A DNA stretch of 64,000 bases, taken from assembly GCA_963832165.1 (NCBI GenBank), contig CAWHTE010000001.1:704001-768000 (forward strand). The letters are read 5' to 3'. Below are positions 1 through 64,000 of this stretch, piece by piece. The number at the start of each line of letters is the position of its first letter. Position 1 is the stretch's first letter. Source of the stretch: an uncultured delta proteobacterium. Its GTDB lineage: Bacteria > Myxococcota_A > UBA9160 > SMWR01. The notes below the pieces were generated by a model, which ran no database searches, had not been told where the DNA came from, and was given only the letters and a program-made list of their open reading frames with translations. Made by a program: the position numbers and the translations under genes.

Positions 1-2
1 AG

Positions 3-71
3 AGCCTGATCGGGAAGGTGCTCGAGCTGCCGAACCTGCGCGTGCGGATCAAGGGCCGCGATCTGGGCTAG
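3..71 (+). CDS. 3' end of a gene running in from the left edge (partial, unknown product)
   Basis: Frame reads SLIGKVLELPNLRVRIKGRDLG-TAG with G/C-ending codons; a hairpin follows before the convergent VOC gene. Confidence 0.5.
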   Translation, partial: SLIGKVLELPNLRVRIKGRDLG

Positions 72-110
72 CGGAGCGCAGCGCGAAGGCGGGATCGCCT
101 TCGGTTCTCG

Positions 111-506
111 CTACGAATTTCCGACGGTGAGTCCGACCTGCTGGCCGAACGACACCTCGAGCGTGTGGCCGTCGGGATCGCGCAGAAACGCCCAATATCC
201 CACGGGCGGACCCGCGTCGGCAGGCCCTGCGATCAGGCAGCGCTCCACGCGCGCGCGCGCAGCCAGTCGATCGACCTCGTCGCGGCTCTCGCAGCCGACG
301 CCGAGGTGCGCGATGGGGCGCAGCGGCTCGAGCACCACTGCCGACTCGATCAGCACGAGCACGAACGGGCGCGTCTTGTCCGAGAGCCAGAGCACGCCCT
401 CGCGCCGGTGCACGATCTGCATCCGCGCATAGCGCTCGTAGAAATCCGCGCTCTCATCGAGATCGGTGACGGGTAATGCGATGTGGGTCAGACCGACGTC
501 GCTCAT
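111..506 (-). CDS. VOC (glyoxalase/bleomycin resistance/dioxygenase) family protein
   Basis: THIALPVTDLDESADFY and FLRDPDGHTLEV motifs; ATG at 506. Confidence 0.88.
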   Translation of the reverse strand: MSDVGLTHIALPVTDLDESADFYERYARMQIVHRREGVLWLSDKTRPFVLVLIESAVVLEPLRPIAHLGVGCESRDEVDRLAARARVERCLIAGPADAGPPVGYWAFLRDPDGHTLEVSFGQQVGLTVGNS

Positions 507-597
507 GGTCAGCCTCGAAAGGGGAACACCCCCCATCATCGGCAGCTCGCGCGCCCGACTTGCGCAGAATCTGCCGGTTCCTGAGACGAGCGGAGGG

Positions 598-2865
598 CTA
601 TCCCCGAGCGTCGCGCTTTGCGAGCAGACCCGCCACGCGGTCGCGGACCGCCTCGGCCGTGATCGGCCGGCGCACGAAGGCGGTGAGGGCCTCGCGGCTC
701 GTGGAGAGCGGCACGTCGTCCGGCGCGCACAGCGCGAGCAGTGGCAGCTCGGGCCGGTCCACGTGCAGCGCCTGGATCAGCGGCTGTCCGTCCGGCGCGG
801 CGAATCCTGCGTCGATCACCGCGGCGTCGAGCGCTCCGGCGTGGGTGGCCCAGAGCTCGAGCAGCTGTGCCGGGCCAGCCGCCTCGATCACCTCGAACCC
901 AGCCCCACGCAGGGTCTGCGCGATGGATCCGCGCTGCTCCGCATCCGGCTCTGCGACGAGCACGACCGCGGCGCGCGCGCGATGCACCGGGGGCTGCACG
1001 GGTGTCGCATCGACGGGCAGGAAGATCCGCATGCGCGTGCCGCGGCCCGGCTCGCTCTCGACGTCGATCGCGCCGCGGTGCCCCTGCACGAGGCCGAGCA
1101 CCGCGGAGAGCCCGAGGCCGTGTCCGTCCTGTTTCGTCGTGAAGAACGGCTCGAAGATGTGGGCGCGGGTTTCGGCATCCATCCCGGTGCCCGTGTCCAC
1201 GACCTCGAGTCGCGCATACCACCCGCCCGCGAGGTTCTCGCCGCCGAGCCAGCGTGCGAGGCGCTCGGCCTCGACGTGCTCGAGCGAGGTGCGCACCGTG
1301 ACGATCCCGGGACCGGCGCCGACCGCATCGGCGGCGTTCAAGACGAGGTTCATGAGCACCTGCTCGACCTGCACGACGTCGGCGTGGACCTGGAGCGGCT
1401 CGCGCGCGAGATCGAGCTGGAGCGCCACGCCGCCCGGCAGCGCCGTGGAGAGCAGATCCGCGAGCGCATGGGCCAGCTCCGAGAGCTCCACCGTGCGCAC
1501 CTCGGGCGACCGCCGACCCGCGTACGCGAGCAGCTGCTTCACGAGTCGCGCCGCGCTCTCGGTGGCTTCCTCGGCGTCGCTGAGCGCTTCGCCGCGATCG
1601 TCCGGCGTCGCGTCGCGCGATCTCGCATAACGGACGCTGGAGAGGATCACCGCGAGCAGGTTGTTGAAGTCGTGCGCGATCCCGCCCGCGAGCACACCGA
1701 GGCTCTCGAGCTTGCGGGCCTCCTGGAGCTGAAGCGAGAGGTGCTCCTGGTCGCGCCGCGACTCCTCGAGCTCCGTGACGTCGTGCACGATGCACTGGAA
1801 TGCGGGCGCGCCGCCGTAGCTGATCGCGGTTCCGACGCCCGCGAGGTGACGCTCGCGGCCGTCGGCGCCCTGCAGGCGCAGCGCGAACGTCCCGCCGCGC
1901 AGATTGCCGCGGCTCGAGCGAGCGACGGAATCGACCACGGCGCGCACGTCCGATTCGTTCAGCCACTCGAACAGGTCGGTGCCCCAGAGCGCGGCCGGGC
2001 TCGCGGAGCCGTGCAGCGCCGCGGCCGCCGCATTGGCGAACACGACCCGATTGTTCTGGACGACGAAGATGCCCATCGGCGCGTTCTCGACGAGCTCGCG
2101 GTAGCGGCGCTCGCTCTCGCGTACGCGTTGCTCGGCCTCGACGCGTGCGGTGACGTCGCGCGCGATGATCAGGAAGTTGCATCGGCCATCGCACTGCGCG
2201 AAGGCGCGCAGGCTTCCGTCGATCCAGCAATAGCTGCCGTCGGCGCGGCGGATCCGATACGTGGAGTGGCTCGACTCCTCGCGCTCTGACAGCACGCCCG
2301 AGAACATCAGGCGCACGCGCTCGAGATCGTCGGGATGCACGAACGAGGAGTCGAACCGCGGAGAGTCCTCGCCGAAGCCGAGCACCGCCTTCACCTGGTC
2401 GTTGGCATACAGGAGGTTCCAGTCGCTGTCGTACTCCAAGATCATGTCGTAGGCGTTCTCGGCGATCAGCTGGAAGCGCTCGCGGCTGTCGCGCAGGCGG
2501 TTCTCGAGCTCGCGCGCCTGGGACACGTCCCGGCTCACCACGAGCACGTGCCGATCGCCGTCTTCGGCGGGAAAGGGCGTGATCGTCGATTCGATCCAGC
2601 GCGTGCGGCCCTTGGTGTCGAGCACGCGGAACGACATGCGCTGCGCTTCCCCGGCGCCGAACGCGGCGGCGAAGTGCTGCACGACGGCGGCGCGATCGTC
2701 GGGGTGCACGTGGTCGATCGACGCGAGCACGTCGTCGCCGAGGCTCGCGTGGTTCGGGCTCACCCAGACGGTGCGGCCGCGCGAATCGAGCTCGGCGATC
2801 CGTTCGACGCTGCTGCTCGCGAGCGCGCGGAAGCGCCGCTCGTCGGGTGTGGGGTGCTCGGCCAT
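598..2865 (-). CDS. Multi-PAS hybrid sensor histidine kinase with C-terminal (atypical) receiver domain
   Basis: Three PAS/PAC segments (HPDD motifs), H-box LAGGIAHDFNN, N-box QVLMNLVLNA, DTGTGMD, FEPFFTTK, GHGLGL; start taken at MAEHP. Confidence 0.9.
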   Translation of the reverse strand: MAEHPTPDERRFRALASSSVERIAELDSRGRTVWVSPNHASLGDDVLASIDHVHPDDRAAVVQHFAAAFGAGEAQRMSFRVLDTKGRTRWIESTITPFPAEDGDRHVLVVSRDVSQARELENRLRDSRERFQLIAENAYDMILEYDSDWNLLYANDQVKAVLGFGEDSPRFDSSFVHPDDLERVRLMFSGVLSEREESSHSTYRIRRADGSYCWIDGSLRAFAQCDGRCNFLIIARDVTARVEAEQRVRESERRYRELVENAPMGIFVVQNNRVVFANAAAAALHGSASPAALWGTDLFEWLNESDVRAVVDSVARSSRGNLRGGTFALRLQGADGRERHLAGVGTAISYGGAPAFQCIVHDVTELEESRRDQEHLSLQLQEARKLESLGVLAGGIAHDFNNLLAVILSSVRYARSRDATPDDRGEALSDAEEATESAARLVKQLLAYAGRRSPEVRTVELSELAHALADLLSTALPGGVALQLDLAREPLQVHADVVQVEQVLMNLVLNAADAVGAGPGIVTVRTSLEHVEAERLARWLGGENLAGGWYARLEVVDTGTGMDAETRAHIFEPFFTTKQDGHGLGLSAVLGLVQGHRGAIDVESEPGRGTRMRIFLPVDATPVQPPVHRARAAVVLVAEPDAEQRGSIAQTLRGAGFEVIEAAGPAQLLELWATHAGALDAAVIDAGFAAPDGQPLIQALHVDRPELPLLALCAPDDVPLSTSREALTAFVRRPITAEAVRDRVAGLLAKRDARG

Positions 2866-3054
2866 CGCTGTGCGGGTCCTCGAGATGGTTTCGACGCATT
2901 CGGCCGGCAACTTGACCGCGGAGGTCGCGAACGGCCGGCCTTTTCCGCTCATTCGCGTGCTTTGACTATCGCTGCGCCCCGCGGATACTCCGGAGCGGTC
3001 CGCGAAACGCCGGATCCCGCGTCGGGACCGGCAACCCCGAATGGAGGTCGTTCC

Positions 3055-3318
3055 GTGAGAAATCGAAGTGCACTCGTGGCGTCGGCGGCCGCGGCGTTGT
3101 TCCTGGCCGGCGTTGCCGGCGCAGCCCACGCGGAAGAGGGCGCGGCTCCGGCGAAGGTCAAGTGCGAAGGCGTGAACTCGTGCAAGGGCCACAGCGACTG
3201 CAAGACGGCAGGGAGCTCCTGCAAGGGTCAGAACAGCTGTGCGGGCAAGGGCTACCAGATGATGTCCGCAGCCGAGTGCGAGGCCGCCAAGGCCGCCAAG
3301 GCGGCTCAGAAGAAGTAG
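3055..3318 (+). CDS. bufA: Bufferin-type (six-Cys, BufA2-like) RiPP metallophore precursor with Sec signal peptide
   Basis: GGAGGT RBS then GTG; signal peptide ending AHA; core KCEGVNSCKGHSDCKTAGSSCKGQNSCAGKG...EC; directly upstream of DUF692 and DUF2063 genes. Confidence 0.85.
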   Translation: MRNRSALVASAAAALFLAGVAGAAHAEEGAAPAKVKCEGVNSCKGHSDCKTAGSSCKGQNSCAGKGYQMMSAAECEAAKAAKAAQKK

Positions 3319-3324
3319 GTCTGT

Positions 3325-3366
3325 CGAGGGAAGAGGGGGTGGGTCGCTCCACCGCCTCTTCCCTCG
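3325..3366 (+). terminator. Strong stem-loop between precursor and modifying-enzyme genes (partial terminator or mRNA stabiliser)
   Basis: CGAGGGAAGAGG pairs with CCTCTTCCCTCG, inner GGTGG/CCACC, 6-nt loop; no U-tract. Confidence 0.6.
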
Positions 3367-3409
3367 TGTCGCGAGGCCCGATCCGCGTGATCTCGACCGA
3401 AGCGCCGAC

Positions 3410-4321
3410 GTGAGCGCGAGCCGCGTTCCCTTCCTGGGTGTGGGCGTCGGTCTGCGCCCGAAGCACTACCCGGCGATCCTCGCAGCGCCGGATCCGGTCC
3501 GGCTCGGCGTCGACTTCTTCGAAGCGCTCTCCGAGAACTACATGGTGCCCGGGGGCCGTCCGCCGCGCGTGCTCGCGGAAGTGCGCGCGCACTTCCCCGT
3601 CGTGCTGCACGGCGTCTCGCTGAACGTGGGCTCGGCCGATCCGCTCGACGCGAACTATCTCGACGAGCTCGCAGAGCTCGCGCGCCGCTACGAGCCCGCA
3701 TGGCTCTCCGACCATCTGTGCTGGACCGGCGTGCGCGGGCACAACCTCCACGATCTCCTGCCGCTCCCGTACACGGAAGCCGCGCTGGCCTACGTGGCAG
3801 AGCGCGCGATGCGCGTCCAGGACCGGCTCGGGCGCCAGATCGCGCTCGAGAACGTGTCGTCGTATCTCGCCTATCAGGCCGATGCGATGCCGGAATGGGA
3901 GTTCGTCGCACGCGTCGCCGAGCGCGCCGACTGCGGGATCCTGCTCGACGTGAACAACGTGTTCGTGAGCGCCCACAATCACGGCTTCGACGCCGAGCGC
4001 TATCTCGCCGCAATCCCGCCCGAGCGAGTGTTCCAGATCCACCTGGCCGGGCACTCCGAGCAGGGCGCGATGAAGATCGACACCCACGATCACGCGGTGT
4101 GCGACGAGGTCTGGGCGCTGTTCGAGATGGCGGTGCGCCGGCTGGGACCCGTGTCGACGCTGATCGAGTGGGACGACCGGATCCCCGAGTTCGAGGTCCT
4201 GGTCGCCGAGGCGGCGCGCGCGAGAGCGATCCTCTCGACCGCGACGCGAGAGGGGAGAGGGGATGACGCGGGCGCTCGACTCGCTTCAACACCAGCTCTG
4301 GCAGCTGATCACCGCGCCTAG
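3410..4321 (+). CDS. bufB: DUF692 family multinuclear non-heme iron oxidase (MNIO), bufferin maturase
   Basis: GVGLRPKHY, ENYM, HGVSL, SDHLCW, ENVSSY, LLDVNN, IHLAGH, IDTHD, IEWD motifs. Confidence 0.93.
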   Translation: MSASRVPFLGVGVGLRPKHYPAILAAPDPVRLGVDFFEALSENYMVPGGRPPRVLAEVRAHFPVVLHGVSLNVGSADPLDANYLDELAELARRYEPAWLSDHLCWTGVRGHNLHDLLPLPYTEAALAYVAERAMRVQDRLGRQIALENVSSYLAYQADAMPEWEFVARVAERADCGILLDVNNVFVSAHNHGFDAERYLAAIPPERVFQIHLAGHSEQGAMKIDTHDHAVCDEVWALFEMAVRRLGPVSTLIEWDDRIPEFEVLVAEAARARAILSTATREGRGDDAGARLASTPALAADHRA

Positions 4322-5108
4322 CGGGGCCGTGGCCGCGCTCGCAGAGCACGGCGATGCGGGCGGCCACGAGCTCGCCGCGCTCGTGCGCGGCGACCGCGGT
4401 CTCGCGCCGGCGGCGCGGCTCGAGATCTACGCGAACGCCTACTTCGCGCGCATCCACGATGCTCTGCGCGACGACTTCTCGGCGCTCGCGCGCGCGCTGG
4501 GTGCGGACGCATTCCACGATCTCGTGAAGACGTACCTCATGATGCACGCGCCGGAGCACGCGTCGCTGCGCCTCGCCGGGGCGCACCTTTCCGAGCATCT
4601 CAGGGCGCCGCCGTTCGCGGAGATCTTCGCGCGTCGCTGCCCCTACGCCGCCGATCTCGCGCGGCTCGAGTGGGCGATCAGCGAGGCGTTCTTCGCCGCG
4701 GACGCGCCCATCGTCGCGCGTGCCGAGCTCGCGGCGCTCGCGCCCGAGGCATGGGCCGATGTCCGCTTCGAGACGGCTCCGTCGCTGCGGCTCCTCGAGT
4801 GCGCGTGGCCGGTGCAGATCGCGCGCGAGCGCTGCGATGCGGAAGGCGGCGAAGCCACCTGGGACGAGGCCCCGGCGTTGCCCGCCGAGCCGACCTGTCT
4901 GCGCGTGTGGCGGCGCGACGAGCGGGTCCACTACCGGTCGATCCCGCGGCTCGAGCTCGAGGCGCTAGGCGGCGCGCGCGCGGGCGAGACATTCGCCGCG
5001 CTCTGCGATCGCGTGGCGTCGGCCGTGGGAGAAGTCGAGGCGGCATCCCGGGCTGCGGCGCTGCTCTCGTCGTGGAGCTCCGATGGACTGCTCGCGCGCC
5101 TGCGCTGA
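4263..5108 (+). CDS. bufC: DUF2063 (HvfC/BufC-type) MNIO partner protein
   Basis: RLEIYANAYFARIHDALRDDF, LGADAF, ADLARLEWA; follows DUF692. Confidence 0.85.
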   Translation: MTRALDSLQHQLWQLITAPSGAVAALAEHGDAGGHELAALVRGDRGLAPAARLEIYANAYFARIHDALRDDFSALARALGADAFHDLVKTYLMMHAPEHASLRLAGAHLSEHLRAPPFAEIFARRCPYAADLARLEWAISEAFFAADAPIVARAELAALAPEAWADVRFETAPSLRLLECAWPVQIARERCDAEGGEATWDEAPALPAEPTCLRVWRRDERVHYRSIPRLELEALGGARAGETFAALCDRVASAVGEVEAASRAAALLSSWSSDGLLARLR

Positions 5109-5124
5109 GCTCACTCGTTCGCGA

Positions 5125-6975
5125 TCACAGCTGCGCGATGGCCTCGAACGAGAGCCGGCCAAATGTCTGGGTCGACGATCGCAGCAGGTTCTCGAGCACT
5201 CGGATCTTGACCTCGGGCGCGGAGTGCTCGAGCGAATCGAACGCGGAGCGCTCGAGCACCCAGCACACCGCGGGAGCATCCGCGCGCACGGAGGCGCTGC
5301 GCAGAGATCCCTCCACCATCGACGGCTCACCGAAACCCATGCCGGCCGAGAGCGTCGAGAGGCGCCGCTGACGGCCGTCCGGCATGTCGGCGAGGACGCT
5401 GAGCTCGCCGAGCACCAGCAGGAACAGCTCGTTGGCGACTTCTCCGCGCCGGACCACCATGTCGCGCGCGCGGTACGAGCGCCGCTCCATGAGCCCGCGC
5501 AGCAGCTCGATCTGCTCGAGGCTGAGGTTCTGCAGCATTTCGTGCTTGCCGAGCGGGATCTCGTCGCGCTTCTCGAGCGCGACGCCCGCGGTGCGCAGCG
5601 TGCCGTTCTCGCACCATTCGAGCGCGAGGTCGTACTCGTCGAAAACCGATATCTGCAGCTCCGGCTCGTGCGCGCGCGCTTCCTGGAGCAGACGCAAGAG
5701 GCGTGGGTGGCGCGCGAGCCCGACGAGCGCCATGCCGCGATTGCGCGCGGAGAGCGAGGTGAGCAGCTCCAGGAGCATTCGCGCAGCCGGCACATCGACG
5801 GCGGCCACGCGCGAGAAATCCAGCACCAGATGGCTGACGGCCGCGGCGCTCTCCGACGATCCTGCGGATCACGAACTCCATGCCCGCAAAGGTCAGATCG
5901 CCCTGCAGCTGATAGGTGACGATCTGGTCGCCGCGCTGCGGCGAGCATCTCGCGCTCTCCGTCGAGCCGCTTGCGCTTGGACGAGAAGGTCCGCGCCGTG
6001 AAGCGCGAGCGCACCGCCGAGATCGCGAGGTGGGGTGCGCGCAGGAAGTGCAGCTCGAGGTCCTCGGACATCGCTTCGCACACGGCCACTCCGCGCACGC
6101 TGTTCCCGCGCACGTCGAGCGGCGGCGAGAACACGCCGATCGCGAGCTGGCCCGGCATCACGGCGAGAATGCCTCCCGCGACGCCGCTCTTGGCCGGCAG
6201 GCCGACCCGGTAGACCCACTCGCCGGCATAGTCGTACATGCCGCACGTCGTCATGACGGAGAGGACCTCGTCCACGTTCTCGGTGCGGATCACGCGATCG
6301 CGGGTCACGGGGTTCACACCGCCCCTCGCCAGCGTCGCGCCGATGATCGCGAGATCGCGGCAGTTCACCTCGATCGAGCACTGTCGGAAGTAGAGATCGA
6401 GGTCGGGCTCGGGATCGCGCTCGATGATCGAGAAGTTCCGCAGCATGTGGCTGATCGCGCGATTGCGATGGCCCGTCTCGCGCTCGGACCGGTAGACCGC
6501 CTCGGACAGGCTGAGCTGCCGCCCCGCGTACAGCGAGAACAGCGCGAGGATGCGCGCCCAGCGGTCCTCGACCGAATCGCCCACCACGAGCGACGATGCC
6601 GCGATCGCCCCCGCGTTGATCATGGGATTCCGCGGGCGCCCAGAGCTGGACTCGAGGCTGATCTCGTTGAACGCGTCGCCGGTGGGCTCGACGCCGATGC
6701 GCCGGAGCACGGCGGGTTTGCCCTGGTCCTCGAGGGCGAGCCCGTAGACGAAGGGCTTGGAGATCGACTGGATCGTGAACGCCTGGCGCGTATCGCCGAC
6801 CTCGTAGACGTAGCCGTCCACGGTCGCCAGGCTGATCCCGAACCAGCGCGGGTCGGCACCGGCGAGCTCGGGGATGTAGGTGGCGACCGTCCCCGTCTTC
6901 GAGCGTCCGGAAGCGCTCGTACAGGGAGCGCAGGTAACGCGCGATCGGGGAGTGGTCCGGCGCCGTGATGGCCAT
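5125..6975 (-). pseudogene. glsA: Glutaminase A with STAS-like and cyclic-nucleotide-binding domains; interrupted by three +1 frameshifts (~6892, ~5936, ~5854), possibly sequencing errors
   Basis: VATYIPEL, FTIQSISKPF (catalytic SxxK), NPMINAGA, CGMYDY, PAKSGVAGG; then LQGDLTFAG / LVLDFSRV (STAS); then GMGFGE...RSASV (cNMP), spread over four frame segments. Confidence 0.85.
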
Positions 6976-7117
6976 GGTCCTACCTCACATGGACGGGTTC
7001 GAGCTCAACGGAGCAAACGGCGTGCCCGTCTTTCGAACGCGCAAGGCGATCTGCAGACCGTTCTTGCACCATCGCGCGGCAGTCGGCGCCCACGAAGCGT
7101 GCGGCTAGCATGCGACC

Positions 7118-9286
7118 ATGTCGCTGCTGTCGCGGCTGCGCGCCCCGGGTGCCGCCAGTGTCACGCTCGCGAGCGTCGCGCTGGTCTTCGGACTGCATTG
7201 GGTCAACGTTCCGCTGCTCGACCAGATCGAGCGCAACACCTACGACATGCGCTTCCAGTCGCGCGGGGTCGTCGCCCCGGCTCCGGAGGTGGTCCTCGCG
7301 GTCGTCGACGAGAAGAGCCTCGACGCGTTCGGGCGGTGGCCCTGGTCGCGCGCGCGCATGGCCGAGGTCGTGGACGCGCTCTCCGCAGCCGGCGCACGCG
7401 TGATCGCGTTCGACATCGGCTTCCTCGAGCCCGAGGGCGCGGGACCCGACGGCGCCCTCGCGCGCTCGATCGCGCGCTCGCCCGCGGACGTCGTGCTCGG
7501 GTACTTCTTCAACGATCCGACCGAGAAGGGGGCTCACGCGGCCGACCCGGCTGCGCTGGAGCGCGCGCTCGAGCCGATCTCGTTCACCGCGCTCACCGTC
7601 CGCTACCGCGGCAGCTCGCCCGACGCGATGCCGTTTCACCGCGGCGACGCGCCCGAAGCCAACCTGCCCGAGATCACAGCCGCTGCCGAGGGAGCCGGAT
7701 ATTTCAATATCCGGCCCGACAAGGACGGCGTGGTGCGGCGCACACCGCTGGTCATGGGCGTTGGAGTGGACGCCTACCCCTCGCTCGCGCTCGAAGCCGC
7801 GTGGTATGCGCTGGGGCGTCCGCCACTCGTTGTGGAGGTGGCGCAGAGCGGGAGCGAGAACCTGGTCACCGGGATCTCGCTCGGCGACCAGGTGATGCCG
7901 ACCGATGCGCGTGGCGAGGCCCTGCTCTCGTTCGCGGGGCCGGCCGGGACCATCCCGCACGTCTCGGTCGCCGACATCCTCGCGGGGACGGTCGCCGAAG
8001 ACAGGCTGCGTGATCGCGTCGTGATCGTCGGCGTGACGGCCACCGGAGTCTTCGATCTGCGCGCTACGCCGTTCTCCGAGGTCTACCCGGGTGCCGAGGT
8101 GCAGGCGACGGCGCTCGACAACATCCTGCGCAACCGATTCATCACGCGGCCGGGTTGGGCGAGCCTCGCCGATCAGGTCGCGATCGTGTTGCTGGGCGCG
8201 GCGACCGCACTCGCGGTCTCGCGTCTCGGCCCGGTGTCGGAGCTCCTCGCAGCGCTGGCGATCGCGGCAGCTTACGTCGGACTGGCGATCCGGCTGTTTT
8301 CCGCGAACGGACTCTGGCTCGGCCTGGTTCATCCCCTGCTCGCCGTCGGCGTCACCTACACCTCGCTCACCGTACGCGGCTATCTCGTCGAGCAGCGCGA
8401 GCGCCGCAAGGTCGCCAACGCCTTTGGTCAATACGTTTCCCCCGTCGTGATCGAGCAGATGCTGGCGAACCCGAGTCAGCTCCGGCTCGGAGGCGAGGAG
8501 CGCGTGCTCACTGTGCTCTTCTGCGACATGGCGGGCTTCACGACCATCGCCGAGCGGCTCACCCCGACGCAGACGATCGAGCTGCTCTCCGAATTCCACG
8601 CGCGCATGACGGAGCGGATCTACGCCTGCGAGGGGATGCTGAAGGAGTACGTGGGCGACGAGGTGATGGCGATCTTCGGCGCGCCGGTCGTGCAGCCCGA
8701 CCACGCGGTGCGCGCCTGTCGAGCCGCGCTCGCGATGCGCGACGCGCGCGCGCAGCTCTCGGCCGAATGGGCGCAGCGCGGTTATCCGCCGATCCGCTCG
8801 CGCACCGGCGTGAACTCGGGCGCGATGCTGGTCGGGAACATCGGCTCCCGCTATCGCTTCTCGTACGGCGTGGTCGGCGACGCCGTGAACCTGGGCTCGC
8901 GCATCGAGGGACTGAACAAGCTCTACCGCACCGAGATCCTGATCGGAGAGCAGACCGAGGTGATGCTCGGCGACGCATTCCGGCTGCGCGAGGTCGACGC
9001 GGTGCGGGTGCTCGGCAAGAAACTTCCCGTGCGAATTTTCGAGCTCCTCGGCGAGGCGGGCGAGACGCTCGATCCCCGGCGCGAGAAGCTCCTCGATCAC
9101 TACGCCACGGGCCTCGCCGCCTACCGCGAGCGGCGCTTCGACATCGGCCTCGCCGAATTCGAGGCGGCGCTCGCGCTCGTGCCCGACGACGGACCCAGTC
9201 AGACGCTGGCGGAACGCTGCCGAGTATTTCGGACAGCGCCGCCGGCGCAGGACTGGGACGGCGCCTACCAGGCGACCGAGAAATAG
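7118..9286 (+). CDS. CHASE2-domain membrane class III nucleotidyl cyclase (guanylyl-type specificity residues) with C-terminal TPR-like tail
   Basis: CHASE2 motifs GRWPWSR, DGVVRR, PGAEVQA; TM helices; cyclase motifs LFCDMAGFT, KEYVGDEVM, YGVVGDAVNLGSRIE. Confidence 0.92.
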   Translation: MSLLSRLRAPGAASVTLASVALVFGLHWVNVPLLDQIERNTYDMRFQSRGVVAPAPEVVLAVVDEKSLDAFGRWPWSRARMAEVVDALSAAGARVIAFDIGFLEPEGAGPDGALARSIARSPADVVLGYFFNDPTEKGAHAADPAALERALEPISFTALTVRYRGSSPDAMPFHRGDAPEANLPEITAAAEGAGYFNIRPDKDGVVRRTPLVMGVGVDAYPSLALEAAWYALGRPPLVVEVAQSGSENLVTGISLGDQVMPTDARGEALLSFAGPAGTIPHVSVADILAGTVAEDRLRDRVVIVGVTATGVFDLRATPFSEVYPGAEVQATALDNILRNRFITRPGWASLADQVAIVLLGAATALAVSRLGPVSELLAALAIAAAYVGLAIRLFSANGLWLGLVHPLLAVGVTYTSLTVRGYLVEQRERRKVANAFGQYVSPVVIEQMLANPSQLRLGGEERVLTVLFCDMAGFTTIAERLTPTQTIELLSEFHARMTERIYACEGMLKEYVGDEVMAIFGAPVVQPDHAVRACRAALAMRDARAQLSAEWAQRGYPPIRSRTGVNSGAMLVGNIGSRYRFSYGVVGDAVNLGSRIEGLNKLYRTEILIGEQTEVMLGDAFRLREVDAVRVLGKKLPVRIFELLGEAGETLDPRREKLLDHYATGLAAYRERRFDIGLAEFEAALALVPDDGPSQTLAERCRVFRTAPPAQDWDGAYQATEK

Positions 9287-9293
9287 CGCTCCG

Positions 9294-10094
9294 TTACAGG
9301 CAGGGCGGTCTGGGATCGGAGAGGCTCTTGCAGTCGCACATGGTGTAGAGCCGGCCGCCCACGATCCGGTTGGTGCACGACTCGTCCCCGTTGGAGAAGG
9401 CGCTGCCTTCCTTGAACCACGTGCCGTTTCCGATCGACTGGCCGTTGATCTCCACGTTCATGGACTCCGGCGGCAGACCGTTCGCGACCAGCTTGCAGCC
9501 AGGGCCCGTGACCGTCGCCGGGAGGCCCTTGCCCGTGAACGGGTCGGTCGGGATCGTCAGCGAGCAGTCTTTGAATTCGAGCGTCTCGGTCGTGGTGATC
9601 TGCGCGTGCGGATCGAAGACCTCGGTGCCCAGCGTGGCGATGCGACACTGCTCGACCACCTTGCCCTTCTTCACCACGATCGACCCATGGATCGGGGCAA
9701 GCGCGCCCACGACGACGAGATCGAACGGGCCGGTCTTCTGCTGATTCTGGTTGATCCGCGACGTCTGGTTGGCGCAGTCCCGCAAGGCAAGACCCGACAC
9801 GTTGTCGCCAGCGCACGGAGGGCTGTCGAAGTTGCTCGGCGGGATCACGATCACCGGTTCCCAGTCGACGGTGATCGCGACGTGATCGGGCGTCTCGCCG
9901 CGGTGCGGCGTGATGTTGTACGTCATGCCCGTGCATCGTTCGGCCGGGCAGGGAACCGCGTCGAACGGGGCGGTCGCGGTCACGGTCCATCCGCCGCCGC
10001 TCGTTCTGCACTGGAGGACGGGCTCCGATGCAGCGGCCGAGGCTGCCGCGAACAGTATCGCCGCGGAGATCACGCAGGTGAGTCGAGTGTTCAT
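9294..10094 (-). CDS. Secreted Cys-rich hypothetical protein
   Basis: Signal peptide (AASAAA-S), about a dozen Cys, typical codon usage; 42 bp downstream of the receptor gene. Confidence 0.75.
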   Translation of the reverse strand: MNTRLTCVISAAILFAAASAAASEPVLQCRTSGGGWTVTATAPFDAVPCPAERCTGMTYNITPHRGETPDHVAITVDWEPVIVIPPSNFDSPPCAGDNVSGLALRDCANQTSRINQNQQKTGPFDLVVVGALAPIHGSIVVKKGKVVEQCRIATLGTEVFDPHAQITTTETLEFKDCSLTIPTDPFTGKGLPATVTGPGCKLVANGLPPESMNVEINGQSIGNGTWFKEGSAFSNGDESCTNRIVGGRLYTMCDCKSLSDPRPPCL

Positions 10095-10136
10095 GTCTGT
10101 CCCTCTCTATACAACTTGGAGTGAAGCAGCCCCGCG

Positions 10137-13100
10137 CTACGGCAACGCCAGGGTGACCTTGCCATAGAAGAGCCTGCCCGGTCGCAGGTCCGGATTGTGG
10201 ATGTCGGTGGCCTGGTACGGCCCATCTTCGTCGAGGAAGTTGTTCACTCCGAACGCGACGAAACCGTAGCGCCGCGGCAGGCGGTACCGGATACCCGCGT
10301 CGTACATCCAGAAGTCGCGGTGGCCGTCTTCGAAGGCGAGCGTCGTATTGCGCAGGAACTCTCCATCCTGGTCCAGATACGTGGCGCCGAACGAGAGGCT
10401 CACGCCCGACGGATGGAACAGCTGGACGCCGAGCGGAACCCGGTGGGTGTCGACGTCGCTGAACCCATACGCGCCGGCCAGCAGGTCATCGAGCCGGAAC
10501 TGCTCGAACTGATACTCCGCGCGCAGCGCAATCCAGTCGTGAGGCGTGATGAAGAGGTAGGTGCGCGCGATCTTCTCGCGCGCGGGCTCGCGCGTCACCA
10601 CGATACCGCCCGCACCGACGATCTGGTTCGGGACCTGGAGATCGCGCCAGGAGCCCTCGACGCCCGCGAAGACGTGGCTTCCGAACTTCTGGTCGATCGC
10701 CGCGCCGTAGCGCCACGACGACGTGCCCGACGGATCGTCGTAGAACTGGTTGAAGCCGGCCACCTGCGTCGGCTCGAGCGTCTGCTGGTTCACCAGCGTG
10801 CGCTTGAGCGCGCGGAAGCCGGCCGCGCGGAACGTCGTTCCCGGCGAGAACGACGGGGTCCAGGTGAGGCCGCCCTTCGGGTTGGCCTGGTCGCGATGGC
10901 CGATGCCCTCTTCTTCGTGAAAGAAATCGCCGCTCACCCCGAGCGTCATCGACACGTTCGCGGGCAGCGCCGTGTACGTGTAGAGATAGGCGTTGTTGTG
11001 GTCGACGTTGGGCGCGCGCAGCGCCTGCGGGATGACCTGCGGATCATCCGGCACGCCGCCGGTGAACGTCAGCAGGGTGATCGTCTCGTCGACGTCGAGG
11101 CCGACCGTGCCCGCGCCGGCGACGGTCTGGACGCGGTCGACCCATCCGCCCGTGACCGAGGACAGGTCGTGGCGGTGGATCAGCTGCCCCTCACCGTTGT
11201 ATCCCGCCTCTTCCGTGTTGATGTCGCTCGAGAAGCCGAAGTCCGTGAAGACGGGATCAGTCGAGAAATCCTCGGAGTCGCCGCTGCGCTCCTCGTAGGC
11301 GAGCGAGAGCAGCGCGATCGTGTCGGCCGAGAACGCATGGCGCAGCCCGGTCCGGAAGCTCCCCGTCTCGGTGCGCTCGTCGAGGTCGCGGCTGAAATCG
11401 TCCTCGAGGAATTTCAGCGCGAGGTCGCCGTTCTCGAGGTGGCGGTAGCGGAACTCGCCCTGGACGCTCGTCTCCGGTGTCACCTGGAACTGGGCGAACG
11501 CGTTGGCGACGTTGTCCTTCTGTTCGTTGTTGGACCGGAAGCCATCGGTCCAGTACCCGCTGTAGCCGGCGGAGAACGAGAGCCGGTCGTGGATCGCCGA
11601 GACGATCCCCTCGCCGGCGTAGGTTTCGTCCTCGCCGAACAGGCCGTTGCCCTGCACCGCGACGCGGTTGCGCTCGAAGAGCGGATTGAACTCGGTGAAC
11701 GAGAGGTTCGAGGGACCCTGCGACGAGAGCAGGAACAGGCTGCCCTCGCCCTGGCGCGGCTGGATCGGCACCAGATTGTTCGGCTGGAGCATCTGCGCCT
11801 GGAACAGCTCGGAGACGCGCGCGATCTCGTGGCGCGGCTGGGAGGCGTAGGAGTCCGCGAGCAGGCGGTGGGCCGAGTGATTGCTGACGTCGGTCCCGAC
11901 GGATTTCCAACCCTCGACGAGCGCAAGGCTCTGGAAGCCGAGGTCTCCGTAGATCCGGCCGAGGCTCGCGCTGCGCGCGGCCTCGTCGGAGTCGAGCAGC
12001 AGGCGCGAGCGGTTCACGGCGCGGTTGTCGTTGCGCGCGATCGCCTCTTCCACGCTGTGCAGCGCCTGGACGGGCCGATTCGTGGTCTGCTCGGCGATCG
12101 CCTGGTAGAACCAGGGCGTCGGGTCGTTCGGATCGAGCTGCTTCGCGGTCTCGAATTCGCGCATGTCGAGACCGTCGCGCTTCTCCTCGTAGTAGGCCTT
12201 TCCGAGATAGCTGCGGATCGTCGCGTCGTTCGCGTCGAGGCTCGCGGCCACCTCGATCTCGCGCGCGCCTGCGGCGAGATCGCCGCTGCGGATCTTCGCG
12301 AGCCCGAGCCCGAGTCGCGGCATCGGGTCGGCCTGGTCGAGGTCGATCGCGCGTTCGAAAGCCATCCGCGCGGCGTCCGTCTCGACCCGGGTCAGATGCG
12401 CGAAGCCGAGCACCGTCTGGGTGCGCGAGAGCTTCGAGTCGAGCGACGCGGCGCGCTCCGCGGCGGCGAGCGCCCCGCGCAGATCGCCGAACGAGGCGCG
12501 CAGCTCGGCGACGCGCGCCCATGCGAGCGCGTTGTCCTTCTCGAGCTTCACCGCCCGCTCGGCGCTCGCGCGCGCGCCCTCGAGATCGAAGCGCGCCTGC
12601 TGTACGTAGGACGAGGCGATCTGCGCCGCTGCCGACTTCGGATCGGCGGCGACCGCGCGGTCGGCTGCGGTCTGCGCGTCCTCGCTGCGATTCTGCGCGA
12701 CGGCGATCACCGCCTGGAGCGACAGCGCATCGGGATCGTTCGGCGCGAGCTCGAGCGCTCGCGTGAGATCGGCGTTGGCCTCGTCGATGCTGCCCACCGC
12801 GAGGCGCTGCGAGGCGCGCTGCGCGAGCGCACGCGCGCTCCCATCCTCTGCTGCGGCCGCGCCCGGCGCGAGCACCGGCGGGTAGTAGAGCGCCCACTGC
12901 ACCGCGTCGCGCGGGCGCGCGACCAGCCGCGGCGCGGGCGCTTTGCCTGCCTCGGCGATCGCCGACGCGCCGGCTGCGAGCATGAGCTCGCCCGCCGCGT
13001 TCGCCGTCTGCACGCTGCCCTCGAAGACGGTGACTTCGCTGCGTCCCTCTTCGACTGCGACGAAGAACTCGGTGCCGCGCACGCCGGCCACCGCGTAGGG

Positions 13101-13502
13101 CGTGTTGACTTCGAGATTGCGTTCGCCGCGTCGGCTCAGGAAGTGGGCGGCGCCGCGCGAGAGATCGACCAGGTACTTGTCGTCCTCGGCGCCGGAGAGC
13201 GTCATCTCGGTGCGCGCGCGCAGGCGCAGCACCGACTGATCGAAGAGAGACAGGTCTGCCCGGCTGCGATCGCCCGCGCGCACCGTGTCGCCCGCGCAGA
13301 ATGCGCGATCGCGCTCGACGGGCTGCCAGTCGCTCGCGCCGGCGGGCCGCACCTCGATGACGCCCTGCACCGAGACGGCGCGCGCGACCGGCGGATCGCA
13401 GGTCGCGGACGACGCGCGCTCCCCGGCGCACACGACGCAGGCGATCGTGAGCGCGGAGGTCAGGGTAGGGATGTAGTAGTTGAGCCTGAAGGCCAACGGC
13501 AT
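10137..13502 (-). CDS. FecR-domain / TPR-repeat / TonB-dependent-receptor-like outer-membrane beta-barrel protein (NsrA-like architecture)
   Basis: FecR motif TPYAVAGVRGTEF, multiple Ala-rich TPRs, C-terminal amphipathic beta-strands (DAGIRYRLP...GVNNFLD); start uncertain (13502 or 13523). Confidence 0.85.
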   Translation of the reverse strand: MPLAFRLNYYIPTLTSALTIACVVCAGERASSATCDPPVARAVSVQGVIEVRPAGASDWQPVERDRAFCAGDTVRAGDRSRADLSLFDQSVLRLRARTEMTLSGAEDDKYLVDLSRGAAHFLSRRGERNLEVNTPYAVAGVRGTEFFVAVEEGRSEVTVFEGSVQTANAAGELMLAAGASAIAEAGKAPAPRLVARPRDAVQWALYYPPVLAPGAAAAEDGSARALAQRASQRLAVGSIDEANADLTRALELAPNDPDALSLQAVIAVAQNRSEDAQTAADRAVAADPKSAAAQIASSYVQQARFDLEGARASAERAVKLEKDNALAWARVAELRASFGDLRGALAAAERAASLDSKLSRTQTVLGFAHLTRVETDAARMAFERAIDLDQADPMPRLGLGLAKIRSGDLAAGAREIEVAASLDANDATIRSYLGKAYYEEKRDGLDMREFETAKQLDPNDPTPWFYQAIAEQTTNRPVQALHSVEEAIARNDNRAVNRSRLLLDSDEAARSASLGRIYGDLGFQSLALVEGWKSVGTDVSNHSAHRLLADSYASQPRHEIARVSELFQAQMLQPNNLVPIQPRQGEGSLFLLSSQGPSNLSFTEFNPLFERNRVAVQGNGLFGEDETYAGEGIVSAIHDRLSFSAGYSGYWTDGFRSNNEQKDNVANAFAQFQVTPETSVQGEFRYRHLENGDLALKFLEDDFSRDLDERTETGSFRTGLRHAFSADTIALLSLAYEERSGDSEDFSTDPVFTDFGFSSDINTEEAGYNGEGQLIHRHDLSSVTGGWVDRVQTVAGAGTVGLDVDETITLLTFTGGVPDDPQVIPQALRAPNVDHNNAYLYTYTALPANVSMTLGVSGDFFHEEEGIGHRDQANPKGGLTWTPSFSPGTTFRAAGFRALKRTLVNQQTLEPTQVAGFNQFYDDPSGTSSWRYGAAIDQKFGSHVFAGVEGSWRDLQVPNQIVGAGGIVVTREPAREKIARTYLFITPHDWIALRAEYQFEQFRLDDLLAGAYGFSDVDTHRVPLGVQLFHPSGVSLSFGATYLDQDGEFLRNTTLAFEDGHRDFWMYDAGIRYRLPRRYGFVAFGVNNFLDEDGPYQATDIHNPDLRPGRLFYGKVTLALP

Positions 13503-13781
13503 GTCTCCGTGGGAGCGCAGCACGGACGTGCCGATCGCGACGGGCGCCCATCCTAACAGTAAAGGTCCAGCGTTGACCAGTCACAAAGCACGATATTCAG
13601 GACAAGATTCGTGGAAAAAACGCTTTCGCCGTGCCGCTTTCCAACGGCCGTTCGCCTAACAAATAAAGAGCGATTTGGGCTCGAATCGGCGCAGTCGTGC
13701 GTGCGGCGCAAGCTAACGCGCGATCGGCGTGCTTCACGTGACGGTTCCGTGAACGCCTGGAGCTCCGAAGCGAGCGAATCG

Positions 13782-14621
13782 TCAGAGCTTGTTCTTGACC
13801 GGGAGCAGATCGGGATAGTCGGGCTTGCGCGCTTCCGACTTCGCCGCGAAGGCCTCCATCATGTCCGCAGGCTGGAACATGCCGGTCTGCCAAATGGCGA
13901 TGTAGTCGAGGCCGTCCGCGATCGAGTGGTCGCGCGCGTAGTTGAGCATCTCCTTGCTGCCCCAGACCGCGAGCGGCGAGCGTTCGGCGATCTCGTGTGC
14001 CACCGCGAGCACGCCCGCGACGAGGGCCTCGTGGGTCGGGAAGACCTGATTCACGAGCCCGACCTCGAGCGCCTCGCGCGCGCCGAGTCGGCGCCCCGTG
14101 TAGGCGAGCTCGCGGACGATGCCCTGCGGAATCAGGTGGGGCAGGCGCGGGAACGTTCCGACGTCGGCGGTCATGCCGATGTTGATCTCCTGGATGCAGA
14201 AGAAGGCGTCCTCGGTGCAGTAGCGCATGTCGCAGGCGCTGATCATGTCGACGCCGCCGCCGATGCAGCCGCCCTGCACCGCGGCGAGCACGGGCATGCG
14301 CGCGCGGTCGAGGCACGAGAACGTCTCCTGGAGGCGCAGTACGTCGCGGCGCAGGTTGGCGCGGCGCCGGCCCACCTCCGCGTCGGCGCCGTTCGCGCCA
14401 TCGCCCGACGTGAACACGGCGAGATCCATCCCGGCCGTGAAGTGCTTTCCGGTCGACGAGATCACGATCGCGCGCGCCTCGCCCGCGTCGTCGAGCGTGC
14501 GCACGATCTCCGGGAGCTCGCGCCAGAACTCGGGGATCATCGTGTTGTAGGCCTCGGGTCGCGAGAGCCGGACGTGGGCGATCTTGTCCGAGAGCGAGAC
14601 GTCGAAGCAGGTGTAGGACAC
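13782..14621 (-). CDS. Enoyl-CoA hydratase/isomerase (crotonase family)
   Basis: HFTAGMDL, GGCIGGGVD, QEINIGMTADVG; GTG start after AAAGGA. Confidence 0.9.
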   Translation of the reverse strand: MSYTCFDVSLSDKIAHVRLSRPEAYNTMIPEFWRELPEIVRTLDDAGEARAIVISSTGKHFTAGMDLAVFTSGDGANGADAEVGRRRANLRRDVLRLQETFSCLDRARMPVLAAVQGGCIGGGVDMISACDMRYCTEDAFFCIQEINIGMTADVGTFPRLPHLIPQGIVRELAYTGRRLGAREALEVGLVNQVFPTHEALVAGVLAVAHEIAERSPLAVWGSKEMLNYARDHSIADGLDYIAIWQTGMFQPADMMEAFAAKSEARKPDYPDLLPVKNKL

Positions 14622-14638
14622 GCGGGATTCCTTTCTGT

Positions 14639-15214
14639 TCACGAGACGTGCATGGCGATGAACCAGACCAGCAGCCACAGCGGCGCACCGCTCGCGAATG
14701 CGAGCGCGAGCGCCGCGGTGCTCCACGACGCAAAATGGATCCGATCGGAGAGCGATACACGCGGTGCGTCGCTCTCCAGCGCGAGCCGACTGCGCACCTC
14801 GCCCACCTTCTGGTCGAGCAGCGCTTCGCTCCAGGGCTCTCCGTAGAGGTTGCGGCTGTGGCGACCACGCGTGAACGCGCGCCAGACCGCGCGCGGCGCG
14901 ATCCAGAGTCCGATCTGCATCGCGTAGAGGTTGAGCACCCAGGCCGCGATCATGTCGCGGCAGCCCGAGGCGATCTCCCACGCGCCGATCTCGGCCTCCC
15001 CCGTCCAGTCGGTGGCGTAGCCCGTCACGACGTGGTGCAGGTCGTGGAAGCGCACGGCGCGCACGCGGCCTTCCGTGTTGGGGAACGCGAAGTAGAGCGG
15101 TCCGACCGCGATCTTCACCCACTTCTCTTCGTAGCCGCCCTCGCCGAGACCGCTCAGCGCGAAATAGCGGGCGCGGGCCTCGCGCAGGCTCTGCGCTGTG
15201 TCGTAGTGCGGCAT
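14639..15214 (-). CDS. Hypothetical membrane protein with Coq4-like metal-binding motif
   Basis: HDLHHVVTGYATDWTGEAE motif; hydrophobic C-terminus. Confidence 0.7.
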   Translation of the reverse strand: MPHYDTAQSLREARARYFALSGLGEGGYEEKWVKIAVGPLYFAFPNTEGRVRAVRFHDLHHVVTGYATDWTGEAEIGAWEIASGCRDMIAAWVLNLYAMQIGLWIAPRAVWRAFTRGRHSRNLYGEPWSEALLDQKVGEVRSRLALESDAPRVSLSDRIHFASWSTAALALAFASGAPLWLLVWFIAMHVS

Positions 15215-15438
15215 GGGGGCCGCTCCACCCTACCACGGCGCGTCGCTCGGGCAACGCGGTAGCAATCGGGCGGCAACTCACCGGCAGGCGATGCGCGAGA
15301 CGTGCGCGCCGTACCTCAAGCCGATCTGCAACGGCTCCGATAGCACTATCTGGAGCAACCCGTGCGAATGTCGCCCCCCTTCCGTTCGCATCTCCGACCG
15401 TGCGTGCTGCGCGCGTTTGCGAAGCCCAGGTGCGATCG

Positions 15439-16806
15439 ATGACGGCGCGCATTCTCGTCGTCGATGATTCGACCGCGAACCTGAAGCTGCTTCGCGCGAT
15501 GCTCGCGTCGGAATACATGGAAGTGATCATCGCGCGCGACGGACCCGAGGCGCTCGTGAAGCTCGCCGAGTGCAACCCCGACGTCGCTCTGCTCGACGTG
15601 ATGATGCCGGGCATGGACGGCTTCGAGGTGTGCCGCCGGATCAAGTCGGCGCCGAGCACGTCCCCGGTGCCGGTCGTGATGCTCACGACGCTCGACCAGC
15701 CCGAGGATCGCTTCGCAGCGCTCGAGGCCGGTGCGGACGACTTCATGACCAAGCCGCTGAATCGGCCCGCGCTCATCGCGCTCGTGCGCAACCTGGTCCG
15801 CCACAAGGCGATGATCGACGTGCTGCGCATGCGCGAGCGGAGCGGGGGCGGCGGCGCACGCGCCGGCGAGCCGACCATGATGGGTGTATCGATCGACCCG
15901 GGTCGCGTGCTCCTGATCGGAGACCAGCGCGGCACCTCCGACGCGATCCGGCTCGCGCTGCTTCCGCGGCACCGCGTGCACGTCGAGAAGGACTCCGAGG
16001 ACGCGCTGCTGCTGGTCCGGCGCGCCGAGTTCGATCTGCTCGCGGTCGATCTGTCGCTGGCCGGTGCTGACGCTCTGCGCGTGTGCGCGCGTTTGCGCGC
16101 GCTCGCGGAGTCGCGGTACACGCCCGTGCTCGCGATCGCGAACCACGACGCCGAAGCGTCGCTGCGCGCGCTCGAGCTCGGCGTGAACGGGTGCGTCGCG
16201 CAGCCGCTCCACCCGGGCGAGCTGCTCGCGCGCGTGGACTCGCAGCTGCGGCGCAAGAGATACTGGGACGCGCTGCGCGACGGCGCTCGCAAGCCGCTCG
16301 AGTGGGCCGGCGTGGATCCGCTCACGCGGATGCACGATCGCCGCTACCTGGAGCGCTATCTCGGCGCGCTCGTCTCGCAGAACGTCGAGCGCGGCCGGCC
16401 CGTGTCGCTCCTGTTCATGGACGTCGACCACCTCGATGCGGTCAACGACACCTACGATCACGAGGTCGGCGACGAGGTCCTGCGCGAGGTCGCGCGCCGC
16501 ATCTCGTCGAGCCTGCGCGGGCTGGATCTGTCGTGCCGATTCGGCGGCGAGGAGTTCGTGGCGGCGTTCTCGGGGGTCGACGTCGCGACCGCGCGGCGGA
16601 TCGGCGAGCGGCTCCGAGAAAGCGTCGCCGGTCGACCGTTTCCGATCGCCACCGAGGACGGCCCGCTCCACGTCACGATCTCGGTCGGGTCGGCGACGAC
16701 GTCGAGCCGCGAGGACACCGCCGACGCACTGCTCGATCGCGCAGATCTGGCGCTGTACCGGGCCAAGAAGGACGGCTGCAACCGCGTCGTCGCCTGCGAC
16801 GCCTGA
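15439..16806 (+). CDS. pleD: PleD-family REC-REC-GGDEF protein
   Basis: ILVVDD...LLDVMMPGMDG...FMTKP; second degenerate REC; RGLD I-site five residues before GGEEF. Confidence 0.85.
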   Translation: MTARILVVDDSTANLKLLRAMLASEYMEVIIARDGPEALVKLAECNPDVALLDVMMPGMDGFEVCRRIKSAPSTSPVPVVMLTTLDQPEDRFAALEAGADDFMTKPLNRPALIALVRNLVRHKAMIDVLRMRERSGGGGARAGEPTMMGVSIDPGRVLLIGDQRGTSDAIRLALLPRHRVHVEKDSEDALLLVRRAEFDLLAVDLSLAGADALRVCARLRALAESRYTPVLAIANHDAEASLRALELGVNGCVAQPLHPGELLARVDSQLRRKRYWDALRDGARKPLEWAGVDPLTRMHDRRYLERYLGALVSQNVERGRPVSLLFMDVDHLDAVNDTYDHEVGDEVLREVARRISSSLRGLDLSCRFGGEEFVAAFSGVDVATARRIGERLRESVAGRPFPIATEDGPLHVTISVGSATTSSREDTADALLDRADLALYRAKKDGCNRVVACDA

Positions 16807-16883
16807 GACGCTTCGGATGGGACGGCCACGGCCGGGTGGGGTTAAGATCGGGAGAACGTCCCGAGCCCACCGGAGGACCCGCC

Positions 16884-17348
16884 ATGGCGGCGAACGCGCC
16901 CGCGCAGAGCTTCAACCACATCGCGATGAGCGTTTCCGCGGAGCTGCTCGGCGCAGAGGGGCGCGCGTCGCTGCTCGACTTCTTCGGCGAGGTGTTCGGC
17001 TGGACCGAGATGCCCACGCTCTCCGAGGACGGCCGCCGGCTCGTGCTGCGCGCGCACAGCAACGAGCAGTTCGTGTTCCTGGTCGCGGGCGACGAACCGA
17101 TGCGCTGTCCGAGCGGCGATCACTTCGGCCTCTCCGTGCGCACCCCCGCCGAGCTCGATGCGATCCTCGAGCGCGCGCGCAAGTACCGCGAGCGCGACCC
17201 GCGCGTCGAGATCGACGACAAGACGATCGAGGACTACCACGTGCTCCAGCTCCACAGCTTCTATGTGGGCTACCGACTGCCGCTCAAGGTCGAGGTGCAG
17301 TGCTACGCATGGGCGGACGGGGTCGGGCCGCAGAGCATGCCTCGCTAG
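16884..17348 (+). CDS. VOC-fold hypothetical protein
   Basis: GGAGG RBS; FNHIAMSV, DFFGEVFGW, DHFGLSV pattern. Confidence 0.7.
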   Translation: MAANAPAQSFNHIAMSVSAELLGAEGRASLLDFFGEVFGWTEMPTLSEDGRRLVLRAHSNEQFVFLVAGDEPMRCPSGDHFGLSVRTPAELDAILERARKYRERDPRVEIDDKTIEDYHVLQLHSFYVGYRLPLKVEVQCYAWADGVGPQSMPR

Positions 17349-18430
17349 TGCGCACGAGTGCCGCCGCGGCATGCGCGGTGGTCTGGTGCGCGCTGGCCGC
17401 GCAGCCCGCGTCGGCCCACCGGCTCGCGCCGTCGCTCCTCTCGATCGAGGAGCGGGCAGACGGCGCGATCGCGGTTCTGTTCAAGATGGCGCGCCAGCAG
17501 CCGATCGGCGCCGAGATCGCGCCCGAGCTCCCCGATCGGTGCGCGCCCAGCGAGCGCCCGCGCGCCGAGACCGACGAGCAGAGCATCACCGTGCGCTGGA
17601 CCGCGCACTGCGGCGCCGCGGGCATCGTCGGCGCGCGTTTCGGCGTGAGCGGGCTCGCCGAGTCGGGCACCAACGCCCTGCTGCGCATCGCGCTGCGCGA
17701 TGGCCGCCGCGTGCAGGCGGTGCTTCATGCCGATGCGCCGTCGCTCGTGGTGCCCGAGCGCGCGTCGGCGACCGGTGTGTTTCGCGACTACCTGCGGCTC
17801 GGCACACTCCACATCGCGGGCGGCGCCGATCACCTGTTGTTCGTGTTCGGCCTCGTGCTGCTCGCGAGCAGCACGAGGCGGTTGCTCTGGACGGTGACCG
17901 CGTTCACCGCCGGGCACAGCGTCACGCTTTCTCTGGCAGCGCTCGGCGTGGTGCGTTTCCCGACCGCGCCGATCGAGGTGGCGATCGCGGCGACGATTCT
18001 CGCGCTCGCGCTCGAGCTCGCGCGCGGCGAGCCCGCAAAGCCGCCGATCACGCAAGGAGGCCGACTCGAAGAGTCGGCCGACGCGCAGCGAGCCGAAGGC
18101 GAGCGAAGGCGGGCCCCTGCAAAGGAGGGCGTGCTGCGCCGCCGCCCCTGGGCCGTCGCGTTCGCATTCGGACTTTTGCACGGCTTCGGCTTCGCGGGCG
18201 CGCTCGCCGAGATCGGGCTGCCGCAGGAGGAGATCCCCGTCGCGCTGTTCTCGTTCAACCTCGGGATCGAGCTCGGTCAGGTCGCCTTCGTGGCGATCGT
18301 GCTCGCGCTGCGTCGACTGCTCGCGCCGGCGCGCGCGCGCGCTCCGGCGTGGCTGTCGCGCGCGCCGGTGACCGCGATGGGCGCGCTCGCCGTCTACTGG
18401 TGTCTCGATCGCAGCACGGGGATGTTCTGA
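17348..18430 (+). CDS. HupE/UreJ family membrane protein (signal peptide, PASAH), with repeat-derived loop insertion
   Basis: HIAGGADHLLF, AFTAGHSVTL, FGLLHGFGFA, FNLGIELGQ. Confidence 0.88.
   Translation: MRTSAAAACAVVWCALAAQPASAHRLAPSLLSIEERADGAIAVLFKMARQQPIGAEIAPELPDRCAPSERPRAETDEQSITVRWTAHCGAAGIVGARFGVSGLAESGTNALLRIALRDGRRVQAVLHADAPSLVVPERASATGVFRDYLRLGTLHIAGGADHLLFVFGLVLLASSTRRLLWTVTAFTAGHSVTLSLAALGVVRFPTAPIEVAIAATILALALELARGEPAKPPITQGGRLEESADAQRAEGERRRAPAKEGVLRRRPWAVAFAFGLLHGFGFAGALAEIGLPQEEIPVALFSFNLGIELGQVAFVAIVLALRRLLAPARARAPAWLSRAPVTAMGALAVYWCLDRSTGMF
18059..18121 (+). repeat. GNA-hairpin repeat copy A, in frame within HupE/UreJ gene
   Basis: GGCCGACTC-GAA-GAGTCGGCC followed by CGCGCAGCGAGCCGAAGGCGAGCGAAGGCGGGCCCCTGCA. 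Confidence 0.85.
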
Positions 18431-18468
18431 TCGATCTCTGGTAGGCTTCGCGGCGCTGGAGGAAGGCG

Positions 18469-18897
18469 ATGCCTTGGTGGGGATGGCTCGCACTCGGTGC
18501 GGCGCTGCTAGGCGCCGAGATCGTGGTATCGACGGACTTCTGGCTCGCCACGGTCGGCGCAGCGGCGCTGCTGATGGGGCTCGTGCTGCCGCTGATCGAA
18601 GACGATCCGCGCGCGTGGGTGCAGTGGGTCTGCTTCGCCGCTCTCGCTGTGCTGATCACCGGGTTGTTCCGGCGTCGGCTGCACGAGCGGCTGGTCGGCA
18701 GCGCGCCCGGCCTCACGCCCGAGCTGGTCGGAGAGTCGGGCGTTGCGCTCGAGGCGATCGCGCCTGGCGCGCAGGGATCGGTGGAGCTGCGCGGCACGAC
18801 CTGGAAGGCGCGCAACGTCGGTAGCGAGACGCTCGCGGCGCGCGCGACCGTGCGCGTCACGGCCGTGCGCGGGATCCTGCTCGAAGTTCGAGGATGA
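18469..18897 (+). CDS. NfeD family membrane protein
   Basis: WWGWLALG...AEI, LVG...GSVELRGTTWKA; upstream of SPFH gene. Confidence 0.88.
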   Translation: MPWWGWLALGAALLGAEIVVSTDFWLATVGAAALLMGLVLPLIEDDPRAWVQWVCFAALAVLITGLFRRRLHERLVGSAPGLTPELVGESGVALEAIAPGAQGSVELRGTTWKARNVGSETLAARATVRVTAVRGILLEVRG

Positions 18898-18916
18898 CCG
18901 CAATGGAGGAGTTCGC

Positions 18917-19849
18917 ATGGAGACCCTGATCGGTGTCGGTGTCGTCGTCGCGCTCGTGGTGTTCGTGATCGCGAAGACTGCGATCGTGGTGCCGCAGCAG
19001 AGCGCCTTCGTGGTGGAGAACCTCGGGAAATACAGCCGCACGATCCACGCGGGCTTCCACATCCTGGTGCCGTTCATCGAGCGCGTCGCCTATAAGCACT
19101 CGCTCAAGGAGCGCGCGGCCGACATCCCCGAGCAGGTCTGCATCACCAGGGACAACGTCCAGGTGGGCGTGGACGGCGTGCTCTATCTCCAGATCCTCGA
19201 CCCGCAGCGCGCGTCGTACGGAATCGGAAACTACGAGTTCGCGATCTCGCAGCTCGCGCAGACCACGCTGCGCAGCGAGATGGGCAAGATCGAGCTCGAC
19301 CGCACGTTCGAGGAGCGCGCCGCGATCAACGCCTCGATCGTCTCGGAGCTCGACAAGGCGTCGGCGCCCTGGGGCGTCAAGGTGCTGCGGTACGAGATCA
19401 AGAACATCAACCCGCCCGAAGATGTGATCTCGGCGATGGAGAAGCAGATGCGCGCCGAGCGCGAGAAGCGCGCGGTGATCCTCGAGTCCGAGGGCCGGCG
19501 CGACGCCGCGATCAACACGGCGGAGGGTGAGAAGCAGAAGGTGATCAAGGCCTCGGAGGCGACGCGGCAGCAGAATATCAACGAGGCCGAAGGCCAGGCG
19601 CAGGCAATCCTGGCGGTGGCCACGGCCACGGCCGAGGGGCTCCAGCGCGTCGCGGCTTCACTCGGGAGCCCGGGCGGCGATGCCGCGATGCAGCTGCGGA
19701 TCGCCGAGCAGTACATCCGCGAGTTCGGAAACCTCGCGAAGGCGGGCAACACCTTCGTGGTGCCCTCGAACCTGTCCGACATCGCCTCGATCATCGCGCT
19801 CGCGACGGGCGTGACGAAGGGTGGCAACGGAAGCGTGCAGCCGCGCTAG
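18917..19849 (+). CDS. SPFH/band 7 (paraslipin/QmcA-like) protein
   Basis: VVENLGKY, CITRDNV, LAQTTLRSEMG, MEKQMRAEREKRA; GGAGG RBS. Confidence 0.92.
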   Translation: METLIGVGVVVALVVFVIAKTAIVVPQQSAFVVENLGKYSRTIHAGFHILVPFIERVAYKHSLKERAADIPEQVCITRDNVQVGVDGVLYLQILDPQRASYGIGNYEFAISQLAQTTLRSEMGKIELDRTFEERAAINASIVSELDKASAPWGVKVLRYEIKNINPPEDVISAMEKQMRAEREKRAVILESEGRRDAAINTAEGEKQKVIKASEATRQQNINEAEGQAQAILAVATATAEGLQRVAASLGSPGGDAAMQLRIAEQYIREFGNLAKAGNTFVVPSNLSDIASIIALATGVTKGGNGSVQPR

Positions 19850-19910
19850 GCGTTTGCCGCGCGGCCCTCGGGGAAGGTTCTACTCCCTAACTCTCTGTAT
19901 CACCTCGCCT

Positions 19911-19947
19911 TTGCATTTCCCCCAGGAAATCTGATATACCGTCAGAA
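19911..19947 (+). promoter_or_regulatory. Putative sigma70 promoter with overlapping palindrome (possibly leaderless tetR, autoregulatory operator)
   Basis: TTGCAT (19911) N18 TATACC (19935), ATG 7 nt later; inverted repeat TCTGA-N7-TCAGA at 19930-19946. Confidence 0.45.
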
Positions 19948-20607
19948 ATGGCCGATCCCGCTCGGACGCCGCCGCTCGATCGCCCGCTCGACCAGTCCGG
20001 GCGCGAGCTGGGTCCGCGCGCGCTCCAGACCCGGCAGAAGCTGCTCGACGCCACCGCTCAGCTGCTCGCGCGCCAGAGCGTGCGAGACGTCTCGGTCGTC
20101 GACATCGCGCGCACCGCGGGCACCTCACCGGCGACCTTCTATCAGTATTTCAAGGAGGTCTCCGAAGCGACGCTGCGGCTCGCCGAGCAGGCCGCCGACG
20201 AGATGCCCGAGATCCTCCACATCATCTCGGGCTCGTGGGAGGGGGACGCCGGGCTCGACCGCGCGCGCCGCCTCGTCGACGCCTTCGTGTGCCACTGGGA
20301 CGAACACCGCGCGGTGCTGCTCGTGCGCAATCTCGCCGCCGACGAGGGCGACCGCCGCTTCCTGCGCGTGCGACAGAAGGCGATGACGCCCGTGCTCGCG
20401 CGTCTCGCGGAGCAGGTGATCGCGGGTCAGAAGGCCGGCCGCGTCGACGCGGCGATCGTGCCGCAGGCGGCCGCCGCAGCGCTGGGCGCGATCCTCGAGC
20501 GGCTCGCGGCCTATCACCGCGAGCTCGAGATGGTCGGGGTCCGGCGCGAGGATCTGGTCGAGACCTGCGCGCGCATCGTGCTCCTGACCGTGCGCGGCGC
20601 GGCGTAG
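19948..20607 (+). CDS. TetR family transcriptional regulator
   Basis: TRQKLLDAT...VVDIARTAGTSPATFYQYF HTH. Confidence 0.92.
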   Translation: MADPARTPPLDRPLDQSGRELGPRALQTRQKLLDATAQLLARQSVRDVSVVDIARTAGTSPATFYQYFKEVSEATLRLAEQAADEMPEILHIISGSWEGDAGLDRARRLVDAFVCHWDEHRAVLLVRNLAADEGDRRFLRVRQKAMTPVLARLAEQVIAGQKAGRVDAAIVPQAAAAALGAILERLAAYHRELEMVGVRREDLVETCARIVLLTVRGAA

Positions 20608-20612
20608 GGGGC

Positions 20613-20990
20613 ATGTCCGGCTTCTCGCTGCGCGAGCGCGCGCAGAGCTTCGTCGATGCGGGCCGCGGCATCGCGCGGCTGCTCGCGGACGAGCCGAACG
20701 CGCGGATCCATGCGCTGGCTTCGGTCGCGGCGGTCGCGCTCGGCGTCTGGCTCGACCTCACTGCCGGCGAGTGGTGCTGGATCGCGCTCGCGATCGCGCT
20801 GGTCTGGGTGGCCGAGGCGCTGAACAGCGCGCTCGAGTCGCTCGCCGACGCAGTGCATCCCGAGCGCGATGCACGCGTGGGCCGAGCCAAGGACGTCGCC
20901 GCGGGCGCCGTGCTCGTGGCCGCGATCGCGGCCGCGGTGATCGGCGCGCTGATCTTCGGCCCGCGACTCGTCGCGCGGCTCTCCGCCTAG
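20613..20990 (+). CDS. dgkA: Diacylglycerol/undecaprenol kinase family protein
   Basis: EPNARIH, EALNSALESLAD, AKDVAAGAVL. Confidence 0.88.
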   Translation: MSGFSLRERAQSFVDAGRGIARLLADEPNARIHALASVAAVALGVWLDLTAGEWCWIALAIALVWVAEALNSALESLADAVHPERDARVGRAKDVAAGAVLVAAIAAAVIGALIFGPRLVARLSA

Positions 20991-21005
20991 CGAATCGAGG
21001 GGGTC

Positions 21006-21422
21006 GTGGCCGATCAACCGTTCCGGGTGCTGCCGCGCGTGACGCCGAACAACGAGCACTTCTGGCGCGGCGGCGCCGAGGGCCGGCTGCAATTCCTGCG
21101 CTGCAAATCGTGCGCAACCTGGATCCATCCGCCGTCGCCCGTCTGCCCGAGCTGCTACCGCAAGGAGACCCTGGTGGCCGCCGTCTCCGGGCTCGCGACC
21201 GTCGCGACGTTCACGCTGAATCACCAGCCCTGGGTCCCGTCGCCCGATCATCCCTACGTGGTCGCGATCGTGGAGCTCGACGAGCAGCGCGGACTGCGCC
21301 TGATGACCAACGTGATCAACTGCCCGCCCGAGTCGGTGAAGATCGGCATGCGCGTGCGTGTCGTGTTCGAGCAGCGCGATGACGTCTGGATTCCGCTGTT
21401 CGAGCCCGCGGAAGAGGCGTGA
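21006..21422 (+). CDS. Zn-ribbon/OB-fold (DUF35, ChsH2-like) protein
   Basis: FW...RCKSC...CPSC, PYVVAIVELDE, IGMRVRVVFE. Confidence 0.9.
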   Translation: MADQPFRVLPRVTPNNEHFWRGGAEGRLQFLRCKSCATWIHPPSPVCPSCYRKETLVAAVSGLATVATFTLNHQPWVPSPDHPYVVAIVELDEQRGLRLMTNVINCPPESVKIGMRVRVVFEQRDDVWIPLFEPAEEA

Positions 21423-22618
21423 TGGAGGTGCTCGAACGCCGCGCCGCGATCACGGGCATCGGGCAGTCCGAGGTCGGGCGCCGGCTCGGGCGCAACCCGC
21501 TCGAGCTCACGCTCGACGCCTGTCTCGCCGCGATCGCCGACGCGGGCCTCACCCCGCGCGACATCGACGGGCTCGCGACCTATCCCGGCGCGGGCGGCGG
21601 CGGGCCCGGCTTCTCGGGCGCCGGTGTCACCGATGTGCACGACGCGCTGCGCCTCGAGCTGAACTGGTTCACGGGCGGCATCGAGCGGCCTGGCCAGCTC
21701 GGTGCGGTGATCGATGCGTGCGCCGCAGTCGCCACGGGCTTCGCCACGCACGTGCTCTGCTTCCGCTCGGTCTGGGAGGGCACCGCGCAGGGGAAGGGAC
21801 GCCGCGGCGGCATCGGCGTGGGCGACGCGGGCCCCGGCTTCCGGGCCTCGGGCACCATGCTGGAGTACACGCTGCCATTCCGCGCCTACTCCGCGGCGAA
21901 CTGGATCGCGATGTACGCGCAGCGGCACTTCCACGACTACGGGACCACGCGCGAGCAGCTGGCGTGGATCGCACTCAACGCGCGCCGCAACGCCGCCGGA
22001 AACCCGAATGCGATCTACCGCGAGCCGCTCTCGCTCGACGACTATCTCTCGGCGCGCATCGTGTCGACGCCGTTCGGTCTCTACGACTGCGACGTGCCCT
22101 GCGACGGCGCTACTGCGATGATCGTCTCGCGCGTCGAGCGCGCGCGCGATCTGCGCCGGCCGCCGCTGCGCGTCGAGGCGACCGGGTCCGCCTTGCGCGG
22201 ACGACCCTCGTGGGACCAGTTCGACGACCTGACCACGATGGCGCTGCGCGATGCCGCGAAGATGCTCTGGGAACGCACCGATCTGCGCCCGAGCGACGTC
22301 GACGTCGCCGAGCTCTACGACGGCTTCAGCTTCATCGCGCTGGCCTGGCTCGAAGCGCTCGGCTTCTGCGGCAAGGGAGAGGGCGGGCCGTTCATCGACG
22401 GCGGCTCGCGCATCGCGCTCGACGGCGAGATTCCGCTCAACACGAACGGGGGTCAGCTCTCGGGCGGCCGGCTGCATGGCTTCGGCTTCCTGCACGAAGC
22501 GTGCGTGCAGCTCTGGGGCGATGGCGGTGCGCGTCAGGTGCCCGGCGATCCGCAGGTTGCCGTGGCCGCCGCGGGCGGAGGTCCGCTCGGCGGATGTCTC
22601 TTGCTCACGCGCTCCTGA
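21422..22618 (+). CDS. SCP2-thiolase-like (Ltp2-type) thiolase family protein
   Basis: AAITGIGQSE, DCDVPCDGA, ELYDGF, NTNGGQLSGGRLHG; coupled to DUF35 gene. Confidence 0.9.
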   Translation: MEVLERRAAITGIGQSEVGRRLGRNPLELTLDACLAAIADAGLTPRDIDGLATYPGAGGGGPGFSGAGVTDVHDALRLELNWFTGGIERPGQLGAVIDACAAVATGFATHVLCFRSVWEGTAQGKGRRGGIGVGDAGPGFRASGTMLEYTLPFRAYSAANWIAMYAQRHFHDYGTTREQLAWIALNARRNAAGNPNAIYREPLSLDDYLSARIVSTPFGLYDCDVPCDGATAMIVSRVERARDLRRPPLRVEATGSALRGRPSWDQFDDLTTMALRDAAKMLWERTDLRPSDVDVAELYDGFSFIALAWLEALGFCGKGEGGPFIDGGSRIALDGEIPLNTNGGQLSGGRLHGFGFLHEACVQLWGDGGARQVPGDPQVAVAAAGGGPLGGCLLLTRS

Positions 22619-22625
22619 TCTCGAC

Positions 22626-23351
22626 CTAACCCACCACGAGCGCTGCGAGCGAGCCCGGCTCGAGCTCCTCGCGCGCGCGCAGAGCCACGAGCTTCCCGCG
22701 CCGCATCACCGCGACGCGCTGCGCCACCGCGAGCGCGGTTTCGAGGTCGTGACTCACGAACAGGATGGCGAGCTGCTCGGAGGAGAGCCGATTCACGAGC
22801 TCCACCACGCGTGCGCGCTCGCCGGGGCCCAGGGCGGCGGTGGGCTCGTCCATCAACAGCACGCTCGCCTCGAGCCGCAGCGCGCGCGCGATGGCGACGA
22901 GCTGACGCTGCCCACCCGACAGCCGCGACACCGGCTCGCGCAGCGCATCGAAGTCCGGCGCGACGCGGTCGAGCAGCGCGCGCGCCGCGCTCTCCATCGC
23001 GGGCTCGTCGAGCAGCCCGCTCCGGGTCCGCGGCTCGTGGCCCAGGAATACGTTGGCGGTCGCATCGAGGTTGTCGGCCAGCGCGAGGTGCTGATGCAGC
23101 GTGGCGATCCCCGCGAGCTGAGCGTCGCGCGGCGAGCGCAGCGCGACCGCCCGGCCGCCCACGCGTACCTCACCGGCGTCGCGGCGCAGTGCTCCCGACA
23201 GGAGCTCCACGAGCGTCGACTTGCCCGCGCCGTTGTGGCCGACCAACGCGACCACCTCACCCGCGCGCACGGAGAGATCCACCGCGTCGACCGCGGTGAC
23301 GCCGCCGAAGTGCTTCGTGAGACCCGCGATCGCGAGCGCGGGCTCGCTCAT
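22626..23351 (-). CDS. xylG: Sugar ABC transporter ATP-binding protein (single domain)
   Basis: GHNGAGKST, LSGGQRQ, LLMDEPT. Confidence 0.85.
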   Translation of the reverse strand: MSEPALAIAGLTKHFGGVTAVDAVDLSVRAGEVVALVGHNGAGKSTLVELLSGALRRDAGEVRVGGRAVALRSPRDAQLAGIATLHQHLALADNLDATANVFLGHEPRTRSGLLDEPAMESAARALLDRVAPDFDALREPVSRLSGGQRQLVAIARALRLEASVLLMDEPTAALGPGERARVVELVNRLSSEQLAILFVSHDLETALAVAQRVAVMRRGKLVALRAREELEPGSLAALVVG

Positions 23352-24496
23352 CGCTCGGCCCCCCGCGCGCGCGTGTCCGCGGCCACCGCCGCGAGCAGCA
23401 CCAGTCCGATCACCACCTGGCGCAATGCGCTCGTCACGTCGAGCAGCACCATGCCGTTCTCGAGACTCTGCATCCAGAGCGCGCCGAGCAGCGCGCCGCC
23501 GACGCTCCCGCTGCCGCCCGCGAGCGACGTCCCGCCCAGCACCGCCGCCGCGATCACCGAGAGCTCGGCCCCGGTTCCCATCGAGTTGGTGCCCGCGCCG
23601 AGCCGGGCCGTGGTGAGCACCGCGGCCACGCCCGCGAGCGCACCCATCAGCGCGAACGCGCGCAGCGTGACGCGGCGCACGTCGATGCCTGCGAGCTCGG
23701 CTGCGAGCGGATTGCCGCCGATCGCGAATACGTGGCGGCCGAAGCGGGTGCGCGTCGCCAGCACGTGCATGCCGAGCGCGACCGCGCCGAGCACGAGCAC
23801 GGGAAACGGGAAGCCTGTGGCCGATCCGTCCGGACCCGGAACGGCGTTGGCGATCGCGGCGAATGCGAACAGCGCGACGAGCGCGAGCAGCGCGCCGAGC
23901 AGCGGGCGCGCGCTCTGCGGCGAAGCGCGCCAGCGTACCGCGACGACCGCGGCGCCGACCGCGCCCGCGACGCACCAGGTGGCGGTCGCGCCGATCGCGC
24001 CGTGCAGTCCGCCGCCGATCCGCGCGTAGCCGTCGTCGAGCGGCGCGAGTGTGCGGCCGTCGCTCACGAGCCAGGCCGCGCCGCGGAAGATCAACAGACC
24101 CGCGAGCGTTGCGACGAACGAAGGCAGCCGCGCGTAGGCCACCCAGGCCCCGTGCCACGCGCCGATCGCGAGTGCGAGGGCGCCGCCCGCGAGCAGCGCG
24201 ACAGGCCACGGCAGCGGCGAATCGAGCAGCCCCGCCTCCACCTGCAGGCCCGCGATCACCATGCCCGTGAAGCCGAGCACGGACCCCACCGAGAGGTCGA
24301 TCTGGCGCGCCGCGATCACGAGCACCATCCCGGTCGCCATCACGCCGACCGCGCTCGCCTGCACGGCGAGATTCACGAGATTGCGGGGCGACAGGAACAG
24401 GCCACCGCTCACGGCGGCGAACGCGATCCACAGCGCGGCGAGCGCGAGCAGCATCGCCCGCACGCGCGAACGCGCCGCGCCGGCGGCGGCGTTCAC
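23348..24496 (-). CDS. xylH: Sugar (xylose-type) ABC transporter permease
   Basis: [41 protein letters not shown]; start approximate. Confidence 0.88.
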
Positions 24497-25572
24497 CTCG
24501 GGTCGCGGCACGCGGGTGGAGCCTGCGGACCCGGCGCGACGCCGCGGCATACCGATTCGCGGCTCGTCCAGCCCGCCTCGATCACGCGCTCGAGATTCTC
24601 GCGCGTGATCGCCACGGGCTCGAGCAGCAGCGCCGGAACGCGAAGGCCCCGCGGCGTCGTGAACGGAGCAGCGCCGGCGATCTGCTCGGCCCGCGTGCCT
24701 CGCGCGAGCGCGACGCTGACCTCGGCTGCGGCGCGGCCGAGAGCGCGGCTGTCCTTCCACACGCTCACCGTCTGGCGGCCCAGCGCAATCCGGTTCAGCG
24801 CTGCGCGATCGCCGTCCTGACCCGACACCGGAACGCCGGACAGGCCCGCCGCCGCGAGCGCGGCCGCCACCCCACCGGCCATGCCGTCGTTGCTACACAC
24901 GACGGCGTCGACCCGACCGCCGCTCCGGGTGAGGATCTGCTCCATCACGCGCTGCGCCACCTCGGGCAGCCAGCCGTCGACGTACTGATCCCCTACGACC
25001 TGCACGCGCCCCGCGGCGATCGCGGGGCGGAGCACATCGAGCTGGCCCGCGTGCACGAACTCCGTGTTGGGATCCTGCGGCGAGCCCTTGATGAACGCGT
25101 AGCGCCCGCGCGGCGCCGCCGCGAGCACCTGCTCGGCCTGGATCCGGCCGACGCGTCGATTGTCGAACGAGAGGTAGAACACACCCGGAGATTCGATCAG
25201 CCGGTCGTAGGCGACCACGGGAATACCCGCGGCGCGTGCGCTCGCGAGTGCGGGGCCCAGCGCGTCGGGGTCATGGGCAACCACCACGAGCACGTCGGCG
25301 CCGCGCGTCACGAGATTCTCGATGTCGCTCTGCTGCTTCTCGGGCGAGCTCTGTGCGTCGGCGGAGAGGTAGCGCGCGCCGCGTTCGCCGAGAGCCGCTA
25401 CGAGGGCCGCCTCGTCGATCTTCCAGCGCTCCTCCTGGAAGTGCGACCACGAGACACCGACCGCGACCGGTTCGCCGTGTGCCGGTGCCGCCGAGCTCGA
25501 TTGGGAGGAGAGCAGCGCCGCGATCAGCGCGAGAGCCGCGACGCACACGCGGGACGAGGAGCTCCGGCACAC
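24493..25572 (-). CDS. xylF: D-xylose-type ABC transporter substrate-binding protein
   Basis: [40 protein letters not shown]; start approximate. Confidence 0.85.
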
Positions 25573-25630
25573 GGGACCCCGCAGGCTAACACAGCTACCT
25601 TGCCGCCCTCGACCGCGCGGGAGGCACGGC

Positions 25631-26452
25631 TTGGAGTTCGCCGCGTCCGATCTCGCAGTGCTGTGCGCCACGCTGCTGTTGGCGGGACTCGTCGCGGGCG
25701 TGCTCGCGGGCCTGCTCGGCGTCGGCGGCGGAATCGTCGTGGTGCCCGTGCTCTACCACGGCTTCAGCCAGCTCGGTGTGGCTCCCGAGGTGCGCACGCA
25801 CGTCGCGGTGGCGACCTCACTCGCGACCGTCGCCGTCACGGCGCTGCGCTCCGCACGCAGTCATCACGAACGCGGAGCCGTCGACATGCAGATCCTGTCG
25901 GCGTGGATTCCCGCGGTCGCGGTGGGCAGCATGTTCGGAACCGCACTGGTCGCCGCGCTCGGCGGGCGCGCACTGACCGGCGTGTTCGGCACGATCGCGC
26001 TGCTCGTCGCGTTGCACATGGCGTTTAGCCGCGAGAGCTGGCGGATCGCGGACGCGCCGCCGTCCGGCTGGGCGCGCCTGCCGCTGGCCGGTTTCGTGGG
26101 GTTCGTGTCGGCGATGATGGGGCTCGGTGGTGGAACAGTGGGGGTTCCCACACTGACGCTCTTTGGTGTCGCCATGCATCGCGCCGTGGGCACGGCGGCG
26201 GGACTCGGATCGGCGATCGCCGTGCCCGGCGCGATCGGGCTCGCGATCGCGGGGATCGGAGCCGCGGGAAGGCCGCCTGGCTGCATCGGCTATCTGAACG
26301 TCTTCGGCTTCGCGCTGATCGCGCCCACCACGTGGCTCGCCGCGCCGCTCGGGGCGCGCTTTGCGCACGCGATCTCACAGACGACGCTGCGGCGCGGATT
26401 CGCGTTCTTCCTCGGACTCGTCGCGCTGCGCATGCTGCTCGGTCTTCGTTGA
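25631..26452 (+). CDS. TauE/SafE sulfite exporter family membrane protein
   Basis: [27 protein letters not shown]. Confidence 0.88.
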
Positions 26453-26532
26453 GGCAATTTGCCCCTTCACTCCGGTGTGCATTGCACTTCCAGCTGCGCA
26501 TGCGGGCGTTATGCTAGCCACGAGTCCCCACA

Positions 26533-27120
26533 GTGGAGTCACTCGTGGCCGAGCCCAACCTCCGGCGCATCGAGACAGCGATTGCGAAGCTCGCCGCAGC
26601 GCAGTCGATTCTCGCGGAGCGCCTAGCACGCCTCGAAGGCCGCGAAATTGCGCACCCTTTGCCCGCGTCGCCGCGCGATCGCGTGATCTTGTTCCTCGAT
26701 CAGTTTCGCGCGGGCGAGGCTTTGAGTGAGCTGTCACTCGGTGCGTGGATTTCGGTGTGCAAGGACTCGGAGCTGCGCGGCGTGCTGCGTGCGGTGCAGA
26801 CGCGCGAGGGCAGTCACGCGCGGCTGCTCGCCGAGCGCATCAAGGAGCTCGGCGGTGCGTCGCATTACGAGATTTCCGAGGAGACCTACAGCCAGGTGAT
26901 GAACGGGTCAGCGAGCCTCGAGATCAGCGACGCCGAGAAGGTGCGCGCATTCGTGCAGCGCAACTCGGACCCGGTGCTCGCGCTCGCGTCGATCCACGCG
27001 GTCGCTGATGGCCTGGACGACGACCCGGAGACCCAGTCGATGCTGCGCGCGATCGGGCAGGACGAGCTCGCCACGCTCGAGCTGTTCTACGCCGCTTACG
27101 AGCGCATGGAACGCGGCTGA
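26533..27120 (+). CDS. Ferritin-like fold hypothetical protein with N-terminal coiled coil
   Basis: AGE...REGSHARLLAERIKELGG...DELAT helical pattern. Confidence 0.65.
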   Translation: MESLVAEPNLRRIETAIAKLAAAQSILAERLARLEGREIAHPLPASPRDRVILFLDQFRAGEALSELSLGAWISVCKDSELRGVLRAVQTREGSHARLLAERIKELGGASHYEISEETYSQVMNGSASLEISDAEKVRAFVQRNSDPVLALASIHAVADGLDDDPETQSMLRAIGQDELATLELFYAAYERMERG

Positions 27121-27121
27121 T

Positions 27122-27925
27122 TCAGTCCTCGAACACGGGCTTGCGGCGCTGCTTGCGCGCGCGCGTGGCCTCTTCGAAGTTCTTCGTCGTCATGCGCACG
27201 AAGAGCTGGGTGTGGCTCTCGAGCTCGATCGCGGCGGCGAGGCTGCCGGTCTCGAGCCCGGACCAGATCATGCGCTTGGTGAGCTGAACGCCCTGCGTGC
27301 TCCAGCCGTTGATCGTGTCGGCGAGGTCGAGCGCGGCTCCGAGCAGATCGGCGTCGGGCACGGTGCGCGAGACGAGCCCGATCTGCGCCGCCTCCGCCGC
27401 GGAGACGTCGCGGCCCGAGAGCATGATCTCGAACGCGCGCGACGAGCCGATCGCGCGCGGCAAGAGGAACGAGAGTCCGAGCTCGGTGGCGGTCAGACCG
27501 TTGTTGATCCCGGCTGCGCGGAAGTAGGCCGACTCACCCGCGATCCGGATATCGGCGCCCAGCGCGAGACACATGCCGCCGCCGATCGCCGCACCGTTGA
27601 TCGCGGCAATCACGGGCTGAGGCATGCGCCGCATCGCGGGCACCAGCTCGGCCAGGATCGACATCGCGCGTGTGGCGATCCGCGTGAGCGTCAGGCCCGC
27701 GATGTTGGGCGGCGGCTCGGACTCCTGCGTGTCCGCGCCGGAGCAGAATCCCCGCCCGACACCGGTGAGGATCACACACCAGGTATCGTTGTCGCGCGCG
27801 ACCTCGGCGAACGCCTCGTGCAGCGGCACCATCTGCTCGAACGACATCGAGTTCATGCGCTCGGGGCGATCCATCACGATCACGCTCGTGTGGGGTCGCG
27901 GCTTCTCGATCCGGATGTAGCTCAC
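27122..27925 (-). CDS. Enoyl-CoA hydratase/isomerase
   Basis: GFCSGAD, NGAAIGGG, LLPRAIG. Confidence 0.9.
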   Translation of the reverse strand: MSYIRIEKPRPHTSVIVMDRPERMNSMSFEQMVPLHEAFAEVARDNDTWCVILTGVGRGFCSGADTQESEPPPNIAGLTLTRIATRAMSILAELVPAMRRMPQPVIAAINGAAIGGGMCLALGADIRIAGESAYFRAAGINNGLTATELGLSFLLPRAIGSSRAFEIMLSGRDVSAAEAAQIGLVSRTVPDADLLGAALDLADTINGWSTQGVQLTKRMIWSGLETGSLAAAIELESHTQLFVRMTTKNFEEATRARKQRRKPVFED

Positions 27926-27929
27926 GCGT

Positions 27930-29999
27930 TCACTCCTCGAGGCCCGCGAGCAGCGGCGAAGGCGTCCCGACGCTCGTGAGCCAGAGCTGGTGCACCGCGC
28001 GCGTGGCGCCGACGTGCAGGCGGCGGCGCGCCTCCGGCACCTCCGGGTAGTGCTCGGCGCTCACGTCGGCGAGGACGACGTAGTCGAACTCGAGGCCCTT
28101 GGCCTGCTCGATCTCGGTGACTTCGACGCCGGGTGCGAAGGTGAAATCCTGGTGCGCCACGCGCCGCAAGCCCGGCAGGTCGCTCTTCTCGAGGCCCTCG
28201 TGATAGACGGCGCTCATGTCCGCCGACGGCGTGAGCACCGCCACCGAGGCGAGCGGCTCGGCGCGGGAGAGCTCGCGCAGCGCGTCGGCGAGGAACGCGA
28301 CGCACGCACCCCGATCGGTGAAGCGGAACAGCTCCACGGGCGGACCGGAGCGCGTCGCGTGCGGGGGCTCGTCGTCCTCGCGCAGAGGGCCGAGCAGGTC
28401 GTGCGCGAATGTGGCGATCTCCTGCGACGAGCGGTAGCTCACGCGCAGCGTTTCGAGCGCGTCGCCTTTCACGCCGAGCTCCTCGAGGAAGCGACTCCAC
28501 GACATGAAGTCGGAGTGGACCTGCACGTGCTGCTGCGTGTCGCCCGCGAGTGTCAGGCTGCGCTGCTCGTCGAGGCAGTCGATCAGCACCCGGACTTCGA
28601 GCGGGGAGAAGTCCTGCACCTCGTCGATCGCGACGTGGCGATACGAGAGCGGCTGCTTGCGGCCCTGCAGCGGCCCCACGCGCAGCTGCCACGCGCGCAG
28701 CAGCAGCGCGTCGTCCTCGGGATCGAGCTGCGCAAGGGTCTCCGGGTCGCCCTCGAGATAGGCGAACAGCTCCTCGTTGCGGCGGCGACAGTAGTCGGCG
28801 AACTGTTCGAACGCCGCCGGCCGATAGGCACCCGGCGTGTGCCGCTCCGCGCAGTCGCGCAAGAGCGCGGGGCGCGTCAGCACGCTCTGCCAGTCGTCGA
28901 ACGCCTGCCGTTGCGTGCGCGGACCCGGGTGCTCTGCGATGTGGCGCGCGAGCGCGTCGAGCAGCGCCGGATCGAGCTTCAACCGCTGCACGAAGGCGGG
29001 CGTGTCGGGTCGCGATGCGGAGGGCAGGTCGGGAAAATGGCGCCGCCGCTGCTCGTGGGCCCAGTCGCGGTAGGTGACGATCTGCACCGCCTCCACGCCG
29101 AGCGACGGAAGCACGGTGCCGACGTAGTCGCGCAGCGCGGGCGAGAACACCACGAACAGCGTGCGGTCGGAATCGATCTCGGGGTCGTCGTAGGCGAGAT
29201 AGGCGATGCGGTGCAGCGCGACGGTGGTCTTGCCGGAGCCCGCGTTGCCGCGAATCGCGAGATATCCGCCCGCGCGCGTGATCAGCTCGAACTGCGCGGG
29301 ATCGATCAGGCCCGTGATCTCGGGCAGGCGCTTGTCCGCGCGGCGGCGATTGCCCGAGAGATCGGTGCCGAGGCGCCGCGGTCCGGCCTCGTCCTCGTCG
29401 TAGGCGCGCAGCGCGCTGCGCGCGCCGCCCGCGAGACGCGGCCGCTCGCGCTGCACCTGGCGCCATCCCTCGACCTCGGCGAGGAACACGCCCTCGGGCG
29501 CTTCGATCCGATCGAGCACGCCGTCGCGGATCCGCACGCTGCGGCGCGCCGCCACCACGCCCGAGCGCGCCTGGCCGGCGAACTCCTCCTCGTACTCGTC
29601 GCCCTGCTGGTAGCGGTAGAAGACCTTCGACACCGGAGCGTGTCGCCAATCCACGATCCGCACTCCGTTCTCGATGCAGGTGGCGCGCCCGAGACACAGG
29701 TCGCGCTCCCGGCCGCCCTCGCGCAGCCGCAGGTGGGCGAAATAGGGCGAGAGCGGATCCACCTCGGGGCCCGAGCGCGAGCGCCGCAGCTGCTCGAGCA
29801 GCGCACTCTGCCGGTGCCATTGCTCGGTGAGCGCAAACGCGTCCTTGCGCTCGCGGCCGGAGACGATCTGTTCGCGCAGGACTTCGAGTTCGCGCTCGAG
29901 AGAGCGCTCGTCCGTGCGCGGCTTCTCGCTGCGCTGCTCGAGGTGTTGGCGCACGCGTGCGTGCAGCGCGACTTCCTCGTCGACGATGCGATCGGCCAA
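27930..29999 (-). CDS. SF1 (UvrD/HelD-like) helicase-like ATPase
   Basis: SPYFAHL, IVDWR, GNAGSGKT, IDEVQD, SYRS, AKGLEFD, TRA motifs. Confidence 0.85.
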   Translation of the reverse strand: MADRIVDEEVALHARVRQHLEQRSEKPRTDERSLERELEVLREQIVSGRERKDAFALTEQWHRQSALLEQLRRSRSGPEVDPLSPYFAHLRLREGGRERDLCLGRATCIENGVRIVDWRHAPVSKVFYRYQQGDEYEEEFAGQARSGVVAARRSVRIRDGVLDRIEAPEGVFLAEVEGWRQVQRERPRLAGGARSALRAYDEDEAGPRRLGTDLSGNRRRADKRLPEITGLIDPAQFELITRAGGYLAIRGNAGSGKTTVALHRIAYLAYDDPEIDSDRTLFVVFSPALRDYVGTVLPSLGVEAVQIVTYRDWAHEQRRRHFPDLPSASRPDTPAFVQRLKLDPALLDALARHIAEHPGPRTQRQAFDDWQSVLTRPALLRDCAERHTPGAYRPAAFEQFADYCRRRNEELFAYLEGDPETLAQLDPEDDALLLRAWQLRVGPLQGRKQPLSYRHVAIDEVQDFSPLEVRVLIDCLDEQRSLTLAGDTQQHVQVHSDFMSWSRFLEELGVKGDALETLRVSYRSSQEIATFAHDLLGPLREDDEPPHATRSGPPVELFRFTDRGACVAFLADALRELSRAEPLASVAVLTPSADMSAVYHEGLEKSDLPGLRRVAHQDFTFAPGVEVTEIEQAKGLEFDYVVLADVSAEHYPEVPEARRRLHVGATRAVHQLWLTSVGTPSPLLAGLEE

Positions 30000-30069
30000 G
30001 CAGTCCCCGGCGGATGGTGAAAGGCCCGAAAGGGTAGGCGCTCGCCGAGAACGGCGCTGCCGCCGGTCG

Positions 30070-30726
30070 CTAGCGCGCGCGGCTCGTGGCGCCGACGTCG
30101 CGCTCGAGATCGTGCGGGAAGCGCGTGCCCTGCGGGAGCCGGGCGTCGGGCTCGGGTGTCTGCGCCGAGACGCGCAGCGGGATCACGCCGGCCCAGTGGG
30201 GGAGGCCATAGTCTTCGTCGGCGTCGATCGGCGGGCCCGTGCGCAGCTTCGCGGACGCCTCGTCGAGCGGCAGCCGCAGCACGTTCGTGGCGCGCAGCTC
30301 GGCGTCGTTGGGCGGTCGACACGCAGCGCTGCGTCCGCGCACGACCTTTTCGACGATGGCCGTGAGCGCCGCACCCTTTTCGGCGGGTTCGTCGACTGCG
30401 ACCGCGCGCCCCAACACGACCGCAGAGCGGTAGTTCACGGAGTGGTGGAACGCGGATCGCGCGAGCACGAGCCCATCGAGCAGCGTGACCGTCACACAGC
30501 AGCTCGCGCCGCGGCGCAGCACGTCGAGCATGCGGTTGGCCACCGCTCCGTGGACGTACAGCCGGTCGTCGATCCGCGCGTGGATCGTCGGGATGACGTA
30601 GGGCTGTCCGTCCACCGCGAAACCGAGGTGGCACACGAGCGCCTCGTCGAGGATCGCGTAGAGCGTGTGCGGGTCGTGGGTGCCGCGGCCGGGTTGGCGG
30701 CGGAGCGTGGTCCGTGCGGTCTGCAT
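30070..30726 (-). CDS. Pyridoxamine 5'-phosphate oxidase-like (NimA-type) flavin-binding protein
   Basis: ILDEALVCHLG, PYVIPT, LDGLVLARSAFHHSVNYRS. Confidence 0.88.
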   Translation of the reverse strand: MQTARTTLRRQPGRGTHDPHTLYAILDEALVCHLGFAVDGQPYVIPTIHARIDDRLYVHGAVANRMLDVLRRGASCCVTVTLLDGLVLARSAFHHSVNYRSAVVLGRAVAVDEPAEKGAALTAIVEKVVRGRSAACRPPNDAELRATNVLRLPLDEASAKLRTGPPIDADEDYGLPHWAGVIPLRVSAQTPEPDARLPQGTRFPHDLERDVGATSRAR

Positions 30727-30981
30727 GCGCGGAGCGTGGCGGCGAATCGGACTCCCAGAAAGGTCCAATTCACCCCAGGCGAGCTGGACCAGGACGGCAC
30801 GAGCTAGCGGATTCCCTTTTGAGATCCACAGGTTCGTTCGAAGATCAAACCTTCGTTTTTTACGGCAAATAGTTGACTCGGGCTGAACGCCTGCTGTTCG
30901 CGCGAACCGCTTCGAGGCCCGAAACGAGAAGGAGACGATCGTTAGAGGCTCGACGGATCTATCCGCGGCCTCGCCACACTC

Positions 30982-30997
30982 GGGCACGAGAATTGCT
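30982..30997 (+). promoter_or_regulatory. Sigma54 (-24/-12) promoter of PEP-CTERM gene
   Basis: GGGCAC-GAGAA-TTGCT matches TGGCAC-N5-TTGCW. Confidence 0.7.
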
Positions 30998-31083
30998 CTA
31001 ACGACGTTCAAGGGAAGGGGCGGCCGCCGTGCGGCTGGCGCCAGACTTCCCTTTCCGCGCCCCAACCCGTCAGGAAGGAAGTC

Positions 31084-31786
31084 ATGCGAATCCCCGCACC
31101 CGTTGCGCTGGTAATGCTCTTCGCGGCGTTCGTTCAGCCCGCGGCCGCCCTCATGATCGACAACTTCGAAGAGGGCAACATCACCCTCACCGATCTCCAG
31201 CTCGGGGAGCTTCTCGGATCAGGAGGCCTCCGGTCTCAGCAGCGCCAACGTGATCGGCGGCACGCGTTTGAGCCGTGCGACGGTGAGCACCACGGGTCTG
31301 GTCGCCTCGGCCTCAGCATTCCTCTCCCCGACGGCCGCCGATGACAGCGTCGCGTTCACGGTGCTGGGCGTACCCGACGGCCAGGGTCTGTTTCAGTTCT
31401 ACTACGACGGCATCCCGAATCTCACGCCCGATAACACGGGCGGCGCGCTCAATCTCGATCTGTCCGCGCTCACCCACCTCGAAGTCACCGCACTCGCCGT
31501 GAATGTCACCGCCAGCGCGCAGTTCACCCTCTGGACGTCAGCTGGGGCGGGGAACACGCTGCTGCTCCCGCTCGCGAACGGGGTAACCCTGTTCCCGCTC
31601 AATACGGCCGGACTGGCCGGACTGAATCTGGCCGACATCCAGCAGATCCGCTTCACGCTCTCGGCCGTCGATCTGCTCGAGGCACCCGCGATCAGCAACA
31701 TCGCCGCGGTGCCGGAGCCCGCGTCCGGCCTGCTCGTCGCCGCGGGGCTGGTGGGTCTCGCGCTGCGCCGCAGGACCTCGCGCTAG
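31084..31786 (+). CDS. PEP-CTERM secreted protein, split by one +1 frameshift at ~31195-31250
   Basis: AGGAAGGA RBS and signal peptide in the first frame; VPEPASGLLVAAGLVGLALRRR C-terminus in the second frame. Confidence 0.8.
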
Positions 31787-31789
31787 CGG

Positions 31790-33188
31790 TCAGAAGCTCC
31801 ACTTCAGCTTGAAGATCACGCGATCGTTGTCGGCCCACGTGTCGAGCGGCGGCAGGTCGCCCTGCTGGTACAGCAGCAGGCCGATCCCCACCGTGAGCGC
31901 GTCGAGCACGTCGTAGTCGAGGTCGAAGCGCGCGACCGAGCCGTCGCGCCCATCCCAGCCGAGCACGATCCCGACCAGCGTCGCGTGCAGCGTGTCGTTC
32001 CAGAAGTTGCGCGAGAGCCGCAGCGCGATCTCCTGGGAGTCCTCGCGCGTGAAGTAGGGCGCGCGCCGCAGTCGGGTCTCGTGCGCGAACAGGTGACGCT
32101 CGACCACCTCGACCACGAAGGTCGTGTCAGCGACGCCGTAGTACTCGACTCCGACCAGCGCATCGAAGCGGCTCTTCTCGCCCACGAACGCGAAGCCGAG
32201 GCCGTCCAGGTAGGCGAGCTCGGCTTTGAAGAGCCAGCTCCCGACGGTGTAGTTCCCGCCGCTGCCGACCATCCAGAGCCGGTCGTGCACGAGCCGCGGC
32301 ACGACCCCGTCGCCCTGCCGAGGCAGGTCGTTCCAGAACCACGCGCCGTGGAACGAGACGTCCCATCCGCTGAAGATCCCGTTGATCGCGCCCGCGATCT
32401 CGGTGTCCTCGAAGTGATCCGGCCGGCGCTCGGACGGCTCGAACGTGCCCGGAAAGAAATCGCTGCCGACCACGGGGTTCGAGTCGAAGCGGATCTCCGG
32501 GATCGCGATCAGCGCTGCCGACCAGTCGCCCGCATAGCCCTTGAGATTCAGCATCGAGACGGGGCGCCGGATGTCCTCGAGGTCGACGCGGCCGGGCTCG
32601 CGGTTGTCGAGCGGGTTCAGCACGTCGAGCACGCGCAGCGTTTCGGAGCGGCCCCAGATCACTACCTGGCGCCCGAGCGCGACATCGACGTGCTCGCCGA
32701 GGCCGCCCGCGAGCCACGCCTCGCCGAGCTCGGCATCCCACTCGTATTCGTCGCGCACCTCGCGGCTGTAGTCGCTGCGGCCGTTGATCGCGTAGGCGGC
32801 GTCGTAGAACCCCCAGCCCTCGATCCGCATCTGCCACTTGTGCCGGCAGGTTCGCGTCGAGCTGGAGATTGGCGCGGTTGCGCAGCCGCTGGAGTCCCTC
32901 GTAGTCGGTGCCGGTGTCGGATCGGTGCGAGTGATAGTTGACCGATCCGCTCACCTCCACGCTGCCCGAGAGGTCGAAGATGCGCTCGTCGCTCTGCGCG
33001 CCGGTCTCCTCCGCGGGCCCGGTCTCCTCCTGTTCGAAGCCGCCGAGCACGGCGTCGAGATCTTCCTCCGTCTGCGCGGGCGCTGCGGCCGCGAACCACA
33101 GCCACGCCAGACCGAGCGCAAGTTTCGCGCAGCGAGCCGCAGGCGAGCGAAGACCTTCAGGAAGGCGAGCGAAGGCGGGCCCCTGCAG
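31790..33188 (-). CDS. DUF1302-like outer-membrane beta-barrel protein; +1 frameshift at ~32844; start unclear, overlapped by repeat copy B
   Basis: Signal-like LALGLAWLWFAAAAPA, EDLDAVLGGF, LGRQVVIWG, DVLNP, C-terminal KLKWSF. Confidence 0.72.
33118..33187 (+). repeat. GNA-hairpin repeat copy B (composite)
   Basis: GCAAGTTTCGCGCAGCGAGCCGCAGGCGAGCGAAGACCTTCAGG then AAGGCGAGCGAAGGCGGGCCCCTGCA (tail identical to copy A). Confidence 0.85.
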
Positions 33189-33190
33189 GG

Positions 33191-34000
33191 CTAGGGACCC
33201 TTCTCGAGCTGCCGCACCGTGAAGAATTCCTCGCTCTGCTTCTGGCCGAAGCGGGTGTTCTTCGCCGAGAGCTGCGTGCGGTGCAGCGTCTCCTCGCCCT
33301 TGCGCGTGGACATGTGCATCTCGGTAGCCACCCAGATGCCGTCGATCTGCTCGAGCTTCTTCACTTCGAAGTACTTGAGCCGCGATCCCTTCTTCACCCA
33401 GCTCACGCTGCGGATCGTCACGAAGTTGTCCTTGCGCACGAACAGGACCGACTTCGTGTACCCCGTCTCTTCCTGCTCCTGCTCGGTGATCGGCACCGCT
33501 TCGATCTGCCACACCGGGTGGCCCTCGATCTCGAGCTCCTTCATGAGCGTGTAGCGGTAGTGATCGAGCGGGCGCTCGGTCATGTCCGCGTAGCTGAAAT
33601 CCGACCCCATGAAGCTGCCGCTCTTGTCCGCCGACGCGATGCGCTTGGTGCGCGACAGCGCGGGCAGGTAGAGCCACTGATCGTCGTCGCGCGCAGGGTC
33701 CTTGTAGTCGTACGTGAGGAAGCCCGTGTCCTCGACGTCGGCGGGCGTCAGGAAGAACAGGATCGACTGCTCGTCCGGCCCGACGTCGCGCCCGTACGAG
33801 CGCAGCTTGCGCACGCGTTGGACGCCGCGCTTGTCGAAGAGGACCATCTCGAGGTCCTGCGCCGAATGGTCGCCGTCGTCGCGCGCGTCGACGCGATCCA
33901 TGATCGCGCGCGCGGTCAGCGGCTCTTCGGCCGCGGCGCCGCTCGCAGCGAGCAGCGCGACCGCTCCGATCGCACAACACCACCGGATCGAGCAGCTCAT
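33191..34000 (-). CDS. Outer-membrane lipoprotein-sorting (LolA-like) protein
   Basis: Signal peptide; DDQWLYLPAL, KRIA, FMGSDFSYAD. Confidence 0.88.
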   Translation of the reverse strand: MSCSIRWCCAIGAVALLAASGAAAEEPLTARAIMDRVDARDDGDHSAQDLEMVLFDKRGVQRVRKLRSYGRDVGPDEQSILFFLTPADVEDTGFLTYDYKDPARDDDQWLYLPALSRTKRIASADKSGSFMGSDFSYADMTERPLDHYRYTLMKELEIEGHPVWQIEAVPITEQEQEETGYTKSVLFVRKDNFVTIRSVSWVKKGSRLKYFEVKKLEQIDGIWVATEMHMSTRKGEETLHRTQLSAKNTRFGQKQSEEFFTVRQLEKGP

Positions 34001-34001
34001 C

Positions 34002-35009
34002 TCAGATCGCTTGCAGCTCTCGCAGTCGCACGATCTCGTTCGGATCTCCGGGCGGCGCTCCGCCGAGCAGGCGATCGAAGATTCCGCCGTAGCGCTGCTG
34101 GATCTTCGCGGCGATCTCGTTCGGCTCGCCCACGATCGCCATCTGGTCGAGCAGATCGTCGTCGATCCTGCGGCCCATCTCTTCCCACTGGCCCACCTTG
34201 GACAGGCGGTTCAGCTCGGTCTGGAGCTCGCCATGGCCGATCGACTCGAGCACGGGTCGATACGCGGGCGTCGAGCCGTAGAACGCGATCTGCCGGGTCA
34301 CCGCGGTGCGGCTCGCCGCGCGGCTCGCGGCGTCGCGGCCCGTGACGACGAATACGGGGCAGGTGATCTGGAAGTCGGCGCGCTGCTTGCCCGCGCGCGC
34401 GAGCCCGCGCTCGAGCGCGGGCAGCGTCACCTCGCGCACGTAGCGCTCGGTGGTGAACGCGTGCGCGATCATGCCGTCCGCCACCTCGCCGGCGACCTCC
34501 GTCATCTGCGGGCCGACCGCGGCCAGGAACACGCGCGGAGGTCCGTAGCTCGTGTTCGTCGGCGTGAACATCGGCGTCATCAGCGTGTGGGTATAGAACT
34601 CGCCGCGGAAGTCGAGCGGCTTGCCCGCATACCAGCAGTTCCACACCGCGCGCATCGCGAGGATGAACTCGCGCATCCGCGCCGCGGGCTGGCTCCAGGG
34701 CATGCTGAAGCGCTTCTGGATGTGCGGGCGGATCTGCGAGCCCAGCCCGAGGATGAAGCGCCCCTTCGAGTACGCGTTCAGGTCGTGCCCCATGTTCGCG
34801 AGCAGCATCGGGTTGCGCGCGAACGCGACGGCGATCGAAGTCATGAGGTCGATCCGCTCGGTGTGCTCGGCCGCGAGAACGAGCGGCAGGAACGGATCGC
34901 TCGCGATCTCGGCCGTGACGGCCCCGTCGTATCCGGCGGCCTCGAGCGCCCGGGCGCGCGCGGGCACTTCCGCGAGGTGGGTCGTGATCAGTCCGCCGTC
35001 GACCTTCAT
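34002..35009 (-). CDS. LLM-class (probably F420-dependent) oxidoreductase
   Basis: AEIASDPF, IAVAFARNP, GRFILGLGSQ, FYGSTPAY. Confidence 0.88.
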   Translation of the reverse strand: MKVDGGLITTHLAEVPARARALEAAGYDGAVTAEIASDPFLPLVLAAEHTERIDLMTSIAVAFARNPMLLANMGHDLNAYSKGRFILGLGSQIRPHIQKRFSMPWSQPAARMREFILAMRAVWNCWYAGKPLDFRGEFYTHTLMTPMFTPTNTSYGPPRVFLAAVGPQMTEVAGEVADGMIAHAFTTERYVREVTLPALERGLARAGKQRADFQITCPVFVVTGRDAASRAASRTAVTRQIAFYGSTPAYRPVLESIGHGELQTELNRLSKVGQWEEMGRRIDDDLLDQMAIVGEPNEIAAKIQQRYGGIFDRLLGGAPPGDPNEIVRLRELQAI

Positions 35010-35050
35010 TGGGGCTCCCTTCCGGTTGGCCGCGTAGTATACGGGCGATC

Positions 35051-36655
35051 ATGTTCGACTACGCGGCCCACGGCCTGAACGCTCCGAGCGCGCGGCCGGA
35101 GATCCCGGGGCGACCGCAGACGGTTGCCGAGGTGCTCGACCCGGTGCTCGCGAGCGACCCCGAGCGACTCGCGCTCGTCGGCCGCCACGGCCGTTACAGC
35201 TATGGCGCGCTCGACCGCGAGGCGAACCGCGCCGCACACGCGCTGCGCGAGCTCGGGATCGCGCCGGGAGACCGCGTCGCCGCGTGTCTGCCCAACGACG
35301 TCGCGATCACCGTCGCGTTCCTGGCCTGCATGCGCCTGGGCGCGCTGTGGGTGGGCATCAACCGCGTGCTCGCGCCGCGCGAGAAGGCGCACATCCTGTC
35401 GGACTCGGGCGCGGCGCTCCTGCTCGCATCTCCCGATGTGCACGGCGAGATTCGCGGCCAGGAGGGCGACCTCGCGGCGCTGCGCGCGCGCGTAACGGTC
35501 GATCCGGGCGCAGCCCGGGACGAATGGGATGCGCTGCTCGCGCGGCAGTCCGACGCGCGGCCCGACGCGAAGCTCGACGCGTGGGGTCCGGCTGCGATCG
35601 CGTACACGAGCGGCACCACGGGCAAGCCGAAGGGCGCCGTGCACAGCCAGCACAACATCCTGCTGCCCGGCGCGGTGACCGCCGCCACGGGTCTCTATCC
35701 GGCAGGCGCCGCGCAGGGGGCCGTGCTCCCGCTCACGATCCTGAATCTCGTGGTGCTCGGGCCCGTGCAGGCCTGGCAGTACGGAGTGTGCTCGGTGGCG
35801 ATGGACCGCGTCGACGCGGTCGGCGTGGCCGAGTGGGTGGAGCGCGAGCGGATCTGCACGTTCGCGGCCGTGCCGACCGTGATCCACGACCTGCTCACCC
35901 ACCCCGACGTGCGGCCCGACCAGCTCGCCTCGCTCGTGCAGCCGTTGATCGGCGGCGCGGAGTGCCCCGAGGAGTTCCGCGAGCTCTATCGCAAGCGCTT
36001 CGGCGCCCACGTGGCGATCGGCTACGGCATGACCGAGGCGCCCACCGCGGTGACGCGCGCCGAAGGGGAGCCGCAGCCGCGGCCGGGCTTGTGTGGCAAG
36101 GCGCTGCCGCAGTGCGAGATCTCGATTCGCGGCGAGGGGGGTCGAGAGCTGCCCGCGGCTGAGGAGGGCGAGATCTGTGTAGGGCCCGCGCGCTCGGGCG
36201 CGTGGGCGGGCCAGTACACGCCGATGCTCGGCTACTGGAACCGTCAGAGCGCCACTGCCGAGGCGCTCGAGGGCGGCGTGTATCACACGGGCGACGTCGG
36301 CGTGCTCGAGCCCGATGGCACGCTGTTCATCCGCGGGCGCCGCAACGAGCTGATCCTGCGCGGCGGCGCGAACGTGTATCCGGCCGAGGTGGAGCGGGTG
36401 TTGCTCGAGCATCCCGCGGTGGCGGAGGCGGCCGTGCTCGGCGTGCCGGACCGGCGGCTCGGCGAGCGCGTGGTCGCAGCGGTGCGGCTCGCAGACGGTG
36501 CGCGCGCGAGCGACGCCGCGCTGCGCGATCACTGTCGCGCTTCGCTCGCGCGCTACAAGGTGCCGGACGCGATCGCACTCGTGGATGCGCTGCCGCGCAA
36601 CGCGATGGCGAAAGTGATCAAACGCGAGTTGCTCCCGCTGTTCGAATCCGAGTAG
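35051..36655 (+). CDS. Acyl-CoA synthetase (AMP-binding)
   Basis: YTSGTTGKPKG, GYGMTE, TGD, YKVP. Confidence 0.92.
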   Translation: MFDYAAHGLNAPSARPEIPGRPQTVAEVLDPVLASDPERLALVGRHGRYSYGALDREANRAAHALRELGIAPGDRVAACLPNDVAITVAFLACMRLGALWVGINRVLAPREKAHILSDSGAALLLASPDVHGEIRGQEGDLAALRARVTVDPGAARDEWDALLARQSDARPDAKLDAWGPAAIAYTSGTTGKPKGAVHSQHNILLPGAVTAATGLYPAGAAQGAVLPLTILNLVVLGPVQAWQYGVCSVAMDRVDAVGVAEWVERERICTFAAVPTVIHDLLTHPDVRPDQLASLVQPLIGGAECPEEFRELYRKRFGAHVAIGYGMTEAPTAVTRAEGEPQPRPGLCGKALPQCEISIRGEGGRELPAAEEGEICVGPARSGAWAGQYTPMLGYWNRQSATAEALEGGVYHTGDVGVLEPDGTLFIRGRRNELILRGGANVYPAEVERVLLEHPAVAEAAVLGVPDRRLGERVVAAVRLADGARASDAALRDHCRASLARYKVPDAIALVDALPRNAMAKVIKRELLPLFESE

Positions 36656-36713
36656 TCGAGCGTACGTGCACTCGGATACATTGCGCGCGGTGCACCGGAA
36701 GGAGCCGCTCGCG

Positions 36714-37406
36714 ATGTCCGAAGAGGCTGCTGCGTTCACACCTGCGCTGTTCCGATTCCTGCGCGATCTGCGCAAGAACAACGACCGCGACTGGTTCCTC
36801 GCCCACAAGGACGTGTACGAGCGCGACGTGAAGGAGCCCGCGCTCGCGTTCATCTCGTCGTTTGCCTCGACGCTGCGCAAGATCAGCCCCCATCTCGCGG
36901 CCGACCCGCGACCGGTCGGCGGGTCGCTGTTCCGGATCCACCGCGATGTGCGATTCGGAGCCGATAAGCGCCCGTACAAGACGCACGTGGGCATCCATTT
37001 CCGCCACGCGGGAGTCGATGGAGCGCACGCCCCGGGGTTCTATCTGCACCTCGAGCCCGGAGACGTGTTCGCGGGCGCGGGGATCTGGCAGCCCGACGGC
37101 GCGGTGCTCTCCGAGGTGCGCGAAGCGATCGCGGAGTCGCCCGCGGCGTGGCGGCGCGCGGTCGGAGCGCGCGAGTTCAGCATGCGCTGGGCGCTCTCGG
37201 GAGAATCGCTCGTGCGCGTGCCGCGCGGCTACGATCCCGAGCACCCGCTCGCTGCGGATCTCAAGCGCAAGAGCTACATCGCGCTCGCGGGCTTCTCCGA
37301 GCGCGACGCGTGCGCGGCCGATTTCGCGGAGCGACTCGCCCAGGCTTGGCGTGCGAGCGTGCCGCTCATGCGCTTCCTGACCCGCGCGCTCGATCTGCCT
37401 TTCTAG
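36714..37406 (+). CDS. DUF2461 family protein
   Basis: NNDRDWF, FRIHRDVRFGADKRPYKT, VPRGY. Confidence 0.88.
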   Translation: MSEEAAAFTPALFRFLRDLRKNNDRDWFLAHKDVYERDVKEPALAFISSFASTLRKISPHLAADPRPVGGSLFRIHRDVRFGADKRPYKTHVGIHFRHAGVDGAHAPGFYLHLEPGDVFAGAGIWQPDGAVLSEVREAIAESPAAWRRAVGAREFSMRWALSGESLVRVPRGYDPEHPLAADLKRKSYIALAGFSERDACAADFAERLAQAWRASVPLMRFLTRALDLPF

Positions 37407-37468
37407 GCCCGCGGGGCGACGCGAGGAGCGCGGTACTACACTGCGCGCGCACCACCCGGAGCACATCG

Positions 37469-38479
37469 ATGGCATCCGCGATCCGCAACTGGGGAGAGAT
37501 CATCCGCACCCAGAACCTATCGCCCGACAAGGCGATGGACCCGATCTCGCGCTGGCTCTTGATCACGCGCGCGAGCGTCTTCCCGATGACGATCATCTCG
37601 GGCCTGATCGGCGGACTGCTCGCGGCCCGAGTGCCCGGCGCGGACCTCGGGCTGTTCTCGCTCGCGCTCGTGGGCCTCGTGTTGGCGCACGCCGCCAACA
37701 ACATGATCAACGACTACTTCGACCTCGAGGGCGGCGTCGACAGCGCGGACTACGTACGCGCGCAGTACGCACCGCACCCGGTGCTCAATGGCCTGATCTC
37801 CAAGAAGGGTCTCCTGCTCGCGATCGCGCTCACGAACCTCGCCGACCTCGCGATCCTGCTCGTGCTCGCCGACGCGCGCGGTCCCGCACTCGTCGCGTTC
37901 GCGCTGGCGGGGCTGTTCATCTCCGTGTTCTACGTGGCGCCGCCGCTCAAGCTCAAGCACCACGGACTCGGCGAGCCGGGCGTGTTCCTGGTGTGGGGGC
38001 CGCTCATGATCGGCGGCACCTACTACGTCACCGCGGGCACCGTGGAGCCGTGGGTGATGCTCGCGAGCATCCCGTACGCGCTGCTCGTGACGTGCGTACT
38101 GATGGGCAAGCACGTCGACAAGATCGAGGCGGATACCGCGAAGGGGATCCGCACGCTGCCGGTGATCCTGGGCCGCGATCGCGCGCTCGCGTTGACGCGC
38201 GGCATGATGATCGCGTTCTTCGTGCTCGTGGGCGCGCTGGTCGCGGTGGGCTGGCTCGGCGTGTGGACCCTGCTCTCGTTCCTCGCGATTCCGCGCCTGC
38301 GCAAGATCCTCGGGGTGTTCCGCCAGCCGAAGCCCGCGGCGCCGCCGCCGCGCTATCCGCTGTGGCCGCTCTGGTACGTGTCGTTCGCGTTCCTCGTGAC
38401 GCGCAGCGCGGGGGGTCTTTTCGTGATCGGCCTCGTGCTCGACGCGATCTTCCCGCTGCACCTGCCCGCGCTGCTCTGA
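37469..38479 (+). CDS. UbiA/MenA-like prenyltransferase
   Basis: NMINDYFD, YVAPPLKLKHHGLGE, DKIEADTAKGIRTL; multiple TM helices. Confidence 0.85.
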   Translation: MASAIRNWGEIIRTQNLSPDKAMDPISRWLLITRASVFPMTIISGLIGGLLAARVPGADLGLFSLALVGLVLAHAANNMINDYFDLEGGVDSADYVRAQYAPHPVLNGLISKKGLLLAIALTNLADLAILLVLADARGPALVAFALAGLFISVFYVAPPLKLKHHGLGEPGVFLVWGPLMIGGTYYVTAGTVEPWVMLASIPYALLVTCVLMGKHVDKIEADTAKGIRTLPVILGRDRALALTRGMMIAFFVLVGALVAVGWLGVWTLLSFLAIPRLRKILGVFRQPKPAAPPPRYPLWPLWYVSFAFLVTRSAGGLFVIGLVLDAIFPLHLPALL

Positions 38480-38489
38480 TCGCGGTCGC

Positions 38490-38777
38490 TCAGCCCGCGA
38501 GCTCGTTCATCGCGTGCGCGAGGTCGACGTCGTTCTGGGTGATGCCGCCCGCGTCGTGCGTCGTGAGGTCGACGACGACGCGGCCGTAGACGTTGAACCA
38601 CTCGGGATGGTGGTCGCGCTTCTCGGCGACGAGCGCCACCGCGCTCATGAACGAGAACGCTCGCACGAAGTTCGCGAAACGGAACTCGCGGTGGAGCTTC
38701 CCGTTCTCGATCGACCAGCCCGACAGCGCCGCGACCGCGCTGCCGAGCTCCTGCTCGGAGAGGGGGGTGCGTTTCAC
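38490..38777 (-). CDS. phhB: Pterin-4a-carbinolamine dehydratase
   Basis: [20 protein letters not shown]. Confidence 0.92.
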
Positions 38778-40045
38778 GTTCGACCTCCGTCGGTTGGCGG
38801 CGCGAAGATGACGCCGTCGCGGCGCAGCACCTCCAGCTCGCGGTCGTCGATCCCGACCTCGCGCAGCACGGCTTCGGTGTGCTCGCCGAGACACGGTGTT
38901 GCCGCGACCGGGCCCTCGGGCGCGCCGGAGAGCTTCACGGGATTGCCCGGGACGAGCATGGGCCGCGGGTCGTCGACGCGCGGCACTTCGATGAGCATGT
39001 CGCGCGCGGCCACGTGCGGGTCCGCGTGGAGATCCGGCGCGAGGTTGCTCGGGCCGGCCGGGATGCCCTCCGCGGCGAGCACCCGCGAAGCCTCGAGCTT
39101 GGTCATGTCGCGCGCCCAGGCCTCGACCGCGGGTCGCACCACGGACTCGCGGTGCTCCGCCCAGCCCTCACGCGTGGCGAAGCGCGGATCGCTGCACCAG
39201 CCCGACTGACCCACGAGCTCTGCGAGCCGCTCGAGCTGGTGATCGCGCAGGATCGCCATCACGAAGTAGCCGTCGGATGCGGCGAACGCCGAGACGATCC
39301 CGACGCGTCCCGCGGTCGCCGCGCTCGGCGGCTCGCCCACCGACCACATGAACGGGACCATGTCGGTCATCGCGACCATCGCGTCGAACATCGAGATGTC
39401 GACGTGCTGACCGCGGCCGGTGCGCTCGCGCTGGCGCAGCGCCGCGAGCATTCCGATCAGCGCGTAGAGCGCGCTCGCGTTGTCGCCGAGCGCGCCCGCC
39501 ACCACCACGGGCGGCGGCTCGCCGGGGCGTCGGATCGGCTCGTAGAGCCCGGCCATCGCCTCGGCGATCGGCGCGTAGGCGGGCCAGTCCGAGTACGGCG
39601 TCGGCGCGAGGTGCCCGAAGCCCGTGATCGACACGTAGACGAGCGGTGGGTGGAGCGCCGCGAGCGCGGCATAGCCGAGACCCATCCGCTCCAGCGCACC
39701 GGGCTTGAAGTTCTCCGCGAGCACGTCGAAGTGCGGAACCAGGCGGCGCAACAGCGCCGCGCCCGCGGGCGCCTTCCAGTCGATCCCGATGCTGCGCTTG
39801 GAGAGGTTGTTGCGCAGATAGGTCGCGCCGACCTTCCGGCCGTCGCGGTCGGTGATCTGGGGGCGCGATGCGCGCCCCGACTCGCCTTGGATCGGGTGCT
39901 CGACCTTCACGACGTCTGCGCCCAGATGCGCGAGCAGCTGCGTCGCGAACGGCAGCGCCTGCATCTGCTCGACGGCGAGCACGCGCACCCCGTCGAGGGG
40001 CCGGGCGGCGCCACGCTCGGCATGGCGCACCTCGTTGAGACGCAA
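38774..40045 (-). CDS. CaiB/BaiF class III CoA transferase
   Basis: [29 protein letters not shown]. Confidence 0.92.
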
Positions 40046-40204
40046 GTTCGCATTCCTCCGGGGTAACTCGCGAACGAACGGGACGATACAGCGCGAAAGT
40101 TTCGAGCCCTTGGGCGCCAGCGCGCCACTACACCATACCTGGGCAGGGCCGCGCGGCCCCGCGCTCCTAGCCGACCGGGCTGCGCGCGATTCGCTGAGGC
40201 GCTC

Positions 40205-40930
40205 ATGCTGCGTTCCCCTGCCGTTTCGCTCGCTGCCCTCCTGCTCAGTGCAGCTTCACCCGCTGCCGCCGTGACGATAGGTTTTGAGGAGTTCGCGCAC
40301 GGCGACATTGTCGCGGCGCCCGTCGCGTCCCATGCGGGCTACACGCTCGTCGTGGAGAACCTTTCCAGGACGTTCGACGCCGGGGTCGCGTTCGACACCG
40401 GCGAGACGGGTACCGCCGACCTCGATCTCGAGCGCGGCAGCGGCTTCGCGACCGGAAACATCGCGGATGGGGTTCTCGGCAACATCCTGGTGCTGCAGGA
40501 GCGCGACAACTGCAGCGCGACGAGCTGCTCCGACCCGGACGACGAGGCCAGACGGCCGGCCGGGGAGTTCACGTTCCTGCTCGACGAGATCGCAACGGGC
40601 GGGTTCTCGTTCGATCTGGTCGACGTGGATGACGAAACCGCCGAAAATGGCCGGATCACGTTCCTCTTGTTGGAGAACGGCCAGGTCGACGTGTCGGTGG
40701 CGTCCTACTCGTTCGCGGAGTTCCTGGGCTTCGGGCAGGACGTCGACTACGGCAACAACTCGGCCAATCACATCGAGTTCACGGAGCTGGGCGCATTCAA
40801 CGCGTTCACGATCGTGATGGGCGGCTCGGGCGGGATCGACAACATCGTCGCGGTGCCCGAGCCGACTACCGGAGCACTGCTCGTCCTCGGCTTGATCGGT
40901 CTCGCCGCGTATACGCACCGTCGCCGCTGA
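40205..40930 (+). CDS. PEP-CTERM secreted protein
   Basis: Signal peptide; acidic body; VPEPTTGALLVLGLIGLAAYTHRRR. Confidence 0.9.
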   Translation: MLRSPAVSLAALLLSAASPAAAVTIGFEEFAHGDIVAAPVASHAGYTLVVENLSRTFDAGVAFDTGETGTADLDLERGSGFATGNIADGVLGNILVLQERDNCSATSCSDPDDEARRPAGEFTFLLDEIATGGFSFDLVDVDDETAENGRITFLLLENGQVDVSVASYSFAEFLGFGQDVDYGNNSANHIEFTELGAFNAFTIVMGGSGGIDNIVAVPEPTTGALLVLGLIGLAAYTHRRR

Positions 40931-41023
40931 CAGCCGGCGCGCGCAGCCCGACGTTTGCGCGCGGGCTCCGGATCGTCGAACGTCCCCCGACCGGCCCGGT
41001 CGGGCCGTTCGTAAAGGAGTTCC

Positions 41024-41911
<888 letters not shown>

Positions 41912-41913
41912 TC

Positions 41914-43104
41914 TTGTTCCTCGATCTCTTCTACGGCCTGCGCGACGAGGGCGTCCCCGTCGCGATCCAGGAATGGATGATGCTCATGCGCGCGCTCGCG
42001 ATGGGCCAGCACGGGTCGTCGCTCGACGGGTTCTACCACGTCTCGCGCGCATGCCTCGTGAAGAGCGAGACCTACTTCGACGCATTCGACCGCGTGTTCG
42101 CGCGCGTGTTCCGCGGCGTGGAGGGCGAACTCTCGGTCACCGACGAGCTGCTCGAGTGGCTCAAGAACCCCGAGAACTTCAAGGAGATGACCGACGAGCA
42201 GCGCGCGATGCTCGAGGAGCTCTCGCGCGACGAGCTCTTGCGGCGATACCTCGAGACGCTGCAGCGCCAGACCGAGCGCCACGACGGCGGCGGGCGCTGG
42301 ATCGGCACGGGCGGCCACTCGCCGTTCGGTCACGGCGGCGAGCATCCCACCGGCATCCGCGTCGGCGGGCAGAGTCAGCGCAAGTCGGCGATGAAGGTCG
42401 CCGAGGAGCGGCGCTACAAGGACTATCGCACCGACGAGGCGCTCGACCTGCGCGGCACGGTCGTTGCGCTCAAGCGATTGCGCCAGCTCACGCGCCAGGG
42501 GCGCGCCGACGAGCTCGACCTCGACGGGACCGTCGACGAGACGTGCCGCAACGCGGGCGAGATCGAGCTGATCTTCCGGCCCGAGCGCAAGAACAACGTG
42601 CGCCTGCTGCTGCTGATGGACGTGGGTGGGTCGATGGACCCGTACTACAAGCCGGTGAGCCGGCTGCTCACTGCGCTGCACGCCGCTCGCGGCTTGCGCG
42701 ATTTCCGCGCCTACTACTTCCACAACTGTGTGTACGAGAACATCTACACCGACGCGCGGCTCCTGCGCAGCTCGGCGGTGCCCACCGGGGATCTGTTCCG
42801 GCAGCTCGACGAGCGCTGGAAGGTGGCGATCGTGGGCGACGCCGCGATGCATCCCCACGAGCTCATGAGCGCGTACGGGAACATCGATCCGCGCAAGGAG
42901 ACCGAGACCGCGGGGATCGTCTGGCTCCAGCGGATCGCCGATCACTTCGAGCGCAGCGTCTGGCTCAATCCCGACCCCGAGAAGAGCTGGCGCTCGACGC
43001 GCACGACGGCGGCGATCGCGAGCGTGTTTCCGATGTTCCATCTCTCGATCGACGGGCTCGAGAATGCGGTCGCGGCGCTCGTGGGAGCGCGCAAGGTCGC
43101 CTAG
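41914..43104 (+). CDS. VWA domain protein (CoxE-like), MoxR partner
   Basis: TTG start; ERHDGGGRWIGTGG, DVGGSMDP, YFHNC, VGDAAM, WLNP. Confidence 0.88.
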   Translation: MFLDLFYGLRDEGVPVAIQEWMMLMRALAMGQHGSSLDGFYHVSRACLVKSETYFDAFDRVFARVFRGVEGELSVTDELLEWLKNPENFKEMTDEQRAMLEELSRDELLRRYLETLQRQTERHDGGGRWIGTGGHSPFGHGGEHPTGIRVGGQSQRKSAMKVAEERRYKDYRTDEALDLRGTVVALKRLRQLTRQGRADELDLDGTVDETCRNAGEIELIFRPERKNNVRLLLLMDVGGSMDPYYKPVSRLLTALHAARGLRDFRAYYFHNCVYENIYTDARLLRSSAVPTGDLFRQLDERWKVAIVGDAAMHPHELMSAYGNIDPRKETETAGIVWLQRIADHFERSVWLNPDPEKSWRSTRTTAAIASVFPMFHLSIDGLENAVAALVGARKVA

Positions 43105-43144
43105 AATCGCTCTCCCAATCTCTTCAACTCGAAAGGAGTCCCCC

Positions 43145-43627
43145 ATGCCGATCGCAGTGGGCGCCAAGGTTCCCGACGTGAAGATCAAGACGATGGTCGA
43201 CGGCAAGATGCAGGACGTCTCGACGGGCGAGCTGTTCGCGGGCAAGAAGACCGTGCTGTTCGCGGTTCCGGGCGCGTTCACGCCGACCTGCTCGATGCAG
43301 CATCTGCCGGGCTTCATCGCACATGCCAAGGACATCAAGGCGAAGGGCGTCGATCTGATCGCGTGCATCTCGGTCAACGACGCATTCGTGATGGATGCGT
43401 GGGGCAAGGACAAGGGCGCAGGCGACAGCGTGATGATGCTCGCCGATGGCAACGCCGACTTCGCGAAGGCGATGGGTCTCGAGATGGACGGCAAGGGCAT
43501 CGGATTCGGCACGCGCTCGCAGCGCTACGCCGCGGTGATCGAGAACGGCGTGGTCAAGGCGCTCAACGTCGAGAAGCCGATGAAGTTCGAGTGCAGCAGC
43601 GCGGACGCGATCCTCGACGCGCTCTGA
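43145..43627 (+). CDS. Peroxiredoxin (Prx5/redoxin type)
   Basis: PGAFTPTCS, SVNDAFVM, LADGN, RSQRY. Confidence 0.93.
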   Translation: MPIAVGAKVPDVKIKTMVDGKMQDVSTGELFAGKKTVLFAVPGAFTPTCSMQHLPGFIAHAKDIKAKGVDLIACISVNDAFVMDAWGKDKGAGDSVMMLADGNADFAKAMGLEMDGKGIGFGTRSQRYAAVIENGVVKALNVEKPMKFECSSADAILDAL

Positions 43628-44196
43628 TGGATCTCGCTGCGCTCTCCGCGCTCGCGCTGCCCGACCCGTCGGGTGCCGCGCACCGCCTCGGCGACTACTG
43701 GTCCGAGCGCCGCGTGGCGCTCGTGTTCCTGCGCCACTTCGGGTGACTCTTGTGCCGCGAGCACGCCGCGCAGTTGCGCGACGCATATCCGGAGGTGCAA
43801 CGCGCCGGCGCGGAGGTCGTGGCCGTCGGCACGGGCCCCTCGATGGCGCAGGCCTTCGTCGAGGACTATCGGATCCCGTATCCCGTGCTGATCGACGCCG
43901 ACGCGAGCGCGGCCAGGGCAGCGACAATCGGGCGGATGAGCTTCTTCGGGATGTTCACGCCCGCGTCGTACCCGGGCACGATCCGCGCGTGGCGGGCGGG
44001 GCACCGGATCGGCGCGTCGGGCAAGCGCGTGACGCAGCTCGCGGCGACATTCGTCATCGCCCCGCAGCAAGTCGCGCGCAGCGAGCCGCAGGCGAGCGAA
44101 GACCATCAGGGCGGGACGCTGGTCTACGAGCATCGCAATCGGCACGGCGCCGACCATCCGCCGCTCTCCGAAGTGCTAGCGGCTCTACGCGGTTAG
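43627..44196 (+). CDS. AhpC/TSA-like (PRXL2/SelL-type) selenoprotein with UxxC; in-frame TGA at 43744-43746 read as Sec
   Basis: ATG overlaps upstream stop; LVFLRHFG-TGA-LLCREH continues in the same frame into ORF 43750-44196. Confidence 0.85.
43764..43783 (+). promoter_or_regulatory. Candidate bacterial SECIS hairpin
   Basis: CG-C-CGCGC-AGTT-GCGCG-A-CG; apical loop with G followed by U, 25 nt after the UGA. Confidence 0.65.
44067..44110 (+). repeat. GNA-hairpin repeat copy C, in frame within the selenoprotein gene
   Basis: GCAAGTCGCGCGCAGCGAGCCGCAGGCGAGCGAAGACCATCAGG, translated QVARSEPQASEDHQ. Confidence 0.88.
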
Positions 44197-44212
44197 TCGG
44201 AGGAATCGAGAT

Positions 44213-45001
44213 ATGACGCGGCTCGACGGAAAGGTGGCGTTCATCACCGGCGCGGGATCCGGGATCGGCTTCGCGACCGCGCTGCGCTTCGCGCGCGAGG
44301 GCGCGATCGTGGCCGGACTCGACCTCGCCGAGTGCCCCGACTGGAAGCAGGTCGCCGACGCGGCGCGCGGCACGAGCTTCTACACGGCGGACGTGCGCGA
44401 TGCTGCGGCGCAGAATGCCGCGGTGACCGCGGTGCTCGAGCAGCACGGCGGGATCGACGTGCTCGTGACGGCCGCGGGGATCGCGGGCGGCGGCCCCGTG
44501 CACCTGATCACCTCCGAGGACTGGCAGCGCGTGCAGGACGTGAACCTCACGGGCACGTTCCTGTCGGCGAAGGCAGTGCTTCCGTCGATGATCGCGCGCC
44601 GCCGCGGCAGCATCGTCACGATCGCGAGCGTCGAGGGCCTCGAGGGCTGCGAAGGCGGCAGCACGTACAACGCGTCCAAGGGCGGCGTCGTGCTGCTCAC
44701 CAAGAACATGGCGATGGACTACGGCCGGATCGGCATCCGCGTGAACTGCATCTGCCCCGGCTTCATCGACACGCCGCTGTTCCGCAAGACGGTGGGCGGA
44801 GCATTTCCGGAGGCGAACCGCGAGCGGATCCGCGAGCAGCACAAGCTCGGCCGCTTCGGGCGTCCCGAAGAGATCGCAGGTGCGGTGCTGTTCCTGGCCT
44901 CCGACGACGCGTCGTTCGTGTCGGGCGTCGCGCTGCCCGTCGACGGCGGCTACACCGCGGGGCACTCGGCGGGCGTCGCGGAGATGATGGGGCTCGTGTA
45001 G
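44213..45001 (+). CDS. Short-chain dehydrogenase/reductase
   Basis: TGAGSGIG, YNASK, NCICPG. Confidence 0.93.
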   Translation: MTRLDGKVAFITGAGSGIGFATALRFAREGAIVAGLDLAECPDWKQVADAARGTSFYTADVRDAAAQNAAVTAVLEQHGGIDVLVTAAGIAGGGPVHLITSEDWQRVQDVNLTGTFLSAKAVLPSMIARRRGSIVTIASVEGLEGCEGGSTYNASKGGVVLLTKNMAMDYGRIGIRVNCICPGFIDTPLFRKTVGGAFPEANRERIREQHKLGRFGRPEEIAGAVLFLASDDASFVSGVALPVDGGYTAGHSAGVAEMMGLV

Positions 45002-45053
45002 GGCGGGAGAAGCGAGCGAAGCGAGCGGATCCCGCCGCGCGCCGAAGGCGCGC
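45002..45053 (+). repeat. Post-stop GGCGGGA...TCCCGCC hairpin element (second family) plus GCGCGCC-GAA-GGCGCGC hairpin
   Basis: Arms at 45002-45008 and 45030-45036 enclosing GCGAAGC; same arms at 57738-57766. Confidence 0.7.
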
Positions 45054-45067
45054 CGGGCAACCCGGGC

Positions 45068-47083
45068 TCAGAGCGCCGCGGAGACCGCGGTGGCCTCGTA
45101 GATCGCCTCTTCGAACGTGCGCGGCGCGACGCAGTCTCCGATCCGGTGCACCGCGGCGCGGCCCCCCGCGAGCACGGCCGCGAGCGCGTCGTCGGGAGCG
45201 AGCGCATCGGACAGCACCACGGTGTCGGCGGCGATCTCGCGCTGCGCTCCGTCGGCGAGAGCGATGTGCACGCGCTCGCGCTCGATCGCGACCAGCTGCG
45301 CGCCGCTGTGGCGCGCGACGCCGTGCTCGGCGAGCAGGTGGACCGCGCGCCAACGCCGCGGGGGCGCCATCTCGGGCGCGAGCACCGCCTGCGCCGCGAT
45401 CAGCGACACGCTCGCGCCGAGCTCGGCGAGGCGCTCCGCGATCTCCACGCCCACGAGTCCGCCGCCGACGACGGCGACGTGCGTTCCGTTCGCGAGCGCG
45501 GTCTCGATGCCGCCGCGCAGCTGCCACGGGTCGAGCACGTGTGCGGCATCGGCTCCGGGGATGCGCGGCCGCATGCGCTGTGCGCCGACGGCCACGACCA
45601 CGGCGTCCGGATCGAGCTCGGCCACGAGCGCCGCGTCCACTTCGCAGCCGAGCCGCAGCTCGATCTTCGAAGCCGACACGGCACGCAAAAGCTCGTCGAG
45701 CAGCGGCGCGTTGTTCGGCTCGGCCGACACGGCCGCGAGCGCGAGACCGCCGAGCTCGGGCTCGCGTTCGCACAGCGTCACCGCGTGTCCGCGCAGCGCG
45801 AGCAGGCGCGCCGCCTCGAGGCCGGCCGGGCCACCGCCCGCTACGAGCACGCGCCGCGGCCGCGCGGCGGGCTCGACGCGCAGCTCGGCCTCGCGGCCCG
45901 CGCGCGGGTTTACCGCGCAGCTTGCAGCGCGGCGCAGGAAGATGTTCCCGACGCAGCGATAGCTGTAGATGCAGCGGGAGACTGCGGCGTCGCCGCGCGC
46001 GAGCTTCGCGGGCAGCTCGGGATCGGCGATCAGCGCGCGGCCCCACGCCACGAAGTCCGCATCGCCGTCGGCGATCGCGCGCTCGGCGGCGTCGGGTGCG
46101 ATCCGCCCGACGGCGATCACGGGCACCGCGACGCGCCGCTTGATGCCGCGCGCGAGATCGAGATAGGCCGACGGCTGATGAGGCAGCGGCGCATCGGTGA
46201 ACGCGATCGCGGAGCGCGGATCGGCGTAGGCCGACACGTGCACCGCGTCGAGCCCCGCAGACGCGGCGAGCTCTGCGGTGCGCTGCGCGTCGGCCTGCGT
46301 GATTCCGTTGGCCTTGTGGAACTCGACGCCGTCGAGCCGGCACCACACCGGGAACGCGTCACCGACCCGGTCGCGCACGGCGCGAATCACGCGCAAGAGC
46401 ACGCGCGCGCGGTTCTCGAGCGGCCCGCCGTACGCATCGGTGCGGTGATTCGTCGAGAGGGAGAGGAACGAGGAGATCAGGTAGCCGTGTCCCGCATGGA
46501 TCTCGATACCGTCGAACCCCGCGCTGCGCGCGCGCTCGGCGGCATCGGCGAACCAGCCGCACAGCGTCGTGATGTCGTCTTCGGTCACGACGTGGAACGC
46601 GAGGCGGCTGGTCGGCTGCATGAACGGCGAGCTGACGGCCGCGATCTCCTCCGGCAGGAGCGCGTCGAAGAGATCGCCGGCCTTCTCGGGCAGCTCGGTC
46701 GGCACCCAGAGCGGCCGCCCCGCGATCACGTCCTGGAGCGAGGTCTTGCCCGCGTGCTGGAGCTGCACCGCGATCGCGGCGCCGTGTGCGTGCACGCGGT
46801 CGGTCATCGCGCGGAACGCCGGAACGAACTCATCGCGCGAGAGGCCCATGTTATTCGGGTTCGAGACGCCCGCGGGCCACGCGACCCCCGTGACGCCGAC
46901 GATGATCATCCCGACGCCGCCCTTCGCGCGCTCCTCGTAGAAGCGCGTGATCCGCTCGCCGGGAGTGCCGTCCTCCGCCTCGAGGTTGGTGCCCATCGGC
47001 GTGAGACAGATCCGGTTGCGCAGCGTGAGCGAACCGATCTGCCCCGGCGACAGCAGATGCGGATACCGCGCGGCGATCGTCAC
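45068..47083 (-). CDS. NADH:flavin oxidoreductase (OYE-like; 2,4-dienoyl-CoA reductase/BaiCD family)
   Basis: QLQHAG, EIHAGHGYL, YGGPLENR, CIYSYRC...CAVNP, GGGPAG. Confidence 0.9.
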   Translation of the reverse strand: MTIAARYPHLLSPGQIGSLTLRNRICLTPMGTNLEAEDGTPGERITRFYEERAKGGVGMIIVGVTGVAWPAGVSNPNNMGLSRDEFVPAFRAMTDRVHAHGAAIAVQLQHAGKTSLQDVIAGRPLWVPTELPEKAGDLFDALLPEEIAAVSSPFMQPTSRLAFHVVTEDDITTLCGWFADAAERARSAGFDGIEIHAGHGYLISSFLSLSTNHRTDAYGGPLENRARVLLRVIRAVRDRVGDAFPVWCRLDGVEFHKANGITQADAQRTAELAASAGLDAVHVSAYADPRSAIAFTDAPLPHQPSAYLDLARGIKRRVAVPVIAVGRIAPDAAERAIADGDADFVAWGRALIADPELPAKLARGDAAVSRCIYSYRCVGNIFLRRAASCAVNPRAGREAELRVEPAARPRRVLVAGGGPAGLEAARLLALRGHAVTLCEREPELGGLALAAVSAEPNNAPLLDELLRAVSASKIELRLGCEVDAALVAELDPDAVVVAVGAQRMRPRIPGADAAHVLDPWQLRGGIETALANGTHVAVVGGGLVGVEIAERLAELGASVSLIAAQAVLAPEMAPPRRWRAVHLLAEHGVARHSGAQLVAIERERVHIALADGAQREIAADTVVLSDALAPDDALAAVLAGGRAAVHRIGDCVAPRTFEEAIYEATAVSAAL

Positions 47084-47285
47084 GCGCGCATTCTAGCGGT
47101 CGCTCCGGGCGTCGAGAGCGCCCAGGACCGGACAGCCGAAGCTTCGGTCCGACGGTTCCATTAGGGAATCATTTTTCCGCTGCGGCGGAACATCCCTTCC
47201 GAGGGACAGGTCACCTAGTTCGATATTCAAACTAGATATCCAATAGATCCGGGTACCTAGGACGTTCGCCCGCCAGGAAAATCCC

Positions 47286-47301
47286 TGGCACGACAGTTGC
47301 T
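47286..47301 (+). promoter_or_regulatory. Sigma54 (-24/-12) promoter of PEP-CTERM gene
   Basis: TGGCAC-GACAG-TTGCT, perfect consensus, in an AT-rich intergenic region. Confidence 0.8.
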
Positions 47302-47337
47302 TAGGGATCGAACATCCTTGGGAAGGAGGAGTCTGCC

Positions 47338-47988
47338 TTGCTGTCTCGAATGCTCTCGCTCCCCGCGCTCGCTGTGGTGCTGCTGGTCGCGGGCTCGGCC
47401 TCGGCGATCTCGACCATCTACGACATGTCCGGGTCGACGATGACGATGACCAACCAGGCGTGCCCCGGGGTTCCCCCGTGCACCGTGGCCGTGACCGGCA
47501 CGCTCACGCTCGACGACGACCTCGGCGGCAACGTCTCGCTCACGGATTTGAACCTGGCTCATGAGCCCTACCAGGTGGGGAGCCCGGTCTTCGTCAACGT
47601 GTTCATCGATCGCGACAGCATCACGCTCACCTCCCCTCCGGTCCTGGGTACCGGCACCACGCTCAACGGCAACACCGCATTCGGGTCCGCCTCGATCACG
47701 CAGGTCGGCACGACCAACTGCTCGGACGGTCTGCTCGCCACGTGTGCTCTCGCGGGTCTTCCGCCGGGCAGCAGCCCGCTCACGTCGCCGATTGTCATCG
47801 ACCTCGGGAACTGGGCGTTCAATGGGCTCGGCATTCTGACCGCGAATATCACGTACACCAACAACGCGAACCCGCCTGCTACCGAGATCCTGTACCTGTA
47901 CGGCACGCCGGTGCCCGAGCCCGCGACGGCGGTGCTCATGGTGATGGGCCTGGTCGGGATGGCGATCCGCCGCCGCATGGAGCGCTGA
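47338..47988 (+). CDS. PEP-CTERM secreted protein
   Basis: AAGGAGG RBS; signal peptide; VPEPATAVLMVMGLVGMAIRRR. Confidence 0.9.
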   Translation: MLSRMLSLPALAVVLLVAGSASAISTIYDMSGSTMTMTNQACPGVPPCTVAVTGTLTLDDDLGGNVSLTDLNLAHEPYQVGSPVFVNVFIDRDSITLTSPPVLGTGTTLNGNTAFGSASITQVGTTNCSDGLLATCALAGLPPGSSPLTSPIVIDLGNWAFNGLGILTANITYTNNANPPATEILYLYGTPVPEPATAVLMVMGLVGMAIRRRMER

Positions 47989-48018
47989 GCGAGCCGCTTC
48001 GCTTCCGACTTCCCGTAA

Positions 48019-48051
48019 CGAGCGCGGAGACCGGACTGGTTTCCGCGCTCG
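48019..48051. terminator. Stem-loop between convergent genes
   Basis: CGAGCGCGGAGACC-GGACT-GGTTTCCGCGCTCG. Confidence 0.55.
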
Positions 48052-48066
48052 CTCCGTTTCGAGGGG

Positions 48067-48906
48067 TCAGAGCGCGGCGAGGATCTGCTCGATCGCATCG
48101 ACGGCGCCGCCCTCGGCGTTGCTGCGCACGACCCGTCGCGCTGCGGCGCGCACCTCGGGCAGCGCGTTGCCCATCGCGATCCCGAGTCCGACGCGGCCCA
48201 ACAGCTCGGCATCGTTGGTGTCGTCGCCGACGGCCGCGATCTCGTCGGGTGCGATGCCCCAGGAGGTCGCGAGTCGCTCGAGTGCCCGCCATTTGCCCGC
48301 GTCGGGCGACTGGAACTCGAGGATCTGGCCCTGATAGTTCTTGTTGAGCAGCCAGTGGGTCTGGATCCGATCGCCGAAGAGCTCGTGCGCGCGGCTGCGC
48401 AGCGGCGCAAGCGACTCCGCGTCGGCCATCGTGCTCACCATGATCACGCGTTCGCGGTCCATCGTCGCGACGTCGTCCACGACCGTGACCACCCCGATCT
48501 GGTCGTCGACGTACTCGCGCTGGAACGCGTGCGCACGGTCCCGGCCCTCGGTGAAGATGTCGACGCCGTCGTGATAGCTGTCGATGTAGACGAGCGGAGG
48601 ACCGTGAGATCGCACGTGGGCGATCACCTCGTCGAATACGGGCGCGGGCAGATAGGCGTGCTGGACGGTTTCGCCGCTCGCGAGGTCCTTCACGAGCGCG
48701 CCGTTGTTGACGATGATCGAGCCCGTGAGCCCGAGTGCGGTTGCATGGGGCAGGGCGGTGCGGAAGCGGCGCCCGGTGCACAGCACGATGCGCAGCTCGC
48801 CGTGCTGCGCCATGCGGCTCACGGCGCCCTGAACCGCCGGAGTGAGCTTCCCGTACGGATCGAGCAGCGTTCCGTCGAGGTCGAACGCGACGAGGCGGAT
48901 CGTCAT
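48067..48906 (-). CDS. Cof-type HAD hydrolase
   Basis: FDLDGTLL, CTGR, GDDTND, AMGNA. Confidence 0.92.
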   Translation of the reverse strand: MTIRLVAFDLDGTLLDPYGKLTPAVQGAVSRMAQHGELRIVLCTGRRFRTALPHATALGLTGSIIVNNGALVKDLASGETVQHAYLPAPVFDEVIAHVRSHGPPLVYIDSYHDGVDIFTEGRDRAHAFQREYVDDQIGVVTVVDDVATMDRERVIMVSTMADAESLAPLRSRAHELFGDRIQTHWLLNKNYQGQILEFQSPDAGKWRALERLATSWGIAPDEIAAVGDDTNDAELLGRVGLGIAMGNALPEVRAAARRVVRSNAEGGAVDAIEQILAAL

Positions 48907-49802
48907 GACGTGCGCCTGGCCTCGAGCTCTTCGAGCGATCTCGGCCAGTCCTTCTTCAGCAGCTGCGACAGCGCGCGGTCTGCGAGCAGCTTGCCGCCCG
49001 TCTGACAGCGCGCGCAGTAGTTGGTCTCGTTCGCGGCGTACACGATCCGCTGCACGGGGGCACCGCAGTCGGGGCAGGGCTGCCGATAGCGGCCGTGCAC
49101 CGCCATCTCGGGCCGGAACGCAGTCACCTTCTCGGGAAAGCCCTCACCGGTCTGCTCGCGCAGGCGTCCGGTCCAGAGCTCGAGGGTGTCGCGCGCGGCC
49201 GCGTGGAGACGCCGCCACTCTTCGTCCGAGAGCCGGCTCGTGAGCGTCACGGGCGAGAGCCGAGCCCGGTGCAGGATCTCGTCGGAGTAGGCGTTGCCGA
49301 TCCCGGACAGGATGTGGGGATCGGTGAGCGCGCGCTTGAGCGTGCGGTTCTCGGCGGACATGCGCGCGCGGAATTCCGCGAGGGAGGAGCCCGACACCTC
49401 GAGCCCGCCCGGGTCGTGTTCCGCGAGCGCGGACTCGCCGCGCACGAGGTAGAGCGACGCGCGCTTCTGGGTGCTCGCCTCGGTGAGCACGAGCGTTCCG
49501 GTGGAGAAGTCGACCGATGCGAGCCCGGTCTTGCGGGATGGCCGCGCTCCGCGCTCGCGCCAGTGGAAGCGACCCGCGATCATGAGATGGAAGATCAGGA
49601 ACAGTTCGTTTCCAGACGCGAACACGACGCGCTTGCCGAGCCGGCGCACGCCGCGCACCCGTTTCCCCTCGGCCGCAGAAATCGGCGGATCGAAGCTGCG
49701 CAAGAGCGACGGACCCACGACGCGCACGCGCTCGAGCGTCTGGCCCACGCAGCGCGCTGCGAGGCACTCGACGTAGACGGTGACGTCGGGGAGCTCGGGC
49801 AT
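48903..49802 (-). CDS. Fpg/Nei family DNA glycosylase
   Basis: MPELPDV, RLGK, HLMIAG, SGIGNAYSDE, CPDC...CARCQ zinc finger. Confidence 0.92.
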   Translation of the reverse strand: MPELPDVTVYVECLAARCVGQTLERVRVVGPSLLRSFDPPISAAEGKRVRGVRRLGKRVVFASGNELFLIFHLMIAGRFHWRERGARPSRKTGLASVDFSTGTLVLTEASTQKRASLYLVRGESALAEHDPGGLEVSGSSLAEFRARMSAENRTLKRALTDPHILSGIGNAYSDEILHRARLSPVTLTSRLSDEEWRRLHAAARDTLELWTGRLREQTGEGFPEKVTAFRPEMAVHGRYRQPCPDCGAPVQRIVYAANETNYCARCQTGGKLLADRALSQLLKKDWPRSLEELEARRTS

Positions 49803-49821
49803 CTGCGGGAGCATGTCCCAG

Positions 49822-49909
49822 CCATCTGGTCTTCGCTCGGCTTCGCCAACCTGATGGCCTTCGCTCGCCTTCGGCTCGCTGCGCGAAACTTGCAGTGCGC
49901 GAAACTTGC
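49822..49909 (-). repeat. GNA-hairpin repeat copy D (intergenic, minus strand) with flanking partial copies
   Basis: Reverse complement of 49850-49893 is GCAAGTTTCGCGCAGCGAGCCGAAGGCGAGCGAAGGCCATCAGG; TGCGCGAAACTTGC duplicated at 49896-49909. Confidence 0.88.
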
Positions 49910-49933
49910 GGCGAGCCCGCTAGCATCCACGCC

Positions 49934-50833
49934 GTGCGCAACGCGTTCTTCAAGGGGCATGGGCTCGGCAACGACTACCTCGTGGTCGACTCGTCGGAGC
50001 TCGACTTTCCGATCACGCCTGCGCGCGTGCGCAGCTTGTGCGATCGCCACACCGGCGTGGGTGGAGACGGACTCCTGGCGCTGGTGCCGACGCGGCGCGC
50101 CGATTTCGGCATGCGCATCTGGAATCCCGATGGCAGCGAGGCGGAGAAATCGGGCAACGGGCTGCGGATCTTCGCACGCTTTCTGCACGCCACGAAGCGC
50201 ACGCGCCGCACCGCGTTCTCGGTCGAGACGAAGGGCGGCATCGCGGGGATCGAGCTCGCGCTCGACGCGCAGGGCGTCGCATCGAGTGCGACGGTGGCGA
50301 TGGGGCGTGCGAGCTTCGCGCCCGCCGACCTGCCGTGCAGCCTCGATGTGCCCGAGCTCGTCGACGAGCCGATCCGGGTCGGATCGCAGTCGCTGCGCTT
50401 CACGGGAGTGTCGATCGGCAATCCGCACTGCGTGGTGTTCCGGCCCAAGGGTCGCGACGTGACGCGGCGTGAGCTCACCGAGCTCGGTCCGGCGCTCGAG
50501 ACGCACCGGATCTTCCCGCGCTTCACCAATGTTCAGCTCGTGGTGCCGCGCACGCGGCACCGGCTCGCGGTGTGGATCTGGGAGCGCGGCGCGGGCATCA
50601 CGCAGGCGTCCGGCTCGTCCGCATGCGCTGCAGCGGCGGCCGCGGTGCGCCGCGGCATCGCGAAGAGTCCAATCGAGGTGGAGATGCCCGGCGGCACCCT
50701 CTCCGTGGAGGTGGACCCCGCGTTCGATGTAATTCTTACCGGAGCGGTCGAAGAGGTCTGTCGCGGCCAGCTCGCCGAGCCGTGGGTCAAGGCGCTCAAT
50801 GGGGGTGCGCGCCGCCGTCCGTCGCGGCGCTGA
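49934..50833 (+). CDS. dapF: Diaminopimelate epimerase-like protein (Ser at both catalytic Cys positions)
   Basis: KGHGLGNDY, GVGGDG, NPDGSEAEKSGNG, GNPHCV, WERGAGITQASGSS, MPGG. Confidence 0.82.
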   Translation: MRNAFFKGHGLGNDYLVVDSSELDFPITPARVRSLCDRHTGVGGDGLLALVPTRRADFGMRIWNPDGSEAEKSGNGLRIFARFLHATKRTRRTAFSVETKGGIAGIELALDAQGVASSATVAMGRASFAPADLPCSLDVPELVDEPIRVGSQSLRFTGVSIGNPHCVVFRPKGRDVTRRELTELGPALETHRIFPRFTNVQLVVPRTRHRLAVWIWERGAGITQASGSSACAAAAAAVRRGIAKSPIEVEMPGGTLSVEVDPAFDVILTGAVEEVCRGQLAEPWVKALNGGARRRPSRR

Positions 50834-50954
50834 TTCGTCGACCGAAGCGCGGCGCAGCACGGGGACCGTTCGATCCGCCTCGGGGTACCCTCTTCAGTCG
50901 CTGCGAATCCCCGGAATGGGGTAGGATTTGCTCGAGCCGCGCCCCGTCTTTTCA

Positions 50955-52463
50955 ATGAAAAAGCCCCCCCCGACTGTCTTGCGCTCCGCACCTCGCGCCG
51001 AGACCGGCGTCGAGGGGCTCGACCACGTGCTAGGCGGTGGGCTCACGCCGGGCCAGCTCTACGTGCTCGAAGGCCTGCCCGGAACGGGCAAAACCACCCT
51101 CGCGCTGCAGTTCCTGCTCGAAGGAGTGCGGCGCGGAGAGTCGGTTCTGCACGTGACCCTCTCGGAGACCACCCCGGAGCTGTACTCGATCGCTGCCTCG
51201 CACGGCTGGTCGCTCGAAGGGATCCAGATCCACCAGGTGCTGGCGGACACCAAGCTCCTCGACGCAGACGAAAACACGGTATTCCATCCATCCGAGGTCG
51301 AGCTGAGCGAAGCGATCCGGCCGATCCTCGCGCAGGTCGAGCGGCAGAAGCCAGCGCGCGTAGTGCTCGACTCTCTGTCGGAGATCCGCCTGCTGGCCGG
51401 CTCCGCGCTGCGCTTCCGGCGGCAGTTGCTCTCGCTCAAGCAGTACTTCACGGGCCGCGACTGCACCGTGCTCGTGCTGGACGACCGGACCTCCGGCGAC
51501 CCGGACTTCCAGGTGCAGAGCATCGCCCACGGCGTGATCCAGCTCGATCAGCAGAACCCGGAATTCGGAGCAGAACGACGCCGCATGCTCGTGTGCAAGT
51601 TCCGCGGCGTGCAGTTTCGCGGTGGCTTTCACGACTTCCAGCTCCGTCGCGGCGGGATCAGGATCTTCCCGCGACTCGTCGCCGCCGAACACCGCCAGGT
51701 GCTGCCGGCCGGAAAGCTCGAGAGCGGGGTTCCCGAGCTCGACAAGCTGCTCGGTGGTGGAGTCGATCAGGGCATGAGCACGCTCTTCGTCGGCGCTGCG
51801 GGAACCGGCAAGTCGTCGTTGGTGGCGCAGTTCGTCGTGGCAGGGGCCGCTCGCGGCGAGACCAGCGTGATGTTCCTCTTCGACGAGAGCGTCGCCACGC
51901 TGCTCGGGCGCTGCGACGGTCTCAACATTCCGCTGCGGCGCCACGTCGAATCGGGTCTCGTGAAGGTACGACCGATCGATCCTGCCGAGCTCTCGCCCGG
52001 CGAATTCAGCCAGGCCATCCGCACTGCCGTCGAGGTCGATAAAGCCGCGATCGTCGTGCTGGACAGCCTGAACGGGTTTCTCAACGCGATGCCCGGAGAG
52101 CGCTTCCTGACCCTCCAGCTGCACGAGATTCTCTCCTACCTGGGTCAGCAGGGTGTCGCCACGCTGTTGGTCGCGGCGCAGCAGGGCTTGATCGGCCAGC
52201 AGATGAACACCCCGATCGATGCCACCTTCCTGGCCGACGCCGTGGTGTTGATGCGCTACTTCGAGATGCACGGGGAGATCCGCCAGGCGATCTCGGTGGT
52301 CAAGCGCCGCGGCGGAGAACACGAGCGCACGATCCGCGAGTTTCGGCTCAAGGCCGGAGGCATTCAACTCGGCGAGCCCTTGCGCCAGTTGCGCGGCGTG
52401 CTTACTGGAGTTCCGATCTTCGAGGGATCGGGCGATCCATTTCTGTCGACGAAATCGACATGA
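50955..52463 (+). CDS. KaiC-like double-domain RecA-superfamily ATPase
   Basis: Walker A GLPGTGKT and GAAGTGKS; KFRG; IRQAISVVKRR. Confidence 0.9.
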   Translation: MKKPPPTVLRSAPRAETGVEGLDHVLGGGLTPGQLYVLEGLPGTGKTTLALQFLLEGVRRGESVLHVTLSETTPELYSIAASHGWSLEGIQIHQVLADTKLLDADENTVFHPSEVELSEAIRPILAQVERQKPARVVLDSLSEIRLLAGSALRFRRQLLSLKQYFTGRDCTVLVLDDRTSGDPDFQVQSIAHGVIQLDQQNPEFGAERRRMLVCKFRGVQFRGGFHDFQLRRGGIRIFPRLVAAEHRQVLPAGKLESGVPELDKLLGGGVDQGMSTLFVGAAGTGKSSLVAQFVVAGAARGETSVMFLFDESVATLLGRCDGLNIPLRRHVESGLVKVRPIDPAELSPGEFSQAIRTAVEVDKAAIVVLDSLNGFLNAMPGERFLTLQLHEILSYLGQQGVATLLVAAQQGLIGQQMNTPIDATFLADAVVLMRYFEMHGEIRQAISVVKRRGGEHERTIREFRLKAGGIQLGEPLRQLRGVLTGVPIFEGSGDPFLSTKST

Positions 52464-54424
52464 GTGACACCGGTGGATTCGAAACGCGAGTTGTGGTGCT
52501 CGCCCCGACCGGTAGGGACGGGGAGCTGATTCGATCCGTCCTGGGCAAGGCCGAAATCGCGTCGGAGACCTGCGCCGACGTGGCTTCACTGTGCCGCGCG
52601 ATCGCCTCGGGTGCGGGTGCGGTGCTCCTGGCCGAGGAGGTGATCACCGGCGGCATGCCCGATTCGCTGATGGCGTGCTTCGCCGAACAGCCACCGTGGT
52701 CCGACCTGCCGATCCTCGTTCTCACCGAGCAAGGCGCCAGTTCCCCTGCGGCGCACCGGGCGATGGCTGATCTCGGGAACGTGACGTTGCTCGAGCGCCC
52801 GATCCGCGTGGCGGCGCTCGTGAGCAACGTGCGCTTCGCGTTGCGCGCGCGGCAGCGGCAATACCAGATCCGATCCCACCTCAGTGCCGTGGAGGAGGCT
52901 GCCAAGACGAGTGCGCGCCTCGCGGCCATCGTCGAGTCGTCGGATGACGCGATCGTGAGCAAGACACTCGACGGCGTGATCACCTCGTGGAACTCCGGCG
53001 CGGAGCGGCTCTTCGAGTACTCGGCGGAGGAGGCGATCGGCCAACCGATCCTGCTGATCATTCCGCCGGACAAGGCCGAAGAGGAGCAGTGGATCCTCCG
53101 CCGGCTGCGGCAGAACATTCCCGTCCAAAACTACGAAACCGAGCGCCTCGCCAAGTCCGGCCGCCGGGTCGACGTCTCGGTGAGCGTCTCGCCGCTACGC
53201 GACGCGAGTGGCCGCGTCGTGGGGGCTTCGAAAGTCGCGCGCGACATCGGCGCCCGCAAGCGCGCCGATGCCGCGCTCAAGGAGGCGGACCGGCGCAAGG
53301 ACGAGTTCCTCGCCACGCTCGCGCACGAGCTGCGCAATCCGCTCGCGCCGATCCGGACGTCGCTGCACATCCTGGAGCTCGCGAAGTCCAACGGCGCCAT
53401 CGACCCTGCGCTCGCCCCGACGCTCGAGATCATGGACCGGCAGGTCGATCACATCGTGCGGCTGGTCGACGACCTCCTGGAAGTCTCGCGCATCACCCGC
53501 GGCAAGATCGAGTTCCGACCCGAGACCGTCGAGCTCGACTCGGTGATCGAGAGCGCCGTCGAGACGAGCCGTCCGCTGATCGACGCGGCCCGCCACGAGC
53601 TGATCGTCGAGATTCCGCGCAAGAACCTGACTCTGGAAGCGGATCCGGTTCGCCTGAGCCAGGTATTCGCCAATCTGCTGAACAACGCGGCCAAGTACAC
53701 CGAGGAAGGTGGAACGATCTGGCTGACGGTGAGCGAAGAGAACTCCCACGTGCGGGTCGCCGTTCGCGATACGGGCGTCGGGATCGACGCCGAGATGCTC
53801 CCGCGCATCTTCGAGATGTTCTCGCAGGCCGATAACCGGCCGGAAGGACGCGCTCCGGAGGGTCTGGGCATCGGGCTGTGGCTCGTGCAGAATCTCGTGG
53901 CGATGCACGGCGGCAGCGTCGGCGCGCGGAGCGGCGGAATCGGAATGGGCAGTGAGTTCGTCGTGCAGCTCCCGCGCGTGGCAGAGGCGCGAGCCTCCGC
54001 AGCCGAGCCACCCCGAGCGCGCTTCGTCGACGAGTCACTGTCCTGGTTGTCGGTGCTCGTCGTCGACGACAATCACGACGCTGCCGACAGCCTCGGCGCA
54101 CTGCTGCGATCGCTCGGCGCGAAAGTCCGGATTGCCTACGACGGTCCTTCCGCGCTGAAGCTCGTCGCGGAGGATCTGCCCGGCGTCGCGCTGCTCGACA
54201 TCGGGATGCCGGGCATGGACGGCTACGAGGTCGCGCGACGGATTCGGGAAGAGCCCCAGTATCGGGACGTCACGCTGATCGCGCTCACGGGGTGGGGTCA
54301 GGAAAAGGATCGCCTGCGCGCGGAGCAGGCCGGGTTGGACCACCACATCGGCAAGCCCGCCAAGGTGGCCGAGCTCCAGGAGCTGATGCTCTCGATCCGC
54401 CGCGATCGGGCCGCGACCGAATGA
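52460..54424 (+). CDS. Hybrid sensor histidine kinase (pseudo-REC, PAS, HisKA, HATPase, REC)
   Basis: ATGA overlap with kaiC-like gene; LAHELRNPL, NLLNNAAKY, GLGIGL, LLDIGMPGMDG. Confidence 0.92.
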   Translation: MSDTGGFETRVVVLAPTGRDGELIRSVLGKAEIASETCADVASLCRAIASGAGAVLLAEEVITGGMPDSLMACFAEQPPWSDLPILVLTEQGASSPAAHRAMADLGNVTLLERPIRVAALVSNVRFALRARQRQYQIRSHLSAVEEAAKTSARLAAIVESSDDAIVSKTLDGVITSWNSGAERLFEYSAEEAIGQPILLIIPPDKAEEEQWILRRLRQNIPVQNYETERLAKSGRRVDVSVSVSPLRDASGRVVGASKVARDIGARKRADAALKEADRRKDEFLATLAHELRNPLAPIRTSLHILELAKSNGAIDPALAPTLEIMDRQVDHIVRLVDDLLEVSRITRGKIEFRPETVELDSVIESAVETSRPLIDAARHELIVEIPRKNLTLEADPVRLSQVFANLLNNAAKYTEEGGTIWLTVSEENSHVRVAVRDTGVGIDAEMLPRIFEMFSQADNRPEGRAPEGLGIGLWLVQNLVAMHGGSVGARSGGIGMGSEFVVQLPRVAEARASAAEPPRARFVDESLSWLSVLVVDDNHDAADSLGALLRSLGAKVRIAYDGPSALKLVAEDLPGVALLDIGMPGMDGYEVARRIREEPQYRDVTLIALTGWGQEKDRLRAEQAGLDHHIGKPAKVAELQELMLSIRRDRAATE

Positions 54425-54457
54425 ACTAGCGCGCGCCAGCGCAGCGTCGAACCCAGA

Positions 54458-55066
54458 TCACTCGCCCGACATCTCGCGCACGAGCGTCTTCTTGAGCAGA
54501 TCGAGCTCGGCGCCCTGGATCGGCTCGACGGCGCGGCGCAGCATCGCGAGCGCGGCCATGCCGGAGACGACCGAGATCGAGAACGCCTGCAGCGCGACCA
54601 TCCTGCGCCGCGGCAGCTCCACGTCGGCGAAGATCTTCGACCAGACGCGATTCCACGCGCCCAGCATCTCGGTCTGCCAGACCGGGACGCCGTTCGTCTC
54701 GCTCGTGTGGTTGAGCAGAATCTCGAACGTGGAGCGATAGGCGGGGCTGCCGAAGTGCTCCCAGGCGATGTCGACGAATGCCGAGACGCGCTCGGCGAGC
54801 GACGCGCCCTCGGTAGGCACGGCCGCGAGGCGCTCCGCGAAGCGGTCGAACGATTCCTCCAACACCGCGGTGAGGATTCCCTCCTTGCCGCCGAAGTGGT
54901 GTTGTACGGCGCCCCAGGTGACGCCCGCGCGCCGCGTGATCTCGTTGGCGGTCGTCTTCTGGAAGCCGATCTCGGCGATGCTCTCGACCACCGCACGCAC
55001 GATCCGCTCGCGCGTGGCGGCGGTGCGCTCGGCCTGGGTGCGGCGGATGGATCGGGCTTGGGACAC
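54458..55066 (-). CDS. TetR family transcriptional regulator
   Basis: RRTQAERTAATRERIV...ITRRAGVTWGAVQHHF. Confidence 0.9.
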   Translation of the reverse strand: MSQARSIRRTQAERTAATRERIVRAVVESIAEIGFQKTTANEITRRAGVTWGAVQHHFGGKEGILTAVLEESFDRFAERLAAVPTEGASLAERVSAFVDIAWEHFGSPAYRSTFEILLNHTSETNGVPVWQTEMLGAWNRVWSKIFADVELPRRRMVALQAFSISVVSGMAALAMLRRAVEPIQGAELDLLKKTLVREMSGE

Positions 55067-55083
55067 GCGACGGCAGGCTAGCG

Positions 55084-55111
55084 CATTTCCATTGCGCGCA
55101 CAATGTAAATG
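55084..55111. promoter_or_regulatory. Candidate TetR operator palindrome between divergent tetR and P450 genes
   Basis: CATTTCCATTGCGC|GCACAATGTAAATG, 12 of 14 positions complementary. Confidence 0.65.
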
Positions 55112-55144
55112 AGATAGCGTCCCGAAACGCGCAGAGAGTGATCC

Positions 55145-56332
55145 ATGCCGCCGGCGGACGTCGAGTACAACCCCTACGCCTATCAGATCCACGAGGATCC
55201 GTACCCGACCTATGCCGCGCTGCGCGAGGCTGCGCCCGTCTACCGCAACGACGCGCTCGACTTCTGGGCGCTGTCGCGTCACGCCGATGTCCTCGCGGCG
55301 TTTCGGGACACCGGGCGCTTCTCGAACGACCACGGGGTATCGCTCGATCCGGAGTCGTGGGGCGAGTACGCGTCGGCGGGCACATCGTTTCTCGCGTTCG
55401 ATCCGCCGCGCCACACGCGCGTGCGCGGGCTGGTCTCGAAGGGCTTCACGCCGCGCCGCATCGCCGCGCTCGAAAAGAGCATCCGCGACATGTCGGTCGC
55501 CTATCTCGATCCGCTCGTCGGCGCGGGCCGCTTCGACTTCATCGACGAGCTCGCGGGCAAGGTACCGATGGACGTGATCAGCGAGATGCTCGGCGTGCCG
55601 CGCGCCGACCGCGCCGAGCTGCGCCGCCGCGCGGATCTGCTCGTGCACCGCGAAGAGGGCCACATGGGCGTGCCGCCCGAGGGCGTCGAGGCGTTCGGGT
55701 GGATCCGCAGCTATTTCCGCGCGCTGCTCGCCGAGCGCCGCGCGCGGCCGGGTGACGACCTGCTCTCGGTGTTGCTCGAGGTCGAGTCGGACGGCGAGCG
55801 GCTCGACGAGGGGGAGATCCTCTCGTTCGCGAATCTGATGATCGTGGCCGGTAACGAGACCACCACGAAGATGCTCGCGAACGCGATCTACTGGCTGTGG
55901 CGGAACCCCGAGCAACGCGCGCTCGTGCGCGAGGCGCCCGGGCAGCGGATTCCGGGCTGGGTCGAGGAGACGCTGCGCTTCGACAACTCCACGCAGATGC
56001 TCGCGCGCCGCGTCGCGGCCGACATCGAGCTGCACGGAGTCCGGCTGCGCGCGGGCGACCGCGCGCTGCTGCTCGTGGGCTCGGCGAATCGCGACGAGCG
56101 CGTGTTCGAGCGCGCGGACGAGTACGACATCCTGCGCGACACGACCCAGAGCGTGGCGTTCGGTCGCGGCGTGCACTTCTGTCTGGGCGCGGCGCTCGCG
56201 CGCCTCGAGGGCCGCGTGGTGCTCGAGGAGTGGTGGCGGCGCTTCCCCGACTACGAGATCGAGCCCGCGGGTGCGGTGCGCGTGCATTCGATCAACGTGC
56301 GCGGCTTTGCCGCGCTGCCCGTGAAGGTCTGA
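55145..56332 (+). CDS. Cytochrome P450 (CYP123-like)
   Basis: DPPRH, AGNETT, EETLR, FGRGVHFCLG. Confidence 0.92.
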   Translation: MPPADVEYNPYAYQIHEDPYPTYAALREAAPVYRNDALDFWALSRHADVLAAFRDTGRFSNDHGVSLDPESWGEYASAGTSFLAFDPPRHTRVRGLVSKGFTPRRIAALEKSIRDMSVAYLDPLVGAGRFDFIDELAGKVPMDVISEMLGVPRADRAELRRRADLLVHREEGHMGVPPEGVEAFGWIRSYFRALLAERRARPGDDLLSVLLEVESDGERLDEGEILSFANLMIVAGNETTTKMLANAIYWLWRNPEQRALVREAPGQRIPGWVEETLRFDNSTQMLARRVAADIELHGVRLRAGDRALLLVGSANRDERVFERADEYDILRDTTQSVAFGRGVHFCLGAALARLEGRVVLEEWWRRFPDYEIEPAGAVRVHSINVRGFAALPVKV

Positions 56333-56336
56333 CCCC

Positions 56337-57737
56337 ATGAGCGAAGCCTCTCCGCTGATCGGAACTCACGAATCGACGCACGTCGCCGCGAGCGCTCACG
56401 GCGGCAAGGCTCCGCCGCGGCTGTCGGGTGGTCTGCCGCTGCTCGGACACCTGCTCGAGCTGCGCCGGGCCCCGATCGAGCTGTTCTGGCGCGTGCGCCG
56501 CGAGTGCGGCGAGATCGGCGAGATGAACTGGGCCGGAAATCGCGTCGTGCTGCTCTCGGGCGAAGCAGCCCAGGAGGCGTTCTTCCGCGCCGAGGAGGAG
56601 CAGCTCGACCAGGCCGCGGCGTATCCGTTCATGACGCCGATCTTCGGACAGGGCGTGGTGTTCGACGGCACGCCCGAGCAGCGCCGCCAGGCGATGCGCA
56701 ACCAGTCGCTGCGCGACAAGATGATGCGCGGACACGCCGAGACGATCGCGGCCGAGACGCGCCGCATGATGGAGGGCCTCGGCGACGAGGGCGAGATCGA
56801 TCTGCTCGATTTCTTCTCCGAGCTCACGCTCTACACGTCGAGCGCGTGTCTGATCGGGCGCGAGTTCCGCGAGGAGCTCTCGTCCGAGTACTACCGCGTG
56901 TTCTACGAGCTCGAGAAGGGCACCGACGCGATCGCGTACGTCAACTCGCACCTGCCGCTGCCCGTGTTCCGGATCCGCGACCGCGCGCGCAGGCGGCTCG
57001 TCGAGCTGCTCACGGAAGTGTTCGAGCGCCGCGCCAAACGCGAGGGAGCACAGCGCGAGCTGTTCGACGTGTTGCTCTCCATCCGCGATGCCGAAGGCCG
57101 TCCGCGCTACACGATCGACCAGGTCACCGGGATGTTCATCTCGATGATGTTCGCGGGGCACCACACCACCTCGGGCACGGCCGCGTGGACGCTGATCGAG
57201 CTGCTGCGCAATCCGGGGGCGATGGAGAAGGTGCGCGCGGAGGTCGACGGGCTCTACGCCGACGGCCGCGAGGTGAGCTACCAGGCGCTGCGCGAGATCC
57301 CCGATCTCGAGGCCGGCATCAAGGAGTCGCTGCGGCTGCACCCGCCGCTGATCATCCTGATGCGCAAGGTCACCCACGACTTCCACTACAACGGCTTCAC
57401 GGTGCCGGCGGGCAAGCTCGTGGCGGTGTCCCCCGCGGTCTCGAACCGCATGCCCGAGTGCTTTCCGGATCCGGACCGCTTCGATCCCGCGCGCTACGAC
57501 GTGGGCCGCGAAGAGGACCGCCGCGTGATGGCGTGGATCCCGTTCGGCGCGGGGCGCCACCGCTGCGTGGGCGCCGCGTTCGCGATGATGCAGCTCAAGG
57601 CGATCTTCTCCGATCTGCTCTTGCGCTACGAGTTCGAGCTCTCGCAGCCGCCTGAGAGCTACTGCAACGATCACTCGAAGATGGTCGTGCAGCTGCGCCA
57701 GCCCTGCCGTGCGCGCTATCGACGCAGAATCGCGTAG
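56337..57737 (+). CDS. cyp51: Cytochrome P450 CYP51 (sterol 14-alpha-demethylase family)
   Basis: CYP51 signatures AYPFMTPIFGQGVVFD and MFAGHHTTS; ESLRLHPP; FGAGRHRCVG. Confidence 0.88.
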   Translation: MSEASPLIGTHESTHVAASAHGGKAPPRLSGGLPLLGHLLELRRAPIELFWRVRRECGEIGEMNWAGNRVVLLSGEAAQEAFFRAEEEQLDQAAAYPFMTPIFGQGVVFDGTPEQRRQAMRNQSLRDKMMRGHAETIAAETRRMMEGLGDEGEIDLLDFFSELTLYTSSACLIGREFREELSSEYYRVFYELEKGTDAIAYVNSHLPLPVFRIRDRARRRLVELLTEVFERRAKREGAQRELFDVLLSIRDAEGRPRYTIDQVTGMFISMMFAGHHTTSGTAAWTLIELLRNPGAMEKVRAEVDGLYADGREVSYQALREIPDLEAGIKESLRLHPPLIILMRKVTHDFHYNGFTVPAGKLVAVSPAVSNRMPECFPDPDRFDPARYDVGREEDRRVMAWIPFGAGRHRCVGAAFAMMQLKAIFSDLLLRYEFELSQPPESYCNDHSKMVVQLRQPCRARYRRRIA

Positions 57738-57766
57738 GGCGGGAGGAGCCGAAGGCGGATCCCGCC
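57738..57766 (+). repeat. Post-stop GGCGGGA...TCCCGCC hairpin element (second family)
   Basis: TAG-GGCGGGA-GGAGCCGAAGGCGGA-TCCCGCC, same arms and position relative to the stop as 45002. Confidence 0.7.
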
Positions 57767-57799
57767 GTTCCCGGACTGTTAGCACTCAGGAGGAAAAAG

Positions 57800-58360
57800 A
57801 TGCCCGCATTTCCGCGTCAAGAGCTCGAGGAGATGATCCGCCGCTGGGTGGCGGCGAACGACGAGGCCGGCCGCACCGGCGACTGGTCGCAGATGTCGCG
57901 CTTCTACACCGAGGACGCGATCTACACCTGGAACAACGGCCAGAACTGGGAATTCGTCGCGCGCGGCCGCAAACAGATCCACGAGTGGGCGTTCGGCACC
58001 GAGATGGCCGGCCTCGAGCACTGGGTCTATCCCTACGTGCGCACGATGATCGACGACCAGAAGGGCGAGATCCTCGGTGTCTGGCGCCAGATCGCACCCG
58101 ACAAGGACGCGGAGGGCAAGCCCTACGAGATCGCGGGCACGGGCGGCTCGTGGTTCCGCTATGCGGGCAACTTCCAGTGGGACTGGCAGCGAGACTTCTT
58201 CGACCACATCAACGCGGGCACGGTGTTTGGCGCGATGATGAAGAACAACCAGCTCAAGCCGAAGATGGTCGAGCGGCTCCAGAAGGGCTCGAAGATGCCC
58301 GGCTGGACCCGGCGCTCCGACTTCGACTGGTACGAGACGATCGCGAACCGGGAGGCCTGA
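57800..58360 (+). CDS. NTF2/SnoaL-like protein (Rv0762c-like)
   Basis: FYTEDAIYTWN, WVYPY, GGSWFRYAG, WQRDFFD. Confidence 0.82.
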   Translation: MPAFPRQELEEMIRRWVAANDEAGRTGDWSQMSRFYTEDAIYTWNNGQNWEFVARGRKQIHEWAFGTEMAGLEHWVYPYVRTMIDDQKGEILGVWRQIAPDKDAEGKPYEIAGTGGSWFRYAGNFQWDWQRDFFDHINAGTVFGAMMKNNQLKPKMVERLQKGSKMPGWTRRSDFDWYETIANREA

Positions 58361-58361
58361 C

Positions 58362-58733
58362 ATGGGCAACGATCGCCGCGAGCGCGGCGCCGAGATGATG
58401 AAGAAGGTCTATGCGGGCGACGTGATCGTGCCGCCCGAGGGCGCGGTCCCGTTCGCCGACATCATGCTCGAGCAGGTGTTCGCCGAGGTGTGGACGCGCC
58501 CCGTGCTCCCGGTGCGCGACCGGCGACTGCTCATCATGGGCGTGATCGCGTGCATGGGCGAGTCGATGACCTGGGGCATCCAGGCCAAGGCGGCGCTCAA
58601 GAATGGCGAGCTCACGCCCGAGCAGCTGCGCGAGTGTCTGATCCAGCTCGCGCAGTACGCGGGCTACCCGCGCGCGGCGGGTCTCATGGCCGTCACCGAG
58701 AAGACGATCGCGGAGTTCAAGAAGGGCGAGTAG
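58362..58733 (+). CDS. Carboxymuconolactone decarboxylase family protein
   Basis: FAEVWTRP...RDRRL, ALKNGELT, YAGYP. Confidence 0.85.
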   Translation: MGNDRRERGAEMMKKVYAGDVIVPPEGAVPFADIMLEQVFAEVWTRPVLPVRDRRLLIMGVIACMGESMTWGIQAKAALKNGELTPEQLRECLIQLAQYAGYPRAAGLMAVTEKTIAEFKKGE

Positions 58734-58759
58734 CGCGCGTCTCGACTATCGTCCTGCGC

Positions 58760-59140
58760 GTGAGGAGCGCCGGGCGGCTGCTAGTCGCGTGCCTTCTGGT
58801 CTCGGGCTGCGCCGTGGGCGAGGTGGCGAATCGTCGCACGCTCAACGAGCTCGATCACCACCTGACACCCTCTACCGCGACGGGGCGTTGGGCGGCTGCG
58901 CCGGTGGCGTTCCCCACCGCACTCGTGAGTCTCGCGGCGGACGCGTTCGTCGTGCACCCGAGCACGGTGTTCGACGACGCGTGGCGCGACACCCGAGATT
59001 GGCTCTGGACGCCGGATCCGTCCGAGTCGCGGTTTCGCCGTGCCGTCTTGTTCCCGGTGACCTTGCTGGCGACTCCCTTCGTGTATGTCGGCGACTGGCT
59101 GGCGCGCGCGGCGTTCGCGCTCGGCCCGAACGACTCGTGA
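58760..59140 (+). CDS. Hypothetical lipoprotein (paralog of next gene)
   Basis: Lipobox LVSG-C; VVHP..DDAW.D motif; GTGA overlap with next gene. Confidence 0.7.
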   Translation: MRSAGRLLVACLLVSGCAVGEVANRRTLNELDHHLTPSTATGRWAAAPVAFPTALVSLAADAFVVHPSTVFDDAWRDTRDWLWTPDPSESRFRRAVLFPVTLLATPFVYVGDWLARAAFALGPNDS

Positions 59141-59961
59141 TCGTACGGGCGGTCTCGCGGGCTCTGCCGTTCGCCCTCGTTGCATGGGTGTGCGGCTGCG
59201 CCTGGACCAACCGCGACAACCGGCCGGTGTGGAACGCCTTCGAGGAACACCTCGTGCCGGAGGGCGACGCGGCCTTCTATGCCTCGTTGCCGCTGACGGT
59301 GCCCGCCGGCTTCGGTGCCATCGTTACCGACACCTTCGTGGTGCACCCGGTGCAGGTGATGGACGACGCCTGGTGCGATGCGGCAGACCTGTGGGACGAC
59401 CTCGACTGGCAGACGCAGTACTACACAGAGCTGGCGATTCTGCCGTTTCGCGGGGTGGCGACGCCGCTCGTGCTGGGAGGCTCGTTCCTCGCGCGCAGCG
59501 CCTTCGACATCGCGCCGTACGGCCGCAATGCGAGTGCGCGAGAGTTGCCGAAGCGGGCAGCACCCGCGGAGCCGTCTCTCGAGGAGAGGCAACTGGAAGC
59601 CCGCGCGCTGCTCGTCCGGGTGAGCGCGCGCGAAGATCATCGGCTGTTGATCAACACGTTGCGGCAACTGGAATGGCCTCCCTGGAGCCCGTCGCTGGAT
59701 CAGGCCTGGGAGCAGGCGATCACTCGGGGCAGCGCCGAGATGAGGCGTGAGCTGTTCGACATCGCGCGACGACACGAGCTCCCGCCGTGGCGCGCCGACC
59801 CGGTGCGCGGGCTGCGCGATTCGAGCGCGGTCGTGCGCTACCAGGAGCTGCGGGAGCTCCCGGCGGAAGTAACAGTGCCCCCCGATCTCTCCGCAGCGTT
59901 GCTGCGCGATCCGGAGGAGGCCGTGCGCGATCGCGCGCGCACGCGCTGGCCCGAGAACTGA
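59137..59961 (+). CDS. Hypothetical lipoprotein with C-terminal HEAT-like repeats
   Basis: Lipobox-like VCG-C; same VVHP..DDAW.D domain; LRDSSAVVR and LRDPEEAVR repeats. Confidence 0.7.
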   Translation: MIVRAVSRALPFALVAWVCGCAWTNRDNRPVWNAFEEHLVPEGDAAFYASLPLTVPAGFGAIVTDTFVVHPVQVMDDAWCDAADLWDDLDWQTQYYTELAILPFRGVATPLVLGGSFLARSAFDIAPYGRNASARELPKRAAPAEPSLEERQLEARALLVRVSAREDHRLLINTLRQLEWPPWSPSLDQAWEQAITRGSAEMRRELFDIARRHELPPWRADPVRGLRDSSAVVRYQELRELPAEVTVPPDLSAALLRDPEEAVRDRARTRWPEN

Positions 59962-59980
59962 GCTGCGGCGCGATCGCCGG

Positions 59981-60601
59981 CTACCGCCACGCGAACACGG
60001 GCTGCTCGTAGTGCGCGACGCGCGTCGCGTCGCCGCGCATCGCGACCTCGCGCAGCTGGAACAGGATCGCCGCGGTCGGCGCGTGGATGTGCGTGCCGAG
60101 CAGCGGGATCGAGATCACGGGCCGGTCGCTCTCGGGGATCTGGCGCAGACGCGGGACGTCGGGCCGCTCGAGCTCGGCGAGCGGAACGCGGTAGGCGATC
60201 GCCACCTCGTCGGGATTCGGCGCGAGCGCGGCGTCGGCGCCTGCCCACACCACGACCGGCGTGATGCAGTAGCCCGAGCGCGTCGGATAGTCGTCGAGCA
60301 GACCGAGCACCGCCTCGGGGTCGAGCGCGAGTCCGACCTCCTCGCGCAGCTCGCGCAGCGCCGCGACGGCGGGCGTCTCGCCGGGGTCGATCCGACCGCC
60401 CGGCAGCGCCCACTGCCCCTGGTGCGCCTTGAGCTTCGCGGCGCGGCGCGTGAGCACGAAGCTCGGGGCGCCCTCGTCGCCCGGCAAGAGCGCGAGCGCG
60501 ACCGCCGCCGCGCGCAGGCCATCGCGCGCGTGGGTGTGGCGCTCGAAGCGCGCGAGATGGGTGCGCACGCGATCTCGTAGCAGGGGGTCGTAGGAGTGCA
60601 C
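59981..60601 (-). CDS. Nudix hydrolase, CoA pyrophosphatase type
   Basis: HQGQWALPGG...ETP..AALRELREEVGL, NPDEV. Confidence 0.9.
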   Translation of the reverse strand: MHSYDPLLRDRVRTHLARFERHTHARDGLRAAAVALALLPGDEGAPSFVLTRRAAKLKAHQGQWALPGGRIDPGETPAVAALRELREEVGLALDPEAVLGLLDDYPTRSGYCITPVVVWAGADAALAPNPDEVAIAYRVPLAELERPDVPRLRQIPESDRPVISIPLLGTHIHAPTAAILFQLREVAMRGDATRVAHYEQPVFAWR

Positions 60602-60651
60602 GCGGCGCAGGATAGCTTCCGTTAGAGAAGGGGAGTGGCGGCTGAACGCGC

Positions 60652-61566
60652 GTGCCGCAAGACTCGCTTCCCGTGCTCGAAGACGTCACCCGCCGACGGC
60701 TCGCGTTCCCCGAACGCGGCGTGGAGATCGCGCTGCTCGACTGGGGCGGATCCGGTCCGCTCGCGCTGCTCCACCACGCGAACGGTTTCTGCGCGGCGAC
60801 GCTCGATCTCGTCGCGCGGCCGTTGCGCTCGCACTTCCGCGTGATCGGCATGGACGCGCGCGGCCACGGCGACTCGTCGCGCCCCGTCGGCGAGAGCGCC
60901 TACGCGTGGCGCGAGTTCGGCGCCGACCTCGCCGCGGTGGCGCGCGTGCTCGCCGCGGAAGACGGCGGCCGCATTGCTCTCGGGCTCGGCCACTCGTTCG
61001 GCGGCACGTCGATGCTGCTCGCGGCCGCCGAAGAGCCCGCGCTGTTCGAGCGGCTCGTGCTGATCGACCCGGTACTGCACGCGCCGCAGGCAGCGAAGAG
61101 CTGGGACCCGGAGCGACTCGCGCGCGCGGGCTCGCTCGTCGAGCGTGCGTCGCGCCGGCGTTCGGTATTCCCCGACCGCGCCGCGGCGCGCGAGAACTGG
61201 CGCGACAAGGAGCTCTTCGCGGACTGGGACCCGCGCGCATTCGATCTCTACCTCGCGGAGGGGATGGCCGACCGCCCCGACGGCCAGGTCGAGCTCAAGT
61301 GCTCGCCCGAGACTGAATCGGCGGTGTACGCCGCGGGTCCGACCACCGACGTGTGGGAGCGCATCGAGAAGATCGCGGTGCCGACGCTCATGATCTGGGC
61401 GGAGCACGGAGACTTCCCGCGCAGTGTGTTCGCCAGCTATGCGGCGCGCATGGAGAACGCGCAGATCCAGGAGATCGACGCGGGCCATCTCGTACCGATG
61501 GAGCGCCCAGAGATCGTCGTCGACGCGATCCTTGCGTTCACGGGGCGTCAGACTTCGACGGGGTAG
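60652..61566 (+). CDS. Alpha/beta hydrolase
   Basis: HANGF, DARGHGDS, GHSFGG, AGHLVPME. Confidence 0.9.
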   Translation: MPQDSLPVLEDVTRRRLAFPERGVEIALLDWGGSGPLALLHHANGFCAATLDLVARPLRSHFRVIGMDARGHGDSSRPVGESAYAWREFGADLAAVARVLAAEDGGRIALGLGHSFGGTSMLLAAAEEPALFERLVLIDPVLHAPQAAKSWDPERLARAGSLVERASRRRSVFPDRAAARENWRDKELFADWDPRAFDLYLAEGMADRPDGQVELKCSPETESAVYAAGPTTDVWERIEKIAVPTLMIWAEHGDFPRSVFASYAARMENAQIQEIDAGHLVPMERPEIVVDAILAFTGRQTSTG

Positions 61567-61952
61567 CCGCGCTCGGTCCAGCCGGTCCAGCCCTCCGCCA
61601 TCGAGACCACGTTCGTGAAGCCCATCTGCACGAGCGTCGAGGTCGCGAGCGCGCTGCGATGTCCGCCGCCGCAGTAGAGCACCATCTTTCGCGCGCGATC
61701 CTCGAACCACGGGTCGCGCTTGTAGTGCTCGAGGTCGGCGCGCACCTCGAGGAAGCCGCGCGGCGAGCTGCGCGCGCCGGGCAGGTGGCCCGCCGCGAAC
61801 TCGTCGGGCTCGCGCACGTCGACGAAGTGCCAGCCCTCGCGCCCGGGCGCCCGGAGCCGGCGCAGCGCCTCCTCGGGCGCGATCACCTCGATGTGGCTCA
61901 GCGCCTCGCCGACGAAGTCGGCCAGCGCACGCGGGGGCTTCGCATCCGTCAC
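61548..61952 (-). CDS. Rhodanese-like protein
   Basis: VDVREPDEF..GHLPGA, YCGGGHRS. Confidence 0.9.
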   Translation of the reverse strand: MTDAKPPRALADFVGEALSHIEVIAPEEALRRLRAPGREGWHFVDVREPDEFAAGHLPGARSSPRGFLEVRADLEHYKRDPWFEDRARKMVLYCGGGHRSALATSTLVQMGFTNVVSMAEGWTGWTERGYPVEV

Positions 61953-62020
61953 GTTCGGAAGCTTACCCGTCGCAAAGCGCTCCGACTCGGAGGTAGGATG
62001 GCGCCCGGAGGCCCGAAACC

Positions 62021-62419
62021 GTGATCCAGATCGGCGACTCCGCGGAGGCGAGCATCACCGTAGAGCACAGCGACACCGCCGCGGTGATCGCGATCGCGCC
62101 GGAGGACTCGTTCCCGGCGGTGTTCTCGACGTCGCGCATGATCGCGCTCATGGAGCTCGCTGCGGCGCGCGCGCTGCGGCCGATGCTCCAGCCCGAGCAG
62201 CTCTCGGTGGGTGTGTCGCTCGCGGTGGAGCACCGCGCGGCGACGCCTGTCGGCGGCCATGTGCGCGCTGTGGCCACCTATCTGCGGCCCGAGGGAAAGC
62301 TCTTCCGCTTCAAGGTGGAGGCGTTCGACGACGCGGGCCCGATCGGCGACGGCGAGCACGTGCGCGCGATCGTCGCGACCGAGCGCCTGATGGCGGGCGC
62401 GGCGAAGCGAAAGCCCTGA
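62021..62419 (+). CDS. Hot-dog thioesterase (FlK-like)
   Basis: VFSTSRMIALMELAA, SVG...HRAATPVG, GEHVRAIV. Confidence 0.88.
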   Translation: MIQIGDSAEASITVEHSDTAAVIAIAPEDSFPAVFSTSRMIALMELAAARALRPMLQPEQLSVGVSLAVEHRAATPVGGHVRAVATYLRPEGKLFRFKVEAFDDAGPIGDGEHVRAIVATERLMAGAAKRKP

Positions 62420-62442
62420 TTCGGAATCCATAGGAGAATCCC

Positions 62443-62946
62443 ATGGCATTGTCTGCGGCGCACCAGCGCTTCCTGATCATCGAGCAAGGCGCGGTTCCCA
62501 CCGTGTTCAACTTCGCGCTCAACGGCGCGATCGCGTGGGCGCTCTTCCGGTCGGCGGCCGATGTGCCGCTCTGGGGCGAGTCGAGCCTCGGCGTCGATCT
62601 GATCGCGACGGGCTTTCTGCTGCCGTTCCTGACCTGCCTGATCGTGTCCGCGATCGTCGCGCGACACGTGCGCGATGGAAAGGTTCCGCCGCTGCGCGGG
62701 GACCAGCTGCCGAACACGCGCTGGTTCGAGCGCACGACCCTGCAGCGCGGGCTCGCGCTCGGCGCCGCCGGAGTCGTGTTCGCGGCGCTGCCGCTGGTCT
62801 GGGCGCTTCACCTCGCGCAGGCGCAGCCGCTCGCGGTGTACTCGTTCGTCACCTTCAAGGCAGTGTGGGCGGCGATGCTCGCACTGCTCGTGACGCCCGT
62901 GATCGGCTGGTGGGCCCTCGCGAACGCTTCGCGCGCGTCGGCCTGA
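62443..62946 (+). CDS. Hypothetical four-TM membrane protein
   Basis: AGGAG RBS; four hydrophobic segments. Confidence 0.75.
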   Translation: MALSAAHQRFLIIEQGAVPTVFNFALNGAIAWALFRSAADVPLWGESSLGVDLIATGFLLPFLTCLIVSAIVARHVRDGKVPPLRGDQLPNTRWFERTTLQRGLALGAAGVVFAALPLVWALHLAQAQPLAVYSFVTFKAVWAAMLALLVTPVIGWWALANASRASA

Positions 62947-62952
62947 TCCGCC

Positions 62953-63570
62953 CTACGAGTCGGCCTTGTCCTTGGCCCGCTGATACGCGTCGCGCGCCAT
63001 CATGCGCTCGAGATAGGGCACGAGGTGTTTCGTGTTCGCGAGGTGGTTGCGGCCGCTCGCGAACTCGAGCGCATACGCGAGCATCACGTCGGCGGCGCTG
63101 AACGAGTCGCCCGCCGCGAATGCGCGCCCCTCCATGTCGGAATCGATCCACTGGAGATAGCGCGAGAGCTCCTGGGTGAGCATCGGGCCGAGCGGGCCCG
63201 GGTCGACTCCGGGCACGATGCCCGACGTGAGCAGCAGATCCATCGTGAGCCAGGGCATCAGCGAGCCCTCGGCAAAATGGAGCCAGAACACGTACCGCGC
63301 CCAGGCCGGGTCGCTGTGGCTCGGAGCGAGGCGGCCGCGGCCGTGCCGTGTCACGAGGTAGTCGACGATCGCTCCCGACTCCGCGATCACGAGCTCGCCG
63401 TCGCGCATGATGGGGGACTTCCCGAGCTCGTGGATCTCGCGCATCTCGGGCGGAGCGCGGAACGTCGGATCGCGGTCGTAGCTGATGACCTGGTACTCGA
63501 CGCCGAGCTCCTCGAGCAGCCAGATGATCCGTTCGGAGCGCGAGTTCCGCAGGTGATAGACCGTGAGCAA
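62953..63570 (-). CDS. Glutathione S-transferase
   Basis: SRSERIIWLLEELG, LGKSP, AESGAI, FSAADV. Confidence 0.92.
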   Translation of the reverse strand: MLTVYHLRNSRSERIIWLLEELGVEYQVISYDRDPTFRAPPEMREIHELGKSPIMRDGELVIAESGAIVDYLVTRHGRGRLAPSHSDPAWARYVFWLHFAEGSLMPWLTMDLLLTSGIVPGVDPGPLGPMLTQELSRYLQWIDSDMEGRAFAAGDSFSAADVMLAYALEFASGRNHLANTKHLVPYLERMMARDAYQRAKDKADS

Positions 63571-63598
63571 GAACAGCCTCCGGAGGAGCGGCCGGATT

Positions 63599-64000
63599 CT
63601 ACCCGTCCAAGAGGATCACGCTGCGCCCAATCGTCTCGCGCCGGATCACTGCGTCGAAAGCAGTGGGCAGATCTGCAAAGGGGGCGCGCTGGCCGATCAC
63701 GGGCCGGATCGCGCCGCGCCGCAAGAGCCCTAACACCTGTTCGTGGATGCGCGCGCCGTCCTCGTGCGAGGGGAAGTTCCAGCCGCTCTGGCGGCGGACC
63801 GCGAGCGGGTCGTCCAGGTACGTCCAGCACACGCCGACGAGCGCGAAGTTGCCAAACAAGAGCGGGCGCGGTGTAAAGGTTGCTTCGTCCTCGGCTTCGA
63901 TCCCGGAGGCGAAGCCCAGCGAGAGCAGCCGGCCGCCGAACGCCATGCAGCGGAACGATTGGATCGTCACGTCGCCGCCGACCGAGTCGAACACGACGTC
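63599..64000 (-). CDS. Zn-independent MDR / NADPH:quinone oxidoreductase, C-terminal part (runs off window)
   Basis: VVFDSVGG, GGRLLSLGFASG, IRPVIG. Confidence 0.8.
   Translation of the reverse strand, partial: DVVFDSVGGDVTIQSFRCMAFGGRLLSLGFASGIEAEDEATFTPRPLLFGNFALVGVCWTYLDDPLAVRRQSGWNFPSHEDGARIHEQVLGLLRRGAIRPVIGQRAPFADLPTAFDAVIRRETIGRSVILLDG

Follow-up and report, generated by a model that had tools for sequence, protein, structure and literature searches.

The window analysed here is a stretch of 64,000 nucleotides from the genome of an uncultured delta proteobacterium, an assembly of 5.5 Mb in 11 contigs with 70% GC, near-identical pieces of which are present in soil metagenomes. A sequence-only reading had claimed four adjacent genes near its beginning, and Pfam bears out all of them. 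On the minus strand, 5125..6975 encodes a fusion of glutaminase A, STAS and cyclic nucleotide-binding (cNMP) domains, recognised by Pfam and motifs and about 615 aa long when intact, as it is in relatives. Divergent from it, 7118..9286 on the plus strand encodes a membrane-anchored CHASE2 class III cyclase of 722 aa, a predicted guanylyl cyclase; the start-to-start gap is 142 bp (6976-7117), close to the ~140 bp first read. Two minus-strand genes lie beyond the cyclase, namely a gene for a secreted, Cys-rich protein of 266 aa from a family without a name (9294..10094), and a gene for a FecR-TPR protein of 1121 aa with a predicted beta-barrel, a homologue of NsrA (10137..13502). The same gene set recurs on other contigs, so the arrangement is more than chance. 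There is no phosphodiesterase gene among the four. Close homologues are labelled Myxococcota or Deltaproteobacteria by their sources, and Spirochaetales in two records.

No sigma-70 promoter was detected, and terminators are not in excess. A sigma-54-type motif, defined by the -24/-12 consensus and reading GGCACG-N4-TTGCT, lies at 7012..7026 on the minus strand, 37 bp before the glutaminase start. Chance would give 0.04 copies of the motif in the window, where there are three. In its strict form it precedes the glutaminase in 9 of 57 fused loci and in 4 of 35 plain ones, with an expectation of 0.0008 for each region; on the opposite strand upstream of the surveyed glutaminases it never occurs. 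RpoN is encoded in the source genome. This conserved, predicted sigma-54 promoter motif before the glutaminase is new here.

The fused glutaminase

The window glutaminase is interrupted by three frame changes, each of which is one extra base relative to orthologues. The extra base at 6895 (frameshift 1) is a one-base gap against three orthologues and is absent from the sole contig covering it (one run, depth 2), while those at 5938 (frameshift 2) and 5847 (frameshift 3), likewise one-base gaps against orthologues, are absent from the covering contigs in two of two and three of three runs, respectively. The comparison used contigs of at least 95% likeness from four soil runs, with depths of only 2-3. 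Because no near-identical soil contig spanning any of these positions has the extra base, the three frameshifts are taken as assembly errors, and the living cell almost certainly carries an intact gene. A true pseudogene in the source strain, which the earlier reading had considered, would fit the occurrence of three frame changes within 1.85 kb against none in the three neighbours (6.4 kb), and the contig evidence does come from other soil runs rather than the source strain's own reads. However, no near-identical contig carries the extra bases, the glutaminase orthologues are intact, and frame changes are found elsewhere in the same genome: among 88 usable orthologues (of 180 ORFs from a same-genus genome) 12 showed them, some clustered, for a total of 18 in 106.5 kb, of which a few may be due to genuine insertions or to breaks in the alignment. 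We find a pseudogene scarcely credible.

Read as four pieces across the frame changes, the window gene matches the glutaminase domain with E 4e-109. The STAS domain is weak, falling below the Pfam cut-off in the window piece and above it in intact relatives, and the cNMP-binding domain (PF00027) lies at 5230..5484 on the minus strand with E about 7e-17 to 9e-17. The intact orthologue of locus L062 has 614 aa and scores 365 bits against a cut-off of 255 as Glutaminase A (PF04960, TIGR03814). The window gene retains QSISK, NPMINAGA, E..TG.RN, YFRQC, GMYDY and KSGV, and thereby all the SxxK, Asn, Glu and Tyr motifs of Glutaminase A; all 100 full-length homologues have the SxxK. Among solved structures, the glutaminase domain is best matched by the salt-tolerant glutaminase of Micrococcus luteus (PDB 3AGD, E 3e-122), a protein of 456 aa which we take to carry a C-terminal STAS-like domain and which, unlike the fusion, is without a cNMP domain. 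None of the best 60 of 263 PDB matches spans the glutaminase and cNMP parts together.

In the cNMP domain, the phosphate-binding cassette FGEP..RSA follows the FGE...R[ST]A pattern of the CAP family. FGE and R-x-A-x-V-x-A are invariant across 10 diverse fusion members. Of 116 homologues, 106 match the cassette motif (74 with RT, 26 with RS and 6 with some other residue) and 10 do not. The window cassette has RS, as in CAP, and not RT, which is described as the motif of the cGMP receptor CgrA (PMC10187061). The fusion family is spread over several phyla, Bradyrhizobium included, and databases already hold it as 'glutaminase' with the same Pfam domains. A literature search judged by title, with subscription journals mostly outside it, returned no paper on the fusion or its regulation.

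The cyclase and its predicted outer-membrane partner

The window cyclase combines CHASE2 (E 1e-62) with a class III cyclase domain (E 2e-20), and its top solved relative is Cya2 of Synechocystis PCC 6803 (PDB 2W01, E 7e-30). The metal-binding Asp pair and the Asn...Arg transition-state pair are present (FCDMAG, YVGDE, VNLGSR). Glu510 and Gly584 align, E to E and G to G, with the base-specifying sites of Cya2, the Gly at the second site being itself a base-specifying residue. An E/G pair is found in nine of nine readable module cyclases, the window cyclase included, against a K/T pair in all six complete CHASE2 cyclases that neighbour FecR genes elsewhere in the order; outside the module E/G was also seen in one cyclase, that of L059. 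Among the nine cyclases counted in the source genome, only the window cyclase has E/G, two others being E/T and D/T. Cya2 is described as a CHASE2-regulated guanylate cyclase which the exchange E488K converts to an adenylate cyclase (PMC5995499). From its Cya2-type residues the window cyclase is predicted to make cGMP, which lends support to the 'probably cGMP' of the sequence-only reading.

The 1121-aa protein has a FecR domain (E 1e-17) and TPRs by Pfam, as first claimed; the beta-barrel of that claim is inferred from alignment with a Sinorhizobium meliloti protein and from weak PF00593 matches in relatives. HHalign pairs it with a 1190-aa S. meliloti FecR-domain protein at 99.7%, over 842 columns and with 25% identity. 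The S. meliloti protein, annotated merely as a FecR-domain protein, is encoded just before cyaK on pSymB, and is taken as NsrA because of this position and its 1190 aa. By this comparison, the window protein is a full-length NsrA homologue. In a crude hydrophobic-alternation scan the barrel region was not separable from the FecR domain. The barrel family is large, with 4441 matches among 7999 scored candidates, and no upstream motif of the barrel gene is conserved across four loci.

The 266-aa protein has a hydrophobic N-terminus and 13 Cys, in keeping with the secreted, Cys-rich protein proposed from the sequence, and finds no match in Pfam, NCBIfam, PADLOC or the ESM Atlas. Its homologues number 29 among 2382 candidates, with 11 Cys invariant in the 28 aligned. 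The structure model (pLDDT 71, pTM 0.51) is all-beta; its residues 25-159, compared with generic Ig-like sandwiches, gave at best Z 7.1 at rmsd 2.8 over 95 aligned positions, which is within background. The protein is predicted to be all-beta with an N-terminal Ig-like sandwich. Predicting a complex between the Cys protein and residues 490-1121 of the barrel protein gave a score of 0.00, which is not evidence for or against their contact.

A metagenome scan with the Cys-protein alignment gave at least 13 loci. Among the 13 matches listed, the barrel gene is directly upstream of the Cys gene in 11, the other two contigs starting at the Cys gene, and the cyclase is tail-to-tail with the Cys gene in 10, with two contigs ending before it. 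In L065 the Cys frame runs on into unrelated sequence. Several of the supporting contigs are close kin.

Linkage of the module to the glutaminase

The presence of the glutaminase beside the module was judged in six decidable related loci (L061, L062, L063, L071, L072 and G054), with eight other metagenome loci and G085 left out. The fusion accompanies the module in five of the six, in two gene orders. The order of the window is repeated in L061, L062 and L063, and in L072 the genes run glutaminase, barrel, Cys protein and, convergent with the last, cyclase. At the place of the L072 glutaminase, L071 has a cNMP tail 69% identical to that of L072. G054 keeps the cyclase and the Cys gene, the glutaminase being absent and the barrel gene a 37-aa remnant. 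In quick trees the L062 glutaminase groups with unlinked relatives of its class, and a topology test on 24 selected rows rejects a common clade with the L072 enzyme (AU p 2.6e-5). As the two enzymes do not form one clade, the link either arose on two occasions or is ancient with frequent loss.

A wider survey gathered fused glutaminases by glutaminase searches and scanned their flanks, up to ~9 kb and in many cases short, with home-made profiles. It comprised 55 of them after five module-picked loci and one fragment without a glutaminase match were excluded and the two halves of a probable gene were merged. A cyclase lay in the fetched flank of 9 of 55 fused glutaminases against 0 of 35 plain ones, themselves a sample of those found (Fisher p 0.011, or 0.039 with three kin merged, these three only). 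The linkage elsewhere that the sequence-only reading had asked for is therefore found in most decidable loci but is not obligate, as 46 of the 55 have no cyclase within the fetched flanks; L031 and L032, 69-71% identical to L062, have none in 8-10 kb on both sides. The association of cyclase and glutaminase is real but optional.

The linked loci are varied. The gammaproteobacterial MAG G226 combines its glutaminase with a barrel that is 47% identical, an E/S-type CHASE2 cyclase and another kind of secreted protein, and in L033 a glutaminase-cNMP gene stands in one run with CHAT-TPR, CHASE2 cyclase and DUF928 genes. Non-CHASE2 cyclases lie directly downstream of the fused glutaminase in L097, L106, L108 and L110. 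The linked cyclases outside the module have mixed residues (K/H, R/G, Q/A, E/S), and one, without catalytic residues, looks inactive; given this mixture, cGMP would not be family-wide. Alphaproteobacterial glutaminases have HWE-kinase, TRAP-transporter and dynamin genes as neighbours, none of which is a cyclase. On a Paracoccus plasmid, a split TPR/FecR/CHASE2-cyclase set is divergent from a cNMP-patatin, a pairing that suggests exchangeable enzyme readers.

A proposed signalling route and its alternatives

On balance it seems probable, on sequence grounds, that the four genes form one conserved unit in which an NsrA/CyaK-type sensor acts through cGMP on a gated glutaminase. An outside cue, perhaps the Cys protein, would act on the NsrA-like outer-membrane barrel, which may sense a protein or peptide, and the periplasmic FecR/TPR part would reach and activate CHASE2, as suggested by NsrA and CyaK. 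Gene position points to the Cys protein as a possible cognate partner of the barrel, either ligand or accessory subunit. The cyclase would then make its predicted product, cGMP, which would bind the glutaminase's own cNMP domain and switch on glutamine hydrolysis. At a guess from other cNMP-fused enzymes, cGMP would relieve rather than impose inhibition, so that glutamine would fall and ammonium be released. The sigma-54 motif may provide a second, transcriptional input, possibly nitrogen status. Since most members of its family are without the module, the glutaminase appears to be an exchangeable reader. The more specific proposal, in which binding of its own secreted Cys partner makes the barrel set off cGMP production across the periplasm and this cGMP directly gates the glutaminase, is put forward only tentatively, as a version that could well be wrong.

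The closest known arrangement is the S. meliloti pathway of NsrA, CyaK/CyaD1/CyaD2 and Clr, in which NsrA is described as an outer-membrane receptor required with CyaK for sensing a plant protein (PMC7529298, PMC13001267, PMC5498481 for the pathway; the first two for NsrA). The likeness to NsrA/CyaK drawn in the first reading is upheld by the full-length barrel homologue and the adjacent CHASE2 cyclase, which is 31% identical to CyaK. The two systems differ in that Glu510 stands here where CyaK has Lys (DKYIGD), in that the barrel and cyclase genes are convergent here and tandem in S. meliloti, and in that the window locus adds the Cys-rich secreted protein and the glutaminase-cNMP gene and has no Crp gene among its four. 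Cya2 shares the CHASE2-TM-cyclase architecture along with the aligned Glu and Gly; no cGMP receptor is known for it according to a source in which that receptor is said to await discovery (PMC10187061), whereas the window cyclase lies next to genes for a candidate receptor and for an outer-membrane input. Bacterial cGMP signalling through GcyB/GcyC and CgrA in Rhodospirillum centenum likewise has its reader near the cyclase genes (PMC4681086, PMC10187061), and RT, common in the glutaminase family, adds to a resemblance drawn by description only. There, however, the reader is a transcription factor, as are the bacterial cGMP receptors described, CgrA and Clr (PMC10187061), while here it would be a glutaminase. 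The fusion of a cNMP domain to a metabolic enzyme is shared with cNMP-patatins and with the mycobacterial acetyltransferase Pat, the latter by a weak domain match. Pat, a different enzyme, is activated by cAMP, in contrast to the cGMP predicted here, and we know of no dedicated envelope sensor described for cNMP-fused enzymes of this kind.

The output could also lie elsewhere. The barrel, Cys and cyclase genes might be a three-gene NsrA/CyaK-type unit that signals to Crp or other cNMP readers, with the glutaminase an optional neighbour reading a cell-wide pool of cAMP or cGMP. The source genome offers such readers, with nine cNMP domains, one of them a Crp protein on another contig and others on a kinase and an oxidoreductase, as well as the nine cyclases that might feed a pool; by analogy with S. 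meliloti, this Crp protein could be the output. The very large barrel family, the many fused glutaminases unlinked to a cyclase and the glutaminase's own sigma-54 motif would also agree with this. Against it, the linkage is kept through rearrangement and with non-sister glutaminases, and the window cyclase is the only E/G enzyme in its genome, which leaves this explanation possible but unlikely. Still less probable is a cNMP domain that is structural or binds another ligand, the genes being neighbours for regulatory or historical reasons and the activity being set by sigma-54 transcription and STAS. Such neighbourhoods need not work via a nucleotide, since the plain glutaminases of L144 and L145 lie beside FecR, OmpA and CHASE2-SpoIIE genes; L124 and L126 have FecR genes after the glutaminase and no adjacent CHASE2 cyclase, and some plain glutaminases have the sigma-54 motif too. 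Yet the cassette is invariant in diverse members and matched in nearly all homologues, and cyclases are found near fused and not near plain glutaminases.

A cyclase next to a cNMP-fused enzyme is also the layout of Pycsar, and the locus might be a defence or dormancy switch in which envelope damage or phage contact leads through cGMP to glutamine drain and growth arrest. The patchy distribution of the Cys family, present in 3 of 225 genomes of the class, source genome included, would suit such a role, and a PycTM-domain gene is divergent from the nsrA-like gene of S. meliloti. However, the PADLOC matches are partial and stay at the level of domains, namely the cyclase and cNMP folds: the cyclase matches PycC in part, is membrane-bound and has purine-type residues that match Cya2, no PycTM or PycTIR effector was found at the locus, and the PycTIR models match only the cNMP part, here fused to glutaminase-STAS. 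The neighbours of the locus are a bufferin operon and metabolic genes, with no defence island, and the sigma-54 motif fits regulated metabolism. We regard a Pycsar-like switch as very improbable.

If the proposed cGMP-switched glutaminase is true, envelope sensing would be joined to nitrogen flux without transcription, and the fusion would be, as far as we found, the first case of a metabolic enzyme in bacteria that serves as a readout of cGMP. It would also belong to a group of enzymes that plug into NsrA-type sensors as readers, and could help to find the receptor for the cGMP of Cya2-type cyclases. The module, which includes a gene for a candidate cognate partner, is a tractable model for the activation of CHASE2 by NsrA-type barrels.

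Surroundings of the module and promoter-like motifs

Adjoining the glutaminase gene in the window is a bufferin-type operon (2965-5108, + strand), which encodes a BufA2 precursor, a BufB-type MNIO maturase and a DUF2063 protein. The precursor and the maturase both score above the cut-off, and the glutaminase stop codon lies 17 bp from the end of the operon. Upstream of the cyclase ATG, in the stretch 7105-7120, is the hexamer TAGCAT, which is also present in the related loci L061, L062 and L063, being TAACAT in L063. In 4 of the 6 loci inspected, one or the other form precedes the ATG at 7 bases. This hexamer may be a -10 box, with the transcript leaderless. Further sigma-54-type motifs lie at 30983-30997 (+) and 47287-47301 (+), each a short distance 5' of a PEP-CTERM gene (31250-31783 and 47338-47985, respectively); a third PEP-CTERM gene occupies 40205-40927.

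Related signalling genes in this and other genomes

The window's genome contains a second CHASE2 cyclase (G000:C7:306863-309658), with Asp/Thr at the specificity sites, and the product of the gene 3' of it resembles, as judged by eye, the DUF928 protein of L033, a locus with its own glutaminase-cNMP and CHASE2 cyclase genes. Within the window, 50928-54421 (+) holds a KaiC-like ATPase gene and, 3' of it, a gene for a PAS hybrid histidine kinase. On S. meliloti pSymB, a PycTM (DUF5706) gene (L185, 1558-2103) is divergent from the nsrA-like gene, and on Paracoccus aminophilus pAMI5 (L186, 128-8028) a cNMP-patatin gene is divergent from a set encoding a TPR protein, a FecR protein and a CHASE2 cyclase. 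In genome G085, two Cys-protein paralogues stand in tandem 3' of the barrel gene (L079, 1069-3031).

Glutaminases beside FecR genes and the regulatory half

In two alphaproteobacterial genomes, a stand-alone FecR gene lies directly 3' of a glutaminase-STAS-cNMP gene (L124, 8400-9020; L126, 8240-9166). Plain glutaminase genes, with a sigma-54 motif upstream, are found amid anti-sigma kinase, STAS, FecR, OmpA and CHASE2-SpoIIE genes in L144 and L145 (about 5000-10500). A related STAS-cNMP tail is carried by SulP transporters in L035 (8489-10684) and L036 (8375-10693), and it is possible that the STAS-cNMP half of the glutaminase was derived from a tail of this SulP-transporter type.

Follow-up and report, generated by a model that had tools for sequence, protein, structure and literature searches.

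A short GNA-hairpin repeat occurs four times in the window (the whole 64,000-nt stretch of DNA that was analysed), and it is likely a mobile element. We propose, with a probability of about 0.5, that it is a class-wide, non-autonomous element: an enzyme acting in trans would recognise it in a folded, single-stranded DNA form and insert it into the non-template strand of transcribed DNA, directly behind a host (G)C. Copies sit in frame in the loops and at the ends of proteins, where an insert is predicted to add about 14 amino acids; these extra peptides are probably translated.

All four dispersed copies reported by an earlier, sequence-only reading are real (Table 1). Copies C and D each match copy B at 41 of 44 positions. 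The simple mobile unit is 42 nt, placed after the host (G)C: the 44-nt consensus described earlier begins with two letters that the empty site mostly has already. Copy A (core 18082-18105) represents a longer subfamily with a different left hairpin, and a second tail module is found in copies B and D. The tail quoted earlier is common to copies A and B. The 42-nt units also form head-to-tail arrays, and for 121 of 133 copies the 45 nt upstream contain GCAAG (3% by chance). An Rfam search of the window matched no family. Genes were called with an in-house caller.

Table 1. Repeat copies and their host genes in the window.
Feature	Position	Strand	Composition or family	Context
Copy A	18052..18121	+	Long-left-hairpin subfamily: GCAAG head, 9-bp hairpin, core from 18082, tail	Sense, in frame in HupE/UreJ gene
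Copy B	33118..33187	+	44-nt match, then second tail module	Antisense to both neighbours
Copy C	44067..44110	+	Simple unit	Sense, in frame in AhpC/TSA-family gene
Copy D	49822..49909	-	Partial head, full unit (49893-49850), second tail	Between divergent dapF and Fpg-like genes; sense to the Fpg-like gene
Host gene of copy A	17378..18430	+	HupE/UreJ family	
Host gene of copy C	43627..44196	+	AhpC/TSA family, likely selenoprotein	

The high copy number expected of such an element is borne out genome-wide. With at most 3 mismatches to a longer core, the genome contains 183 copies versus 2 in the reversed genome, and the 21-nt core is present in 99 exact copies plus 28 with one mismatch. Of 57 further genomes sampled from the class, 28 have the repeat (25 of 41 in one survey), as do 3 of 243 from outside the class, with counts reaching 76 copies in G005 (99% complete) and 83 in G009 (92%), while many near-complete genomes of the same family have none. 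A GC content of 70% and at least one frameshift in the assembly could raise the suspicion of an artefact or of chance matches in GC-rich DNA, but the copy counts refute this reading, and recurrence in many independent assemblies and the in-frame positions speak against it as well; its probability is negligible. A literature search found no description of the repeat, the family consensuses in the figures and supplements of PMC3733652 lying outside its scope.

Sites turn over fast. Fifty of 56 sites in G004 have orthologous flanks in G000, and the core is shared at 5 of those 50. Where copy B lies, relatives encode the first part of a DUF1302 signal peptide, and 5 of 5 orthologous sites from the same genus lack the copy; copy D has no counterpart in 4 of 4 orthologous spacers compared. 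Decayed remnants persist at some "empty" sites. Where the left flank aligns well, at 32 sites, the junction in the empty allele is preceded by C in 23 cases and by GC in 13 (p about 2e-5 and 1e-4), with the C missing in the other 9. The 5' junction is fixed and the 3' tail variable, and in four metagenome runs, which provide contigs of relatives and none spanning the stretch, loose contig ends fall exactly at the head (44067 and 49893). None of the 64 simple units has a flank duplication of 3 nt or more. Length differences are multiples of 3 in 17 of 22 cases within called genes and likewise often outside them (13 of 21), many of them being 39 nt and not 42. Given this fast turnover and the many genomes with and without the repeat, both the junction rules and the mobiliser can be searched for by genome comparison.

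The claim that two window copies are read in different frames, as the predicted peptides AQRAEGERR (copy A) and ARSEPQASED (copy C), is upheld, and both segments are missing from orthologues. In the HupE/UreJ host, the affected loop exceeds that of most orthologues by 22-28 residues, and the repeat peptide is found in none of the 19 compared; a structure predicted from a 3-sequence alignment puts the insert between two predicted helices but, at a mean pLDDT of 51, is too weak to be relied on. The AhpC/TSA-family host has 15 extra residues that are missing from 15 homologues, one of which has an unrelated 7-residue insert there, and its in-frame TGA at 43744 lies in a UxxC motif kept in 6 orthologues. 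Orthologues of an ATP synthase gamma host also lack the insert, and a second family carries a different copy in the same loop. Together with PurH, biotin ligase and the complex I 30-kDa subunit as further hosts, these cases indicate that new (predicted) peptide segments enter core proteins, in ATP synthase gamma twice.

The repeat shows a strong bias towards the sense orientation. Within called genes, 64 of the 183 copies are sense and in frame (28 of these 64 internal) and 5 are antisense; in spacers the bias is weaker, at 42 sense versus 16 antisense. Genes and co-directional spacers together give 88 sense and 18 antisense copies. By location, 48 of 133 copies fall in called genes, 21 between divergent and 6 between convergent genes. 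An independent codon-score method returned sense to antisense ratios of 70:15 for G000, 31:3 for G004 and 25:10 for public loci, and for strictly internal, in-frame copies 12:0, 7:0 and 1:0. Sense copies number 56 and 32 on the two GC-skew strands, with 56% of the genes, and since they occur on both, the bias tracks transcription; the G000 skew strands gave no clear signal of a replication-strand bias. GC skew is weak in this genome. The sense orientation had been missed in the sequence-only reading.

We suggest that the bias is set at insertion. Alternatively, a REP-type Y1 enzyme, since lost or unassembled, could have inserted the repeat without regard to strand, antisense copies being removed later by selection at the level of mRNA or protein. 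The bias is indeed strongest in genes (64:5) and weaker both in spacers and in distant lineages (25:10, with 14 convergent copies), which is compatible with some role of selection, and the antisense strand is pyrimidine-rich. The unit has no start or stop codon in any of its three sense frames, and the rarity of the third, Arg-rich one (5 of 64) indicates that selection on the peptide does act. Yet the AQRAEGE sense frame is tolerated 25 times, and two of the three antisense frames are open as well, so stop codons do not account for the sense bias; one of these open frames is polar but is used by none of the 20 strictly internal copies. The GNA modules are shared with the GTAG REPs of the same genome, and a few copies lie within GTAG REP stems, which speaks for this alternative; however, of 41 genomes, 25 carry the repeat but only G000 and G002 show an expanded GTAG family. 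We therefore regard later selection as an unlikely explanation, though one to be taken seriously. A length of 14 codons with open frames would allow copies to persist, at almost no cost or benefit, in loops that tolerate them.

As proposed earlier, the variable position falls on the N of the inner hairpin's loop; over 183 copies it is A in 131, C in 29, G in 15 and T in 8, and the middle base of the outer GCA is nearly fixed (C in 180 of 183). The middle stem pair of the inner hairpin covaries (C-G 129, G-C 47, other 7), and the tandem G.A positions are almost invariant. The main covarying pair could stem from a single ancestral swap; a second pair shows a T-A swap in 2 loci of relatives. Standard folding gave z values from -2.1 to +1.1, with no special stability and little difference between strands. 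According to the passages cited from PMC13037366, GCGNAGC-type mini-hairpins are very stable as DNA, one quoted RNA counterpart being much less so, and SSB binds tandem mini-hairpins poorly. We suggest that the fold counts in DNA rather than in RNA and that the chemistry is an HUH-like cut and strand transfer; transposition of IS200/IS605 elements is described as strand-specific and single-stranded (PMC8266576, passages cited). Movement via RNA, copied back by a reverse transcriptase, would account for both the sense orientation and the variable 3' tail, but RVT_1 was detected in 0 of 5 repeat-rich genomes, target duplications are lacking, GNA triloops favour DNA and no Rfam family is found in the window, making this route very improbable.

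Instead, the repeat could serve the host as a signal in single-stranded DNA, for example a site for priming or restart that resists SSB and is exposed on the non-template strand during transcription; selection would maintain it and an enzyme of the host would spread it. Conservation is much higher in the core than in the tail, of which the 64 simple units have 42 different versions, and the core occurs in 4 viral contigs, in hairpin-rich non-coding stretches in those inspected; one similar GNA-hairpin stretch lies in ColE1 at 1334, presumably a primosome site. C-GNA-G mini-hairpins are described at RSF1010 ssiA, the G4 origin and the N4 promoters, and the central seven bases of the repeat are those of the ssiA mini-hairpin (PMC13037366, passages cited). 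The likeness is in sequence only, however, those being single sites on replicons and the repeat being dispersed in a chromosome. Patchy presence and fast site turnover argue against an essential role, plasmid and phage records gave chance-level matches only (none over more than 80% of the repeat), and the fixed junction is left unexplained, so that we consider such a signal quite improbable.

No gene of the Y1, Y2, reverse transcriptase, GIY-YIG or DUF559 types tested was flanked by the repeat. The sequence-only reading suggested looking for a RAYT flanked by the repeat, but the single RAYT in G000 is flanked by a separate GTAG REP family. G000 has 12 Y1 matches; an 11-copy Y1 family was rejected as mobiliser, since its ends carry palindromes of their own and its distribution does not follow that of the repeat: it matches strongly in 8 of 41 genomes, one of which, G015, has 0 copies of the repeat, but not in G005. 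Across the class, 47 of 121 genomes contain a Y1 match. Among 29 new Y1 loci examined, 3 have a copy on one side only, and no Y1 gene was bracketed by the repeat at the loci examined, a subset of all Y1 matches in incomplete genomes. PF01797 had no match in G005 and G009, a RAYT protein query gave weak matches only in 5 repeat-rich genomes, and no RAYT-like gene was found in several such genomes. Y2 is present in 3 of 5 repeat-rich genomes, none near the repeat (0 of 8 loci), and DUF559 in 0 of 5. Each repeat-rich genome has one long GIY-YIG ORF, which we take to be UvrC. The genes between 8 inverted repeat pairs (at most 2.5 kb apart) looked ordinary by eye. A bolder and doubtful version of our proposal is that an enzyme of none of these five types, perhaps a host replication or repair protein, copies an SSB-resistant mini-hairpin array into the non-template strand while it is displaced, creating a class-wide generator of 14-residue loops with repeated hits, as in the ATP synthase gamma loop.

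The designation as a REP-like selfish element stands in part. Neither of the outcomes named beforehand as fatal to it was seen, namely a genome-wide total of just these few copies or the same peptide segments in orthologues from distant taxa. The repeat fits the pattern of an imperfect palindrome of 20-40 bp in high copy, its hairpin covaries and its positions are lineage-specific. It resembles REP/RAYT systems in size and copy number, in having a conserved tag at the base of an imperfect hairpin as well as G.A mismatches, and in some in-frame intragenic copies, as far as the passages cited go (PMC3733652, PMC6006769, PMC8266576). What does not carry over is the GTAG or CGTC tag (here GCAAG), the inverted dimers and the link to a RAYT, no flanked Y1 gene having appeared among the loci examined. 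REPs are mostly extragenic, downstream and in inverted dimers, whereas about a third of the repeat copies are intragenic; close pairs are inverted in 0 of 6 cases versus 45 of 47 among the GTAG REPs of this genome, and 6 of 133 copies lie between convergent genes versus 108 of 212. Its one-way orientation distinguishes the repeat from the REPs with which it shares a genome and suggests a connection to transcription.

The repeat bears on the way in which short coding repeats, RPEs and MIRUs among them, spread. Orientation and tandem arrays are features of MIRUs, and the repeat likewise forms head-to-tail arrays. RPEs are dispersed palindromic repeats of 105-146 bp, intergenic and in frame in conserved proteins, with one long stem-loop and terminal inverted repeats; the passages cited name no linked mobiliser (PMC2229807). 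Like RPEs, the repeat lies in frame in unrelated conserved proteins and is missing from their orthologues; unlike them, it is a 42-nt, sense-biased unit with GNA mini-hairpins and no terminal inverted repeats, its ends not being complementary. The lack of these and of target-site duplications also separates it from MITEs. MIRUs insert at start codons and include a coupled small ORF, and the repeat resembles them in being short, apparently mobile and often at gene junctions without breaking expression (PMC12548453, passages cited), but it brings neither a start nor a stop codon, is found after (G)C and can lie deep within domains as well.

At gene boundaries, of 25 genes with a C-terminal copy, 8 share 4 or 1 nt with the start of the next gene, compared with a 20% background. 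A -10-like hexamer 4-8 nt before the head was seen in 6 of 26 divergent copies versus 7%, a weak signal (p 0.01, one of four tests), and in no other location class. Some copies lie just inside a start codon, and in this lineage the repeat will lead both alignments and the calling of start codons astray.

All four copies of a dispersed GNA-hairpin repeat that the sequence-only reading had claimed for the window were confirmed in place (table). In G000, the genome holding the window (5.5 Mb, 70% GC, 11 contigs), a search with the 21-nt core gave 99 exact copies and 28 with one mismatch; a longer core with up to 3 mismatches gave 183 copies, versus 2 in the reversed genome. The repeat family is real and not due to chance. 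The exact core is present in 25 of 41 relatives, G000 counted among them. With both stem variants permitted, a phylum sample gave matches in 28 of the 57 other genomes belonging to the class, with as many as 326 copies, and in 3 of 243 from outside it, all three in one family.

Features in the window and the RAYT-like gene of G000
Feature	Position	Strand	Remark
Repeat copy A	18052-18121	+	
Repeat copy B	33118-33187	+	
Repeat copy C	44067-44110	+	
Repeat copy D	49822-49909	-	
DUF1302 gene	about 32845	-	one-base frameshift relative to G004, a same-genus genome
AhpC/TSA-family gene	43627-44196	+	hosts copy C; in-frame TGA at 43744 in UxxC motif
GTAG REP	44998	+	about 200 copies in G000
GTAG REP	57734	+	
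GTAG REP	62956	-	
RAYT-like gene	G000:C4:535459-535773		sole one in G000; flanked by GTAG REPs

Using our own gene caller, we found 64 of the 183 copies inside genes in sense and 5 in antisense; the sense copies lie internally (28), near the C end (29) or near the N end (7), and a further 21 copies are possibly N-terminal. Two reading frames dominate (34 and 25 copies), with 5 copies in the Arg-rich third frame. Pfam names were obtained for 18 of 20 host proteins scanned, among them PurH, biotin ligase, acyl-CoA ligases and the complex I 30-kDa subunit; where paralogues cover the insert sites, many of these sites are gapped in them. In-frame copies would add predicted residues to their hosts. 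That orthologues should lack the inserts held for the HupE/UreJ repeat peptide (0 of 19 orthologues) and for the 15 additional residues of the AhpC-like protein (0 of 15 homologues). ATP synthase gamma, a single match in G000, has 322 residues versus 282-294 in 24 orthologues, and in a genome of another family (G031) this loop carries a 42-nt copy that differs from the G000 one. Chloroplast gamma aligns across the G000 insert region in one stretch, and its regulatory insertion lies in this region. G031, G006 and G003 each have a sense copy in the spacer that follows atpG, and these three copies differ from one another (L296, L297 and L298). The AhpC/TSA-family gene, whose UxxC motif is conserved in 6 orthologues, likely encodes a selenoprotein that gene callers split. 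Between the upstream stop of the DUF1302 gene and copy B there is no ATG, GTG or TTG start; the state of this gene reflects either an assembly error or a pseudogene.

To define the junctions, 60 stretches around copies in G004, representing 56 distinct sites, were compared with G000. Orthologous flanks were found for 50 of the 56, and the core is common to both genomes at 5 of these 50. Clean differences amount to 42 or 39 additional bases, or to nested forms of greater length. For 32 sites the left flank aligned well and G000 lacked the core; here the last head-overlapping position of the empty allele is already C in 23 and GC in 13, so that the head's GC is mostly host DNA and the mobile unit starts at AAG. 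The right end is less precise, and no target duplication of at least 3 bases was detected in 64 simple units. Some "empty" sites hold decayed remnants, so not every length difference is a gain; for the HupE/UreJ, AhpC-like and ATP synthase gamma inserts, outgroups indicate gain.

Orientation is strongly biased: genes and co-directional spacers of G000 hold 88 sense versus 18 antisense copies, and other spacers 21 divergent and 6 convergent ones. As an internal control, the GTAG pattern, whose matches include some due to chance, is convergent in 108 of 212 cases and divergent in 1, and 45 of 47 close GTAG pairs are inverted versus 0 of 6 for the repeat. A gene-call-independent method gave sense:antisense ratios of 70:15 for G000, 31:3 for G004 and 25:10 for public loci; of the 121 public sites, 70 were at an edge or unclear and received no score. 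Only one copy in the public loci lies deep inside a gene, so frequent internal insertion may be mainly a trait of the G000/G004 genus. Two of the antisense frames contain no stop, and sense copies occur on both skew strands of G000. Strand-neutral insertion followed by selection would also yield a sense bias; we regard this explanation as unlikely. Single-strand cut-and-transfer chemistry is expected to give an invariant 5' junction, no target duplication, polarity to one strand and a conserved hairpin followed by a free tail (PMC8266576). Since the repeat fits this description, we favour, at a probability of about 0.5, a non-autonomous element that would be handled as single-stranded DNA, enter the non-template strand and persist where 14 extra residues are tolerated.

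The repeat comprises, in order, a GCAAG head, a left module that varies (either three bases or a hairpin as long as 9 bp), an invariant core and a weakly conserved tail of about nine bases; in 121 of 133 copies the head is at most 45 nt upstream of the core. It also occurs in nested forms, 75-186 nt long, and as 42-nt units arrayed in tandem; one G004 gene (L067, contig C60) has copies at three sites, two internal plus a tandem array close to the gene end. Covariation is seen in the inner stem (C-G 129, G-C 47, other 7); the loop base varies freely and the flanking G.A positions are almost invariant. A second stem pair is swapped to T-A at two loci of relatives, which thinly favours a single longer predicted hairpin containing tandem G.A pairs rather than two mini-hairpins side by side. 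Standard energy models, which may not capture GNA loops, gave the fold no significant stability. A review (PMC13037366) describes GNA mini-hairpins as very stable in DNA and less so in RNA, tandem ones as poor SSB binders, and such hairpins in RSF1010 ssiA and N4 promoters. That the repeat is a host priming or binding signal seems rather improbable to us, and movement through an RNA route very improbable.

The sequence-only reading had suggested looking for a RAYT-type gene flanked by the repeat; the one RAYT-like gene of G000 is bordered by GTAG REPs, a family above background in only G000 and G002 of 41 genomes. A second, multi-copy Y1 family (L001, L003-L010 and relatives; 11 copies in G000, up to 22 matches in G014) has its own end palindromes, many members having short palindromes adjoining the gene; its patchy distribution in the family does not follow that of the repeat, and we rejected it as mobiliser. 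Ten loci (L341-L348, L351 and L353) encode Y1 proteins made longer by an extension at the C terminus (families f7 and f12), several bracketed by terminal inverted repeats. No fetched locus has the repeat on both sides of a Y1 or Y2 gene. Five repeat-rich genomes gave no match for reverse transcriptase or DUF559, and just one long ORF per genome for GIY-YIG; with incomplete assemblies and a loose first-pass search, these negatives mean not found rather than absent.

In-frame coding repeats as such are already known, from Rickettsia palindromic elements and an archaeal case (PMC2229807) and from intragenic GTAG and CGTC REPs, and mycobacterial MIRUs insert at start codons (PMC12548453). The repeat behaves like all of these, yet falls outside the definition of each. 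Its sequence has no description in the literature searched, which lay largely outside subscription journals and REP-consensus figures and supplements, nor in Rfam (window search). Scanning 6 of 64 parts of a genome collection gave 115 stretches with the repeat; the 80 of these that were listed are all metagenome assemblies, with record titles mostly Myxococcota, Deltaproteobacteria or Spirochaetales. The protein encoded on one contig titled Candidatus Eisenbacteria (L204), possibly mis-binned, is very similar in its C-terminal part to that encoded at G000 C11:749887-751695, and its gene has four 42-nt copies in tandem at the same site. In three viral contigs (L270, L271 and L273) the core lies in non-coding DNA with many GNA hairpins, and in two of them a CAAG-headed hairpin precedes it.
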